Shown: positions 1 to 64,000 of the stretch, piece after piece
Layout of the letters: each line of letters begins with the position of its first letter
Numbering within the stretch: the stretch's first letter is position 1
The notes under the pieces: generated by a model
Databases searched by the model: none
What the model was told of the DNA's origin: nothing
What the model saw: the letters and a program-made list of their open reading frames with translations, nothing else
From: Eledone cirrhosa
Lineage: Eukaryota
Direction: 5' to 3'
Length of the DNA stretch: 64,000 nt
NCBI GenBank assembly: GCA_964016885.1
Contig: OZ024764.1
Location: forward strand, 4,836,001-4,900,000
Position numbers and translations under genes: made by a program

Positions 1-455
1 GTGAGGAGCGCGATGCTGCATGGTAGTGAGACATGGGCAGCTACCGCAGAAGATATGCGACGGCTGGAGAGAAATGAGGCAAGCATGCTCCGTTGGATGT
101 GCAGTGTAAATGTGCGTGAACGACCCAGCATAAATGTGTTGAGAGAGAAACTGTGTCTGAGAGGGATAGAATGTAGTGTACGGGAGAGGAGACTGAGGTG
201 GTATGGACATGTGATGCGCATGGAGGATGACCGATGGGTGAAGAAGTGCCAGGAAATGCCAGTTGAAGGAAGACGTGGTAGAGGTAGACCACGAAAAACA
301 TGGGCGGAGGTGGTGAGAACAGACCTCAGATCATTGAAGCTCACGGTGGAGATGACGAGGGACCGTGACGAGTGGAGAGATGCTGTGCTGAATAAGACCC
401 GTCCCACCCTTGCAAGCAGGGAAAAGCGGACGTTAAATGATGATGATGATGATGA
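1..455 (+). mobile_element. RTE-clade LINE 3' end (C-terminal ORF plus (GAT)n tail)
   Basis: ORF 1..501 has MLHGSETW / RLRWYGHVMR / GRGRPRKTW motifs and ends in GCAAGCAGGGAAAAGCGGACGTTAAA(TGA)n. Confidence 0.9.
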
Positions 456-542
456 TATGTGTGGTGTGTGTATATATGTGTGTGTGTGTGTGTATATGTG
501 ATATACAGACATGTATATAATGTGAAATGAAACTGGAAGGCC

Positions 543-574
<32 letters not shown>

Positions 575-631
575 GTGTGTGTATATATTTGATATACAGA
601 CATGTATATAATGTGAAATGAAACTGGAAGG

Positions 632-675
<44 letters not shown>

Positions 676-991
676 GTGTGTGTATATATTTGATATACAG
701 ACATGTATATAATGTGAAATGAAACTGGAAGGCCTATATATATATATATGTGTGTGGTGTGTGTATATATGTGATATACAGACATGTATATAATGTGAAA
801 TGAAACAGGAAGGCCTATATATATATATATATATATGTGTGGTGTGTGTATATATGTGATATACAGACATGTATATAATGTGAAATGAAACTGGAAGGCC
901 TATATATATATATATATGTGTGGTGTGTGTATATATGTGATATACAGACATGTATATAATGTGAAATGAAACAGGAAGGCCTATATATATA
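456..991. repeat. ~62-75 bp minisatellite, left part
   Basis: Tandem units ...GTGATATACAGACATGTATATAATGTGAAATGAAACTGGAAGGCC(TA)n(TG)n. Confidence 0.95.
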
Positions 992-2470
992 TGTGTCCTC
1001 TCCTCCGTAGGATCAGCATAGAATTGGTCCCTGGCAGCTTTCAGGTGTTCTCTGGCTGCACACACTTTTGGGTTTGCAGAGCTGACGTGCTTCCCTTTGT
1101 TCTTTTTCCTCGGCACCAGGGTTTCACTTGCTTCCGCCACTGCATTGGCGAAGTGCCCGTACCTCCTCGTCACACTCTCCCCACTCCATCCAATCTCTCT
1201 CTCCTCTGACTCTCCACACAGAGCACTAAACCTGTTTCTCACTTCCACTGTGAACCTCTCCTGTAGCTTATCATCTTCCTTGAAAGCTCCCCAGTCATAG
1301 ATTGTTCTCCGGGACTGAGCCTTGCTCTTTCTTAAGCTCACGCGGACCTCACTCATAAAAAGCCGGTGGTCACTACCCAGTGTACTGAAATAGCTGTATG
1401 GTTCCGTGTTCAGAACACTATTCCGCCACTTTTTCCTCACCAGAATGAAATCAATCTGGGACTTGGACAGGTGCATATCTGAGATGTAGGTCCACATCTT
1501 CCCCAGATTCTTCCTAAACCTTAGGTTGGTCGCCATCAAGTTCGCCTCCAGCAGGGTGTCTCTCAGTAGTCTTCCATTTCGGTTGGTGTTGTTATGGAAG
1601 TACCAGCAAGGATCTTCACTGCCCTCCTTACTCAGATGTGCATTGAAGTCCCCCAAAACAAGCAGGATATTGTGTGCCTGAGTGGTGTTGACAGCTCTAC
1701 ACACCTCCTCATGGAACTCTTCCGCATTCACATCACTGTCCCCCTTGGTTGGACTATAGGCTGAGATGACTGTCAGTCTTGGGTTTCCATTGAAGGTCAC
1801 CCTCAACACTCGCGGGGAGACAGGCATTATTTCCCTCACCAACAGATTGGTTTTTGCACTGAACACAAAACCCACTCCTCCTACTGCAGCATTTGTTGTG
1901 TTCTTCACTGCCGATGTAGTGATGAGCTGGCTCTTCTTCCCGATCATCACACTCCTCACGGGCTCATCGTGTAGAATCCTGTGTTCTTGGATTGCAAGTA
2001 TCTGTATACCACTCTCCTCGAACAGATGTCCCAACTCCTCTCTCTTCTCCAGCGTCCGAATAGTCCTCACATTCAAAGTGCCCATTTTGATGGCTCTTCT
2101 GCCGGACAAAACTGCATTCTTTATATTTGTCTCAGAGACAGCTGATCCATCATCCACTGGCCCTCTCTGTGGCTCTAAGCCAGCAGAGTCATAACGACCA
2201 GGCTGCTCCTTGACAGTGTAATTAGGGGCTCTAACCCTAGTGCTGTTAGATCGACTCTCCATATTTCTTTTCAATGGCTGACAATACCTTACCGGCGCCA
2301 CTCGAATAAGGTAGTTATTTAACCCATAAATGGAGCCCTAACAGGTACTACCACCCGGGCCAGGGCAGACCTGGGAGTCATGACAACTAAGGGGTAACTC
2401 CACATTCCCCACATCTCCTGAACTCCCCAACTGGAGCCTTGCCACTGGATGTAGTTTAATGTCATACCCA
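992..2470 (-). mobile_element. Inverted 5' half of an RTE-like LINE (5' UTR plus AP endonuclease)
   Basis: ORF from 2301 on the minus strand has APE motifs GTLNVRT, IQEHR, SAYSPT, LGDFNA, SQIDFIL, SDH. Confidence 0.9.
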
Positions 2471-4275
2471 GGTGGAGGTGATGAGGGAAGAGCTCTGTAC
2501 CGCTTACACTGAGGTCAGAGAGGAGGCACTGATAGAGAAGATCAGAAGTGTGGAGAGAGCGGTTGACAGATCTGGATGTAAGGAGAGCTGGATGATCATC
2601 AGCGAGATCACAGGGAGGAAGAGAAGGTGTTCGAGTCAGATCCAGGGAACGGGGCCCGAGGATAGGAAGAGGAAATGGCTAGACCATTTTAGGACCCTAC
2701 TAGGAGAGCCACCCTCCACAGCCCAGAGCACTGGGGAGATCAGGCGGCTGTTTGAGGATGGATGTTGAGACAGAGCCCTTCACCAGAGAGGAGCTTCAGA
2801 GAGCCAAGAAGAGGATCAAGGAGGGCAAGGCTCATGGAGAAGATGGAGTGGCATCAGAGGTGATGAAGAGGTGTGATTTTGATGATATCATCCTGGGGTT
2901 CTGTAACGGGGCACTGGAGAAAGGAGTTGCCCCGAATCAGTGGAGGATCAGTAACATCGTCCTAGTGCCAAAGAAGGGAGATCTCTCTAACACCAACAAC
3001 TACTGGGGGATCTCACTGACGTCACTTGTGGCAAAGACCCTTAACAGGATCCAGCCTGAGATGGAGAAGAAGCTCAGGGACAACCAGAACGGCTTCAGAG
3101 AGGGTAGATCAACCACCAGTCACATCCTGATGCTGAGGAGGATATTAGAGGGAGCTAGAGCAAAGTGCCTTTCTGCGGTCATGGTTTTCATTGACTTTAG
3201 GAAGGCCTTTGATTCTGTGGACCGTTACTGCCTGATGAAGATCTTACAGGCTTATGGAATCCCCAAGAAGATAGTGGACCTGATATCACTGCTCTACACC
3301 AACACCAAAGCCCAAGTCATTACACCTGATGGGATGACAGAGTTCTTTGAGATACTGGCTGGAGTGCTCCAGGGAGATACATTGGCTCCCTACCTTTTTA
3401 TCATCGTAGTGGACTATTGTATGTGCCTTGCACTGGAGAAACACCAGGACTCTGGCTTTACTGTAGCACCGGCTCAGAGCAGGAGAGTTAGGGCGAAAAA
3501 GGTATCGGATGCTGAATTTGCCGACGACATAGTTTTGGTGACAAATACAGTGAAGGAGGCAGAGGATTTGATGCGGGAGGTTGAGACTGTGTCGATGAGT
3601 GTGGGGCTGAGAATGAATGAGACTAAAACAAAATATCTGGTAGAGAATGTTGAGAAGCCAGAGGGGATCACTAATGTAGGCGGGAAGTCGCTGGAATTGG
3701 TTGAGGACTTCCTGTATTTGGGAGCAAAGATTGGGAATACGGAAGATGATGTGGTTGAGAGGAAGAGCAAGGCCTGGGCGGCGTGCCACAGCTTGAGATC
3801 GGTGTGGAAGTCGGACCTTCGTGGAGACCTGAAAATCCGCCTCTTCATTGCTGTAGTGGAGTCTGTGCTGCTGTATGGGTCTGAGACTTGGACACTGACC
3901 AAGAAACTCACTCAGATGGTGGATGGGTGCTACACGAGAATGCTGAGGATGGCTCTGAACATTAATCAGTATACACTGAGGATGAAAAACTCAGAGCTGT
4001 ATGGGGGCATCCCAAAAGTCAGCTCAAAAGTGACACAGAGGAGACTGAGGTTAGCTGGACATGCTCACCGACATCCAGAGTTGACATTACACTCAGTGCT
4101 CCTGTGGGAGCCCCTACATGGACACACTAGAAGAGGAAGACCAAGGTTAACGTATGTTGATGCCCTAAGGACAGACACTGGTCTGTTGGAGATACAGGAC
4201 ATGGCAGCGATAATGAGGGACAGAGACCGCTGGAGAGAACTCGTCCATGGATCTCGGGAATTTTACCCGCCTTAG
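2471..4275 (+). mobile_element. 3' half of the same LINE (reverse transcriptase), with a frameshift near 2760
   Basis: ORFs 2472..2768 and 2752..4275 contain QNGFR, FIDFRKAFDSV, GVLQGDTLAPYLF, FADD, LLYGSETW, RLRLAGH. Confidence 0.92.
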
Positions 4276-4747
4276 ATATATGTGTATGGTGTGTGTATAT
4301 ATGTGATATACAGACATGTATATAATGTGAAATGAAACTGGAAGGCCTATATATATATATGTGTGTGGTGTGTGTATATATGTGATATACAGACATGTAT
4401 ATAATGTGAAATGAAACTGGAAGGCCTATATATATATATGTGTGTGGTGTGTGTATATATGTGACATACAGACATGTATATAATGTGAAATGAAACTGGA
4501 AGGCCTATATATATATATATGTGTGTGTGCTGTGTGTATATATGTGATATACAGACATGTATATGTGAAATGAAACTGGAAGGCCTATATATATATGTAT
4601 ATATGTGTGGTGTGTGTATATATGTGATATACAGACATGTATATAATGTGAAATGAAACTGGAAGGCCTATATATATATATGTGTGTGTGTGGTGTGTAT
4701 ATATGTGATATACAGACATGTATATAATGTGAAATGAAACTGGAAGG

Positions 4748-4783
<36 letters not shown>

Positions 4784-5370
4784 GTGTGTGTATATATGTG
4801 ATATACAGACATGTATATAATGTGAAATGAAACTGAAAGGCCTATATATATATATATATGTGTGTGTGTGGTGTGTATATATGTGATATACAGACATGTA
4901 TATAACGTGAAATGAAACTGGAAGGCCTATATATATATATATATATATGTGTGTGGTGTGTGTATATATGTGATATACAGACATGTATATAATGTGAAAT
5001 GAAACTGGAAGGCCTATATATATGTGTGTGTGTATATATGTGATATACAGACATGTATATAATGTGAAATGAAACTGAAAGGCCTATATATATATATATA
5101 TGTGTGTGGTGTGTGTATATATGTGTGTGTGTGTATATGTGATATACAGACATGTATATAATGTGAAATGAAACTGGAATGCCTATATATATATGTATAT
5201 GTGTGGTGTGTGTATATATGTGTGTGTGTGTATATATGTGATATACAGACATGTATATAATGTGAAATGAAACTGGAAGGCCTATATATATATATGTGTG
5301 GTGTGTGTATATATGTGTGTGTGTGTGTGTGTATACATATATATATGTATGTGTGTGTGTGTCTGTGATC
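4276..5370. repeat. Same minisatellite, right part
   Basis: Same unit as 456-991; the array is interrupted by the LINE. Confidence 0.95.
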
Positions 5371-6210
5371 AATATACACTGGTCATAGACACACACACAT
5401 ATACACAACACCACCACCAGCTCTCTCTTCCATTCTCCTTCTCTCTCTCTCTCTCACAACCACTATCTCTATCTCCCTCTCTTTATGAAGGTACCCTGTA
5501 AAAACCCATATCTCGGGAACCCGTGGTCAGATTTACACAAAACTTGTTTTATTCCATTTGTATTCCCACTCAGGGGCAACTTCCTTTCAAAATATTTTTC
5601 CCGTTATGTGCCCATACTTTTAGTAATAGATAGATAGGTCAATTTTTATAAACCATGTTTTACTTTAAACAGTATAATGGTAGAAATATAGTCCAGTGTT
5701 AAAATTCTACATAGGCACCATTGATGTCTACCAGTGTTTATAATTGTCTGGGTATATCCTTGACTCACTACAGGAACTTGGGCAATATACAGGGTGGAAG
5801 GAAACTCCCTATTTAAAATTGGTAACACAACAACACCACCAGCTCTCTCTCTCTTCCATTCTCCTTCTCTGTCTCCTCTCCCTCTCTCTATGTCTCTCTT
5901 TCAAGCTACTCTGTCACAACCACTATCTCTTTCTCTCTCTATTTATGAAGCTACCCAGAAGACTGTCCAGAAATAGCCGTCGAAACGGCTTGAGCTCTGC
6001 CGTTGGGGTCAAATATTTTCCTATATAAATATATATATATATTTAATGTATAATAAAAAATACAATATAATTACCTCATTACCAAAGGTTTCCCAAATAC
6101 AAGAAACGTCCGCATTCGTTCGTCAGACAAGGCAATTTAAAACAGTGAAATATTTGAAAATCTCCTCAAAAAAGGCTAAAAGTTTAACGGGCAAAAAATA
6201 AATAAAAGTA

Positions 6211-6401
6211 ATAATTGTTTCTACTTTAGGCACAAGGCCAGCAATTACCCAGTGCATTACTGGTACTTTATTTTATCGACCCCGTAAGGATGAAAGGCAA
6301 AGTCAACCTCGGCGGGATTTGAACTCAGATTGTAAAGGGACATAACTATGCTGGAAAGCATGGCGTCCGACCCTCTACCGATACTGCCAATCCACCGCCC
6401 T
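6211..6401 (-). mobile_element. tRNA-derived SINE with Nin-type core (family A). Other copies at about 21625-21737, 24634-24826, 27044-27335, 29260-29390, 35763-35873, 39927-40264, 46682-46869, 54496-54608, 57250-57360, 58275-58612
   Basis: Minus strand has A-box TGGCAGTATCGG, B-box GAGTTCAAATCC, core CCTTTCATCCTTACGGGGTCGATAAAATAAAGTACCAG and an (ATT)n-like tail; dispersed copies. Confidence 0.85.
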
Positions 6402-6855
6402 TATAAAATAAAAGTAATAATACAAGACATGTATAAAAAATAAAAATAAAGAAATATAGTAAGGGGATGTGTGTATATGCACATACAAATGTACATGTGT
6501 ATATGTGTGTGTACAACTGCATGTGTATAGTGAAAAAATGTGTGCGTAAGTACATACATGAGGGCAAACATATTAGTGTATGTGTGACCACAAATACATA
6601 TATATATATGTTGAAAATAGAAATTGTAAGATAATAGAGTTAGCGTACATACAGACTCAGGGACTAAGGGCTGAAATATATACACATACAAGGATGAAAG
6701 GACGCACACGTATAAACATACACACACGCACAACCACATACATGTATGTGGTATATACAGGGAAGGGAGTGTATAAAGTCAACGCAGTGTCAGACGGAAG
6801 GTCGATACAAATAAAATATGATGTATATAAGATAAGAATAAAAAAAAAAAATTAA

Positions 6856-9735
6856 GGGATGCAGTTTGTTCCATGCTTCAGCAACTCCTCTAAGCGTGAA
6901 AAAATGTCTACGAAAGTCATGGGAGCTGTGCTGTTTTCTGACTTTGTAGGCATGCCCACGGGTGTTAGACACATCGAGATCAAAAAGGTTCTCAGGGTTG
7001 TTGTTGGCGAGATGGTTAATAACTTTGTGGGTGTTTACCAAGTCCATTGCCATACGTCGGAGCTTCAATAAATCCATGCCCAGGGAAGCAAGACATTCAA
7101 AGTATGGTAGGTGTCTGATGGAGGGTATACGCTTGGTTGCACGTCTCTGAACAGTTTCCAGGAGGTCAATGTTCTGAGCAAGATAGGGGTTCCAGACTGA
7201 TGATGCGAATTCCAAGTGTGGTTGTACCATAGCTGTATACAGCTTTAAATAGATGGCTGGAGAGCGGCTAACAAAGGTCTTGCTGAGTGATGCCAAGATG
7301 CCCTCGGCCTTCTTGACAATTTTAGACATGTGCTTTGTCCAACGCAAATCGCTGCTGACAGTAATACCCAGGTCACGTTCGCAAGATATCAGTGTTGTGG
7401 AGGGAGTATGTAGACGCTGGATTTTTCCTCCCAAAATGCATGGTGGTATACTTGTCCACAGCCAGCTTCAGTTGCCAGTCTGTGATCCATTGCTGCATTG
7501 TGTCCAGGTCTGATTGTAGGAAAGAGTTATAGATTTCAGAATCTGTCCTTTTGATTTATTTCAAGGTACAGCTTGATGTCATCTGTATACTGTGGCATTC
7601 TTTAGGTTGTCATCTATGTCATTAATGTATGCAACAAACAAAAGGGGACCAAGAACAGATCCCTGTGGTACACCAGATGACATCTCATATGGTGAAGAAT
7701 GCTGTCCTAGAACCGTGACTACCTCTTTTCGGCTGAGAATGAAGGATTTCAACCAGTCGAAAAGATCATCCTTCACACCCATTGCAGAGAGTTTCGTCAT
7801 AAGTCTTTTGTGTGGCACAGAATTAAAAGCCTTAGCGAAGTCAAGGTAGACAACATCCACCCATGAGCCGCTGTCAGTGATCCGAGTAATGTCTTCAAGA
7901 AACTCGATAAGCTGTTCACAGCAGCTGGAGTTAGGGATAAATCCAAACAGCGAGGGCCGGATGAGGCTGTGAGAGCTCCAGAAGTTCCAAAGTGTTTCTC
8001 TGACACAGGATTCCATCAGTTTGGCAATACAGCTAGTAAGACTGACTGGACGATAGTTGACAGGTGACGTGCGGTCGACCTTTTTGAACAGGGGAATGAC
8101 ACTGGCAGTTTTCCACTGCTCCGGAGTAGCACCATTGTTGAGACAGTATTGAAAGAAGAAAGAAAGCTGGTGCAAAAGGAAATACCCGCAACGTTTGAGA
8201 AGCAGGTATGTCACACCATCAAGACCAGGAGAGGCATAGTTGTGCTTGTTCTTAAGGTGACGTCACAGCATTGCAGGTGTAAATTCCATAGTTGTTATGG
8301 AATTTGATGTTAGAGATGGTGGAGATGGTACATTCTGGTTTTCAACAGTAAAAATGCTTGCATAGCACTCAGCAATGAGTTCTGTGCATTCTTTGGGATC
8401 ATCAGTGATCTGGCTTGTGTGAGGATTGCGAAGAAGATCAACTGGAGAGTGAGGTCTCTGCTTTGAATGTACATATTTCCAGAACACCTTACTGTCAGGA
8501 TTGGTTACTATGCCCTGTTCAAATTCAAGCACTGCCGTTTTTGTCACTTGCTTGAGATGGTTGGAAGATTTATTCTGCTTTTTTCTGTTGGCATCTGATT
8601 TATGCAATTTATATTCTCGTTCAACATTCCAACATTCTTTCCTGGCAAGTCGGACTGCTGAGGTTTCCCAAATTGCACTTTTGAGGTGGTTTTTTTCTGC
8701 TTACATGGCACTGATGCTGCACACGCTATCCATATTGAGTTCAGGATGCTCTGGAGTATAGCGTTCACATCTCCAGAGTTATAGAACTCATGCCAGTTTG
8801 GGCTCTGTAGCTCAGTGCAGTACAAGTTCCAATCTGCTTTCTTCCAATCAAAGCAAGCAGATTGGAGATGGTTCAGGTTTTTGTTGCTGCCCGCAAGAGC
8901 CAGATTGGCAATGATCATAGCATGATCCGAGTCGCCTAGAGGTTCCTCAGTAGTACAACTGATAACCCCTTCAGGAGTAGTGGTGAAGAGCAGGTCCAAA
9001 GTGTTGTCACCCCTTGTTGGAGAGGTGACTACTTGTGACCAGTTTGAGTCCAGCACTAGCCCAAGGAAATCGTTTGCACTTTGTGGCAAACGAAAAGTTT
9101 CCCAATCGATTTCAGGATGATTGAAGTCACCTGCAATAAACACATAAGTGGCTGTTTTCCTGGCAGCAGCTCTGAGGGTATCGCAAAGCTGTGTGTCCTG
9201 ATGGTAGTTTGGGGGGGAGATAAACAACACCAAGTAGCAGTGTTGATATGGTCATACGTATGTCACAGAAAAAAACTTCTTGTGATTCATTCAAATCAAC
9301 GCAAGGAATTACCGAAAAATTTGAACGAACGTAGACCATCACACCACCACCACGGCGATTAATGCGGTCCTTGCGAAACAGGTTGTACCCAGTAATGCTG
9401 AAAACCCCACCACAGAGTAAGGAATGCGCCCATGTTTCCGTGACTGTGATGAAGTCAGGGTCGATGCTTCTGACGTAGGAGTTAAACAGATGTATCTTGT
9501 TGTATAAACTGCGAGCATTTAAGGACAACAATTTGTACCCTGCTTGCCGTTTATGATAGTGTGTAGAGGATGGCAGGTTGTTCTGGTTTAGTTTCCCAGA
9601 GTTGTTGCAGTTTTTTCATTGCCAGTTATTGTGGGTAGAGCGCACTCAGACCAGCTGGTATCTCTCTTTCACGTTTCACCAGCCTTAACAAACCTCCAGA
9701 TCTACCCATCATCACGCAGACTAAAACTTTCATGT
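6856..9735 (-). mobile_element. CR1-clade LINE ORF2 (APE plus RT), frameshifted
   Basis: SLNARSL, VTETW, GDFNHP, SDH, NYRPVSLTS, VYLDFAKAFNSVPH, SGVPQGSVLGPLLF, ERDLG, VQRRATK, TRGH motifs across split ORFs. Confidence 0.92.
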
Positions 9736-10748
9736 TGTGCTGAGTTCCGATTCAAGGAAGTTGCAGCACGTATACGAGGGGGGAACAAAAAGTTATATCC
9801 TTACTAGAAGATGTGACAAAGTGTCTGTTGTAAACACTAAATCGCTCCCCCGTGAAGAATGCACCTCCCAACAGAGCCTAGTAGTTAGTGACCTCACAGT
9901 CAGAAATAGACGTACTCGACGACAGAGGAGGCCTACCTTGAGGAGAAGAATATGGAAGTTGAAGGACCCCATAGCCAGTGACAAATTTAAAAGCTTATTA
10001 CTTGATGCCTTTGACAATAAGGAAGAGCAATTAGAGACGTGCGATATAGGAAGAACAGTGGCAATTCTTGAAAGTGAACCGGCTGAAAGCAACGGATGAA
10101 ATCTGTGGCTGGAGCAGACCTATTGGCAGGAGGAGAGTAACTTGGTGGTGGAACAGTAAGGTAGAAGAAACAATCAAGGCCAAAAAGCAGGTTTGGAAAG
10201 TATGGCAGGATGGGGGGAAGTAGAGAGCACTATCAAGTGGCCAGGAGAAAAGCTAGGAGACAAGTGTACCTTGCAAAAAGGGAAGCAGAGGATAGAAAGT
10301 TCAAGCATGTTCTACAACGCGAGGAGCAAAAACGTGAGGTGTTCAGGATTGCTAGACAATGTGTCAAGGAAAACCGTGATATTGTCGGGGAGAAGTGTGT
10401 CCGTAATGATAATGGTGTACTTGCCCTCACTGATGCTGATAAGAAGATAGCCTGGAAGTGTCACTACGAGAGACTATTAAATGAGGAGAATAAGTGGGAA
10501 AAAGATCCAATAGAAGGACCAGCAGTGCAAGTTAAAGGTAATATAATAAGTAAGGCAATCAAAGATATGAAGACAGGCAAAGCAGCTGGGCCTTCGGAGA
10601 TAGTTGCTGAGATGTTGAAGGCATCTGGAATGGTGGGACATACTATGGTCACCCGTATAGTTAACCAAGTAATACAGAATGGGGGTCATACCAAAAGACT
10701 AGCAGCATCATCATTAACTGCTACAAGAGTAAAGGGGATGCTCTAGAT

Positions 10749-13700
10749 CAAAGGTTCTCAATGGGGGGCATATGCACCCCCGGGGAGCGTTTGGGAGCAA
10801 GGTTCCATAAGGGGGGTGATGGAAGGTTCTTTATTTTGGTAAGTTTTATAAGCCCTATTTGTATGTCTTTGAGACAGCCAGTGTGAATGCATTTGAATGA
10901 GCTTGCAGACAGCATAACTAGAGCCTGACTGCAACTGTGAGCAGGTGTGCAGGCGTGTCCGGTAATTGAGACATTAACCAGTAATTGAGATCTTAAAAAT
11001 GGAAAAACTCACAGTCAACTGGGTCAAGGATACTTATCTTATCTTTCCTTCACCGATAACAATGTATATCCTGTCTGAAATTATTGACTCAACCGTAACG
11101 AGTAAACACTATGTAGATCTATTTTATTCCCTATTGTGTAAATAATATTACAAATAGAAAAAGAAAAGAAAAAACAGAAGCGGGTAGCACACACATATAG
11201 GACTACATAAACACATAATCAGGTAATACACACATCTAGGACCACATACAACACACAGTCAGGTAATACATACATCTAGGACCACATACAACACATAAGC
11301 AGGTAATACAAACATCTAGGACCACATACAACACATAAGCAGGTAATACAAACATCTAGGACCACATACAACACATAAGGAGGTAATACACACATCTAGG
11401 ACCACATACAACACACAGTCAGGTAATACACACATCTAGGACCACATACAACATATAAGCAGGTAATACAAACATCTAGGACCACATACAACACATAAGC
11501 AGGTAATACAAACATCTAGGACCACATACAACACATAAGCAGGTAATACATACATCTAGGACCACATACAACATATAAGGAGGTAATACACACATCTAGG
11601 ACCACATACAACACATAAGCAGGTAATACATACATCTAGGACCACATACAACATATAATCAGGTAATGCACACATCTAGGACCACATACAACACATAAGG
11701 AGGTAATACACACATCTAGGACCACATACAACACATAAGGAGGTAATACACACATCTAGGACCACATACAACACATAAGCAGGTAATACACACATCTAGG
11801 ACCACATACAACACATAATCAGGTAATACAAACATCTAGGACCACATACAACACATAATCAGGTAATACACACATCTAGGACCACATACAACACATAATC
11901 AGGTAATACACACATCTAGGACCACATACAACACATAAGGAGGTAATACACACATCTAGGACCACATACAACACATAATCAGGTAATACAAACATCTAGG
12001 ACAACATACAACACATAATCAGATAATACACACATCTAGGACCACATACAACACATAATCAGGTAATACACACATCTAGGACCACATACAACACACAGGC
12101 AGGTAATACACACATCTAGGACCACATACAACACATAAGGAGGTAATACACACATCTAGGACCACATACAACACACAGTCAGGTAATACACACATCTAGG
12201 ACCACATACAACACACAGTCAGGTAATACACACATCTAGGACCACATACAACACATAAGGAGGTAATACACACATCTAGGACCACATACAACACATAAGC
12301 AGGTAATACATACATCTAGGACCACCTACAACACATAAGCAGGTAATACAAACATCTAGGACCACATACAACATATAATCAGGTAATGCACACATCTAGG
12401 ACCACATACAACACATAAGGAGGTAATACACACATCTAGGACCACATACAACACACATTGTATCATGTGCTATGGACGGCCAACGTAAGGGTTTCGTCAC
12501 TCTTCTGAAGAGAGAAAATCTATCTGTATTTGCTGTTCATTTTATCATTCATCGACAACACTTGGCTGTGAAGAAACTCAGCAAGCTGCTGAGCAAGCCC
12601 TTGTAGGTGGCCATTGATGCATCAATTTTATCAAACGGCATTCCTTCAATGAACAAATTTTCCGGCAACTGTGCCAAGAAAATGACGAAGAATTCGTCAA
12701 GTTGCTCCTTCATACTGAAGTGAGGTGGCTTTCAAAGGGCAAGTGCTTTACTCACTTCTTTGAACTCTTTGACTCTATCATTGAGTTTCTGCGAGGACGC
12801 AACACAGAACTGTACAAGAAAACCCTCAAGGTGAGGCAAGACTGCGCCTACCTCACCAACATCTTCAACAAATGCAATAGCGTCATTTTGGCTTTGCAGG
12901 GGAAGAAGATCACCTTGCTTAAAGCAAGGAATGCTGTGAAAACATTCCTGGCCAAATTGAATGTCATCGAAAGGAATCTTTGTTGACGGGAATTCTATAA
13001 TTTTCCTAGTGTCGCCAATGTTCAAAACATTGTAAGCGATGACCAACTCCAAATTTATACCACTCACCTGCGTGCGCTACAAGACAACATGAGAGAACGG
13101 TTTGTCAACCTTTTGCCGATGGACATCCCAATGTGGATAGCAGATCCCTTCATAGCTAACGTCGACGATTTGGACGTTAAATTTCAAGAAGAATTCATTG
13201 AACTCAAGCAGATGACATGATCAAAATTAGATTTCCCAAAATAGGTGAACCCCTTTTTGGGATGCAAGAGGAAATTCAGCGTTAATTTCCACACCTACAT
13301 GCAGAGGCTAAGAGATTTGCTTTGCCTTTTCCAAGCTCATACTTAGTCGAGAGGAGGTTTGGTGCTGTTTCCAGACTGCACAGTAAGTCTCGCAACCGCT
13401 ACAATGTAATTACACGTGGAGATCTCTGGCTACATCTTAGGAAAATTCAGCCTCACGTCAACAAGTTAGCTAGACTCCATGAAGCTCAAGGGTCCCATTG
13501 AAATGAGGTCAAAATTAAAGTAAGTTAATTTATCCGAAAACTTGGATATGCTATTGTTACAAAGCAAACTAATAATTTTTTTATTTGTAGTTGCAGTCTG
13601 ACTGGACTGGAAACCATCTACTACAATTCACTTACTCATTTGTTGTATATATTTTACCATTTACTAATAAATATACCCTCCCGCGTGGTCATGAAAACCC

Positions 13701-14166
13701 TCTTCCGTGGTCTCTAAGCTCACAAAGCAGAGGGGACATCAAGTTAGATATCAACATTTATTCTGTCCATTTCATTAAAGGGAACATTGGAAAGCTTTGA
13801 AATGATATAATTGCCACTTTCTTCCAGATAAGAGCACTCTTTGGATAGACAGAGTTGCTCTTGTATAAATGTTCAAAATAGCTGGTATCGCCTGGTGGGA
13901 ATATAACAAATTCAACTGGTCCTTATTCATAAAAAAGAACATTTATGTTCTTTTTTTTTTGAAATTTATATATTTCCTTTCAAGGAATGTATTTATACTC
14001 TCAGCTGCCTGCAATGGTATCTTTGGAATATTGTTAATCAATTTTTTAGTAATTTACTGATATCAAAATCAGTAGTATATGGGAAAATGGAAAAATAGGG
14101 TAGGGGCGTTTCATGATTTCGAGGGACAAAAAGGGGCGTTTGGCCTAAATGAGTTGAGAACCTGTG
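10749..14166 (+). mobile_element. hAT DNA transposon, Buster/Charlie type, decayed transposase at about 12460-13500
   Basis: Termini CAAAGGTTCTCAA...TTGAGAACCTGTG; 8-bp TSD CTCTAGAT at 10741-10748 and 14167-14174 (NNNTANNN); LLHTEVRWLSKG and FPSSYLVE-like motifs. Confidence 0.93.
11185..12457. repeat. 40-bp minisatellite (~31 copies) inside the hAT element
   Basis: Unit AGGTAATACACACATCTAGGACCACATACAACACATAAGC, variable in the last 4-5 nt. Confidence 0.97.
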
Positions 14167-15505
14167 CTCTAGATAGAGGAAACTATAGAGGCATTAAGTT
14201 AGTTGACGAGGTCATGAAGGTCACAGAAAGAGTTATAGCGCAACTAATCATAGAACGAATTGATCTAGATGAAATGCAGTTTGGGTTTGTGTCAGGTAAA
14301 AGTACCACAGACGCTCTTTTCGTTGTACGACAACTACAAGAGAAGTACCTAGATAAAAGTAAACCCCTCTACTTAGCTTTTGTAGACCTGGAAAAAGCCT
14401 TTGACAGAGTCCCCCGCTCCATTATCTGGTGGGCTCTTAGAAATCTAGGTGTTGATGAATGGCTTGTGAGAGCTATACAAGCTATGTATAATGAAACAGT
14501 CAGTAGGTTAGAATTAACAATGAATATTGTGAAGAATTTAGTGTAAAAGTTGGTGTTCACCAAGGCTCTGTCCTTAGCCCCCTCCTATTTATTATTGCCC
14601 TTCAGGCTATAACAGAGGAGTTCAAGACCGGCTGCCCATGGGAACTCCTATACGCTGATGATCTAACGCTTATAGCTGAATCAATGGCTGAACTAGAGAA
14701 GAAATTCCAAACATGGAAGCATGGCCTAGAATCAAAAGACCTTAAAATTAACCTGTCTAAGACTAAAGTTCTAGTATGGAAGGAAAATAGGGCACTGGTC
14801 CCATCTGGGAAATGGCCATGCTCAGTGTGTAGGAAAGGAGTAGGCAGAAATTCCATTTTATGTCCCAAATGCAAAGTATGGGTACATAAAAGATGTAGTG
14901 GGATCACAGGTAAACTATCTAAGAACGTAGACTTTATATGTGGCCGATGCTCAGGTGCAATAGGTAGCAAGTGTCCACAGGATACTAGCCCCTTCTATTA
15001 CCCAGATGGTTCTATAGAAATAGTAGACACTTTCCGTTACCTGGGTGACGAAATCAGCAGTGGTGGAGGGTGTTCTGAAAGTACAGTAGCCAGAGTCAGA
15101 ACGGGATGGAAAAAGTTCAGAGAGCTTATACTGCTGTTGGCCACAAAAGGTTTCTCTCTAAAAATGAAAGGCAGATTGTATGATGCTTGTATACGAACAG
15201 CAATGCTACATGGCAGTGAGACATGGGCATTACGTGCAGAGGACCTGCGTAGACTGGAAAGGAACGAAGCATGCATGCTCCGTTGCATGTGTAATAGTAA
15301 TATATGTGAACGGCAAAGCAAAAATGAACTAAGTGAGAAATTAGGAATAAGAGGGATCAGATGCTGTTTACTCGAGAGAAAACTACGTTGGTATGGCCAT
15401 GTGATGCACATGAAAGACGACAGCTGTATAAAAAAGTGCAGGGCGATCAAAATTGATGGTAGTTACGGAGTAGGTAAACCCAGAAAAACCTGGGACGATC
15501 TAATT

Positions 15506-16245
15506 TAGCGTAGCGCCAAAGATCTCGGTCCAGTGACATTGTCTTGGAGAGGTGTAAGTGTGTGACGTCGGAATTTATCAAGTCATCCCAGGTTTTTCTG
15601 GGTCTGCATACTCCGTAGCTAACGTCTATTTTGATTGCCCTGCACTTTTTTATACAGCTGTCGTCTTTTATGCACATCACGTGACCATACCAACGTAGTC
15701 TTCTCTCGAGTAAACAACATCTGATCCCTCTTATTCCTAATTTCTCACTTAGTTCATTTATGCTTTGCCGTTCGCGTATATTACTATTACACATCCAATG
15801 GAGCATGTAAGCTTCGTTCCTCTCCAGTCTGCATAGATCCTCTGCACACAAGGCCCATGTCTCACTGCCATGTAACATCGCTGTTCGTATGCAGGCATCA
15901 TACAGCCTGCCCTTCATTTTTAGAGAGAAACCCTTAGCGGCCAATAGTGGTATAAGCTCTCTGAACTTTTTCCATCCTGTTCTGACTCTAGCTACAGTAC
16001 TTTCGGAGCACCCTCCACCACTGCTGATTTTGTCACCCAGGTAACGGAAGCTGTCCACTATTTCTATAGAACCATCTGGGCAATGGAATGAGTTAGTATT
16101 CTGTGGGCATTTGCTGCTACTTATTGCACCTGAGTACCGGCCACATATAAAATCTATATTCTTAGTTAGCTTACGTGTGATCCCACTACATCTTTTATGC
16201 ATCCATACTTTACATTTGGGACATAAAATGGAGTTTCTGCCTACA
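15506..16245 (-). mobile_element. RTE LINE 3' fragment, tail-to-tail with the preceding copy
   Basis: ORF 15447..16202 closely matches the C-terminal part of ORF 14684..15508. Confidence 0.9.
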
Positions 16246-16417
16246 AATCTATATAAATCTCTATATATATTTATATAAATCTCTATATATATAGATATAT
16301 ATATTTTTATATATATAGATATATATATAAATCTATATATATATATAAATCTATATATATATATAAATCTATATATATATAAATCTATATATATCTATAT
16401 ATATATATAGATATATA

Positions 16418-16457
<40 letters not shown>

Positions 16458-16610
16458 CACCTAGGTACTATGACATAACCTGTGTATTTGCTGACATTAG
16501 CATACATCTGCACGCATATGTTAGTAGATATACTAAATTCTCTATATATTTATATATATATAGATATATATATAGATATATATATAAATCTATATATATA
16601 TATATATTTA
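16246..16610. repeat. (TA)n-rich low-complexity tract
   Basis: Read directly from the sequence. Confidence 0.9.
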
Positions 16611-16799
16611 TTTAGGTTTGTTGGTTCACCACTGGATAGAACTGGTCATACCGTATAGTCAACTTCGATGTAATGTTATGGAGAATACTCAACGTAATGC
16701 AACTCACACGTCTTCGTTTGTGTAGTTGGTGGTGCGTGTACGGAGTTAATTATTATAAAATAACAGGAGGCTGGACTGGTGTAATTCCTTAAAAGGTTT

Positions 16800-16860
16800 A
16801 GTATACTATGATCATTTCAGTGACCGGGTACAGTATGAATCCGGTGACATCATCAGGTAT
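16800..16860 (-). ncRNA. Minimal type I hammerhead ribozyme motif (Penelope-like remnant)
   Basis: Minus strand reads ATAC-CTGATGA-TGTCACCGG...CCGGTCACT-GAA-ATGATCAT-A-GTAT, with palindromic stem III. Confidence 0.6.
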
Positions 16861-17629
16861 TTGAAATATAACAAAAGAATATATTAGACAAAATCCATGG
16901 GGCTGAAAAGTAGAGACATGAGGGCGGCCAAACATTTAGCAGCTTGTAGCCCGGTCAGCCACCCTCAAGTGATGATTATTAAGTCTTCTTATGTCCTTCT
17001 GGTGAAGGGGCATAGGCTTATAGTGTACTACTACCACCCTGTCATAGACAGAGGCCAGTGGTGAGATCAGGTTACAACCAAGCTGGTCAAGAGTGCTAGA
17101 AAGTGCCGCAAAAAATATTTTTTCAAAAAACATATCTTTAACAAAGCTATATATGGGGCATCTGCACAGCATATTGTATGGTCAGAAATTACGATTAACA
17201 AGTAGAAACGTTAAATTTATGTTTAGAGTTAAAATATGCCATTTAAGATGAAATTAGAAAAGTGTGATTTAGATTTAAAGTTGGGAGATTTAGTTAAAGA
17301 ATTTACAGAAGGAGGCTTTTATGAAAAAATTTAATTGTATTATAGATAGTCACGATAAAGTTTCAGGGTAGAATATAGAGTAAAGATTAAGCCCATGCTT
17401 AGCGCTCAATAACCAGCGACGTTGCGTACCCCATGTCAACCATTCTGAGTATTTTCGTTTAGCGAAAGAAAGGTAAATTTATTTTTCCGAGCACTCCAGG
17501 AATGTTAACTGGCTTAAGCGTCGGGTGTGTTAGCGGGAAGTCCACCACCGTTGGCTGGCCATCGTATATACCAAACGATTACTAGTTATTCACACAGGTG
17601 GGGGTTTTAGTTGAGTGGTAGTCTGCTAG

Positions 17630-18607
17630 TCTATGCTGACGATCTGGTTCTTAAAGCAGAATCAGTGGAGGGGCTAAAGAATAAATTCTGGCTATGGAAA
17701 CAGCAGTTGGGATGAAGAGGACTGAGAGTGAACCTAGCTAAGACAAAAGTGTTGATGAGTAGAAAAGAGGACAAAACTCTGGTTCCGTCAGGGAAATGGC
17801 CATGTTCGATATGCAGAAAAGGAACTGGAATAAATTCTATAAAATGCACACAATGCAGATCTCGGGTACACAAGAGATGTAGTGGGATAGCAGGCAAACT
17901 AACAGGTAGGGAGAAATACGTATGCAGTAGATGTACAGGGAAATTAGACAGTAGAAGTCGCATTGATAGACACATTTTTCAAATGCAGACGGGTGCTATA
18001 GAATTGGTGGATAGCTTCCGGTACCTAGAAGATCAGATTAGCATGGAAGGAGAGGGGGGTTCCGAGGCCATAGTATCTAGAATAAGGACGGGTTGGAAGA
18101 AGTTTAGGGAACTACTTCCTCTGTTGACAAAGAAGGGTTTCTCCCTGCGTACGAAAGGCCAGTTATATGATGCCTGTGTGAGGAGCGCGATGCTGCATAG
18201 TAGTGAGACATGGGAAGCAACTGCAGAGGATATGCGACGGCTGGAGAGAAATGAGGCAAGCATGTTCCGTTGGATGTGCAATGTCAATGTGCATGAACGA
18301 CCGAGCATGGATGTGTTGAGAGAGAAACTGTGTCTGAGAGGGATAGAATGTAGTGTGCGAGAGAGGAGACTGAGGTGGTATGGACATGTGATGCGCATGG
18401 AGGATGCCAGGAAATGCCAGTTGAAGGAAGACGTGGTAGAGGTAGACCACAAAAAAGATGGGTGGAGGTGGTTAAAACAGACCTCAGATCGCTGAAGCTC
18501 ACAGAGGAGATGACGAAGGACCGTGACAAGTGGAGAGATGCTGTGGTGAATAGGACCTGTCCCACCCATGCAAGCAGGGAAAAGTGGACGTATGATGATG
18601 ATGATAT
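17630..18607 (+). mobile_element. RTE LINE 3' fragment (YADD to tail)
   Basis: ORF 17728..18495 and (GAT)n tail; paralogous to 31188-32137. Confidence 0.9.
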
Positions 18608-19714
18608 ATAGCCATTTCATCCGGAGAGGTTACCCTCCCTCCCTTGCTCGCGCCCGTGCTGTCCACTGCTCTTTGTGGAGCGAGAGACTCCTAGTCTTTA
18701 TTAAGACATCTCTCGAGGAGAAAGACTGATATAAAACCTGCCACATCATTTGTATCCAATGATGTTGATCACTTCTTCTTTATAACCAAATGCATTCAAT
18801 GTTCAGAGAGGGATTGGCCCCTTGCAAAGCCTTTCTTCACTTAAAAAAGCTTCAAGCACAGATACCACTTGATATGTGGCCTTTTTTGTGATGCATGGTA
18901 TTGCTGGCTATAGGTAAGTCCCCAGCAGAACTAAAAAGCCACGTCCATGAAGCTCATGCTTAAGTATCACGCGATGGCATTGCTCAAAATCGAGTTGCAG
19001 CCATCATGTATGTATGTATGTGTGTATGTACTTATATGGACTCTCCTGTCATATATTGATGTATGAGGGTTCAACAGTCTTCTCACTTCAATTTATTATG
19101 TTTATGCCTTAAATGACACTTTATTGTGTCGTCTTGAGTTTGTTATGAGTCTCTTTTTTATAAAAGGATGCCACAGAGTGTACGATAGATAATTATTACA
19201 ATATTTTTGAGCAACAACTCTAGTCCCACACTTTTGAAGGTTTATTATAACATTCTGTGGCTCTTTTGAGCTTGCACATTTTTCAGGTCTAGTTTAATAT
19301 TTTTTTAAGGCAACACTTGTAATAACTCTAGTTAAACATGATATATATTAATAATACATTATCGTTGTAATGTAATTAGATTATATAATTGTTATTTTAT
19401 AAATGATCTTATAAATATTATTGTAAGATGTATAAAAATATTTTCAGACTTTTAATATAAACAACTACAGAAAACAATCAATATTAAATAAATATATTTT
19501 ACATAATAATTGTTATAGTTGAATTAATAAAAATTAAATATTATATACAAATAGTCTAACATAAAATAATCTAACATAAAACGAACAATAATATGGACAA
19601 ATATACAAGTAAATATGGTACAACCAATATTATAAGCACGTTATAATGAACTGAAAAAAAAAAATAGTTAATATAAATTTAAAAAATCATATATAAATTA
19701 ACAATATAACTTAC

Positions 19715-19875
19715 CAAAACGAGAAAAATATTTTGATGATAAACGACGAAATACAGGACGAAGATTCGAAAGCGAAACAATAAATAAACGTGCAAACAAA
19801 GTGGCGGATGCTTTTGAGCAACAATTACTCTCATTGGTTGATTAGCCAATAAGACGATGAAATTGGCCAATAAGA
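19715..19875 (-). promoter_or_regulatory. Candidate promoter (CCAAT cluster) and non-coding first exon of a minus-strand gene
   Basis: Four ATTGG/CCAAT motifs at 19833-19871, a local CpG cluster, and a G|GTAAGT donor on the minus strand (ACTTAC at 19709-19714). Confidence 0.4.
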
Positions 19876-20359
19876 TGATACATTACAAAAGATGTTTGGC
19901 AGGGATCACCACAGCCAGCGAAAACCCTTGAATTTTTTATTCAGAAGCTACACATATATGTTAGACACGCAGACTTAAAACATTCTGTTGTTAGTCACTG
20001 CGTGTCTAACAGATTATATATATATATATTAAAATAACAGATTAAAGTTTAAGCAAAGAATCGCTGCTTTCACCCTTAACGGGATCTTCTGAAACTAAAA
20101 AAATCAATTTCTGAACGCAGAAGTAAATATTTCAAAAAATGTTACACACTATATATATATATATACATATATATACATATACACTATATATATATATCTA
20201 TATATATACATATATACACACACAGATAATGTCATAATGTCATAATGCAGACAGCCAGACATACAGACAGATATTATAAGGGCGAGACGTTGTAGCTATG
20301 TATCTATCTAAAAAGAAAGACTAAGAATTATAGAGAGAGATCGCTAAATCGCCTAATGC

Positions 20360-20510
20360 GGTCCCTAAGGCATTGAAAATTTGAAATATATTTTGCTCAA
20401 AACACTCACACGGCCATAAGTATTACATGTGTAAAGTTTGAAAACAATCGGTTGGGTGGTTCTCGAGTTTTAGGGAGTCAGACAGACATTCTCTGTTTTA
20501 GATATATAGA
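20360..20510 (-). mobile_element. Possible non-autonomous Helitron-like 5' end
   Basis: Minus strand starts TCTATATATCTAAAAC..GTCTGTCTG..CTCGAGAACC..CCGATT, a pattern typical of such elements. Confidence 0.35.
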
Positions 20511-20559
20511 TGACAGGATTTTGAGCAGAGCAGGATGGAATGTTTGATCAGATCTTGAT

Positions 20560-21060
20560 GTTAGATCTTAGATCATGACGATGTACCAGACGAGATTTTT
20601 CAAAGTTCTTTATAAGTTCATGGCAGACAGTTCTCCATTTTTTAAGGCAGCATCTACGGCTTTAAAAGAAGAAAGCGGTATGTTCCCATATTTAAGATTC
20701 TACTTCAGTTTGTCTTTATATCTGAGTAATAGCGTGCCTGTGTTATACCATTATGAAATTGACTGTATAAGAGTACCTTGGGTGTGTAGTTCTCAGACAT
20801 CTGTAGGACATGACCAGCCCATCTGAGTTGGGATTGCATCAGAAATAACTCAATCCCACCAATGTTGTACTTCATGAAGAGATCAACATTTGAGATTATG
20901 TCATAACCACAGATGGAGACAATGTTTGTGGAAGACATCGAGCTTATAAATGTGGATGCATATAAGAATGTTGGCAGTACCACTCTACAATAAACTGCAA
21001 CTTTCATTTACAGGCATATATCTTTGACACCCCATTGACAATGTATGGAGAAATACTGTT
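20560..21060 (-). mobile_element. Old RTE (BovB-like) C-terminal fragment
   Basis: KVAVY..VVLPTFLYA and QLRWAGHV..M..PKVLLYSQ motifs. Confidence 0.7.
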
Positions 21061-21299
21061 GAAAAGGAGCTCTCCAACCCATATGACCATGAAAAACAGA
21101 CGTAAAAATGAAGATGATGAATATATATATATTCATTTAAGATTGGTGGTTCACCACTGGATAGAACTGGTCATTCTGTATAGTTAACCCTGATGTAATA
21201 TTAAGAAAAGCACTCAACATTATGCAACTCATCCATCTTTGATGTTGAATCTTGTAGGTGCTGCAGGAACGTAGTTAATTATTATTGAGTAAAATGATA

Positions 21300-21615
21300 G
21301 GAGGTCGGACTGGTGAAATTCCTTCAAAAATGTATTTCTGTAAACACTATTTCAGTGGCCAGGTTACGTAGGATCTTGGTGACATCATCAGATGTATATT
21401 GCATAATAGTTATATAATAAAGGAATAATGGTAAACATAATCCAAGAAGCTTTCTGCTTTCTCTCCTTATAGCCTCTTGGATAATGTTTACCATTATTCC
21501 TTTATTATATAACTATTATGCAATATACAACTGATGATGTCACCAAGATCCTACATAAACTGGCCATTGAATGTACATAGTGTTTACAGAAATACATCTT
21601 TGAAGGAATTTCACT
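21300..21615. repeat. Inverted repeat of a Penelope-like terminus (degenerate CTGATGA cores in both arms)
   Basis: About 21315-21440 is reverse-complementary to about 21482-21614; homologous to 16610-16900. Confidence 0.7.
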
Positions 21616-21874
21616 TCATTTTACTCAAATCCCACCAAGGTTAACTTTGCCTTTCATCTGTACAGGGTTGATAAAATAAAGTACCAGTAATGCACCAGTA
21701 CAGGTAATTGCTGGCTTTGTGACAAAAGTAGAAACAAAATATATATATGTGAGTGTGTGTGTGTATAAAAGATTAAGTGCGGCGAGGAATCCTGCTCCTC
21801 TAGCTTTATCCGCCCCCCCCCTCCTCCAATTTGAAAATAGCCAATATTTTATATCTTTCAGCTCTAACCTAAAT

Positions 21875-22996
21875 ACACCTCTCCCAACTGCTTCAAGTTT
21901 ACACCTCTCCCAACTGCTTCAAGTTTACACTTCTCCCAACTGCTTCAAGTTTACACCTCTCCCAACTGCTTCAAGTTTACACCTCTCCCAACTGCTTCAA
22001 GTTTACACCTCTCCCAACTGCTTCAAGTTTACACCTCCCCCAACTGCTTCAAGTTTACACCTCTCCCAACTGCTTCAAGTTTACACCTCTCCCAACTGCT
22101 TCAAGTTAACACCTCTCCCAACTGCTTCAAGTTAACACCTCTCCCAACTGCTTCAAGTTAACACCTCTCCCAACTGCTTCAAGTTTACACCTCTCCCAAC
22201 TGCTTCAAGTTTACACCTCTCCCAACTGCTTCAAGTTTACACCTCTCCCAACTGCTTCAAGTTTACACCTCTCCCAACTGCTTCAAGTTAACACCTCTCC
22301 CAACTGCTTCAAGTTAACACCTCTCCCAACTGCTTTAAGTTAACACCTCTCCCAACTGCTTCAAGTTTACACCTCCCCCAACTGGTTTAAATTAACACCT
22401 CTCCCAACTGCTTCAAGTTTACACCTAACCCAACTACTTCAAGTTTACACCTCTCCCAACTGCTTCAAGTTTACACCTCTCCCAACTGCTTCAAGTTTAC
22501 ACCTCTCCCAACTGCTTCAAGTTTACACCTCTCCCAACTGCTTGAAGTTAACACCTCTCCCAACTGCTTCAAGTTTACACCTCTCCCAACTGCTTCAAGT
22601 TTACACCTCTCCCAACTGCTTCAAGTTTACACCTCTCCCAACTGCTTCAAGTTAACACCTCTCCCAACTGCTTCAAGTTAACACCTCTCCCAACTGCTTC
22701 AAGTTAACACCTCTCCCAACTGCTTGAAGTTAACACCTCTCCCAACTGCTTCAAGTTTACACCTCTCCCAACTGCTTCAAGTTTACACCTCTCCCAACTG
22801 CTTCAAGTTAACACCTCTCCCAACTGCTTCAAGTTTACACCTCTCCCAACTGCTTCAAGTTAACACCTCTCCCAACTGCTTCAAGTTAACACCTCTCCCA
22901 ACTGCTTCAAGTTTACACCTCTCCCAACTGCTTCAAGTTTACACCTCTCCCAACTGCTTTAAGTTACACCTCTCCCAACTGCTTCAAGTTAACACC
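21875..22996. repeat. 26-bp minisatellite (~43 copies)
   Basis: Unit ACACCTCTCCCAACTGCTTCAAGTT(T/A). Confidence 0.97.
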
Positions 22997-23135
22997 ATGC
23001 CATTGTCCAGAAACTTTACAAAAAGAATGACTACTATCCGGTTATCTGCTAATGTAATGACTGACCTAATTTAACACCTGAAGCAGGAAGGTATTTTACA
23101 AAATGTAAAATATATATATGTGTGTGTGTGTGTTT

Positions 23136-23174
<39 letters not shown>

Positions 23175-23175
<1 letters not shown>

Positions 23176-23787
23176 TGTGTAACAGTAATATATGTGAACG
23201 ACAAAGCATAAATGAATTGAGAGAGAGACTGAGCATAAGAGGAATCAAATGCTGTGTGCAGGAGAGGCGGTTGCGCTGGTATGGACATGTGATGCGTATG
23301 AAGGATGACAGCTGCATAAAAAGGTGCAGAGCACTAGAAGTTGATAGAAACTGCGGAGTGGGGAGACCCAAGATGACCTGGGATGAGGTGATAAAAGCCG
23401 ACCTTACCCAATTACACCTCTCAAAGACAATGACACACGACCGTGACTTCTGGCGTCACGCAGTAATACAGAGTACCCGACCTCCCATGGGTACAAGCTG
23501 AAGCATATAGACAATATGCCCCCACACCGCAAGGTGGTTGTGGAGGTGCCACGGCAAAAAAGCACCCAGCCCACACTGTAAAGTGGACATGTAGGCGCCA
23601 CGAAAAAGCACCCAGCACTCACTGTAAATGAGGTTGGTGTTAGGAAGGGCATCCAGCTGTAGAAATCAAGCCAGATCAGTTCCTGTATGAGCAAGGCATG
23701 GTCAGCCGACCAGACACTGCCCACAACAGGACAACTCGTCTAACCCATGCTAGAGTGGAAGAACGGACGTAAAACGGTGATGATGAT
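23175..23787 (+). mobile_element. RTE LINE 3' end with long 3' UTR
   Basis: RLRWYGHVMR / GRPKMTW motifs; UTR with AGGAAGGGCATCCAGCTGTAGAAA; (GAT)n tail. Confidence 0.85.
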
Positions 23788-23909
23788 ATATACATACATA
23801 CACACACTTGGTAACCACTGAGACAGGTTTTGTTCCTTACTAGTTCATTCCATAATTCGTTGAGTGAGTAATGTGTGCATATATATGATGATGATGATAT
23901 GTGTGTGTG

Positions 23910-23960
<51 letters not shown>

Positions 23961-24298
23961 AACCATAATTTTCACATAAATTCCTCAATTTAAGAATGAC
24001 CTGTAGTATCGAATTTCATATTATAAACCCCAATTGAATATATATCTGACCAGGGATGGTTTTTGTGAAAATCAGTCATATGGAACTATTGTCATCTTGC
24101 CTGACGGATTGAACTTTACAACACCACCTGCCTCTTTGAGGTTAAATACCAACCCTACTAGCATCTACAAACTGACCAATGAGAATTAAGATTATTCCTG
24201 CTGACAACATTAAATTATTCCTAACAAGCTCATATGTCCCAAGGCTCTGATACCATCAACACTATAAACACAGAGCTGACATATCTAAGAACTAACTA

Positions 24299-24356
24299 AC
24301 TGCCTGATGAGGTCATAGCCATTCAATGGCTATCATCGAAATATATATATAGCAGT
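24299..24356 (+). ncRNA. Minimal type I hammerhead ribozyme motif followed by AATAAA
   Basis: ACTGC-CTGATGA-G..ATAGCCAT-tca-ATGGCTAT..C-GAAA-(TA)n-GCAGT. Confidence 0.65.
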
Positions 24357-25170
24357 AAATAAAGGATTATGAGTTCATGCAATTGACATATGTTTCGTCA
24401 CTATATATATATATAGATATCAAAATAAGAGTCATAGATCATAAGAACAGAGGGGAAGGAACTATGATGTAATATGTTAGAAGCCTTAGACAAACCGAAG
24501 CATGCTCAATGCTTAAAAAGGTGAGATTAAATATTATAGTGGAGTTAATATTTAAGGAGAGTTTGAATGCAGAGAATAAGCAGAGTGTGTATATGCAGAA
24601 ATATACAGTACAGTGGAGAAAGCAAGACATTTAATAATTGTTTCTACTTTTGGCACAAGGCCAGCAATTATCCCAGTGTATTACTGGTACTTTATTTTAT
24701 CGAACCCGTAAGGATGAAAGGCAAAGTTAACCTCAGTGGGATTTGAACTCAGATCATAACGGGTCATAACTCTACGCGTCAAAGCATGGTGTCCGACCCT
24801 CTACTGATACTGCCAATCTACCACTCTTAAGACAATAACAGAATGTATTCCTTACACAGTGTTTTGTCGTTAAGTACATTAATAATTCAACAGGTGGATA
24901 CATGAGGTTTACATCCTATTGTAGAAATGTACCTATTAGACTCTTCAGAGGGAAATTTTGTTCTTAGAAATATCACAAAAAGGGATTATCAGAGTCCGTA
25001 CAAATGCAAAATATTGGCTACACATTCATGAACAGTTTAACCTTTAAATATTCGGAGATATTATAAACATGTCCATCGCCATGTTATGTTTTGGGTTTTT
25101 CCATGGGATGATGTGATAAAAGCTGACCTTGCACAAAGATAATGACACAAGATCGAGGACTTTGATGTTA

Positions 25171-26469
25171 TGTAGGGGGGATCAAAAATTTTGCGGAATT
25201 TTTCAGAAAATAATCTATTTTTCAAAAAATATGATTTACCTTCAATTTATTTTTCTACATAGTTGCCATCCAGGTCAATACACTTCACAAGGCGATGCTT
25301 CCAGCTTTGTAAGCCGTCTCTAAAGAAAGTTGAAGGCCTTGTTCGAAGCCATGTGTTGGCAGTGTTTTTAGCTTCTTCAACACCACTAAAAATGGGTTCC
25401 TTTTAGCATTTCTTTGAGTTTTGGAAAGAGGAAAAAGTCTGATGGGGATAAATCTGGACTATAAGGTGGGTGAGGAAGCACTTCCCATCGAAATTCTCGA
25501 AGAACTTCTTTTGGAACCCGCGCAGAATGCGCTGGTGCATTGTCATGGTGAAGCAAGATCCCACCATGAAGTTTCCCTTTTCGTTTTTTGACTAATGCCT
25601 CTTTCAGCTTCCTTAAAACATTTGCATAGTAAGCTCCTGTCACAGTTCTTTGACCTTCAAGATAATCTATTAGTATCACCCCATCTGAATCCCAGAAAAT
25701 GGTGGCCATCACATTTTGATCCGACTTTTGAGATTTGAACTTGATTGGCCCCGATGATCCACGTAGAAGCCACTGTTTTGACTGCTTTTTGGATTCAGGA
25801 TCATACTGGTAGATCCAGGTTTCATCTCCGGTGATGATTCTGGTCAGGAAATGCTCTTCATCAACTTCAATTTTGTTTAATATCGCCAAAGACAGATCAC
25901 TTCGAAGAATCAGCTGATCAGGGCGCAACGCTTTTGGAACCCATCGCGCTGAAAGCTTGCTTAGTCCCAAATTATCGTACAGAATTGAATTTGCCGAACC
26001 ATATGAAATGTCTAGGGACTTAGCTAACTGATTAGCTGTTATTCTTCGCTCTTCTTCAATTAAAGTCTGAGCAGCCTCCACGTTTTGGTCATTATTTGAT
26101 GTTCCTGGTCTTCCACTGCGATGATCGTCTTCAAGGTCGTCTCTCGTTTGAATCGCTGAATCCCCTTGTAGACAGCAGTTTTCTTTGAAGCAGTAGTACC
26201 GTAAACTTTAACTAAAGCCTCCATAATCTGTGTCCCTTTCCATTTGAGTTTCACCAGAAACTTGATATTCGATCTTATCTCAAAATAACTATTTTCCATT
26301 GTTCCAAAATGAGGTTTTTTAAAGAATGTCAGTACTGTACAATAGTCCGCGCATGACTGACTGCAAGGTAAACACCCAGTGACAATGTTCTGACATGTTT
26401 AATATTGTTTTAACCTGATTTTTTTCTTGCTACGATAAAATTCCGCGAACTTTTTGATCGCCCCCCTCA
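25171..26469 (-). mobile_element. Full-length mariner (DD34D) with frameshifted transposase
   Basis: ~30-bp TIRs (GAGGGGGG.GATCAAAAAGTTCGCGGAATTTT) flanked by TA; WVPKAL, TGDETW, HHDNAPAH, YSPDLSPSD with D-34-D spacing. Confidence 0.95.
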
Positions 26470-27439
26470 TAGAGAAGTGCCACCTTCCCATGGGCATGGA
26501 TTGAAGCATACATCTAGTAGGCACCACTTAACCACTATCCTCTCTTACCCTTCCATACACCTCCCAAACTGTACCGCCATCTTTGTTTTCTCCTCCTCCT
26601 CTTGTTTATATTGTCAGCATTATTGTTTTAACTCTTTAGCATTTACATTACCCTACATACTATTATATTTTCATGGTAAAGGCTTTACCTCGCATAATTA
26701 TCTCACATAATATTGAATCTATGAGATTTTGAAAGTATTTATTTTGAGAACAATACCGGAACATCAGTTTGAGTGACCAGTTACAGCCAGTTTCAACAGA
26801 AAGAGGTAGAGAATTCTGGCCGGTTTTGGCTAGTTTGAACATTAAAGGGTTAATATTGATTAATTGTTGTCTAATATTATGTTGCTTTGTCACCCATATC
26901 ACCCCAACCTACAGCCTCTACTCCACCTCCACTCCACTTTGATGGTACTCACCACTTCCACTCATACTCTCTCAACCCTCTCACTCACACTCACTTCTTT
27001 TACTAGTTTTATATAAAAGTAATAATAATAATAATAATAACAACAATGGTTTGTGATTTAGCCACAAGGACAACAATTTTGGGGAGGGAGGGGAATGTTA
27101 ATTAAATCTCCCCCAGTACATTACTGGTACTTTATTTTATCAACCCTGTAAAGGTAAAAGATAACCTCAGCGGAATTTGAACATAAATAATAATAATAAT
27201 AATGATGGTTACTGATTTCGGCACAAGGCCAACAATTTTGATGGGAGGGGAAGTCAATTGACCGCAGTGAATTACTGGTACTTTATTTTATTGACCCTGG
27301 AAAGATGAAAGGCAAAGGTAACCTCAGCAGGAATTCCCTGCAAAGATAGTTGAACATGATAATATTATTGAAAGGCTATGAATTATATATGTGAAGACAT
27401 TTTGTTTTTAGCATGATTAACAAATCTGATGAACTGCTA

Positions 27440-28365
27440 CCCCAGTCCACACTGTAGAGTGGTCATGTAGGGGCCACAACAAAAAGTACCCAGTCCACAC
27501 TGTAAAGTGGTCATGTAGGGGCCACAACAAAAAGTACCCAGTCCACACTGTAAAGTGGTCATGTAGAGACCAGAACAAAAAGTACCCAGTCCACACTGTA
27601 GAGTGGTCATGTAGGGGCCACAACAAACAGTACCCAGTCCACACTGTAGAGTGGTCATGTAGGGACCAGAACAAAAAATACCCAGCCCACACTGTAAAGT
27701 GGTCATGTAGGTGTCACAACAAAAAGTACCCAGTCCACACTGTACACTGTCATGTAGGGGTCACAACAAAAAGTACCCAGTCCACACTGTAAAGTGGTCA
27801 AGTAGGTGTCACAATAAAAAGTACCCATCCCCACACTGTAAAGTGGTCATGTAGGGACCACAACAAAAAGTACCCAGTCCACACTGTAAAGTGGTCGTGT
27901 AGGTGTCACAACAAAAAACACCCAGTCCACACTGTAAAATGGTTTTGTAGGTGTCTCAACAAAAAACACCCAGTCCACACTGTAAAGTGGTCATGTAGGG
28001 GTCACGAAAAAAAACACACCCAGTTCACACTGTAAAGTAGGGGCCACAACAAAAAACACCCAGTTCAAACTGTAAAGTGGTTGTGTAGGGTTCATGAAAA
28101 AAAAACACCCAGTCCACACTGTAAAGTATTCATGTAGGGAACACGAAAAAAACACACCCAGTCCACAATATAATGTGGCCATGTAGGGGCCACAACAAAA
28201 AACACCCAGTCCACACTATAATGTGTTCATGTAGGGGCCACAACAAAAAACACCCAGTCCACACTATAATGTGGTCATGTAGGGGCCACAACAAAAAACA
28301 CCCAGTCCAAACTGTAAAGTGTTCATGTAGGGTTCACGAAAAAAAACACCCATTCCACACTGTAA
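27440..28365. repeat. 48-bp minisatellite (~19 copies) derived from the RTE 3' UTR
   Basis: Unit CCCAGTCCACACTGTAAAGTGGTCATGTAGGGGCCACAACAAAAAGTA resembles 23560-23610. Confidence 0.9.
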
Positions 28366-28549
28366 TGTGTGTGGTGTTGGGGTGGGCATCAAAGGTGTAG
28401 AAACCAAGCCAGAAATATTTATGTATGACACGGTGACCCAACATACCTCAAATTGTTAAGTCATTTACTTCGTAATATGAACAAGTGAAGAGTGTTACTG
28501 TATTACAATGAAGTGGGGCGGGAAGCAATCTTCTGTTTAAAAGCTAGTG

Positions 28550-28918
28550 ACTGAGTAAATTGTGTCATTCTTACTTGTACATGGACATATCAAACTGTTT
28601 GAAAGCTCGTGTCTGAGTAAGTTGTGTCATTCTTACACCTCACTTGTACCTGGACATATCAAACTGTTTGAAAGTAAGTTGTGTCATTCTTACACCTCAC
28701 TTGTACATGGACATATCAAACTGTTTGAAAGTAAGTTGTGTCATTCTTACACCTCACTTGTACCTGGACATATCAAACTGTTTGAAAGCTCGTGTCTGAG
28801 TAAGTTGTGTCATTCTTACACCTCACTTGTACCTGGACATATCAAACTGTTTGAAAGCTCGTGTCTGAGTAAGTTGTGTCATTCTTACACCTCACTTGTA
28901 CCTGGACATATCAAACTG
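28550..28918. repeat. 69/57-bp tandem repeat (~6 units)
   Basis: Unit GTAAGTTGTGTCATTCTTACACCTCACTTGTACCTGGACATATCAAACTGTTTGAAA, with or without GCTCGTGTCTGA. Confidence 0.93.
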
Positions 28919-29389
28919 AATTTCTCGCCTGAAGGTAAGATATATTGTGATCAATATTTTAATTTCTCTAAAAATACTAACATATATTTGTTGATCATAT
29001 ATATGTATGTGTGTGTATATATTAGATATTAGTTTAACAATAATAATAATAACGAATAATAATAATTGTTTCTACTTTTTGGCACAAGGCCAGAATAATA
29101 ATAATAATAATAATGCTTTCTTTATTAACCACAAGGGTTTAGACAAAGTAGACATTAAGGACAATACAGGACAATACAGGACCGTACGAATGGGCATTTC
29201 TGCATGTAAAAAACCCCCCAAAAACAGGGGATGTAATAAAAGAACAATGAAAAATTCCATAATAATTGTTTCTTATATAGGCACAAGGCCAGCAATTTTG
29301 CGGGAGGGGAAAGTCGATTAAATCAACCCCAGTACATTACTGGTACTTTATTTTATCGACCCCATAAGGATGAAAGGCAAAGTCAACCT

Positions 29390-29655
29390 AGTTTTCTAAG
29401 AGCCCACCAGATAATGGAACGGGGGACTCTGTCGAAGGCTTTCTCCAAGTTGATAAAAGCTAAGTATAGGGGTTTACTTTTAGCTAGGTACTTCTCCTGT
29501 AGTTGTTGTACAATGAAAAGAGCGTCTGTGGTACTTTTGCCTGACACAAACCCGAACTGCATTTCATCTAGATCAATTCTCTCTCCGATTAATTTAATGC
29601 CTCTATAGTTACTCCTATCTAGGGCATCTCCTTTACCCTTATAACAGTTAATGAT
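29390..29655 (-). mobile_element. RTE RT fragment
   Basis: Minus strand encodes KGKGDALDR..EMQFGFV..LEKAFDRVP. Confidence 0.8.
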
Positions 29656-29660
29656 ATATA

Positions 29661-30008
29661 TATCATCATCATCATCATCATCATTTTACGTCCGCTTTTC
29701 CCTGCTTGCAAGGGTGGGACGGGAACTGATTTTTTGGCTTGATTTCTACAGCTGGATGCCCTTCCTAACACCAACCTCATTTACAGTGAGTGCTGGGTGC
29801 TTTTTTGCCGTGGCACCTCCACGACCACTTTGCAGTGGAATGATAGGGACCCCAGTCCCTATCATCTCATTTCTACAGCTGAGTAAACTGGAGCAATGTG
29901 AAATAAAGTGTCTTGCTCAAGGAAACAACACATCATCCGGTTTGAGAATTGAACTCACAGCCTTTTGATTGCAAGGCCAATGCTCGAACCACTAAGCCAT
30001 GTGCCTCC
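29661..30008 (-). mobile_element. tRNA-derived SINE with RTE-derived tail (family B); copies at 50968-51302 (+) and 62843-63177 (+)
   Basis: A-box TGGCTTAGTGG, B-box GAGTTCAATTC, central TTGAGCAAGACACTT, 3' end nearly identical to the RTE tail at 398-455. Confidence 0.85.
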
Positions 30009-30208
30009 ATATATATAAATATATGTTTCCATGAAGAGAGAAATTTAATTCTATTCACCCCAAATTTAACTACAAACCGTAAAGAGAGTTATAGACACAC
30101 ATCTGGCTTAATATCTATAATACATATATGAATTGAAACACTGACAATTCTGCCACTTCAATTAATTTGATTTTGTATTAATTACTTAGGTAAATATTAT
30201 TTTTACAG

Positions 30209-30252
30209 ATATTTTAACTAACCTATTAATACTAACACATTTGTATCATGGA
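30209..30252 (+). CDS. Candidate start exon of the micro-exon gene (ATG GA|gtaaac, phase 2)
   Basis: Acceptor TATTTTTACAG, ATG at 30248-30250, weak donor GTAAAC; phase matches the downstream micro-exons. Confidence 0.25.
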
Positions 30253-31187
30253 GTAAACAACTTATATATATATATATATATATACAATGTGGTTTACCTT
30301 TCGTGGTAGGGTCTATACCCTAGTTAGAACTCAATGTAATCCATTAGCAAGTAGTTCAGTGAGATCCACAGATTGGTTCCATGTTTCACTGATTCAATCT
30401 TTCAGATAGAGAGTCTGATATATTACATATTAGTTTATAAATAGATATATAGATTAGAAAGTGAGGTTTTTTTACAAAATGAAAAAAAGACCAAGTGAAA
30501 ATATAAGGAAAACACAAACAGGCATGAAAGCTGATGTGCTTATTCACGTGACTGTATCAACCAACCAAACTTCACTCATATATGAAAAAACAACCTGAGT
30601 CCTGCTTTTTTTGAAGGCAAATATAATAAGAACTTTGTAACGCGAATTGGTGCAAAATTTATTATACTTATTCACCAACCAACTAAATTACTTCTCTAAA
30701 AACCTAACATTTCGAGTCACTTTTTTTCCATATAAAACAGAAATTACGATTAACAAGTAGAAACGTTAAATTTATGTTTAGAGTTAAAATATGCCATTTA
30801 AGATGAAATTAGGAAAGTGTGATTTAGTTAAAGAATTTACAGAAGGAGGCTTTTATGAAAAAGTTTAATTGTATTATAGATAGTCACGATAAAGTGTCAG
30901 GGTAGAATATAGAGTAAAGATTAAGCCCATGCTTAGCGCTCAATAACCAGCGACGTTGCGTACCCCCGCCCAGCCCGGGGCCCAACGGCATGTCAACCAT
31001 TCCGAGGATTTTCGTTTAGCGAAAGAAATGGAAATTTATTTTTCCGAGCACTCCAGGAATGTTAACTGTCTTAAGCGTCGGGTGTGTTAGCGGGAAGTCC
31101 ACCACCGTTGGCTGGCCATCGTATATACCAAACGATTACTAGTTATTCACACAGGTGGGGGTTTTAGTTGAGTGCTAGTCTGCTAGT

Positions 31188-32137
31188 CTATGCTGACGAT
31201 CTGGTTCTTAAAGCAGAATCAGTGGAGGGGCTAAAGAATAAATTCTGGCTATGGAAACAGCAGTTGGGATGAAGAGAACTGAGAGTGAACCTAGCTAAGA
31301 CAAAAGTGTTGATGAGTAGAAAAGAGGACAAAACTCTGGTTCCGTCAGGGAAATGGCCATGTTCGATATGCAGAAAAGGAACTGGAATAAATTCTATAAA
31401 ATGCACACAATGCAGATCTTGAGTACACAAGAGATGTAGTGGGATAGCAGGCAAACTAACAAGTAGGGAGAAATATGTATGCAGTAGATGTACAGAGAAA
31501 TTAGACAGTAGAAGTCGCATTGATAGACACATTTTTTAAATGCAGGTGGGTGCTATAGAATTGGATAGCTTCCGGTACCTAGGAGATCAGATTAGCATGG
31601 GAGTGGGGTGTTCCGAGGCCATAGTATCTAGAATAAGGACTGGTTGGAAGAAGTTTAGGGAGCTACTTCCTCTGTTGACGAAGAAGGGTTTCTCCCGGCT
31701 TACGAAAGGCCAGTTATATGATACCTGTGTGAGGAGCGCGATGCTGCATGGTAGTGAGACATGGGCAGCAACTGCAGAGGATATGCGACAGCTGGAGAGA
31801 AATGAGGCAAGCATGCTCCGTTGGATGTGCAGTGTAAATGTGCATGAATGACCGAGCATGGATGTGTTGAGAGAGAAACTGTGTCTGAGAGGGATAGAAT
31901 GTAGTGTGCGAGAGAGGAGACTGAAGTGGTATGGACATGTGATGCGCATGGAGGATGACCGATGGGTGAAGAAGTGCCAGGAAATGCCAGTTGAAGGAAG
32001 ACGTGGTAGAGGTAGACCACGAAAAACACGGGTGGAGGTGGTTAGAACAGACCTCAGATTGCTGAAGCGCACGGAGGAGATGACGAAGGACCGTGACAAG
32101 TGGAGAGATGCTGAATAGGACCCGTCCCACCCTTGCA
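31188..32137 (+). mobile_element. RTE LINE 3' fragment, part of duplicated block 30738-32170
   Basis: Same sequence and same 5' junction as 17630-18570. Confidence 0.9.
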
Positions 32138-32189
32138 TTTCATCCGGAGAGGTTACCCTCCCTCCCTTGCTGTCCACCACTCTACTGCC

Positions 32190-32860
32190 GGGAGGACAAA
32201 TAAGACCAGAAGATCAACTCCCAGAACAACAGGTGGCTCGCTGTCTCATCCAAAGATGTGCCCAGAGTCATGCAGACAAAGTTTCCAGCAACAACATTGG
32301 TCTTAGGTGTCGTCAGCAGTCAAGGTGATGTCATGCCACCTCACTTCTTTCCTAAGGGCCTTAAGCTGAACACCGATGGCTACATCCGCGTTCTGAGCGA
32401 GGTAGTAAAACCCTGGATCGACCAGGTAGCTGCAGTTAGGCCGTACGTGTGGCAGCAAGACCCAGCGCCCTGCCATACCAGCCGAAAGACCCAAGCCTGG
32501 CTGTCAGAGAACTTCGTCGACCACACTTCACCTGACATCTGGCCTCCCAGCTCGCCTGACTGCAACCCCCTCGACTTCTTTGTGTGGGGGCACAGTGGAA
32601 CAAGACATAAACAGATCTAGCTGCAATACAAAAGACGATCTGAAGGCCAGGATCACAAGTGCCTTTAGGGTCCTAAGTCGGGGGACAGTGACGAAGGCCT
32701 GTAGCCGGTTCCGAGGCCGCCTTGAGGCCGTCATCGAAGCCAATGGCGGGTTTATCGAGTGAGATCAAAAGAACAAGTCATGAAGACAAACTGACCCAAG
32801 TTTGATAAATAAATCTTAAAAAATAAAACTACTGTGTTATTTTTTCCTAGACAGTAATCT
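32190..32860 (+). mobile_element. Tc1/mariner DD37D (maT) transposase 3' fragment
   Basis: WQQDPAPCH...WPPSSPDCNPLD with 37 residues between the aspartates; RLEAVIEANGGFIE C-terminus. Confidence 0.88.
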
Positions 32861-34066
32861 TGCGAACAAATATATATATATATATATAAATTTAAAGGTA
32901 TAGTGCTAGGAAAAACAAATGACTAGACATGAAGTAGAGGTTAGATGAGAAAGATTTAATTAGTCTGTTCTTTAACTCGTTTCAGTACAACATCAGTCTA
33001 CGATACCTTTAAAATTATAAAGTAGAAACAATTATTATTATTCGTTATTATTATTATTGTTAAACTAATATCTAATATACACACACACATGTGCATTGTA
33101 TTTTCTGTCTGGCCCTTACTCACTCATCCACATATATGTCTGATAACCAACCTTGTAATTATAAGTAATTATATATTATATTATGTTATGTTTATTATTT
33201 TATATTGTAGTTATTGTACTATCGATCCTTATTACTAACATTATGATATGTTAAATTTTATATATCATGTAAGATGTTTATATTTTTGTACCATCATAAT
33301 TTTGGGTATTGTACAATTTATATTTTTTTTCTCACCTACTCTGTAACTCTATATGAATTGATTTGTTAACTTACATGCCATTATATATTATATATTATAT
33401 ATGTTCGGCGATATCCAATTTTAGCTGTCTAAATGGACATCGGCGATATCCAATTTTAGCTGTCTAAAATTGGATATCGCCGTGACATCTATATTGTTTG
33501 TGTAAATTAACCGGAGATTATCTATTATATAATATTATATAGTATATAATTGTATAGTTTATTATACATTATATGTGCTACTTATAATCATATCATATTA
33601 TTAACTCATGTATATTAGATATACGTATTATTATTATTATTATTATTTTTATTCCTATCATGCTTATTTATATTTAAACTCTTAATAAGGTTTAATTTGT
33701 GCTGTTAAAGATGGATATGTGTATTGATGTATGTGTATATGTGCGTACGTGTGCGTACATATATACATATGTATATTGTACCTTTTAATTTTTATTGTAA
33801 TTTTAATATTGTTACAAGTATATTATATTATATTATATTATATAGTATTATATATAATTCCCGCTCTATATAACCACCTTTGTTTAGCTCTAGGTTTTTT
33901 TTGCTTTGGACTATATTTGTAATATGGTTCTAAATGTTATACACCTCCTTAGTGATTTTTATTATATATTTTTACCCATAATCTTGCAATACTTTAGTGT
34001 ATGTACACTCCATATTCTTCGGAGTTTTCGGCTTGTATTGGCCGATAATACTTCTTGCTGTTTTAA

Positions 34067-34108
34067 TTGCCCTGATGAGTCCTTAATAGGACGAAACATT
34101 GTTGGCTA
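34067..34108 (+). ncRNA. Minimal type I hammerhead ribozyme motif followed by AATAAA
   Basis: GCC-CTGATGA-GTCCT-taat-AGGAC-GAA-ACATTGT-T-GGC; intact core and perfect stem II. Confidence 0.75.
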
Positions 34109-34679
34109 ATAAAGACTTTTGATGTATTGAAGGCTTCTTTGTTTTACTTTTATAAATATATATATACATATATGTAAATCTATCTATATAACATAGACAT
34201 CTAAGTGCCTGAAGATTAGGTCACAAATTTGATCCCTCTTATAATCTGGAGATATGGTCAATATTGGGCCTTAAAACCTTGAATCCCTTTTGTTCTGTGT
34301 ATGAACATAAATAAATAATGTATAAAAAGGTTGACAGAAGCCGTGGAGTGGGCAGGTCTAGGGAGACTTGGGATGAGGTAAGGAAAGCTGACTTTGCACA
34401 ATTACACCTAGCTAAGGCAAGACACAGGATGGTGACCTCTGGCGCTATGCACAATTATAGAGGACCTGCCCTCATAAATCCACGAGCTGAGGCATATATC
34501 TAGTATGTAACACCTTCCCAAACATCTTAATTGATGTAATCATCCCACCCCTATAACTACATCCACAATCCACCAGACATTTTCCCCACTAACACCCCAC
34601 ACAAGTTCTCAAACCTCACTATAAAGTGGTCCCGCTGTAGCCATGCCAAATGTGCGCAGTCCACACTGTAAAGTGGTCT

Positions 34680-34985
34680 TCTTTATTTAAGGCTTTTAAC
34701 ATCTCGAGCCAGATTTCATCTTCCCCAGCAGTTTTACCACATTTGAGCACTTTAACTGCTCTTGTGACCTCAGTCTCCGAGAGATTAGTCACCACTCCCA
34801 GATACACCTCATCTACATCCAAAGATGCTGTTGTGATCGGGTTTAGGAAGTCAGCAACATATTCTCCCACCTTGTGAGGATGCACCTTTCTGAAGATAAG
34901 GGAACCCAGGATTCATACTTGATAGGTGTGGTGGAGGGCTTCATATTACGAAGTCGGTGGATGATCTGCCAAAACACTTTATGTG
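34680..34985 (-). mobile_element. RTE RT N-terminal fragment
   Basis: EVTRAVKVLKCGKTAGEDEI..EMLKAL. Confidence 0.7.
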
Positions 34986-35136
34986 CATATATATGTATAT
35001 ATATACATATATATATATAAAAGAAATAGGATTTCGCTTCAAGCATATCTTTATACAATATGTATAAATATTTCGTATCTCCAAAGAAATACGGTTTTAG
35101 GAAGCCTTAGCTCTGCAAACCCTGGGGAGCTAACGT

Positions 35137-35301
35137 CCTCTGGTGATGTCCAGCAGAAGCAAGGGGGACAACCGTCTATGCATTTCAGGCTTAACTGGCC
35201 ATCGTCAGGACAGTCCCTCCCACTGCTTGCGACTGCTGGCCAGTTAAGCGTGAAATGCATAGACGGTTGTCCCCCTTGCTTCTGCTGGACATCATCAGAG
35301 G
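35137..35301. repeat. 65-bp-arm inverted repeat; copies at 53843-54007 and 56600-56764
   Basis: 35137-35201 is reverse-complementary to 35237-35301 with 2 mismatches. Confidence 0.93.
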
Positions 35302-35417
35302 CCTTGAAACCTTAAGTCCCTTTTGTTCTGTGTATGAATAGATATAAATAATGTAATATATATATATGTATGTGTGTGTATCTATTTATATATTTAACTA
35401 TATTTTTCTCATTACAG

Positions 35418-35450
35418 GAAAACCTGGTTTGAAACACAAAAGAAAGGGAT
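35418..35450 (+). CDS. Micro-exon 1 (33 nt, phase 2-2): KTWFETQKKG
   Basis: TTTTTCTCATTACAG|...|GTAAGT; paralogous flanks are conserved while the interior is divergent. Confidence 0.75.
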
Positions 35451-36489
35451 GTAAGTGTTACCTTAACATACTGTCTAACCATTGTTTAATCTGCTCCTCC
35501 CACTACCTCTCCCTTTAAACACACACACACATATATACCCCTATATATATATGAATACACACACACACATATATATATATATATACACATATATATATAC
35601 ATATATACAAGCGAGAGACGGCTTGCTGACCAATCTCGCCTTCAGTGGGACAAAACCGTCCAACCCATGCTAGTATGGAAGATGGACTTTAAATGATGAT
35701 CATATATACACACTGACACATATATATACACATATATATACGCATATATTTATATATATATATGAGTTCAAATCCGCCGAGGTTAACTTTGCCTTTCATC
35801 TTTACGAGGTCGATAAAATAAAGTACCAGTGGTGCACTGGGGTAATCGCTGGCCTTCTGCCAAAAGTAGAAACTATATTTATACATATATATAACCAAAG
35901 ATTAATATGGTTCGTTGATTACTCAACGAATACAGTTTTACAATAGATTAGAAGCACTCAACAGTGAAAGTTTTCCTGGAGTTTTTAATATTATTCAAAA
36001 TATTAACAAATGAAAAATATTCTCATAATCAAAATATATACTTTATTATATATATTTCAAAGGTATATGACATACCTCTACGGTCTTGATTATTCAATTC
36101 CAGTATTGGCAGTGACTATATATTTATAGGCAAAATGAATAATGAAAGAGTTGCAAGCCGTTAAAACATATCTTTATAAAGCTCTTACATATGTTATATA
36201 TATATATATATATATATCATCATCATCATTTTATGTCCGCTTTTCCCTGCTTGCAAGGGTAGGGCTCTCACCACCGGCCATGTTTTTCGTGGTCTTCCTC
36301 TACTGCGTCTTCCTTCTACTGGGATTTTTTAGCACCTCTTTACCCAGCGGTCATCCTCGATGCACATCACTTGTCCATACCATCTCAGTCTTCTCTCCTG
36401 CACATCACAACTTATCCCCAGTTTCTCTATCAACTCATCTATGCTCTTGTCGTTCACGCACATTGACACACACACACACATATAAGGGA

Positions 36490-36780
36490 TAACAAAATAT
36501 CGTTATAGGTAATCCAGGTAGAGGTTGTGAATACTCTGTATTGTGGTTAGTCTTAGTCTACAGCGTTGTTTGACTCAACAAGAGGTTTCCGTAGGTGGCA
36601 AGTATTTGAGTTCTCTTGAATTCCTATGTAAGTTTATCTTGGAGTAATAATATTGAAAGCGTGAAGAATAACATGGTCAACAGTACAAAAAAAGGTTTTT
36701 ATTTACAGTATTAACAATTGTTTCACTGATTAAGTTGTCTAAAAATTGCTGAACACTTGAAGCTGTGCCACTCAATTTTA
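36490..36780 (-). mobile_element. Possible Penelope-like (GIY-YIG) remnant; copy at 56045-56335
   Basis: Degenerate minus-strand frame containing TYIG; weak support. Confidence 0.3.
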
Positions 36781-37284
36781 AATATGTTGTTAGCTTAACT
36801 AGATCATCAGAATATTTATATATATATATACTACAAATTATGTCCATAGAACCATTTGATAAGATATATACACCATTTCCTCTCCCAATTAGCATAATCA
36901 ACCACACAAAAAATCAATTAGACCAGGCTATAAGATTAAAAGGCACCTATGATAAAATAGTAGATAAATAAAAGACAGCATTTCAATAGCATGTGGAAAT
37001 CAATTAAATATATCGTCAACCATACACAATTAGGTATAAAATTAAAGTTAGAAGAAAAAATGCATATACACATACCAGGATTACGTTTCTACCCTTTAGG
37101 GTTTCGTTCGCATTTGGAAATATACTATCAAGGATAAATTCGATATAAATTCTATAAATTTATCAAGGATAAATTTATAGTATATTGCTCTGATTATTTA
37201 ATTTATTAATTCATCATTGAGCCACATCGTGAATGGTTGCCAAAAACATATATATCTATGACTTTGTCTAGTTTGTGTATATGT

Positions 37285-37385
37285 AAATCTTTATATTGAT
37301 TGTTCCTTATGTAGCACAGCCTTTCAGATTCCATCTTTGCGCACAAGTCTACAGCAAGCTGGTTGAAGAGTACTCTTGCACGGTG
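37285..37385 (-). mobile_element. Helitron RepHel fragment
   Basis: LFNQLAVDLCAKMESERLCYIRNNQ resembles the Helitron motif LFQQFxVDxYAKIESERLxYIRxNQ. Confidence 0.7.
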
Positions 37386-38902
37386 GAACAGCAACGTAGT
37401 AAGTAAGGCAATCAAAGATATGAAGATGGGGAAGGCAACCGGTCCATCGGGTATAGCTGCCGAGATGCTGAAGGCATCTGGGTCTGTAGGTCACACTATA
37501 ACCACACGTATTGTTAACCCGTTAATACTAGAAGGTGTCATACCAAAAGATTGGTGCAGTAGCATCATTGTCAACTGTTACAAAAGTAAAGGTGATGCAC
37601 TAGATAGAGGAAACTATAGAGGTATAAAGCTGATGGACCAGGTCATGAAAGTAACAGAAAGAGTTATAGCACAGTTGATTAGGGACCGGGTGAAACTAGA
37701 CGAGATGCAATTTGGGTTTGTACCAGGAAGAGGCACCACTGATGCCCTCTTCCTTGTCAGGCAGTTACAGGAAAAGTACCTAGCTAAAAGTAAGCCACTC
37801 TACCTGGCATTTGTTGACCTTGAGAAAGCCTTTGACAGAGTTCCACGTGCTGTAATCTGGTAGGCTCTTAGAAAACTAGGAGTAGATGAATAGCTTGTGA
37901 AAGTGGTACAAGCCATGTATAGGGGAGCAGTCAGCAAAGTTAGGATTAGCAATGAGTATAGCGAGGAATTTAGCGTACAGGTTGGGGTCCACCAGGGCTC
38001 TGTTCTTAGGCCCCTCCTGTTCATCATTGTCCTGCAGGCAATAACGGAGGACTTTAAGACCGGATGCCCATGGGAACTCCTGTATGCTGATGACCTCGCA
38101 CTTATAGCTGAATCTATGGTAGAACTAGAGAAGAAATTCCAAACTTGGAAGCAGGGACTAGAAAGAAAGGGTCTCAAAGTCAACATGACAAAGACTAAGG
38201 TCCTTGTAAGTAGACGAGAAAACAGAACCCAGATCCCCTCAGGGAAATGGCCTTGCTCAGTATGTAGGAAAGGTGTAGGTAGGAACTCCATTCTCTGCCC
38301 CAAATGCAAACAATGAGTACACAAGAGATGTAGCGGGATCTCAGGAAGCTTAATTAAGAATGTAGGCTTCACATGCAGCAGCTGTGCTGGGACAGCAAGC
38401 AGCAAACAGCCACAGGAAACAAGTACCACCAATCTCTGGGAGGGCTCTGTAGAAACAGTAGACAGCTTCTGCTACCTAGGTGACCGAATTAGCAGCGGAG
38501 GTGGGTGTTCAGAAAGTACAATAACTAGGGTAAGAATGGGATGGAAGAAGTTTAGGGAACTACTATCACTGCTAGCTGCAAAAGGCCTCTCCCTCAAAAT
38601 GAAAGGCAGACTGTATGATGCGTGTATCCGAACAGCGATGTTGCATGGTAGTGAGACCTGGGCGCTGAAGGTGGAAGACTTACGTAGATTAGAGAGAAAC
38701 GAAGCCTGCGTAACAGTAATATACGCGAACGACAAAGCATAAATGAATTGAGAGACTGAGCATAAGAGGAATCAAATGCTGTGTGCAGGAGAGGCGGTTG
38801 CGCTGGTATGGACATGTGATGCGTATGAAGGATGACAGCTGCATAAAAAGTTGCAGAGCACTAGAAGTCGATGGAAACCACGGTGTGGGGAGACCCAAGA
38901 TG
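37386..38902 (+). mobile_element. RTE LINE RT and C-terminal region with stops
   Basis: NYRGIKL, FVDLEKAFDRVP, GVHQGS, LLYADD, Cys-rich finger, MLHGSETW. Confidence 0.93.
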
Positions 38903-40343
38903 AGGAGAGAAAGAGTGTGAGAGAGAGAGAGTGAGAGAAAGAGAGGGAGTGAAAGAGAGAAATAGAGGGATTGAGAGAGATACGTTAAAACAATAACAGA
39001 AGGTCTGACTGGAGAATTTACTTTAGAATTTTAAGAGAAAAGGGGAAGGTTTCAGACTTCTGGAATTCCTTCACGAAAATGTCCTATATATCTGGAACAC
39101 AAACTTCAAAAAAATGAGACAACCACTTAATAACCTATAGATCATGTGAGCCCACCAGCTAGATAGATTTCATTGTTACCAGAAGACAGAGTGACTGTTA
39201 TAAACACAATGTCCCTCCCTAGTGAAGAATGCACCTCCCAAAATACCTTAGAAGACAACCTGGAAGAAAAGAGTAGAGATCAAAATCAAAAGGTCTTAAA
39301 GTCAATTTGGTAAAGACTAAAGTTCTAGTAAGTAGAAAGGAAAACTCGGCCCAGATCTCTTCAGGTAAACTGTCCTGCTCAGTGTGCAGAAAAGGAGTAG
39401 GTAGAAATTCCCATCCTATGTCCCATATATATATCCTATGTCCCATATATATATCCTATGTCCCATATATACTGTGAGAGGATTTAGGCATAAAAGGGAT
39501 TAGATTCAGTGTGCAGGAGTGCGATTGTTTTGGCATAGACATGTGATGTGTATGAAGGGTGACAGCTGTATAAAAAGGTGCCGAACAAACAAAGTTGACA
39601 GAAACCGTGGAGTGGGCAGGTCTAGGAAGACTTGGGATGAGGTAAGGAAAGCTGACTTTGTACAATTACACCTAGCTAAGGCAATGACACAGGATGGTGA
39701 CCTCTGGCGCTATGCACAATTATAGAGGACTACATCCACAATCCACCAGACATTTTCCCTACCAACACCCCACACAAGTTCCCAAACCTCACCATAAAGT
39801 GGTCCCGCTGCAGCCATGACAAACGTGCCCAGTCCACACTGTACAGTGGTCTTGTAGGTGTCCTGCCAAAAATCAATATTGGGCCTTAAAACCTTGAGTC
39901 CCTTTTGTTCTGTGTATGAACATAAATAATTGTTTCTACTTTTGGCACAAGGCCAGCAATTATCCAGTGCATTACTGGTACTTTATTTTATCGACCCCGT
40001 AAGGATGAAAGGCAAAGTTAACCTCGGCGGGATTTGAACTCAGATCATACAGGGAGGTAACTATGCTTCAAAGCATGGCGTCCGACCCTCTACCGATACT
40101 GCCAATCCACCGCCTGAACATAAATAAATAATTGTTTCTACTTTAGGCACAAGGCCAGCAATTACCTAGTACATTACTGGTACTTTATTTTATCGACTCC
40201 GTAAGGATGAAAGGCAAAGTCAACCTCGGAGGGATTTGAACTCAGATCGGAAAGGGACGTAACTAAATAAATAATGTAATATATATATATGTATGTGTGT
40301 GTGTATCTATTTATATATTTAACTATATTTTTTGTAATCACAG

Positions 40344-40385
40344 GACTGATACAAAGGAGAGTACCGCTCTAGAAAAGAATGAGGA
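40344..40385 (+). CDS. Micro-exon 2 (42 nt, phase 2-2): TDTKESTALEKNE
   Basis: TTTTTTGTAATCACAG|...|GTAAGT; only phase 2 is stop-free. Confidence 0.78.
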
Positions 40386-40600
40386 GTAAGTTTTAGTTTT
40401 ACATACTATCTAACCATTATTCTATCTGTTCCTTCCCGTCTCTCTCTCTCTTATATATATATTTATATATAGTAAGATGTATTATTGGTTGTGTAAAACG
40501 GTCCAATAAATTTTTGTTAGCAATATTAAGTCCTCCACGCTTTTGTATATCTCCAATTCCATTCAAGGGAACAGCTAGATGATGTAAAACGGAGTATTTG

Positions 40601-40702
40601 TATCAAAATGAAAATCCAAAGGCAAGGTAAAATTTCCAATCATTTTAATCAGGTCGTGATTGAAATGATTGGAAATCTTACCTTGCCTTTGGATTTTCAT
40701 TT

Positions 40703-40707
<5 letters not shown>
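40601..40707. repeat. ~50-bp-arm hairpin; copies at about 47206-47300 and 58945-59050
   Basis: TATCAAAATGAAAATCCAAAGGCAAGGTAA...TTACCTTGCCTTTGGATTTTCATTTTGATA. Confidence 0.9.
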
Positions 40708-40770
<63 letters not shown>

Positions 40771-40789
40771 GACTCCTCTTATAAACCAC

Positions 40790-41205
40790 GTTGGCTATTA
40801 TGACTCTCTCTTTCCCTCTCTATGTTGGCTATTATGACTCTCTCTCTCTCCCTCCCTCCCTCTCTATGTTGGCTATTATGACTCTCTCTCTCTCTATGTT
40901 GGCTATAATGACTCTCTCTCTCTATGTTGGCTATAATGACTCTCTCTCTCTATCTATGTTGGCTATTATGTCTCTCTCTCTCTATCTATGTATGTTGGCT
41001 ATTATGTCTCTCTCTCTCTATCTATGTTGGCTAATATGACTCTCTCTCTCTCTATGTTGGCTATTATGACTCTATCTCTCTCTATGTTGGCTATTATGTC
41101 TCTCTCTCTCTATCTATGTTGGCTATTATGACTCTCTCTCTCTATTTATGTTGGCTATTATGTCTCTCTCTCTCTATCTATGTTGGCTATTATGTCTCTC
41201 TCTGT
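40790..41205. repeat. Composite minisatellite ATGTTGGCTATTATGA(CT)n; copies at 47340-47525 and 59100-59360
   Basis: Read directly from the sequence. Confidence 0.9.
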
Positions 41206-41519
41206 TCAAGCTTTATGAAGTTAGTTGAACATCTTCAAAGTCCTCCCATATTCGCCTTGTCTAATATGCGTTCTTGTACCTGATTATTTCCCCCAAATCT
41301 CCTGGGATGTTATAAACCATGATGGCTACCTATCTCACAATTTCTCTCCTGCCCACCCCCTCACACCACCATAGTCTATTCGACCAATCAAACCTCAGAA
41401 ACATGTCCCCACCCATTACCAACCCCAACAAACTCTGCCATTACTACTACTTCTACTTTTCTTCTAGCCCTTACCAGCCCCAACAAACCCTGACATTATT
41501 ACTACTATTGTCCTTCTAG

Positions 41520-42948
41520 CCATGGGCTGAGGATAAATGGGGCTACCCCAAATTAATAAATGAATATGAATCCGCGAGTTACCAAGCACCCATGCAAAGC
41601 TTTAATTCAGAGACAGGAAGCATACACACCCCACTGCAAAAATTCACCCTTTCCCACGAGTGGTGGCAAATGCCCAAAACTCCGAGTTGGAACCATCAAT
41701 GTAAGCACAATGAAAGGAAGAGCAGGAGAAATTGTAGAGATGCTAGAGCGAAAGAAAATTGATGTATGCTGTGTGCAAGAGACTAGATGGAGAGCAGAGT
41801 CCGCTGGAGTCCTTGCAGGCAGAAGTCAGTGCTACCAATTTGTCTGGGTAGCAAATGACAACAGGATGGGAGGTGTAGCTATCCTATTAGCTGACAAATG
41901 GGTAGATAAGGTAATCTCAGTGAACAGGGTGAATGCAAGAATAATGAAACTTGGACAAGTCCTGAATAAAACAATTGCCACAATAATATCAGCTTACGCA
42001 CCCCAATTGGGGTTGCCAGCTGACTATAGCGGGGAATTTAGTTTAGAGGTCGGTGTCCACCAGGGCTCTGTTCTTAGCCCACTCCTGTTCGTTGAAGTAT
42101 TGCAAGCAATAATGGAGGTGATTATGACCGGATACCCATGGGAACTCCTATATGTGGATCATCTCACACTTATAGCCGAATCTATGGTGGAACTATACTT
42201 GCTCAGTATGTAGAAAAGGAGTAGGCTGGCTGCAAAAGGCTTTCCCCTCAAAATGAAAAGCAGACTGTATGATGTGGGTATACGAATAGCAATGTTACAT
42301 AGTAGTGAAACCTTGGCGCCGTCTGTGGAAGACTTGCATAGATTAGAAAGAAAGGAAGCCTGCATGCTCCGATGGATGTGTAATAGTAATATACGCGAAC
42401 GGCAAAGCATAAATGAATTGAGAGAGTGACTGAGCATAAGAGGAATGAAATGCTGTGTGCAGGAGAGGATGTTGCATTGGACATGTGATGCGTATGAAGG
42501 ATGACAGCTGTATAAAAAGGTGTAGAGCAGTAGAAGTCGATGGAAGCCGTAGAGTGGGGAGACCCAAGAAGAGCTGGGATGAGGTGATAAAAGCCGACCT
42601 TACCCAGTTGCACCTCTCAAAGGCGATGACACAGGACCGTCACCTCTGGCATCAAGCAGTAATACAGAAGACCTGACTCCCCAGGGCTACAAGCGGAAGT
42701 TGAAGCGTATGCTCCCACCCTCTCCGACTGTACAGTGGACGTATAGGCGCCACAGACAAAAAGCACCCAGGACTCACTGTAAATGAGGTTGGTGTTAGGA
42801 AGGGCATCCAGCTGTAGGAATCAAGCCAGAATCAGTTCCTGTATGAGCAAGACAAGGTCAGCTGAACAGACACTGCCCACAACAGGACAACCCGTCTAAC
42901 CCATGCTAGCGTGGAAGAATGGACGTAAAACAGTGATGATGAAGATGA
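41520..42948 (+). pseudogene. Internally deleted RTE (APE N-terminus fused to RT core, C-terminus and 3' UTR); copies at 47845-49095 and 59677-60927
   Basis: GTINVSTM, CVQETRW and SAYAPQ are joined directly to GVHQGSVLSPLLF. Confidence 0.88.
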
Positions 42949-42950
42949 TA

Positions 42951-45190
42951 TATCATATATGCCAGTGTACAAGTTGACATTTGGAGCCTAAAAATATCTC
43001 TCCAAAACCAGGGGTCGACTTGTCTGCTGAATATAGTATGTTACCTTTACCACTGAGGGGTAAACAGTGAAACTGCCTGCCTAACACTTGTTGTACACCA
43101 CTTACCATAACTCTAGCAACCCACCACATTTATTTCTACTGAATCTCATATTTGTTAAGTTTAATGTAGAGATTATAGTAATATCAATGTCTTGCTGTAG
43201 CTTATAGGGTAGGTTACTGTAGGGTAGGTTACTGTAGGGTAGGATACTGTCTGGTAGGTTACCATAGGGTAGGTTACTGTAGGGTAGGTTACTGTAGGGT
43301 AGGTTACTGTAGGGTAGGTTACCATAGGGTAGGATAGTGTCTGGTAGGTTACCATAGGGTAGGTTACGATAGGGCAGGATACTGTAGGGTAAGTTACTGG
43401 AGGGTAGGTTACCATAGGGTAGGTTACCGTAGGGTAGGTTACCATTGGGTAGGTTATTATAGGGTAGGTTACCACAGGGTAGGTGACCATAGAATAGGTT
43501 ACTGTAGGGTATTTTACCATAGGGTATGTTACCATAGGGTAGGTTACCTTATGGTAGGTTACCTTAAGGTAGGTTACCATAGGGTAAGTTACCATAGGGT
43601 AGGTTACCTTAGGGTAGGTGACCATAGTGTAGGCTACCATAGGTTAGGTTCTGTATGGTAGGTTAGGTTACTATAGGGTAGGTTACCATAGGGTAGGTTA
43701 CGATAGGGTTAGTTACCATAGGGTAGGTTACCATAGCGTAGGTTACTATTGGGTAGGTTACCATAGGGTAGGTTACTGTAGGTTAGGTTACGTAGGGTAG
43801 GTTACCATAGGGTAGGTTGCCATAGAGTAGGTTATTATAGGGTAGGTTACCATAAGGTAGATTACCTCAGGGTATGTTACCATATGGTAGGTTACCATAG
43901 GGTAGGTTACTGTAGGGTAGGTTACCATAGTGTAGGATACCTTAAATTAGGTTACCACAGGAAAAGTTACCATATGGTAGGTTACTGTAGGTTAGGTTAC
44001 CATAGGGTAGGTTATCATAGGTTAGGTTACCAAAGGGTAGGTTACTATAGGTTGTTACCATTGGGTAGGTTACTGTAGGGTAACATAGGTTACCATAGTG
44101 TAGGTTAATATAACATAGGTCACCATAGTGTAGGTTACCTTAGATTAGGTTACCACAGGATAGGTTACCATATGGTAGGTTACTGTAGGTTAGGTCACCA
44201 TAGGGTAGGTTACTATAGGGTAGGCTACTATAGGTTGTTACCATAGGGTAGGTTACTATAGGGTAGGCTACTATAGGTTGTTACCATAGGGTAGGTTACT
44301 ATAGGTTGTTACCATAGAGTAGGTTACAATATGGTTGGTTACCATAGTGTAGGTTACTATAACATTGGTTACCATAGTGTAGGTTACCTTAATTTAGGTT
44401 ACCATAGGTTAGGTTACCGTATCGTAGGTTACTGTAGGTTAGGTTACAATAGGGTAGGTTACTATAGGGTAGGCTACCAATGATAGGTTATGATGGGTTA
44501 GGTTCCATAGGGTAGGTTACCACAGTATATGTTACCATATGGTAGGTTAGGTTACCATAGGGTAGGTCACCATAGTGTAGGTTACTTTAGATTAGGTTAC
44601 CATAGGGTAGGTTACCACAGGATAAGTTACCATATGGTAGGTTACTATAACATAGGTTACCAAAGTGTAGGTTTCTATAGGTTGTTACCATAGGGTAGGT
44701 TACTGTAAGGTAGGTTACCATAGGGTAGGATACTGTAGGGTAGGTTACCAGAGGGTAGGTTATTATAGTATAGGTTACCGTAGGGTAGGTTTCCATGAAG
44801 TAGGTGACCATAGGGTAGGTTACTATAAGTTAGGTTACCATAGGGTAGGTTTCCATGAAGTAGGTTACCACAGGGTAGGTTAACATAAATTAGGTTACCT
44901 TAGGGTAGGTTACCATAAGTTAGGTTACCATACGGTAGGTTACCATAGGTTTGTTAAGGTTAGGCTAGGCTGGTCTACACGGTGAGTTAAAACTCACTTG
45001 TGACTGTAGTGTTTTAGAAGAAGTGTCTTAATCTTTCGTGCACCACTAAATTTTTTAACTATTTCCCCTGAAACTGCCTTATTTTGGGGAGGTTATCTTA
45101 TCAATCGAATAGCGTCCTAAATCTAAATTACACCTCAGAATTTTAGGGGCCACACTATGTACCGGATAGACTTGTACACCGGCATATATA
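42951..45190. mobile_element. Non-autonomous pogo/Tigger-like TIR element with an internal 15-bp array; copies at 49098-50952, 60930-62825 and partial 52198-52770
   Basis: Left end TATCATATATGCCAGTGTACAAGTT; right end GACTTGTACACCGGCATATAT(GGTA), complete in copies 2 and 3. Confidence 0.7.
43204..44965. repeat. 15-bp G-rich minisatellite (GGTAGGTTACCATAG)n; also 49330-50725, 52198-52620, 61163-62600
   Basis: Read directly; it produces the spurious VTYPM / VGYHR repeat ORFs. Confidence 0.97.
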
Positions 45191-45399
45191 TATATGCAAA
45201 GAGAGCGAGAGAAACAGCGGGAGTGAGAGAGATACATTAAAACAATAACAGAGGTCTGACTGGAGAATTTACTTTAGAATTTTAAGAGAAAAGAGGAAGG
45301 TTTCAGACTTCTGGAATTCCTTCACGAAAATGTCCTATTTATCTGTAATACAAACTTCAAAAAATGAGACAACCACTTAATAACATATAGATCATGTGA

Positions 45400-46400
45400 G
45401 CCCACCAGCTAGATAGATTTCCTTGTTACCAGAAGACAGAGTGACTGTTATAAACACAAAGTCCCTCCCTAGTGAAGAATGCACCTCCCAACATACCTTA
45501 GAAGACAACCTAGAAGAAAAGAGTATAGATCAAAATCAAAAGGTCTTAAAGTCAATTTGGTAAAGACTAAAGTTCTAGTAAGTAGAAAGGAAAACAGGGC
45601 CCAGATCTCTTCAGGTAAACTGTCCTGCTCAGTGGGCAGAAAAGGAGTAGGTAGAAATTCCATCCTATGTCCCATATAGAAATGATGGGTACACAAAAGA
45701 TGTTGTGGGATCTCAGGAAGGCTAACAAAGAACGTAGCTTCTACATGTGGCCAGTGAACAGGGGCAGGAAATATCAAGAGCTCTCGGGTTACAATCTCCT
45801 TCAAATACCCGAAAGTCTCTGTAGAGGTGGTAGATAGTTTCTGTTACCTAGGTGACTAAATCAGCAGTGGAGTAGGGTGGTCCCAAAACTCAGTAACAAG
45901 AGTGAGATTAGATTGGAGAAAGTGCAGGGATCTACTACTACTGCTAACAACAAAAAGTTTTTCCCTCAAAATGAAGGGCAGACTGTATGATGCAGGTATA
46001 CAAACAACAATGTTGCACAGCAGCGAGACCTGGGCACTGTGTGTAGAAGATCTGTAAAGATTGGAAAGAAATGAAGCCTCCATGCTTCAATGGATGTGCC
46101 ATAGTAATATATGCAAATGGCAAAACATAAATGTACTGCGAGAGAAATTAGGCATAAGAGGGGTTAGATGCAGTGTGCAGGAGAGGGATTGTTTTGGTAT
46201 AGACATGTGATGTGTATGAAGGGTGACAGCTGTATAAAAAGGTGCCGAACAAACAAAGTTGACAGAAACCGTGGAGTGGGCAGGTCTAGGAAGACTTGGG
46301 ATGAGGTAAGGAAAGCTGACTTTGCACAATTACACCTCGCTAAGGCAATGACACAGGAGGGTGACCTCTGGCGCTATGCACAATTATAGAGGACCTGCCC
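45400..46400 (+). mobile_element. Decayed RTE fragment; copies at 39150-39730, 51470-52198, 57704-58078, 63350-64000
   Basis: GLKVNLVKTKVL, GVGRNSILCP and GRSRKTWDEV remnants. Confidence 0.85.
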
Positions 46401-46957
46401 TCATAAATCCACGAGCTGAGGCATATATCTAGTATGTAACACCTTCCCCACCATCATCCCTCCCAAACACCTTCACCCCTATAACTACATCCACAATCCA
46501 CCAGACATTTTCCCTACCAACACCCCACACAAGTTCCCAAACCTCACCATAAAGTGGTCCTGCTGCAGCCATGACAAATGTGCCCAGTCCACACTGTACA
46601 GTGGTCTTGTAGGTGTCCTGCCAAAAATCAATATTGGGCCTTAAAACCTTGAGTCCCTTTTGTTCTGTGTATGAACATAAATAATTGTTTCTACTTTTGG
46701 CACAAGGCCAGCAATTAACCAGTGCATTACTGGTACTTTATTTTATCGACCCCGTAAGGATGAAAGGCAAAGTTAACCTCGGCGGGATTTGAACTCAGAT
46801 CATACAGGGAGGTAACTATGCTTCAAAGCATGGCGTCCGACTCTCTACCGATACTGCCAATCCACCGCCTGAACATAAATAAATAATGTAATATATATAT
46901 ATATGTATGTGTGTGTGTATCTATTTATATATTTAACTATATTTTTTGTAATCACAG

Positions 46958-46999
46958 GACTGTTCCACTGCAGAGTTCCGCTAGAGGAAACAGTGACGA
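46958..46999 (+). CDS. Micro-exon 3 (42 nt, phase 2-2): TVPLQSSARGNSD
   Basis: TTTTTTGTAATCACAG|...|GTAAGT; paralog of 40344-40385. Confidence 0.78.
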
Positions 47000-49900
47000 G
47001 TAAGTTTTAGTTTTACACACTATCTAACCATTATTCTATCTGTTCCTTCCCGTCTCTCTCTCTCTTTATATATATATATTTATATATACTAAGGTGTATT
47101 ATTGGTTGTGTAAAACGGTCCAATAAATTTTTGTTAGCAATATTAAGTTCTCCACGCTTTTGTATATCTCCAATTCCATTCAAGGGAACAGCTAGATGAT
47201 GTAAAAAAATCCGAAGGCAAGGTAAAATTTCCAATCATTTTAATCATGTCGTGATTAAAATGATTGGAAATCTTACCTTCCCTTCGGATTTTCATTTTGA
47301 TATATATATATATATATGACTCTGTCTCTTATAAACCACGTTGGCTATTATGACACTCTCTCCAACATAGAGAGCTATGTTGGCGATTATGACTCTCTCT
47401 CTCCCTCTCTATGTTGGCTATTATGACTCTCTCTCTCTCTATGTTGGCTATTATGACTCTCTCTCTCTCTATGTTGGCTATAATGACTCTCTCTCTCTAT
47501 CTATGTTGGCTATTATGTCTCTCTCTGTTCAAGGTTTATGAAGTTAGATGAACATCTTCAAAGTCCTCCCATATTCGCCTTGTCTAATATGCGTTCTTGT
47601 ACCTGATTATTTCCCCCAAATCTCCTGGGATGTTATAAACCATGATGGCTACCTATCTCACAATTTCTCTCCTGCCCACCCCCTCACACCACCATAGTCT
47701 ATTCGACCAATCAAACCTCAGAAACATGTCCCCCACCCATTAAAAACCCCAACAAACTCTGCCATTACTACTACTTCTACTTTTCTTCTAGCCCTTACCA
47801 GCCCCAACAAACCCTGACATTATTACTACTATTGTCCTTCTAGCTATGGGCTGAGGATAAATGGGGCTACCCCAAATTAATAAATGAATATGAATCCGCG
47901 AGTTACCAAGCACCCATGCAAAGCTTTAATTCAGAGACAGGAAGCATACACACCCCACTGCAAAAATTCACCCTTTCCCACGAGTGGTGGCAAATGCCCA
48001 AAACTCCGAGTTGGAACCATCAATGTAAGCACAATGAAAGGAAGAGCAGGAGAAATTGTAGAGATGCTAGAGCGAAAGAAAATTGATGTATGCTGTGTGC
48101 AAGAGACTAGATGGAGAGCAGAGTCCGCTGGAGTCCTTGCAGGCAGAAGTCAGTGCTACCAATTTGTCTGGGTAGCAAATGACAACAGGATGGGAGGTGT
48201 AGCTATCCTATTAGCTGACAAATGGGTAGATAAGGTAATCTCAGTGAACAGGGTGAATGCAAGAATAATGAAACTTGGACTAGTCCTGAATAAAACAATT
48301 GCCACAATAATATCAGCTTACGCACCCCAATTGGGGTTGCCAGCTGACTATAGCGGGGAATTTAGTTTAGAGGTCGGTGTCCACCAGGGCTCTGTTCTTA
48401 GCCCACTCCTGTTCGTTAAAGTATTGCAAGCAATAATGGAGGTGATTATGACCGGATGCCCATGGGAACTCCTATATGCGGATCATCTCACACTTATAGC
48501 CGAATCTATGGTGGAACTATACTTGCTCAGTATGTAGGAAAGGAGTAGGCTGGCTGCAAAAGGTTTTCTACTCAAAATGAAAAGCAGACTGTATGATGTG
48601 GGTATACGAATAGCAATGTTACATAGTAGTGAAACCTGGGCGCCGTCTGTGGAAGACTTGCATAGATTAGAAAGAAACGAAGCCTGCATGCTCCGATGGA
48701 TGTGTAATAGTAATATACGCGAACGGCAAAGCATAAATGAATTGAGAGAGTGACTGAGCATAAGAGGAATGAAATGCTGTGTGCAGGAGAGGATGTTGCA
48801 TTGGACATGTGATGCGTATGAAGGATGACAGCTGTATAAAAAGGTGTAGAGCAGTAGAAGTCGATGGAAGCCGTGGAGTGGGGAGACCCAAGAAGAGCTG
48901 GGATGAGGTGATAAAAGCCGGACTCACTGTAAATGAGGTTGGTGTTAGGAAGGGCATCCAGCTGTAGGAATCAAGCCAGAATCAGTTCCTGTATGAGCAA
49001 GACAAGGTCAGCTGAACAGACACTGCCCACAACAGGACAACCCGTCTAACCCATGCTAGCGTGGAAGAATGGACGTAAAACAGTGATGAAGATGATATAT
49101 CATATATGCTAGTGTACTATTTGACATTTGGAGCCTAAAAATATCTCTCCAAAACCAGGGGTTGACTTGTCTGCTGAATATAGTATGTTACCTTTACCAC
49201 TGAGGGGTAAACAGTGAAACTGCCTGCCTAACACTTGTTGTACACCACTTACCATAACTCTAGCAACCCACCACATTTATTTCTACTGAATCTCATATTT
49301 GTTAAGTTTAACGTAGAGATTATAGTAATATCAATGTCTTGCTGTAGCTTATAGGGTAGGTTACTGTAGGGTAGGTTACTGTAGGGTAGGATACTGTCTG
49401 GTAGGTTACCATAGGGTAGGTTACTATGGGGTAGGTTACTGTAGGTAGGTTACCATAGGGTAGGTTACTGTAGTGTAGGTTACTGTAGGGTAGGTTACTA
49501 TAGGGTAGGTTACTGTAGGGTAGATTACTCTAGGCTAGGTTACCATAGGGTAGGTTACTGTAGTGTAGGTTACCATAGGGTAGGTTACCAGAGTAGGTGA
49601 CCATAGGGTATGTTATTATAGGGTAGGTAACTGTAGGTTAGGTTACTATAGGGTAGGTTACCATAGTGTAGGTTACCTTATGGTAGGTTACCTTATGGTA
49701 AGTTACTATAGGGTAGGTTACCATAGTGTAGGTTACCTTATGGTAGGTTACCTTATGGTAAGTTGCTATAGGGTAGGTTACCATAGGGTAGGTTACCTTA
49801 CGGTAGGTAAGAATAGGGTAGGTTACCATAGGTTAGGTTACTGTAGGGTAGGTTACCATAAGGTAGGTTACTGTAGGGTAGGTTAACATAGGATAGGTTA

Positions 49901-52789
49901 TGTAGGGTAGGTTACCGTAGGTTAGGTTACTGTAGGTAGGTTACCATAGGGTAGTTTACCGTAGGTTAGGTTACTGTAGGGTAGGTTAACATAGGGTATG
50001 TTAGCATAGGGTTGGTTACCATAGGTTAAGTTCCTATAGGTTGTTACCATATGGTAGGTTACTGTAGGGTAGGTTGCTATAGGGTAGGTTATCGTAGAGT
50101 AGGTTACCATAAGGTAGGTTACCGTAGGGTAGGGTATCATAGGATAGGTTACCATAAGGCAGGTTACCATAGAGTAGGTTACCTTAGGGTAGTTTACTAT
50201 AAGATAGGTTACCATAGTGTAGCTTACCATAGGGTAGGTTGTTACTATAGGCAAGGTTACTATAGGGTGGGTTACCATAGGGTAGTTTATAATATGGTTG
50301 GTTAACATAGTGTAGGTTACTATAACATAGGTTACCATAGTGTAGGATACCTTAGATTAGGTTACCATAGGGTAGGTTACTACAGGATAGGTTACCATAT
50401 GGTAGGTTACCACAGGATAGGTTACCATAGGTTAGGTTAGCAATGGGTAGGTTACTATAGGTTGTTACCATAAGGTAGGTTACTGTATGGTGGGTTACCA
50501 TAGGGTAGGGTACCATAAAGTAGGTTATTATAGTGTAGGTTACAATAGGGTAGGTTTCCTTAGGATAGGTAACCATAGGGTAGGTTACTATGGGGTAAGT
50601 TACCATGAAGTAGGTTACCATAGGGTAGGTTAACATAAGCTAGGTTACCTCAGGGTAGGTTACCATACCATAGGGTAGGTTACCATACCATAAAGTAGGT
50701 TACCATAGGTTTGTTAAGGTTAGGCTAGGCTGGTCTACTCGGTGAGTTAAAACTCACTTGTGACTGTAGTGTTTTAGAAAAAGTGTCTCAATCTTTCGTG
50801 CGCCACTAAATTTTTTAACTATTTCCCCTGAAACTGCCTTATTTTTGGGGGTCATCTTATCAATCGAATAGCGTCCTAAATCTAAATTATACTTCAGAAT
50901 TTTAGGGGCCGACCTATGTACCGGATAGACTTGTACACCGGCATATATGGTATATATATATATGCATGGAGGCACATGGCTTAGTGGTTAGAGCATTGGT
51001 CATGCAATCGAAAGGTTGTGAGTTCAATTCTCAGACCGGGTGATGTGTTGGTTCCTTGAGCAAGACACTTTATTTCACATTGCTCCAGTTTACTCAGCTG
51101 TAGAAATGAGATGATAGGGACTGGGGTCCCTATCATTCCACTGCAAAGTGGTCGTGGAGGTGCCATGGCAAAAAAAGCACCTAGCACTCACTGTAAATGA
51201 GGTTGGTGACAGGAAGGGCATACAGCTGTAGAAATCAAGCCAGAATCAGTTCCCGTCCCACCCTTGCAAGCAGGGAAAAGTGGACGTAAAATGAAATGAT
51301 GAAAGAGAGATAGAGAGAAAGAGAGGGAGTGAGAGAGATACATTAAAACAATAACAGAAGGTCTGACTGGAGAATTTACTTTAGAATTCCTTCACGGAAA
51401 TGTCTTATTTATCTGTAACACAAACTTCAAAAAACAAGACAACCACTTAATAACCGATAGATCAAGTGAGCCCTCCAGCTAGATAGATTTCATTGTTACC
51501 AGAAGACAGAGTGACTGTTATAAACACAAAGTCCTTCCCTAGTGAAGAATGCACCTCCCAACATACCTTAGAATACAACCTGGAAGAAAAGAGTATAGAT
51601 CAAAATCAAAAGGTCTTAAAGTCAATTTGGTAAAGACTAAAGTTCTAGTAAGTAGAAAGGAAAACAGGGCCCAGATCTCTTCAGGTAAACTGTCCTGCTC
51701 AGTGGGCAGAAAAGGAGTAGGTAGAAATTCCATCCTATGTCCCATATAGAAATGATGGGTACACAAAAGATGTTGTGGGATCTCAGGAAGGCTAACAAAG
51801 AACGTAGCTTCTACATGTGGCCAGTGAACAGGGGCAGGAAATATCAAGAGCTCTCGAGTTACAATCTCCTTCAAATGCCCAGAAGTCTCTGCAGAGGTGG
51901 TAGATAGTTTCTGTTACTTAGGTGACTAAATCAGCAGTGGAGGAGGGTGGTCCAAAAACTCAGTAACAAGAGTGAGATTAGATTGGAGAAAGTGCAGGGA
52001 TCTACTACTACTGCTAACTACAAAACATTTTTCCATCAAAATGAAGGGCAGACTGTATGATGCAGGTATACAAACAACAATGTTGCACAGCAGCGAGACC
52101 TGGGCACTGTGTGTAGAAGATCTGTAAAGATTGGAAAGAAATGAAACCTCCATGCTTCAATGGATGTGCCATAGTAATATATGCAAATGGCAAAACATAG
52201 GTTACCATTGGGTAGGTTACTGTAGGGTAGGGTACCATAGGGTGGGTTACCATAGGGTAGGTTACTGTATGGTAGGTTACATTTCGTTAGGTTACTGTAG
52301 GGTAGGTTACCATAGGGTAGGTTACCATAGGGTGGGTTACCATAGGGTAGGTTACTGTAGGGTAGGTTACCATAGGGTAGTTATGTAGGGTAGGTTACCA
52401 TAGTGTAGGTTACTGTAGGGTAGGTTACCATAGAGTAGGATACTGTAGGGTAGGTTACCATAGGTTAGGTCACTGTAGGGTAGGTTACCATAGGGTAGGT
52501 TATTATAGGGTAGGTTACCATAGGTTAGGTTACTATAGGGTATGTTACCATAGGGTAGGTTACTATAAGGTAGGTTACCATACCATAGGTTAGGTTACCA
52601 TATGTTTGTTAAGGTTAGGCTAGGCTGGTTTACTCGGTGAGTTAAAACTCACTTGCGACTGTAGTGTTTTAGAAGAAGTGTCTTAATCTTTAGTGCGCCA
52701 CTAAATTTTTTAACTATTTCCCCTGAAACTGCCTTATTTTTTGGGTGTCGTCTTATGAATCGAATAGTGTCGTATAGGACTATCTGGCA

Positions 52790-53712
52790 TGTTTTCTATG
52801 GCTGGATGCCCTTCCTAACACCAACCACGTTTACAGTGTGGGGACTGGGAGGTTTTCACCATGTTAACTACACGGCCAATTTACAGCGTGGACTGTGTGT
52901 TTTATTGTCATGACACCTACACAACCTCATTTATTTAGGACTGGATGTTGTGTGACCAACATAATTTTACAGAGATGGGGGTGGGAGTAGTGGGGTGGGG
53001 GCGTATATTTGGTTAAGAGGTGCCTACTGACTGTAGGTTTCGCTTTGTACTTAGGCAAGGGTGGTCTTCTGTATTACTGCGTAGCGCCAAAGATCTCGGT
53101 TCAGTGACATTGTCTTGGAGAGGTGTAAGTGTGTGAGATCGGAATTTATCAATTCGTCCCAGGGTTTTCTGGGTCTGCCTACTCCGTGGCTACCATTTAT
53201 TTTGATCGCCCTGCACTTTTTTATACAGCTGTCGTCTTTCTTGCGCATCACGTGACCATACCAACGTAGTCTTCTCTCGAGTAAACAACATCTGATCCCT
53301 CTTATTCCTAATTTCTCACTTAGTTCATTTATGCTTTGCCGTTCACGTATATTACTATTACACATCCAGCAGAGCATGCAAACTTCATTCCTCTCCAGTC
53401 TGCGTATATCCTCTGCACACAATGCCCAAGTCTCACTGCCATGTAACATTGTTGTTCGTATGCAGGCATCATACAGCCTGCCTTTCATTTTTAGAGAGAA
53501 CCCTTTAGCGGCCAATCGTACAATGAAAAGAGCGTCTGTGATACTTTTACCTGACACAAACCCAAACTGCATTTCATCTAGATCAATTCTCTCTCTGATT
53601 AGTTGCGCTATTACTTTTTCTGTGACCCTCATGAACTGGTCAATTAATTTAATGCCTCTATAGTTTCCCCTATCTAGGGCATCTCCTTTACCCTTGTAGC
53701 AGTTAATGATGA
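52790..53712 (-). mobile_element. Internally deleted RTE with 3' UTR
   Basis: ORF 53051..53764 carries RTE motifs. Confidence 0.88.
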
Positions 53713-54123
53713 TGATATATATATAAAAGAAATAGGATTTCGCTTCAAGCATATCTTTATACAATATGTATAAATATTTTGTATCTCCAAAGAAATACGG
53801 TTTTAGGAAGCCTTAGCTCTGCAAACCCTGGGGGGCTAACGTCCTCTGGTGATGTCCAGCAGAAGCAAAGGGGACAACCGTCTATGCATTTCAGGCTTAA
53901 CTGGCCATCGTCAGGACAGTCCCTCCCACTGCTTGCGACTGCTGGCCAGTTAAGCGTGAAATGCATAGATGGTTGTCCCCCTTGCTTCTGCTGGACATCA
54001 CCAGAGGCCTTGAAACCCTAAGTCCCTTTTGTTCTGTGTATGAACAGAAATAAATAATGTAATATATATATATGTATGTGTGTGTATCTATTTATATATT
54101 TAACTATATTTTTCTCATTACAG

Positions 54124-54153
54124 GAACACCACTAATTTCTCCAAAACAGTCAC
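54124..54153 (+). CDS. Micro-exon 4 (30 nt, phase 2-2): NTTNFSKTV
   Basis: TTTTTCTCATTACAG|...|GTAAGT; one codon shorter than its paralogs; two N-X-S/T sequons. Confidence 0.75.
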
Positions 54154-54714
54154 GTAAGTGTTACCTTAACATACTGTCTAACCATTGTTTAATCTGCTCC
54201 TCCCTCTACCTCTCCCTTTATACACACACACACATATATACCCCTATATATATATGTATACACACACACACACAAATATATACACATATATACATATATA
54301 TATACACACATATATATACATATATACAAGCGAGACACGGCCTGCTGACCAATCTCGCCTTAAGTGGGACAAAACCGTCCAACCCATGCTAGCATGGAAG
54401 ATGGACTTTAAATGATGATGATATATACACACTGACACATATATATATACATATATATATACACATATATATACGCATATATTTATATATATATATGAGT
54501 TCAAGTCCGCCGAGGTTAACTTTGCCTTTCATCTTTACGAGGTCGATAAAATAAAGTACCAGTGGTGTACTGGGGTAATCGCTGGCCTTGTGCCAAAAGT
54601 AGAAACTATAATTATATATATATAACCAAAGATTAATATAGTTCGTTGATTACTCAACGAATACAGTTGTACAATAGATTAGAAGAACTCAACAGTGAAA
54701 GTTTTCCTGGACTT

Positions 54715-54986
54715 TTTAATATTAACAAATGAAAAATATTCTCATAATCAAAATATATACTTTATTATATACATTTCAAAGGTATATGACATACCTCTAC
54801 GGTCTTGATTCTTCAATTCCAGTATTGCAGTCACTGCCAATACTGGAATTGAAGAATCAAGACGGTAGCGCTATGTCATAATCATATATTTTGTCTGATG
54901 AGGACGTACTGAAAAAACAACAATATATATAATATAGTATATATTTTGATTATGCGAATATTTTTCATTTGTTAACATTTTGAATA

Positions 54987-54990
<4 letters not shown>
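54715..54990. repeat. Imperfect palindrome (Penelope-like terminus) containing CTGATGAG..GAAA at about 54895-54915
   Basis: TATGACATA..TCTTGATTCTTCAATTCCAGTATTG / CAATACTGGAATTGAAGAATCAAGA..TATGTCATA plus outer AT-rich arms. Confidence 0.75.
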
Positions 54991-55056
<66 letters not shown>

Positions 55057-55122
55057 AGGTAAAATTAATAATGAAAGAGTTGCAAGCCTTTAAAACATAT
55101 CTTTATAAAGCTCTTACATATG

Positions 55123-55165
<43 letters not shown>

Positions 55166-55999
55166 TATATATATATATATATATATATCATCATTATCAT
55201 TTTATGTCCGCTTTTCCCTGCTTGGAAGGGTTGGGCTCTCACCACCACTGGCCATGTTTTTCGTGGTCTTCCTTTTACTGGGATTTTTTAGCACCTCTTT
55301 ACCCAACGGTCATCCTCGATGCGCATCACTTGTCCATACCATCTGTGTTCTCTCCTGCACACCACAACTTATCCCCAGTTTCTCTCTCAACTCATCTATG
55401 GTCTTGTCGTTCACGCACATTGACACACACACACACACACATATATATATTAATTCTATTGACTGATTAATAGCTCTTGTTAATTTTAAAACCATTCTGT
55501 TGAGAGCTTAATTCGTTTTGTGATATTCTGCAATTTTGCAATAACACACATACTGAATGCATCCGCCAAAACTAAGGGTTGCCCCCCCTCCCCCCCCTGT
55601 GAAGCCCCACGTGGGTTTTGATAACGGTCAGTCCTTGGCTTAGCACTGAACTAAAAGCCTGTTGAGAAAGTGACTTCCTTGTTCGATCATCATACCAAAA
55701 GCTTAACATTATTTGTCTAAGTAGACAGTACTTGATTTAGGAGTTGCAGAAACCCAATACTGGATATTACCAACCTTCCAGGGGTCCGGGTATAATTTTC
55801 CATCATATTTTATTTGTTTTACTCGAATTACTTGGTCGTGTCAATGGCTGTGCGGATAATTGTTTAACCATCGTCTCAGTGTGTTTGGCCTTTTAACTTA
55901 TGTTGTTGCTCTAGTTCACTAGCTTCTATGGAGCGCTTGCCACACATCTCGGAAGTTGTTTTTCGTTAATTTCCAATAGCAGAAATGCAATTCTCGCTA

Positions 56000-56037
<38 letters not shown>

Positions 56038-56878
56038 GTATAAGGGATAACAAAATATCATTATAGGTAATCCAGGTAGAAGTTGTGAATACTCTGTATT
56101 GTGGTTAGTCTTAGTCTACGGCGTTGTTTGACTCAACAAGAGGTTTCCGTAGGTGGCAAGTATTTGAGTTCTCTTGAATTTCTATGTAAGTTTATCTTGG
56201 AGTAATAATATTGAAAGCGTGAAGAATAACATGGTCAACAGTACAAAAGAAGGTTTTTATTTACAGTATTAACAATTGTTTCACTGATTAAGTTGTCTAA
56301 AAATCGCTGAAAACTTAAAGCTGTGCCACTCAATCTACTATATATATTGGAAGTGGTCGGACGTTGTATATTTAAGTAAATAAGTAGGTGTAGTCGGATA
56401 AACGTCGAAACGGCTTGGTAGAATGCAGCGAAAATTTACACAGTTATGCAGAATTGTAGCAGTTAATGATGATATATATGTAAAAGAAATAGGATTTCGC
56501 TTCAAGCATATCTTTATACAATATGTATAAATATTTTGTATCTCCAAAGAAATACGGTTTTAGGAAGCCTTAGCTCTGCAAACCCTGGGGGGCTAACGTC
56601 CTCTGGTGATGTCCAGCAGAAGCAAGGGGGACAACCGTCTATGCATTTCAGGCTTAACTGACCATCGTCTGGACAGTCCCTCCCACTGCTTGCGACTGCT
56701 GGCCAGTTAAGCATGAAATGCATAGACGGTTGTCCCCCTTGCTTCTGCTGGACATCACCAGAGGCCTTGAAACCCTAAGTCCCTTTTGCTCTGTGTATGA
56801 ACAGAAATAAATAATGTAATATATATATATGTATGTGTGTATCTATTTATATATTTAACTATATTTTTCTCATTACAG

Positions 56879-56911
56879 CACCAAACCATCTACCAAGTAC
56901 GAGAATATTAT
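56879..56911 (+). CDS. Micro-exon 5 (33 nt, phase 2-2): TKPSTKYENI
   Basis: TTTTTCTCATTACAG|...|GTAAGT; paralog of 35418-35450. Confidence 0.75.
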
Positions 56912-58691
56912 GTAAGTGTTACCTTAACAAACTGTCTAACCATTGTTTAATCTGCTCCTTCCTCTACCTCTCCCTTTATACACACACACACATATATACC
57001 CCTATATATATATGTATACACACACACACACAAATATATACACATATATACATATATATATACACACATATATATACATATATACAAGCGAGACACGGCC
57101 TGCTGACCAATCTCGTCTTAAGTGGGACAAAACCGTCCAACCCATGCTAGCATGGAAGATGGACTTTAAATGATGATGATATATATACACTGACACATAT
57201 ATATACATATATACAAATATATATACGCATATATCTATATATATATATATGAGTTCAAGTCCGCCGAGGTGAACTTTGCCTTTCATCTTTACGAGGTCGA
57301 TAAAATAAAGTACCAGTGGTGCACTGGGGTAATCGCTGGCCTTGTGCCAAAAGTAGAAACTATATTTATATATATAAAACCAAAGATTAATATGGTTCGT
57401 TGATTACTCAACGAATACAGTTTTACAATAGATTAGAAGCACTCAACAGTGAAATTTTCCTGGAGTTTTTAATATTATTCAAAATATTAACAAATGAAAA
57501 ATATTCTCATAATCAAAATATATACTTTATTATATACATTTCAAAGGTATATGACATACCTCTACGGTCTTGATTATTCAATTCCACTATTGGCAGTGAC
57601 TATATATTTATAGGCAAAATGAATAATGAAAGAGTTGCAAGCCGTTAAAACATATCTTTATAAAGCTCTTACATATGTTATATATATATATATCATCATC
57701 ATCAGCAGCGAGACCTGGGCACTGTGTGTAGAAGATCTGTAAAGATTGGAAAGAAATGAGCCTCCATGCTTCAATGGATGTGCCATAGTAATATATGCAA
57801 ATGGCAAAACATAAATGTACTGTGAGAGGATTTAGGCATAAGAGGGATTAGATGCAGTGTGCAGGAGTGGGATTGTTTTGGTATAGACATGTGATGTGTA
57901 TGAAGGGTGACAGCTGTATAAAAAGGTGCCAAACGCACAAGGGTGACAGAGGCCGTGGAGTGGGCAGGTCTAGGAAGACTTGGGATGAGGTAAGGAAAGC
58001 TGATTTTGCACAATTACACCTAGCTAAGGCAATGACACAGGATGGTGACCTCTGGCGCTATGCACAATTATAGAGGACTACATCCACAATCCACCAGACA
58101 TTTTCCCTACCAACACCCCACACAAGTTCCCAAACCTCACCATAAAGTGGTCCCGCTGCAGCCATGACAAACGTGTCCAGTCCACACTGTACAGTGGTCT
58201 TGTAGGTGTCTTGCCAAAAATCAATATTGGGCCTTAAAACCTTGAGTCCCTTTTGTTCTGTGTATGAACATAAATAATTGTTTCTACTTTTGGCACAAGG
58301 CCAGCAATTATCCAGTGCATTACTGGTACTTTATTTTATCGACCCCGTAAGGATGAAAGGCAAAGTTAACCTCGGCGGGATTTGAACTCAGATCATACAG
58401 GGAGGTAACTATGCTTCAAAGCAAGGCGTCCGACTCTCTACCGATACTGCCAATCCACCGCCTGAACATAAATAAATAATTGGTTCTACTTTAGGCACAA
58501 GGCCAGCAATTACCTAGTACATTACTGGTACTTTATTTTATCGACTCCGTAAGGATGAAAGGCAAAGTCAACCTCGGAGGGATTTGAACTCAGATCGGAA
58601 AGGGACGTAACTAAATAAATAATGTAGTATATATATATGTATTTGTGTGTGTATCTATTTATATATTTAAGTATATTTTTTGTAATCACAG

Positions 58692-58733
58692 GACTGATAC
58701 AGAGGAGGGTACCGCTCCAGAAAATAATGACGA
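58692..58733 (+). CDS. Micro-exon 6 (42 nt, phase 2-2): TDTEEGTAPENND
   Basis: TTTTTTGTAATCACAG|...|GTAAGT; paralog of 40344-40385. Confidence 0.78.
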
Positions 58734-59047
58734 GTAAGTTTTACATACTATCTAACCATTATTCTATCTGTTCCTTCCCGTCTCTCTCTCTCTTTATATA
58801 TATATATATATATATAGTAAGGTGTATTACTGGCTGTGTAAAACGGTCCAATAAATTTTTGTTAGCAATATTAAGTCTCCACGCTTTTGTATATCTCCAA
58901 TTCCATTTAAGGGAACAGCTAGATGATGTAAAACGGAGTATTTCTATCAAAATGAAAATCCGAAGGCAAGGTAAAATTTCCAATCATTTTAATCACATCG
59001 TGATTAAAATGATTGGAAATCTTACCTTCCTTTGGATTTTCATTTTG

Positions 59048-59079
<32 letters not shown>

Positions 59080-62000
59080 GACTCTGTCTCTTATAAACCA
59101 CGTTGGCTATTATGACACTCTCTCCAACATAGAGAGCTATGTTGGCTAATATGACTATCTCTCTCTATGTTGGCTATTATGACTCTCTCTCTCTCTCCCT
59201 CCCTCTCTATGTTGGCTAATATGACTCTCTCTCTCCCTCTCTATGTTGGCTATTATGACTCTCTCTCTCTCTATGTTGGCTATAATGACTCTCTCTCTCT
59301 CTCTATGTTGGCTATAATGACTCTCTCTCTCTCTATGTTGGCTATTATGTCTCTCTCTGTTCAAGGTTTATGAAGTTAGATGAACATCTTCAAAGTCCTC
59401 CCATATTCGCCTTGTCTAATATGCGTTCTTGTACCTGATTATTTCCCCCAAATCTCCTGGGAAGTTATAAACCATGATGGCTACCTATCTCACAATTTCT
59501 CTCCTGCCCACCCCCTCATACCACCATAGTCTATTCGACCAATCAAACCTCAGAAACATGTCCCTCACCCATTACCAACCCCAACAAACTCTGCCATTAC
59601 TACTACTTCTACTTTTCTTCTAGCCCTTACCAGCCCCAACAAACCCTGACATTATTACTACTATTGTCCTTCTAGCTATGGGCTGAGGATAAATGGGACT
59701 ACCCCAAATTAATAAATGAATATGAATCCGCGAGTTACCAAGCACCCATGCAAAGCTTTAATTCAGAGACAGGAAGCATACACACCCCACTGCAAAAATT
59801 CACCCTTTCCCACGAGTGGTGGCAAATGCCCAAAACTCCGAGTTGGAACCATCAATGTAAGCACAATGAAAGGAAGAGCAGGAGAAATTGTAGAGATGCT
59901 AGAGCGAAAGAAAATTGATGTATGCTGTGTGCAAGAGACTAGATGGAGAGCAAAGTCCGCTGGAGTCCTTGCAGGCAGAAGTCAGTGCTACCAATTTGTC
60001 TGGGTAGCAAATGACAACAGGATGGGAGGTGTAGCTATCCTATTAGCTGACAAATGGGTAGATAAGGTAATCTCAGTGAACAGGATGAATGCAAGAATAA
60101 TGAAACTTGGACTAGTCCTGAATAAAACAATTGCCACAATAATATCAGCTTACGCACCCCAATTGGGGTTGCCAGCTGACTATAGCGGGGAATTTAGTTT
60201 AGAGGTCGGTGTCCACCAGGGCTCTGTTCTTAGCCCACTCCTGTTCGTTAAAGTATTGCAAGCAATAATGGAGGTGATTATGACCGGATGCCCATGGGAA
60301 CTCCTATATGCGGATCATCTCACACTTATAGCCGAATCTATGGTGGAACTATACTTGCTCAGTATGTAGGAAAGGAGTAGGCTGGCTGCAAAAGGTTTTC
60401 CCCTCAAAATGAAAAGCAGACTGTATGATGTGGGTATACGAATAGCAATGTTACATAGTAGTGAAACCTGGGCGCCGTCTGTGGAAGACTTGCATAGATT
60501 AGAAAGAAACGAAGCCTGCATGCTCCGATGGATGTGTAATAGTAATATACGCAAACGGCAAAGCATAAATGAATTGAGAGAGTGACTGAGCATAAGAGGA
60601 ATGAAATGCTGTGTGCAGGAGAGGATGTTGCATTGGACATGTGATGCGTATGAAGGATGACAGCTGTATAAAAAGGTGTAGAGCAGTAGAAGTCGATGGA
60701 AGCCGTGGAGTGGGGAGACCCAAGAAGAGCTGGGATGAGGTGATAAAAGCCGGACTCACTGTAAATGAGGTTGGTGTTAGGAAGGGCATCCAGCTGTAGG
60801 AATCAAGCCAGAATCAGTTCCTGTATGAGCAAGACAAGGTCAGCTGAACAGACACTGCCCACAACAGGACAACCCGTCTAACCCATGCTTGCGTGGAAGA
60901 ATGGACGTAAAACAGTGATGAAGATGATATATCATATATGCTAGTGTACTATTTGACATTTGGAGCCTAAAAATATCTCTCCAAAACCAGGGGTCGACTT
61001 GTCTGCTGAATATAGTATGTTACCTTTACCACTGAGGGGTAAACAGTGAAACTGCCTGCCTAACACTTGTTGTACACCACTTACCATAACTCTAACAACC
61101 CACCACATTTATTTCTACTGAATCTCATATTTGTTAAGTTTAACGTAGAGATTATAGTAATATCAATGTCTTGCTGTAGCTTATAGGGTAGGTTACCATA
61201 CGGTAGGGTACTGTAGGGTAGGTTACCATAGGGCAGGTTACTGTAGGGTAGGATACTGTCTGGTAGGTTACCATAGGGTAGGTTACTGTAGGGTAGGTTA
61301 CTATAGGGTAGGTTACTGTAGGGTAGGTTACTGTAGTGTAGGTTACTGTAGAGTAGGTTACTATAGGGTAGGTTACTGTAGTGTAGATTACTCTAGGCTA
61401 GGTTACCATAGGGTAGGTTACTGTAGTGTAGATTACCATAGGGTAGGTTACCACAGAGTAGGTGACCATAGGGTATGTTATTATAGGGTAGGTAACTGTA
61501 GGTTAGGTTACTGTAGGGTAGGTTACCTTATGGTAAGTTACTATAGGGTAGGTTACCATAGTGTAGGTTACCTTATGGTAAGTTACCTTATGGTAAGTTA
61601 CTATAGGGTAGGTTACCATAGGGTAGGTTACCTTATGGTAGGTTACCTTATGGTAAGTTACTATAGGGTAGGTTACCATAGTGTAGGTTACCTTATGGTA
61701 AGTTACTATAGGGTAGGTTACCATAGGGTAGGTTACCTTAGTGTAGGTTACCATAAGGTAGGTTACTGTAGGGTAGGTTACCATAGGGTAGGTTACTGTA
61801 GGGTAGGTTACCATAGGGTAGGTTACTGTAGGTAGGTTACCATAGGGTAGTTTACCGTAGGTTAGGTTACTGTAGGGTAGGTTAACATAGGGTATGTTAG
61901 CATAGGGTTGGTTACCATAGGTTAAGTTCATATAGGTTGTTACCATATGGTAGGTTACTGTAGGGTAGGTTGCTATAGGGTAGGTTATCGTAGAGTAGAT

Positions 62001-64000
62001 TACTATAAGCTAGGTTACCATAAGGTAGGTTACCGTAGGGTAGGTTACTATAGGGTAGGGTATCATAGGATAGGTTACCATAAGGCAGGTTACCATAGAG
62101 TAGGTTACCTTAGGGTAGTTTACTATAAGATAGGTTACCATAGTGTAGCTTACCATAGGGTAGGTTGTTACCATAGGCAAGGTTACTATAGGGTGGGTTA
62201 CCATAGGGTAGTTTATGATATGGTTGGTTACCATAGTGTAGGTTACTATAACATAGGTTACCATAGTGTAGGATACCTTAGATTAGGTTACCACAGGATA
62301 GGTTACTGTAGGTTAGGTTACCATATGGTAGGTTACCATAGGTTAGGTTAGCAATGGGTAGGTTACTATAGGTTGTTACCATAAGGTAGGTTACTGTATG
62401 GTGGGTTACCATAGGGTAGGGTACCATAAAGTAGGTTATTATAGTGTAGGTTACCTTAGGATAGGTAACCATAGGGTAGATTACTATGGGGTAAGTTACC
62501 ATAGGGTAGGTTCCCATAGGGTAGGTTAATATAAGCTAGGTTACCTCAGGGTAGGTTACCATACCATAAAGTAGGTTACCATAGGTTTGTTAAGGTTAGG
62601 CTAGGCTGGTCTACTCGGTGAGTTAAAACTCACTTGTGACTGTAGTGTTTTAGAAGTGTCTCAATCTTTCATGCACCACTAAATTTTTTAACTATTTCCC
62701 CTGAAACTGCCTTATTTTTGGGGGTCATCTTATCAATCGAATAGCGTCCTAAATCTAAATTATACTTCAGAATTTTAGGGGCCGACTTATGTACCGGATA
62801 GACTTGTACACCGGCATATATGGTATATATATATATATGCATGGAGGCACATGGCTTAGTGGTTAGAGCATTGGTCATGCAATCGAAAGGTTGTGAGTTC
62901 AATTCTCAGACCGGGTGATGTGTTGGTTCCTTGAGCAAGACACTTTATTTCACATTGCTCCAGTTTACTCAGCTGTAGAAATGAGATGATAGGGACTGGG
63001 GTCCCTATCATTCCACTGCAAAGTGGTCGTGGAGGTGCCACGGCAAAAAAAGCACCCAGCACTCACTGTAAATGAGGTTGGTGACAGGAAGGGAATACAG
63101 CTGTAGAAATCAAGCCAGAATCAGTTCCCGTCCCGCCCTTGCAAGCAGGGAAAAGTGGACGTAAAATGAAATGATGAAAGAGAGATAGAGAGAAAGAGAG
63201 GGAGTGAGAGAGATACATTAAAACAATAACAGAAGGTCTGACTGGAGAATTTACTTTAGAATTCCTTCACGGAAATGTCTTATTTATCTGTAACACAAAC
63301 TTCAAAAAACAAGACAACCACTTAATAATCGATAGATCAAGTGAGCCCTCCAGCTAGATAGATTTCCTTGTTACCAGAAGATAGAGTGACTGTTATAAAC
63401 ACAAAGTCCTTCCCTAGTGAAGAATGCACCTCCCAACATACCTTAGAATACAACCTGGAAGAAAAGAGTATAGATCAAAATCAAAAGGTCTTAAAGTCAA
63501 TTTGGTAAAGACTAAAGTTCTAGTAAGTAGAAAGGAAAACTGGGCCCAGATCTCTTCAGGTAAACTGTCCTGCTCAGTGGGCAGAAAAGGAGTAGGTAGA
63601 AATTCCATCCTATGTCCCATATAGAAATGATGGGTACACAAAAGATGTTGTGGGATCTCAGGAAGGCTAACAAAGAACGTAGCTTCTACATGTGGCCAGT
63701 GAACAGGGGCAGGAAATATCAAGAGCTCTCGAGTTACAATCTCCTTCAAATGCCCAAATGTCTCTGCAGAGGTGGTAGATAGTTTCTGTTACTTAGGTGA
63801 CTAAATCAGCAGTGGAGGAGGGTGGTCCAAAAACTCAGTAACAAGAGTGAGATTAGATTGGAGAAAGTGCAGGGATCTACTACTACTGCTAACTACAAAA
63901 CATTTTTCCATCAAAATGAAGGGCAGACTGTATGATGCAGGTATACAAACAACAATGTTGCACAGCAGCGAGACCTGGGCACTGTGTGTAGAAGATCTGT

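Follow-up and report, generated by a model that had tools for sequence, protein, structure and literature searches.

The window analysed here, a stretch of 64,000 nucleotides of Eledone cirrhosa contig OZ024764.1 (C25), carries six micro-exons of 33, 42, 42, 30, 33 and 42 nt, each lying between a CAG acceptor and a GTAAGT donor (Table 1). Phase 0 contains stops in five of the six and phase 1 in exon 2, leaving phase 2 open in all. The coordinates, lengths, splice sites and sole common open phase that an earlier note had proposed for these exons were reproduced, as were the common flanks of its exon types, and its expectation of further exons past the window edge proved correct, as the array runs for another 500 kb. 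In total the array comprises 107 homologous units across 528 kb, of which the window's six exons are the start; the last micro-exon ends at C25:5399532. Canonical splice sites are present in 102 of the 107 units, with one dead and four weak donors elsewhere. Micro-exon lengths are 27, 30, 33, 36, 42 or 78 nt, every one a multiple of three, and none of 55 distinct exon sequences has a stop in phase 2, compared with 41 and 22 in the other phases; the neutral chance of zero stops over ~192 changes is, by rough estimate, 0.002. Any subset of exons stays in frame and, as computed, no possible junction codon is a stop.

Table 1. Features of the gene A locus; positions refer to the window unless prefixed C25.
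Feature	Position	Strand	Remark
Upstream region ~97-99% common to genes A and B	4935..35417	+	homology starts near 4935
Candidate 5' exon, strong donor	33211..33268	+	last two bases with micro-exon 1 would form a start codon
Duplicated module, ~1.1 kb (hairpin, acceptor flank, exon, donor flank)	35007..36117	+	common to short-class units
Near-perfect inverted repeat, 165 nt, MITE-like	35137..35301	.	~115 nt upstream of acceptor
Further window copies of the 165-nt inverted repeat	53843-54007; 56600-56764
Gene A, part inside window	35418..64000	+	window start = C25:4836001
Micro-exon 1	35418..35450	+	33 nt, short class, first array unit
Micro-exon 2	40344..40385	+	42-nt class
Micro-exon 3	46958..46999	+	42-nt class
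Micro-exon 4	54124..54153	+	30 nt, short class
Micro-exon 5	56879..56911	+	33 nt, short class; YxxPhi motif at end
Micro-exon 6	58692..58733	+	42-nt class
Membrane-helix exon	C25:5413283-5413395		phase 2, next exon after array
20 further M13 exons	up to stop at C25:5629521

An exact search of the 3.0-Gb genome with a 33-nt donor-flank pattern, as the earlier note had advised, gave 89 forward matches, all in the array, and six on the reverse strand, all in an inverted relative of the gene, paralogue B, while a control pattern gave none. The six window exons are thus not chance segments, and a dispersed transposon as the exon source was rejected on the same restriction of the pattern to the array and the inverted paralogue. 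When the array region was scanned for generic acceptor/donor pairs, the plus strand gave 44 segments, all open and multiples of three, and the minus strand none. Single-exon protein searches yielded no true relative (0/43 and 0/2 candidates scored), a full HMMER scan gave two matches, both unrelated repeat proteins, and the best Atlas score, 0.88, equalled noise; with queries of 35-59 aa these are weak negatives.

The modules measure 1.1-1.7 kb across the array. Full-length copies of the hairpin number 53, of which 46 precede short-class exons; the hairpin self-folds stably (z = -21) and its variants are mosaic combinations. Exons and flanks differ sharply in divergence, the short class (29 exons) showing a difference of 0.43 in exons against 0.02 in flanks and the 42-nt class (20 exons) 0.32 against 0.01-0.035; when gaps were free, flanks were 1.5% and exons 34% apart over 406 pairs. 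Overall, flank difference is 1-4% and exon difference 32-43%, the exons diverging ~20-fold faster. Positive selection is formally established for the 42-nt class alone (Sd 6.5, Nd 56.5, pN/pS 2.4, p 0.009), as pN/pS is 0.97 in the short class and near 1 in the body that follows the array (1.07 for A-B, 1.25 for A-C).

Most short-class exons have basic-basic-hydrophobic residues at their end; 42-nt exons terminate in acidic ones. The encoded chain is 14% Thr and 9% Ser, has 37 sequons and lacks a hydrophobic stretch (maximum 0.56). YxxPhi motifs number 16 in 49 distinct peptides against 5.9 in shuffled sequence, copies that share descent. Sequons are also slightly above shuffle (20 versus 13.7, p 0.03), an excess that would fit a luminal location better than a cytosolic one.

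In frame 3' of the array are 21 exons encoding 647 aa without a stop, with AG/GT at all internal sites. The only hydrophobic helix occupies body residues 1-24. The earlier note had called for a look at domains, membrane segments and signal peptides; the helix and M13 domains were found, but a signal-peptide exon was not, none being detected upstream of the array. Single exons matched Peptidase_M13 (PF01431; E 4e-4, 0.013 and 4e-5) and M13_N (PF05649; 0.01) in profile order, each below the curated cut-off because the matching exons are just 22-35 aa. Neprilysin, ECE-1, Zmp1 and PepO are among 14 PDB matches, and a second PDB comparison returned neprilysin/ECE-1 in 7/7. A search of the genome with the PF01431 profile missed the gene A family and found other M13 loci on contigs C3 and C24. 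The Pfam and PDB matches indicate that the body is homologous to M13 domains. VNAFY and ENIAD motifs are present in A and in paralogues B and C. The ectodomain has eight sequons, and its cysteines, of which gene A has lost one conserved member, presumably pair as is typical for the luminal M13 fold. His-to-Glu spacing is 52, compared with 58 listed for neprilysin. The HExxH motif reads HKIFH in gene A, the catalytic Glu being replaced by Lys (codon AAA, one assembly), and the Cys of the C-terminal CxxW is absent from A, B and C. As the HExxH Glu and CxxW are among the features by which Nep proteins are defined in the available text of PMC8223033, gene A is neprilysin-like rather than an active Nep. 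It also holds a 163-kb intron, at the examined ends of which the next acceptor recurs in satellite copies.

Homologous micro-exons lie just before the membrane-helix exon in all four members of the family, with one copy in C, two in D, six in B and 107 in A, and on this basis the array is an amplified juxtamembrane exon. Micro-exon 1 is most similar to the single juxtamembrane exon of C and D. The claim that the window exons descend from one ancestral exon was borne out. At the catalytic position C has HQIFH (codon CAA, Gln) and B HEIFH (codon GAA), and D also reads HEIFH (one assembly); the Glu was lost twice separately, to Lys in A and to Gln in C. Changes in the B lineage are as numerous as in the A lineage. 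A 5' breakpoint makes it less likely that B is merely an allele of A that was joined wrongly; 3' homology extends over >20 kb, the whole length compared. As A and B are homologous from near position 4935, a joint promoter and first exon should lie between there and micro-exon 1. The candidate 5' exon of gene A is weak, as it sits in a high-copy repeat that contains 1,045 candidates. For C and D, the first-exon candidate falls within a repeat that gave 156 candidates, and gene A has just the upstream portion of it; these hunts, with both candidates in repeats, fixed no start codon.

RNA-like data comprised contigs of four runs (X1-X4) from one study, in which junctions were inspected at the helix exon only. 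In run X4, exons are covered but unique intron is not, and the helix exon is linked to the following exon at GT..AG, a joint not seen in X1-X3; no read linking two micro-exons was found in this inspection. The spliced contig carries alleles of the six-exon paralogue B, so that it is not evidence for expression of gene A itself. It starts 11 letters into the upstream exon and ends at 6342, numbers that equal a graph-branching prediction based on paralogues C and D and on the last exon of each of A and B. The contig ends lend weak support to a fixed last exon.

We propose, with a probability of about 0.6, that the window holds the 5' end of a neprilysin-like (M13) type II membrane gene that spans 760 kb and has amplified cytoplasmic-tail exons. 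The anatomy is very probably correct; the function, in which a variable docking and sorting tail would be carried by a pseudo-peptidase, is tentative. M13 proteins are type II with a cytoplasmic N-terminus in the accounts available (PMC2259306, PMC2567069), and the predicted type II orientation of gene A rests on this family and on charge. The predicted product of the array is thus a cytoplasmic tail, at most ~1,340 aa long, rather than a mucin stalk, as the copies stand directly before the membrane helix in the paralogues, and its sequons should be unused in the predicted cytoplasmic location. The micro-exons would most likely be joined one after another into a chain that closes with the last exon, although some could be skipped without harm; combinatorial skipping is possible. 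The product would be a long, acidic, Ser/Thr-rich tail with repeated YxxPhi motifs, perhaps offering a variable platform for docking and sorting like the alternative N-tails of ECE-1, below an ectodomain whose most plausible reading is that of a pseudo-peptidase which binds peptides but does not cleave them. Sequence comparison shows that one phase-2 juxtamembrane exon was copied together with ~1 kb of flank and that unequal crossing-over then amplified the unit to 107; recent duplication and gene conversion may keep the flanks alike, while selection probably drives exon contents apart.

Similar to neprilysin and the inactive Nepl proteins of Drosophila such as Gone early, gene A has a type II layout, VNAFY, ENIAD and two zinc histidines, and Nepl likewise form a lineage-specific paralogue cluster that lost catalytic residues; the M13 members described in these sources, however, have cytoplasmic N-termini of small size, and the majority of Nepl are secreted, in contrast with the repeats before the helix of gene A (PMC2259306, PMC8223033, PMC11266112). 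ECE-1 isoforms a-d, as described in PMC2567069, are M13 proteins in which the choice of cytoplasmic N-terminus determines location and has non-catalytic effects, but they are an active enzyme with four short tails from alternative promoters, whereas gene A has ~100 duplicated exons on a dead enzyme. By analogy, the closest architecture is that of schistosome SmPoMuc and MEG genes. In SmPoMuc a tiny exon lies within a ~1-kb repeat with microsatellites, introns are homogenised, exons differ and copy number varies between paralogues, as in the gene A family; the 27-bp exon, at most ~20 repeats and few exon types of that mucin, as far as PMC2576457 describes them, contrast with 107 units, 55 exon sequences and a membrane peptidase-like body, and as that body is M13-like we do not claim SmPoMuc membership. 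The MEG-like layout that the earlier note had seen was confirmed, small symmetric exons holding most of the coding length (4,011 nt in 102 exons against ~1,940 nt of body); transposon-rich introns and high dN/dS are further likenesses, and VAL-6 already offers an example of a MEG-like segment attached to an ordinary domain. MEG products nevertheless all have signal peptides, are described as restricted to flatworms and show documented skipping in the text of PMC4350168, whereas the predicted topology of gene A puts its repeats in the cytosol. The octopus gene obimac0010569/obimac0010570 (LOC115219258) has split gene models with an octopus-only N-terminal and a C-terminal M13 part and marks one optic-lobe neuron class (10.1101/2022.06.11.495763; PMC9815951); its kinship with gene A is putative, and no exon array is mentioned for it. 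The combination of exon array and M13 body was not found in the literature searched, with bioRxiv supplements and Zenodo files, which could hold obimac sequences, outside its scope.

Dscam clusters contain dozens of tandem diversified exon duplicates that encode extracellular Ig segments, one being chosen per mRNA. It might be argued that gene A, which has similar duplicates, is a Dscam- or MEG-like isoform generator in which each mRNA takes one or few of ~100 exons, giving many tails across cells; the palindrome before short-class exons could pair with another of its 53 copies, looping out what lies between. The frame-neutral subsets, splice signals near-identical between copies, the resemblance of short-class ends to a juxtamembrane segment and the tolerated dead and weak donors are consistent with such choice, and exon diversification is most sensible if exons get sampled. 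A search of the flanking introns, however, turned up no single docking site that complements the module, each hairpin is stably folded on itself, and the 42-nt exons have acidic ends. Furthermore, the X4 contig goes 11 letters upstream unbranched, where 42-nt or YKKF-type joins would branch within 0-3, an argument limited by the fact that A may be silent in the sample and that contigs drop rare forms. We regard this reading as unlikely. Marginally less likely again is a Dscam-scale intracellular generator in which ~100 hypervariable micro-exons would yield thousands of tyrosine-motif tails on a dead neprilysin receptor, perhaps via hairpin pairing, for use in cell identity, immunity or reproduction, and possibly kin to the M13 gene marking optic-lobe neurons.

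It is improbable that gene A is recently disabled or barely expressed, its array a by-product of repeat-driven unequal crossing-over while B, C and D do the work. The missing catalytic Glu and conserved Cys, the satellite intron with decoy acceptors, the failure to find a first exon in the upstream DNA searched, the B alleles of the sole spliced contig and a body pN/pS near 1 would all suit a disabled copy, but 102 micro-exons and 21 body exons carry neither stop nor frameshift, all length changes are multiples of three, and exon divergence far outruns that of the flanks, with an excess of amino-acid change in the 42-nt class. In addition, the B lineage changed as much as the A lineage, and C lost the same Glu through another change. 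The earlier note's mucin-like stalk or secreted product is not supported, as the array is 5' of the sole membrane helix of an M13-like protein. Such an extracellular or secreted, Ser/Thr-rich and N-glycosylated region, produced via a signal-peptide exon or a transcript ending before the helix exon, is more improbable still: in C and D the ancestral exon immediately precedes the helix and has basic residues on the helix side, X4 splices an upstream exon to the helix exon, the chain is not hydrophobic anywhere, and the ectodomain, with its sequons and presumably paired cysteines, is typical of the luminal fold. It would be favoured by the Thr, Ser and mildly raised sequon content of the chain, by the 5' end of gene A not being fixed, and, should that gene be related to gene A, by the failure of an octopus atlas to find a long read joining the N-terminal and M13 parts of its split M13 gene (10.1101/2022.06.11.495763).

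Hypervariability through repeated exons has been described mainly for parasite and recognition proteins that are secreted or extracellular. The array of gene A is about five times larger than that of SmPoMuc and lies on a predicted cytoplasmic tail, and it coincides with two separate catalytic-Glu losses in a family of four genes with 1, 2, 6 and 107 copies. ORF finders cannot see two-thirds of the protein; that they miss it was anticipated in the earlier note. The four-gene series provides natural material for the change from enzyme to receptor-like protein and for exon divergence within near-identical flanks.

The six phase-2 micro-exons of 30-42 nt that an earlier note had described in the window, as descendants of one ancestral exon, proved on a check of the sequence to be as reported in lengths, splice signals, phase pattern and common flanks. 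The assembly search proposed in that note, in which 4.90-5.50 Mb of contig C25 of the 3.0 Gb genome was scanned with both conserved flanks, carried them well past the window end into an array of 107 units, all on the plus strand, at C25:4871418-5399532 (window start, C25:4836001). Of the 107, 96 are paired units whose splice sites are canonical; in 2 the flank is a variant one, in 4 the acceptor differs and in 5 the donor is altered. The last group (four with a weak GT, one without any; those translated are in frame) was excluded from exon counts, stop counts and chain length. The 102 intact exons, of 27, 30, 33, 36, 42 or 78 nt and separated by introns of 0.1-12.8 kb, have 55 different sequences, which give 49 peptides; joined in genomic order they encode 1,336 aa. 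Phase 2 is free of stops in all 55 distinct exons; phases 0 and 1 are interrupted in 41 and 22 of them, respectively. Exact matches to the donor flank genome-wide (89 + 6; control pattern, 0) are confined to the array and one inverted paralogue, and its identification as a dispersed repeat was therefore rejected. The array is real and unusual.

Five 78-nt exons (C25:4952553, 4968128, 4985029, 5066424 and 5306123) each look as if two short exons had fused in the genome, in frame and with a remnant of the acceptor left between them; three 57-nt copies are similar but have a weak donor. At C25:5100139-5100328 and three like sites, a 42-nt exon is followed ~110 nt on by a 33-nt exon that has repeat-derived sequence in place of the normal acceptor flank and keeps the frame.

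The array most likely opens a neprilysin (M13)-like gene, gene A. A phase-2 exon for a hydrophobic helix lies 13.8 kb past the last micro-exon and is followed by 20 further exons, the whole encoding a body of 647 aa with no stops and with AG/GT at every internal site. Single body exons match Pfam M13 models, in profile order, and the solved structures of neprilysin, ECE-1, Zmp1 and PepO; the M13-like group is the only one to which gene A belongs. Since most M13 proteins have type II topology and carry the motifs HExxH, GENIAD and VNAFY (excerpt of PMC2259306), and the cytoplasmic N-terminus of ECE-1 is small (excerpt of PMC2567069), the array should, from family topology and charge, encode cytoplasmic sequence. 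Counting against a cytoplasmic tail are the slightly raised sequon counts in the micro-exon chain, and against the main reading of gene A that its start codon was not found and that one intron spans 163 kb, of which ~159 kb is presumed to be satellite derived from the next exon's acceptor. This satellite (C25:5458398-5617368) fills both ends of the intron, the parts read on either side of a middle 110 kb. Its 46-bp unit copies the acceptor of the next M13 exon together with that exon's first bases and is repeated in tandem, ~3,450 times if continuous, giving thousands of decoy acceptors; paralogue B has 128 copies in 5.9 kb.

The helix and zinc-motif exons occur in four copies in the genome, all on C25. 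Paralogue B, an inverted copy of the gene A locus that is 97-99% identical, has six homologous micro-exons, paralogue D (known from five exons only) has two, and paralogue C, whose model is short of one 42-nt exon, has one of 42 nt, 1.2 kb ahead of the helix exon. As the homologous exon adjoins the helix exon in the few-copy paralogues, the ancestral micro-exon is, judging from sequence, a juxtamembrane exon. In B and D the zinc motif is HEIFH; A has HKIFH and C has HQIFH, two different changes to one and the same base. A cysteine kept in B, C and D is absent from A, and the terminal CxxW cysteine from A, B and C. Under the four-motif rule that sorts neprilysins from neprilysin-like proteins (PMC8223033, in part), the gene A product is classed as neprilysin-like and predicted to be inactive. 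Within paralogue B, C25:7243578-7314421 holds an internal duplication of the part matching window 22821-40919, so that the first two micro-exons are present twice. Other M13 loci lie in a cluster at C24 7.51-7.82 Mb and at three places on C3.

Array units have modules of 1.1-1.7 kb in common, and higher-order blocks are repeated three or four times. Distinct short-class exons (such as those of 30 and 33 nt) differ at 43% of sites versus ~2% in their flanks, a comparison that includes 230 nt of intronic sequence not adjacent to the splice site; the values for the 42-nt class are 32% versus 1-3.5%, and a free-gap comparison of 406 pairs gave 34% versus 1.5%. When the 42-nt exons are linked in a minimum spanning tree, 56.5 amino-acid-changing and 6.5 silent differences are counted along it (pN/pS 2.4, p 0.009). 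The short-class pN/pS is 0.97, on uncertain alignments, with silent sites diverged as much as the rest; that of the body, which has no stop, is 1.07-1.25. That silent sites have diverged so far between near-identical flanks points to homogenisation of the flanks in addition to selection, and the mosaic variants among 23 sequences of the hairpin, a 165-nt inverted repeat lying mostly ahead of short-class exons, agree with this. SmPoMuc genes follow this pattern too, though on a smaller scale (excerpt of PMC2576457).

Four sequencing runs of one study (X1-X4), none recorded as RNA, contain words of a body exon. The intron between the helix exon and the next exon is covered in X1-X3; in X4 its unique part is uncovered and the predicted GT..AG joint is present. 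Where A and B differ, X4, like the X1-X3 contigs, carries B alleles, which shows that the A/B-type gene is spliced, a claim that thus does not extend to A itself. No junction between micro-exons was seen in the runs, which were compared over the helix exon and the next one; this counts against chain splicing. The X4 contig has 11 further letters, of unread sequence, ahead of the acceptor at which it starts, and its end is at 6342; the last micro-exons of A and B have exactly 11 terminal letters in common, and C/D merge exactly at 6342. This hints, from one sample and in contigs that lose rare forms, that the helix exon is joined to micro-exons of the last-exon type and seldom directly to other types. 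The DNA-like X1 and X3 contain another helix-exon version (L052:3285-3417), which lacks 3 nt at two places, differs at 5 further points, matches neither A nor B and would be an extra allele or paralogue.

Other elements in the window
Feature	Window position	Remarks
CpG-rich stretch, three CCAAT boxes	19700-19880	Possible promoter; copied in paralogue B
GTAAGT donor	near 19715	Minus strand; with the CpG-rich stretch
Young LINE-like insertion	433-4275	523-aa reverse-transcriptase frame
Mariner-like transposase remnant	25386-26398	Pfam match
Mariner-like transposase remnant	32204-32762	No Pfam match

The CpG-rich stretch and its donor may mark where a neighbouring or divergent transcript has its promoter and first exon. 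The LINE-like insertion interrupts a 79-bp minisatellite, and A-B homology starts just beyond it. A repeat at L075:2547-3029 is a very young element: it has 2,106 candidate copies, and those scored (40) are ~100% identical.

In layout gene A resembles SmPoMuc/MEG, in protein type Nepl/ECE-1; in the parts of the literature searched, no M13 gene with an array of micro-exons was found. A lead, possibly related to gene A, is an octopus gene, split in gene models, which is reported to join an octopus-only N-terminal part to an M13 domain and to mark optic-lobe neurons. What the sequences demonstrate is the anatomy of the gene, the series of copy numbers, the open frames, the way exons and flanks diverge, and the lost motifs. 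Beyond this, we propose that the micro-exons are spliced as a chain, with optional skipping, to give an acidic, non-hydrophobic tail (net -90, with 22 YxxPhi motifs in copies that are not independent). The ectodomain may bind peptides without cleaving them, a role suggested for Nepl15 (excerpt of PMC8223033), and, if ECE-1 isoforms are a guide, the tail would govern location or signalling. Candidate drivers of the exon diversification are pathogen, gamete or neuronal recognition.

Follow-up and report, generated by a model that had tools for sequence, protein, structure and literature searches.

A 528-kb array of paralogous microexons in a neprilysin-like gene of Eledone cirrhosa whose exons diverge far more than their flanks

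Introduction

In the donor-cassette conversion systems (VSG, VLR, chicken Ig), separate donors supply the variable segments and an expressed site is rearranged somatically, and in snake-venom PLA2 genes the exons are less conserved than the introns. Conotoxin genes are described with the same pattern in PMC3862624: introns are better conserved than exons, Dn and Ds are both raised in the variable exon, and indels come as triplets. At the red/green opsin 'peak of divergence' described in PMC3924837, introns are homogenised by gene conversion and the exon is divergent under selection. Dscam, as presented in PMC3236188, is a single gene with dozens of duplicated exons compatible in frame; they evolve by birth and death and are highly diverged among paralogous copies. 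These exons are 130–160 nt long, encode extracellular Ig parts and are mutually exclusive, and no conversion is reported in that study. Schistosome micro-exon genes (MEGs), in the account of PMC4350168, lie in repeat-rich loci and are built of small symmetrical exons with raised dN/dS, possibly varied by skipping; their products are secreted and said to be flatworm-restricted, and in VAL-6 a run of microexons is attached to a conventional domain. The M13 family, as outlined in PMC8223033, includes neprilysin, ECE-1 and inactive Drosophila Nepl proteins, with active-motif and inactive-motif members, most Nepl being secreted.

Here we analyse a 64,000-nucleotide stretch of Eledone cirrhosa DNA (the window), in which an array of tandem microexons opens, together with the host gene beyond it. 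Our search of the literature (mostly open-access articles, main texts) found no description of this array and no M13 protein with a tandem-exon tail.

Results

The array and its reading frame

The cassettes belong to one neprilysin-like gene, G1, of more than 760 kb. Their array covers 528 kb, running past the window end up to C25:5399532, and contains 103 cassettes (49 of type A, 54 of type B) of 27–78 nt with a smallest spacing of 995 nt, besides four further acceptor-less copies. Coordinates and sequences given for the window exons in the earlier note proved correct (Table 1); the size of the array and its host gene lay beyond that note's view.

Table 1. Positions of array and upstream features in the window
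Feature	Position	Strand	Remarks
Candidate first (5' untranslated) exon	22965..23090	+	3' end is a GT donor; collinear 90% match upstream of G3; putative
Candidate untranslated exon, 37 nt	23827..23863	+	AG...GTGAGT splice signals; 94% match in G3; putative
Candidate start-codon exon	32898..32933	+	92% match in G3, identical in G2; acceptor weak; low confidence
Inverted repeat (hairpin), stem ~70 bp	35135..35301	.	110–280 nt upstream of type-A cassette 1
Cassette 1, type A, 33 nt, phase 2, KTWFETQKKG	35418..35450	+	opens array
Cassette 2, type B, 42 nt, TDTKESTALEKNE	40344..40385	+	
Cassette 3, type B, 42 nt, TVPLQSSARGNSD	46958..46999	+	
Hairpin copy preceding cassette 4	53841..54016	.	
Cassette 4, type A, 30 nt, NTTNFSKTV	54124..54153	+	
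Hairpin copy preceding cassette 5	56598..56773	.	
Cassette 5, type A, 33 nt, TKPSTKYENI	56879..56911	+	
Cassette 6, type B, 42 nt, TDTEEGTAPENND	58692..58733	+	6-nt intronic deletion 3' of donor

In the candidate start-codon exon the ATG at 32929 precedes AA and GT, which would give the phase-2 end required by the cassettes; the exon also holds an out-of-frame ATG at 32919, where G3 has ACG. Two other candidates were discarded: the region 30350–30750 as a first exon, which is mostly dispersed repeat, and an AG...GTAAGT element at 36595 and 56153, rejected because of a stop in phase 2.

A length of 3n and a GT donor are kept in 99 of the 103 cassettes, and all four defective ones have lost the donor. 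Phase-2 stops occur in none of the 55 distinct exons (41/55 and 21/55 in the other frames), nor do the 102 consecutive cassette joins create a junction stop. The cassettes are real coding microexons under frame constraint.

The host gene and its paralogues

A single transmembrane exon, starting in phase 2, lies downstream of the array at C25:5413283, and M13 exons reach at least C25:5.629 Mb; the exon at C25:5618 kb, on which the zinc-motif reading depends, is placed in G1 from its strand and its order, beyond an intervening satellite longer than 30 kb. Because these exons lie downstream, the array encodes the N-terminal tail, which is probably cytoplasmic. The host gene has the M13 fold, with one N-terminal hydrophobic anchor followed by the M13 N and C domains in order, and its product is probably a type II membrane protein. 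PF05649 matched one of ten exons scanned (E = 0.0099) and PF01431 matched three of three (one from G1, two from G3; positions 30–49, 99–117 and 175–202), the exon-wise matches being collinear and individually under the curated Pfam cut-offs. Alignment with ECE-1 agrees with the assignment. ENIADLGA is present in G1 and G3, corresponding to ENIAD(xGG) with Ala as the second Gly; G1 has VNAFY at the NAY/FY substrate motif, and the C-terminal motif of G3 is LLFW (not CxxW). The HExxH zinc motif is absent from G1, and since its catalytic motif is HKIFH (catalytic Glu to Lys) the peptidase is predicted to be inactive. A sequence at C25:5462168, first taken for an M13 exon, is a 46-nt satellite. A PF01431 scan of the genome returned nine matches on C3 and C24 and missed the diverged G1-type exons. 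With exon c4, phmmer against 1.84 billion representatives gave two matches, both to unrelated repeat proteins, and an Atlas search gave none at 0.9; exon c8 found no homologue among longer proteins, a result of little weight.

There are three young paralogues, G2 with 4 cassettes, G3 with at least 1 and G4 with at least 7, the last two counts being lower bounds from partial sampling of the G4 cassette region and of G3 upstream of 7.48 Mb. The zinc motif reads HEIFH in G2 and G4 and HQIFH in G3, the catalytic codon having been altered independently to K in G1 and Q in G3. We tentatively propose a role as a non-catalytic surface protein, a peptide binder or decoy, in a tissue driven by conflict (reproductive or immune); equally tentative is the idea that tail length and Tyr/basic motifs might tune trafficking or signalling.

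Many cassettes probably enter one mRNA together, for up to 1,307 aa, or are skipped to a variable extent; a choice of one in 100 cassettes per mRNA is doubtful. Contig-end arithmetic is compatible only with KKL-ending exons joined to the anchor exon, and an RNA-like contig spans the transmembrane exon and continues beyond both splice sites. Run X4 was taken as RNA solely from a GT..AG joint missing in X1, and its spliced contigs carry G2 variants, so that they point to G1 expression only indirectly; we infer that G1 is translated. A screen for docking/selector pairing in three candidate segments (12 duplex tests) gave two signals at p = 0.02–0.04, one of them due to a microsatellite and neither convincing.

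Exon divergence exceeds flank divergence

As the earlier note had claimed, cassettes 1 and 5 match at only 12/33 ungapped positions (random expectation at exon composition ~0.30, 10/33; 17 matches with gaps), cassette 4 is one codon shorter, and the flanks are near-identical (96–98% over 300 nt for cassettes 1 and 5). In the three window A pairs, the 40 nt leading up to the acceptor are identical (40/40), with 6–9 differing sites in the upstream 300 nt and 1–3 in the downstream 60 nt. Among 41 type-A cassettes (820 pairs), the mean difference was 0.39 in the exon and 0.017–0.026 in the flanks. Divergence is thus confined to exons, as had been proposed, but conservation is partial over the last 11–15 nt of type-A exons (0.00–0.56 diversity per site in the last 12 nt). 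The description 'almost to randomness' overstates the divergence, because intermediates with 1–7 differences connect exons across the full array. The gradual change that the earlier note had set against its own reading is therefore present in part: rather than being random inserts, the three exons in the window mark the extremes of a continuum.

In many cassettes the exon has accumulated some 20–30 times more change than the DNA next to it. Against nearest-flank partners (33 pairs), type-A exons had 127 mismatches where 3.8 were expected, synonymous sites included; the nearest-flank comparison as a whole covered all but three cassettes, which had no partner. Cassette 5 differs from its partner at C25:5297063 by 2/33 in the exon and 2/1800 in the flank.

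A probable combination of birth and death, flank conversion and selection

We lean towards exon birth and death combined with flank conversion and with diversifying selection acting on the exons. A and B, two small phase-2 exons from the N-terminal tail, would have been duplicated in tandem to give the 103 cassettes and four broken copies, type A deriving from the basic exon immediately preceding the membrane anchor. Unequal crossing-over and short-tract conversion would keep spacers young and uniform (0.3–2.5%), and exon variants would evade homogenisation through selection for different tail peptides. Once exons differ, exchange tracts would halt at the heterology; inside the exon, substitutions would then build up together with in-frame indels and probably patchwork exchange, stops and frameshifts being purged. 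We infer that selection is what shields the exons.

Two of the three explanations offered in the earlier note, selection and flank homogenisation, thus gain support in combination, selection from a nonsynonymous excess over flanks in the ectodomain and homogenisation from four-gamete SNP pairs, with the opsin case as a precedent. Flank SNPs show frequent short-range exchange: 173 of 946 non-CpG pairs failed the four-gamete test, including pairs 30–111 nt apart outside the hairpin, among them +19/+49, -16/+19 and -92/-16. Some of the signal lies within the hairpin, where arm-to-arm repair could mimic exchange. In 13 ectodomain exons compared between G1 and G3, nonsynonymous divergence was three times the flank rate (at least 39/911 versus 34/2312 in 100-nt flanks that contain constrained splice signals; p = 5e-6), and synonymous divergence (5/244) did not differ from the flanks; the direct comparison of ectodomain pN with pS was not significant (p = 0.13). 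Close B pairs had two synonymous among 29 single changes (p = 0.03). Two single-copy exons, the transmembrane exon (31/98 differences plus gaps versus 12/200 in the flank) and c17, show the same exon-limited divergence. Broken copies are static: the four acceptor-less exons are identical at 0.3–2.4% flank divergence, and three donor-lost exons at up to 0.38%. Close A pairs gave a pN/pS of 0.65, not above 1, so they do not demonstrate positive selection on the A exons themselves. When 29 distinct A exons were screened with a three-sequence mosaic test, nothing was significant after correction. Each of 49 near-redundant cassettes would need selection, a difficulty for this model, as is the lack of a divergence halo around A exons.

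Alternative explanations

Locally raised germline mutation, an unlikely alternative, is kept because synonymous sites are also in excess. A-type exons would mutate ~10–30 times faster than adjoining DNA under guidance of the hairpin, through cruciform breaks and error-prone repair or a double-stranded pre-mRNA recruiting a mutator, and selection would merely remove stops and frameshifts. The hairpin (-151 kcal/mol over a 210-nt stretch) precedes 49/49 A cassettes and only 4/54 B cassettes, those four being the most divergent B exons, and among 1056 candidate copies all 40 that were scored lie in G1 or G2; the contrast nevertheless amounts to about two independent lineages. Eighteen close A pairs contained 10 purely synonymous single-base changes against 1.2–3.5 expected (p = 5e-7 to 0.003), pN is about equal to pS in A exons, and transversions are in excess (21:30 versus 437:339 in flanks, p = 0.04). 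The last cassette differs between G1 and G2 at 5/33 despite 0.36% flank divergence, yet hairpin-bearing cassette 1 is unchanged (0/33) from both G2 copies at 0.3%, as are donor-lost copies with the hairpin (0/53 at 0.38%). Divergent exons have no halo: identity is 99.5% and collinear over 5–10 kb, with flank differences of 0.1–0.8% within 600 nt and 0.6–1.3% at 1–5 kb (17 pairs selected because their exons diverge). The stretch from hairpin to exon shows no hypervariability, however, and the transmembrane exon and c17 diverge alike with no hairpin in their aligned flanks. Whereas 23 close hairpin-less B pairs had 3 mismatches versus ~7 expected, 14 more distant B pairs, several with cross-family partners, exceed the flank rate too (105 versus 14.5). 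The G-poor composition of A exons (8.7%) speaks against fixed A-to-I edits. A fuller version, in which a germline mechanism raises mutation or micro-recombination 10–30-fold inside hairpin-marked, spliced-in microexons and so feeds a library of ~100 tail cassettes for variable recognition or signalling on a catalytically dead neprilysin, is improbable.

A model in which ordinary point mutations come under very strong positive selection following each recent duplication, with flanks that are simply young and in no need of homogenisation, is likewise improbable. It fits the mostly nonsynonymous ectodomain and B-exon changes, the static broken copies and the growth of exon distance with flank distance (12/20 exons identical below 0.3%, 1/11 at 0.3–0.8%), but it requires rate ratios of 20–30 and leaves the 3–8-fold synonymous excess and the four-gamete failures unexplained.

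Replacement of cassette interiors by donors elsewhere, or an array serving as a silent store of donors for a single expressed site as in VSG/VLR systems, is very unlikely. Sharp exon edges, exons that look patchwork by eye and the mere four cassettes of G2 would suit it; against it, intermediates exist, splice sites and frame are kept in 99/103, and the 21-nt interior of cassette 5, the one of 55 distinct exons searched, occurs once in the genome at up to one mismatch, so that the outside donor envisaged in the earlier note was not found.

An assembly artefact, or chance splice-like motifs in satellite, is scarcely credible against 55 distinct exons with stops absent in one frame specifically, homologous cassettes in three paralogues and the RNA-like contig reaching beyond both splice sites of the transmembrane exon, although some 21.8-kb units have zero differences over 1,800 nt of flank, so that copy number could be inflated.

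Discussion

Set beside the M13 and Nepl proteins of PMC8223033, the G1 family is likewise young, with active and inactive motifs, a single N-terminal anchor, NAFY, ENIAD and PF05649/PF01431; unlike most Nepl proteins, which are secreted, G1 keeps its anchor, and HKIFH in G1 and LLFW rather than CxxW in G3 set it apart. As in the Dscam study, tandem paralogous exons of one phase undergo birth and death and are highly diverged, but the G1 cassettes are 27–78 nt long and tail-coding, with kilobase spacers 97–99.9% identical and no convincing docking/selector signal in the three segments screened. Small symmetrical exons, a repeat-rich locus, possible skipping and a VAL-6-like join to a conventional domain recall the MEGs of PMC4350168, with no homology claimed. 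Unlike MEGs, the microexons of G1 are paralogues derived from just two exons and belong to a membrane pseudo-peptidase, and conventional M13 exons and an anchor follow, rather than mostly small symmetrical exons of a secreted product.

Nothing indicates that G1 is a toxin. Better conserved introns, raised Dn and Ds in the variable exon and triplet indels are features that it shares with conotoxin genes. Conotoxin variation, as described, lies between genes and in a secreted mature peptide, whereas that of G1 lies between cassettes of one gene and in a tail and anchor; the opsin precedent involves two genes and few residues, as against ~50 cassettes at ~40% divergence with no visible halo. Because ~50 fast cassettes coexist with ~50 slower ones, with broken and hairpin-bearing or hairpin-less copies and with a four-cassette sister gene, the models are directly separable by pedigree, sperm or population reads. 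With about a hundred paralogous microexons, the array exceeds the 'dozens' of Dscam arrays, and it belongs to a pseudo-enzyme, where it lies on the side of the membrane that would not be expected. For the old question raised by conotoxin and venom genes, whether exons outpace introns through selection and conversion or through targeted hypermutation, it offers an unusually clean test.

Exon-limited divergence in the cassette array

The earlier note had located three microexons correctly, as a sequence check of the window confirmed, and the exons of cassettes 1 and 5 do agree at 12 of 33 positions. Its near-identical flanks were also borne out: the acceptors are preceded by 40 identical nt, and the upstream 300 nt differ at 6–9 sites. 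Six cassettes (microexon copies) of two flank types, A and B, lie within the window, and the exon-limited divergence is real.

Positions of cassettes and associated features (contig C25 is OZ024764.1)
Feature	Reference	Position
Type A, cassette 1	window	35418-35450
Type A, cassette 4	window	54124-54153
Type A, cassette 5	window	56879-56911
Type B	window	40344
Type B	window	46958
Type B	window	58692
Degenerate 15-nt satellite blocks	window	43115-44960, 49340-50720, 61400-62600
Inverted LINE fragments	window	14966-16115
A exons of 78 nt	C25	4952553, 4968128, 4985029, 5066424, 5306123
Donor-lost cassettes with nearby GT	C25	4902087, 5229117, 5252286
Higher-order units	C25	5.114-5.18 Mb
Anchor exon	C25	5413283
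46-nt satellite	C25	5458393 to beyond 5490000
Second copy of G2 5' end	C25	7.26-7.33 Mb
A-like exons of G4, 42 nt	C25	25152 kb
Catalytic Glu codons	C25	5618 kb, 7167 kb, 7538 kb, 25339 kb

Within the 3.0 Gb genome the window occupies C25:4836001-4900000, and its repeats have an octopod appearance. Read across C25 4.836–5.46 Mb, the array holds 103 cassettes on the + strand (4,871,418 to 5,399,532; 49 A of 27–78 nt, 54 B of 42 nt) spaced 995–10,020 nt apart, besides four further A copies without the acceptor region. A 3n length and a GT donor are found in 99 cassettes; the other four have lost the donor. No phase-2 stop occurs in any of 55 different exon sequences (41 and 21 have one in the other two frames), and none of the 102 consecutive joins creates one. 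If all 99 intact cassettes were included together, the product would reach 1,307 aa, with T, E, N, S, K and D abundant and 22 putative YxxPhi-type motifs by simple pattern count.

The five 78-nt A exons resemble a 30-nt exon plus a highly variable 48-nt in-frame extension. Three donor-lost cassettes have a GT 4 nt downstream whose use would give a 57-nt (3n) exon. Cassette 1 and the 42-nt A-like exons of G4 share, by eye, a common core with an apparent compensated frame shift. The 15-nt satellite blocks are duplicated along with cassette units, and the LINE fragments (533 nt, 89% complementary) lie 84 nt apart. Three higher-order units ~21.8 kb apart, whose flanks differ at 0–1 sites per 1,800 nt, represent either very recent duplication or assembly inflation.

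Cassettes were compared in pairs, each with the one closest to it over 1.8 kb of flank, a choice that pulls flank values down while unmasked microsatellites push B values up. In 33 pairs, A exons showed 127 mismatches (3.8 expected) together with 8 length changes; B exons showed 5 mismatches (7.2 expected) in 25 pairs with flank divergence <1.5% and 105 (14.5 expected) in 14 more distant pairs, several cross-family. With tandem repeats masked, divergence in the distal flanks (1–5 kb) is 0.6–1.3% for 17 divergent A pairs, with no increase towards the exon; the unbiased exon:flank ratio is therefore about 20–30. Single-base changes in close pairs were 10 synonymous and 19 nonsynonymous for A (pN/pS 0.65 overall) and 2 and 27 for B. 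Synonymous changes in A exons reach 3–8 times the flank expectation.

The host gene and its paralogues

Exon-limited divergence is not special to microexons. The single transmembrane (anchor) exon of G1, the M13/neprilysin-like host gene, differs from that of its young paralogue G3 at 31/98 positions plus gaps (flanks 12/200) and from that of G4 at 33/98 plus gaps (flanks 9/194); exon c17 likewise diverges heavily between near-identical flanks. Introns and exons of c8–c9 are 96–99% identical between paralogues. Between G1 and G3, ectodomain pN is at least 0.043, pS 0.020 and flank divergence 0.015; flank divergence is slightly higher at the anchor exon (5–6% vs 1.5% elsewhere).

The anchor exon begins in phase 2, 13.8 kb downstream of the last cassette, encodes a hydrophobic anchor and is followed by M13-like exons. 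PF05649 matched one of 10 G1 exons (E=0.0099), PF01431 matched at collinear positions in each of three C-terminal exons, two from G3 and one from G1, the zinc-site exon of G1 can be aligned to ECE-1, and the G1 exons examined have open frames. The zinc motif reads HKIFH in G1, HEIFH in G2 and G4, and HQIFH in G3; G1 is an M13-fold gene, predicted not to encode an active neprilysin. By the criteria in PMC8223033, its product is a predicted inactive neprilysin-like protein. Genes that are 95–98% identical begin the catalytic Glu codon with G, A or C, a three-way difference that amounts to two independent predicted inactivations.

C25 carries four paralogues. G2, a 97–99% duplicate, has four cassettes and a duplicated 5' piece bearing two; this second 5' end, which comprises candidate promoter exons and the first two cassettes and lies ~52 kb upstream, could act as an alternative promoter. 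G3 has one cassette directly before the anchor exon, and G4 at least five B-like and two A-like cassettes. By eye, the basic exon of G3/G4 in the juxtamembrane position looks like an A cassette, which, given M13 type II topology, argues that the array most likely encodes the cytoplasmic tail. The anchor is followed by basic pairs (KR in G1, RRK in G3), possible shedding sites. The 46-nt satellite fills >30 kb of a G1 intron and is similar to the acceptor of the following exon; G3 has a short version. More conventional M13 gene matches at C24:7.5–7.8 Mb and on C3 are a possible source lineage of the family.

No sequencing run is labelled RNA, and run X1 is DNA-like; in run X4, but not in X1, exons c2 and c3 meet at a GT..AG joint. 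A 150-nt X4 contig spans the anchor exon and extends beyond it by 28 and 11 letters, and its variants are those of G2. If the record's coordinates follow its own orientation, a 31-mer graph would predict the 28 at the merger of G3/G4 transcripts, and the 11 are the suffix common to the last G2 cassette and five G1 cassettes, including the last one of G1. These contig-end lengths suggest that G1 is transcribed and that it is the KKL-ending exons that join the anchor.

Explanations of the divergence

On balance, selection plus conversion is the most probable explanation, with moderate confidence: exons would be protected by selection inside homogenised flanks. It is favoured because flank SNPs of A cassettes form mosaics in which the four-gamete test fails for 173 of 946 non-CpG pairs, some of them 30–111 nt apart and outside the hairpin (an inverted repeat), because the family shows a nonsynonymous excess, and because anchor-exon flanks are slightly more diverged and broken cassette copies are static, without exon change. 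Against it, no halo of flank divergence was seen in the array, A exons lack a nonsynonymous excess and a mosaic test on exons was not significant. Hairpin-linked mutation targeted to exons is unlikely, though it draws support from the ~70-bp stem, which precedes 49/49 A but only four B cassettes, the most divergent of their type; against it, cassette 1, which has the hairpin, shows no change, nor do the donor-lost copies. Selection on point mutations alone is more doubtful still. Replacement of exon interiors from donors, for which the earlier note had proposed a genome-wide search, is very improbable, the one exon searched (cassette 5) having no outside donor for its interior; an artefact can practically be dismissed.

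Comparison with known systems

A literature search for a comparable array found no description. In an octopus gland transcriptome, the anterior salivary and digestive glands have a neprilysin homologue (PMC12607849); no link connects it with the G1–G4 family. The array architecture is like that of Dscam arrays (PMC3236188) and schistosome micro-exon genes (MEG; PMC4350168), and the divergence pattern like that of conotoxin (PMC3862624) and opsin genes (PMC3924837), but the G1 array is a member of none. In the red/green opsins a selection-protected exon likewise lies in homogenised flanks (PMC3924837), as proposed here for G1.

Follow-up and report, generated by a model that had tools for sequence, protein, structure and literature searches.

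The six very short exons in the 64-kb stretch of DNA analyzed here (hereafter the window) are the start of an array of 105 cassettes that spans 528 kb and lies upstream of the single transmembrane (TM) exon of a divergent neprilysin-like (M13) gene. From sequence comparisons, we estimate a probability of about 0.5 that this is a microexon array diversified by positive selection together with intron-shuffling recombination, and that its cassettes are spliced in varying multi-cassette sets to produce a repertoire of cytosolic tails. The locus also appears to separate two causes of exons outpacing their introns, namely selection (type A cassettes, TM exon, and ectodomain) versus intron homogenization (type B cassettes).

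Extent and reading frame of the cassette array

The array-bearing copy in the window is called c1, and its paralogs in the same genome are called c2, c3, and c4. The features of the window are as follows.

32922..33020, + strand: truncated copy of a dispersed repeat
35418..64000, + strand: the window's part of the cassette array, which continues past the window to C25:5399532
35418..35450, + strand: cassette 1, type B, 33 nt; first of the array, and the same exon starts the c2 array
40344..40385, + strand: cassette 2, type A (class A1), 42 nt, phase 2-2
41560..42210, + strand: internally deleted LINE fragment (endonuclease and RT pieces) in a duplicated intron, with copies at 47884 and 59716
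46958..46999, + strand: cassette 3, type A (class A2), 42 nt
54124..54153, + strand: cassette 4, type B, 30 nt
56879..56911, + strand: cassette 5, type B, 33 nt, with a YxxPhi-type motif at its end
58692..58733, + strand: cassette 6, type A (class A1), 42 nt

Intact splice sites, which are strong and nearly invariant, are present in 96 of the 105 cassettes; the other nine carry a damaged site (four events). The live cassettes comprise only 53 distinct sequences, so exact duplicates are common, and all 96 are phase 2-2. Cassette lengths are restricted to 30, 33, 36, 42, and 78 nt, every one a multiple of 3, unlike the intron indels (n = 96), 78% of which are not. The cassettes have a median spacing of 6.2 kb within introns of 1 to 13 kb, and introns within one cassette type are 95 to 99% alike.

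In frame offset 1, none of the 53 distinct cassettes carries an in-frame stop, versus 39 and 20 in the other two frames. A shuffled control (2,000 runs) always left at least 18 of 53 cassettes with a stop, and a stop-free outcome was reached in none of 5,000 shuffles of 22 class representatives. No pairing of one cassette's end with another's start creates a stop, and the 96 live cassettes read in sequence form 1,274 stop-free codons. Frameshifts and stops are both absent from the live cassettes, against rough expectations of 17 and 2, the frameshift number being based on a rough indel rate. The combined tail is of low complexity and rich in T, E, S, N, K, and D. Among the 33 distinct type B peptides, 16 contain a YxxPhi sorting-type motif, and type B ends resemble the juxtamembrane exon of c2, c3, and c4.

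A genome search found the cassette flanks at four M13 loci only, and all four genome matches to the class A4 cassette fall inside the array, with no donor copy elsewhere. Spacer acquisition and donor templates elsewhere were rejected on these grounds. Rfam gave no matches in window positions 34000 to 60000. In c3 and c4, the same repeat insertion that is truncated at 32922..33020 extends into an ATG and a phase-2 GTAAGT donor, a candidate first coding exon that is deleted in c1 and c2. For the first exon of c1, there are nine distinct ATG-plus-donor candidates in 35 kb, and none stands out.

The downstream M13 gene

The constant exons identified downstream of the array are as follows.

C25:5413283-5413395: single TM exon
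C25:5416317-5629518: M13 ectodomain, 17 identified exons, with NAFY, HKIFH, and ENIAD motifs

The TM exon starts with one base, which fills the phase-2 codon left by the cassettes, and of the constant exons scored it alone carries a 19-residue hydrophobic segment (KD 2.3 to 2.9). This one hydrophobic exon precedes the M13_N exon, and the seven sequons lie in it or C-terminal of it, as in the layout of a type II membrane protein (a predicted topology). Because they are located upstream of the single TM exon, the cassettes are predicted to encode the cytosolic N-terminal tail of a divergent neprilysin-like protein. The same layout, in which these exons precede the TM segment of an M13 protein, ruled out a secreted-toxin reading.

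Matches to PF05649/PF01431 occur in four c1 exons and follow the gene order (E 4e-5 to 0.017); each falls below the whole-protein cut-off because the exons are only 22 to 35 aa. A genome scan gave M13 matches above the cut-off at all four loci, and the last c1 exon matches neprilysin structures in the PDB (E 1e-4), where two exon queries had no match. Word-based protein searches with single exons returned no relative, and the Atlas gave no match at 0.9. With the N3 exon as query, a full profile search found one protein, which is repetitive and was considered spurious. These blanks carry little weight, as the queries were only 41 to 59 aa. One of the constant exons, expected after ENIAD and before the next one found, was not identified.

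The catalytic position reads HEIFH in c2 and c3, HKIFH in c1, and HQIFH in c4. Thus, c1 lacks the HExxH signature of an active M13 peptidase, its catalytic Glu being replaced by Lys. The third zinc ligand (ENIAD) and the NAFY motif are kept in all four paralogs. Peptidase activity is predicted to be likelier in c2 and c3 than in c1 and c4. Against the 105 cassettes of c1, the three other copies have 6, 9, and 1, with the single cassette belonging to c4. All 18 constant exons found in c1 are open. However, c1 might be decaying, given the weakened donor (gtatct) and Cys>Phe change in its first M13_N exon and the 164-kb satellite intron included in the gene.

Rates of change in exons and introns

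The initial annotation reported that cassettes 2, 3, and 6 differ almost exclusively by nonsynonymous changes, and its counts were reproduced. Cassettes 2 and 6 differ at 5 of 42 nt, giving five nonsynonymous codons (K>E, S>G, L>P, K>N, E>D). For cassettes 2 and 3, 12 of 42 nt differ, with 10 of 13 codons changed and none synonymously, and for cassettes 3 and 6, 12 of 42 nt differ, with nine nonsynonymous changes and one synonymous. The adjoining DNA is near-identical as described, with flanks within 80 nt differing by 0 to 4%, and the RTE pseudo-ORF copies differ by the reported 4/217 and 2/217 aa. These RTE differences are also all nonsynonymous (4/4 nt and 2/2 nt). Therefore, a single pair without synonymous change is weak evidence by itself, and the claim is carried by pooled tests.

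The divergence peak is confined to the exon, with variation that begins at its first base and stops at its last. Among 48 copies in alignable 42-nt classes, the exon has 29 extra alleles in 42 sites versus 84 in 1,713 sites of shared intron, and none of 1,507 intronic 42-nt windows exceeds 7. Public read contigs on cassette 6 show the majority letter at position 58708.

In the 42-nt class, 38.5 nonsynonymous versus 3.5 synonymous steps were counted on 18 of 19 spanning-tree edges (omega 3.9, P = 0.007), and omega is 2.1 to 3.0 when the longest edge is kept. There are 25 nonsynonymous changes on 28.7 sites, where 1.4 are expected at the intron rate, and 2 synonymous changes on 10.3 sites, where 0.5 are expected. 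For type A, pN is 0.057 and pS is 0.017, equal to the flank value (0.017). The TM exon differs 5- to 12-fold more than introns, with pN of 0.29 to 0.44 versus intron values of 0.04 to 0.07 in the five paralog pairs other than c1-c2, and with pS of 0.24 versus 0.04 in the c1-c3 pair. The introns of c1 and c2 differ by 0.7%. Across the ectodomains, pN is 0.079, pS is 0.054, and the intron value is 0.050; pN exceeds the intron value in five of six pairs (P = 2e-5 to 4e-4) and pS equals it, while pN versus pS is significant in only one of six pairs. These comparisons support positive selection on type A cassettes, the TM exon, and the ectodomain.

Positive selection is not supported for type B cassettes (30 to 36 nt), for which omega is 0.81 on 18 short edges with nonsynonymous and synonymous changes both raised. 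Pooling types A and B gives an omega of 1.25 (P = 0.25). On the type B edges, pS is 0.080 versus 0.0056 in the flanks, an excess inflated because edges are conditioned on a difference. Eleven codon changes are purely synonymous, and some changes occur with 0/674 flank differences. By these measures, selection alone does not explain the type B excess, and flank homogenization contributes. The flanks are mosaic, with 16 to 49% of flank SNP pairs failing the four-gamete test, a sign of ectopic recombination that would explain how exons can be older than their flanks. This agrees with the earlier suggestion that gene conversion helped to homogenize the introns.

Cassette use and comparison with known systems

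Under our preferred mechanism, a single ancestral 42-nt juxtamembrane exon, as in c4, would have duplicated to give types A and B, and unequal crossing-over among 20- to 23-kb higher-order repeats would have enlarged the array. Conversion would homogenize the flanks while diverged exons resist it. Several cassettes would be included per transcript at once, in varying sets, and the tails displayed on a predicted type II membrane protein. Under such multi-cassette use, tolerance of splice-dead cassettes and absence of frame errors would be expected, since a bad frame spoils many transcripts and a skipped block is harmless. Exon-to-exon joints were absent, as expected of DNA, among the read matches listed, which are dominated by dispersed repeats. 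It is uncommon for a cytosolic tail to be under positive selection, and the data indicate no partner for it. By analogy with tetherin, we tentatively suggest that the tail and TM segment are bound by an antagonist, likely of pathogen origin, which acts as the selective agent. It is possible, though doubtful, that the locus is a cephalopod-type molecular diversity generator, in which combinatorial cytosolic tails on a catalytically dead neprilysin form a recognition or defense receptor in an ongoing arms race. If so, its array of alternative exons would be roughly double that of Dscam exon 6, and its tails would serve as sorting signals, phosphorylation sites, or decoy epitopes.

Other modes of splicing would fit part of the evidence. 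Inclusion of all live cassettes together would yield one N-terminal tail of ~1,270 aa that changes like a coding VNTR or mucin repeat, with diversity lying between its repeats. The stop-free run of live cassettes, their strong splice sites, the absence of frame errors, and the array sizes of 1, 6, 9, and 105 among paralogs all accord with this arrangement. We nevertheless judge it rather unlikely, as exons of 30 to 42 nt in introns of 1 to 13 kb are commonly skipped, and type B ends like those of the juxtamembrane exon appear fit for direct joining to the TM exon. At the other extreme, a strict choice of one cassette per transcript (or one of each type, A and B), as in Dscam, would give a single short tail. 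This agrees with the lone cassette of c4, the YxxPhi motifs of type B, and the ECE-1 isoforms described in PMC2567069, which differ only in their cytosolic N-termini. Strict choice is harder to reconcile with the tolerated splice-dead cassettes, the absent frame errors, and the many exact duplicates. A search for complements to the shared cassette flanks turned up no single-copy docking site, only reverse-complement matches via dispersed repeats. We consider this mode distinctly unlikely.

Exon divergence could also be raised by exon-confined hypermutation (e.g., cDNA-templated conversion or local slippage) rather than by selection. The sharp limits of variation at the first and last exon bases, the raised TM pS in c1-c3, and the type B pS excess (inflated as noted) would follow from such a process. 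However, pS does not exceed the flank value in type A or the intron value in the ectodomain, class A4 has no donor copy, and flank mosaicism already accounts for exons older than their flanks. An ADAR-type bias was likewise not seen in the cassettes (23 A-G versus 19 C-T changes), and the process is improbable as the main cause. Least probable is that the array is partly an assembly artifact or a decaying region no longer expressed. Only 3 bases distinguish the two members of one 21.8-kb repeat pair, c1 and c2 are close enough in their introns to be two haplotypes, and c1 has neither the candidate ATG exon nor the catalytic Glu. Yet sequencing error cannot yield 53 distinct stop-free variants, other repeat pairs are 98.6 to 99.8% identical, and the constant exons found in c1 are open. 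Moreover, read contigs on cassette 6 (three public runs from one sample, possibly the source) have a depth of 69 to 222 versus 3 to 15 for many other contigs.

The initial annotation likened the locus to toxin, immune, and gamete-recognition genes, and the pattern of exons changing faster than introns stands, although the product is predicted to be an M13 membrane protein rather than a secreted toxin. In conotoxin and venom PLA2 genes, exons outpace flanking introns, and synonymous sites are raised in some classes. In those cases, the exons belong to separate genes and code for mature, secreted toxins, unlike the array here.

Insect Dscam1, as described in PMC1397879, shares tandem, same-phase, duplicated alternative exons between constant exons, although in c1 no upstream constant exon was located. 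Fly Dscam exon 6 has 48 variants, compared to 53 distinct (96 live) cassettes here. Its variants are extracellular Ig parts chosen in a mutually exclusive manner, whereas our exons have 10 to 26 codons and need not be mutually exclusive. Schistosoma MEGs and VAL-6, in the accounts of PMC4350168 and PMC10526429, have tiny symmetrical exons, long introns, high dN/dS, and transposon-rich surroundings, and VAL-6 is a composite gene in which a micro-exon stretch is joined to a known domain. The present locus, with 96 symmetrical exons of 30 to 78 nt in long introns, resembles them in these respects. However, MEG products are described there as secreted and platyhelminth-restricted, with a coding region made mostly of micro-exons. 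The microexons of the present array arose recently as tandem duplicates of a single exon; they are predicted to be cytosolic and precede a constant TM exon and the M13 ectodomain.

Neprilysin and ECE-1 (PMC2567069; structures 1dmt and 3dwb) likewise combine a type II layout with M13_N and M13 domains and with NAFY and ENIAD motifs. They differ from c1 and c4, where the catalytic Glu is Lys and Gln, respectively. The neprilysin C-terminal Cys is absent here. The four ECE-1 isoforms localize differently and are described as arising from alternative promoters, whereas here there are ~100 internal cassettes under positive selection. Tetherin/BST-2, according to PMC3087111, is a type II protein in which viral antagonists drive positive selection in the cytosolic tail and TM segment; it is an unrelated protein with few selected sites and no array, and serves as an analogy only. 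Octopus bimaculoides obimac0010569/LOC115219258, an octopus-restricted protein with a C-terminal M13 domain and a gene model split in two, marks one optic-lobe neuron class (bioRxiv 10.1101/2022.06.11.495763; PMC9815951). The likeness is by description, and the portions of those reports on this gene describe no exon array.

In the literature searched, we found no comparable array, and a gene of this kind would probably be overlooked or split by standard gene predictors. Large alternative-exon arrays are known from arthropod Dscam and flatworm MEGs, where they vary extracellular or secreted sequence. The present array is recent, has ~100 cassettes, belongs to a peptidase family, and varies a predicted cytosolic tail on a copy that lacks the catalytic residue.

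A cassette array upstream of a neprilysin-like gene

The window, C25:4836001-4900000, contains six short intervals of the form AG...GTAAGT whose flanks are nearly identical. We term them cassettes, i.e., microexons of 30-78 nt that keep the reading frame. When 854 kb around the window was read in this 3.0-Gb genome, 105 copies of the donor-side flank were found. Splice sites are intact in 96 of these, whereas the donor is altered in five and the acceptor region is replaced in four. The array leads into c1, a neprilysin-like (M13) gene copy.

Features (plain numbers are window positions; C25 is the contig)
35418, 40344, 46958, 54124, 56879, 58692: six cassettes of the window
C25:4871418-5399532, all plus strand: cassette array
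C25:5413283-5413395: single hydrophobic, transmembrane (TM) exon downstream of the array
Ending at C25:5629518: 17 M13 ectodomain exons downstream of the TM exon

Type A (42 nt) accounts for 52 cassettes and type B (30, 33, 36, or 78 nt) for 44. The exact size of the array is uncertain by about one block because blocks of three or six cassettes recur with a 20-23 kb period at 98.6-99.9% identity. Every cassette is phase 2-2. Read from the second base, none of the 53 distinct cassettes has a stop, compared with 39 and 20 in the other two frames and always at least 18 after shuffling, and any cassette end can join any cassette start without creating one. The TM exon opens with one base and thus completes the split codon. 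Pfam M13_N and M13 matches follow in gene order, and the last c1 exon matches neprilysin structures. At least one further c1 ectodomain exon was sought but not found. Given the type II layout of M13 proteins, the cassettes would encode the N-terminal, predicted cytosolic tail.

Several other features accompany the array. The 78-nt cassettes (C25:4952553, 4968128, 4985029, 5066424, 5306123) resemble two fused B exons, the first of 30 nt, separated by 15 nt that are similar to the old acceptor. A hairpin-forming repeat lies directly 5' of B cassettes (window 53843-54007, 56600-56764), and B cassettes are followed, and A cassettes preceded, by an inverted pair of a dispersed repeat; cassettes could be looped out if such copies pair. 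Duplicated introns also hold a 15-bp minisatellite of TAGGT-like units (window 43204-44949, 49351-50667, 61183-62563). In c1, the exons with the NAFY motif and the zinc motif are separated by a 164-kb intron (C25:5453998-5618005) that consists mostly of a 46-bp satellite (3277 matching units).

Divergence of exons and introns

The initial annotation reported rapid, almost wholly non-synonymous cassette change, and its counts are exact. Cassettes 2 and 6, 2 and 3, and 3 and 6 differ at 5, 12, and 12 of 42 nt, with 5, 10, and 9 non-synonymous and 0, 0, and 1 synonymous codons. Copies of an RTE pseudo-ORF, a LINE fragment in the duplicated introns (window 41560, 47884, 59716), differ by 4 and 2 of 217 amino acids as claimed. 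However, these differences are likewise all non-synonymous. Single pairs therefore prove little, and pooled data are required.

In classes A1-A3 (48 copies), 29 extra alleles fall in the 42 exon sites and 84 in the 1713 sites of the shared intron. No intronic 42-nt window (n=1507) has more than 7. There are 25 non-synonymous changes on 28.7 sites (1.4 expected at the intron rate) and 2 synonymous changes on 10.3 sites (0.5 expected). Omega for type A is 3.9 (P 0.007; 18 of 19 spanning-tree edges), or 2.1-3.0 with the saturated edge included. Between paralogs, the single-copy TM exon has pN of 0.29-0.44 versus 0.04-0.07 for introns, and its indels keep the frame. For the c1-c3 ectodomain, pS (0.054) equals intron distance (0.050), whereas pN (0.079) exceeds it (P 1.5e-4). 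Five of six paralog pairs agree, with c1-c2 too close, although pN versus pS by itself is significant in one of the six. The observation is thus real and larger than first reported, and selection is supported.

Type B does not follow this pattern. Its omega is 0.81 (18 short edges), or 1.25 pooled with A, and its pS is 0.080 versus 0.0056 for flanks, a value inflated because edges were chosen for having a difference, yet type B flanks have only 0.09-0.10 extra alleles per site. The low omega and raised pS count against pure selection. Conversion of the flanks, also proposed initially, likely contributes. The four-gamete test fails for 180 of 616 upstream-downstream SNP pairs in type B; in type A it fails for 37 of 75 distant pairs. 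A single exon class also occurs on several flank haplotypes. Because flank SNPs are mosaic, the flanks are likely younger than the exon classes, which would explain a large part of the synonymous excess. By flank distance, c4, A, and B separated at about 18-20%, and c1 separated from c3 at about 7%. In type B, codons that encode the same residue show synonymous differences (74/893 at the 3' end; 93/481 at the 5' end, which is harder to align) at a level a little higher than between c1 and c3, so local hypermutation or slippage may also have contributed. No editing-type A-G excess was seen in cassettes.

Paralogs and candidate start sites

The subfamily search turned up exactly four copies, c1 and three paralogs.

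7.16-7.33 Mb, minus strand: c2, 6 cassettes
25.04-25.35 Mb: c3, 9 cassettes
7.49-7.55 Mb: c4, 1 cassette
L164:1880-2110 (c4 stretch) and L192 (c3 stretch): candidate first coding exon from a dispersed repeat

By domain content c1 belongs to M13, but its motif is not that of an active M13 peptidase. The zinc motif is HEIFH in c2 and c3, HKIFH in c1, and HQIFH in c4, and the latter two copies are therefore predicted to be inactive. Where c1 has its 164-kb intron, c2 has one of ~11 kb and c4 one of ~4 kb. An inverted c1 copy at 0.7% intron distance, c2 (C25:7150000-7335000) keeps the catalytic Glu, has a duplicated upstream block, and has no cassette types other than the first and last; c2 may represent the other haplotype or else a paralog from whose array the middle is missing. 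Other M13 matches from family scans lie in a three-gene cluster (C24:7.50-7.83 Mb), on C3 and C2, and at C25:24978256.

In c3 and c4, an ATG and phase-2 donor come from a dispersed repeat, with differing indels but phase kept in both. The donor is GTAAGT in these copies versus GTAAGC or GCAAGC in four other repeat copies. It seems that a first coding exon was exapted from this repeat. In c1 and c2 this part has been lost by deletion. Consecutive cassette splicing would create an ATG at 29 of 95 junctions, and such an ATG might conceivably start c1.

Possible use of the cassettes and known systems

How the cassettes are used, and for what purpose, we infer as follows. A single juxtamembrane exon would have been duplicated, and the array would then have grown by unequal crossing-over, with diverged exons persisting as islands in homogenized flanks. 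Four independent splice-site losses have been tolerated, whereas frame errors and stops are absent against rough expectations of 17 and 2. This fits transcripts carrying many cassettes in which skipping is harmless. We give variable multi-cassette splicing a probability of about 0.5. Inclusion of every cassette we consider unlikely, and strict choice of one of N cassettes is less probable still.

Because YxxPhi-type motifs occur in 16 of 33 distinct B peptides and the tails contain acidic S/T runs, tail variants could change sorting, as tails of ECE-1 do (PMC2567069). Selection on a tail plus TM segment also recalls tetherin, where selection concentrates on the same parts and the antagonists are viral (PMC3087111); an antagonist might likewise have acted here. 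Possible alternatives are gamete recognition and a gland product.

An octopus-restricted gene with an M13 domain, whose model is split, is a marker of one class of optic-lobe neurons (bioRxiv 10.1101/2022.06.11.495763; PMC9815951) and is a candidate ortholog. Octopus transcriptomes include neprilysin homologs, for which no link to this subfamily is shown (PMC12607849; PMC12919962). Judged by titles and abstract starts, the literature searched describes no exon array in any M13 gene. The nearest known systems are the schistosome MEGs and VAL-6 (PMC4350168), although c1 is not a MEG by layout, and the Dscam arrays, in which exon 6 has 48 variants (PMC1397879).
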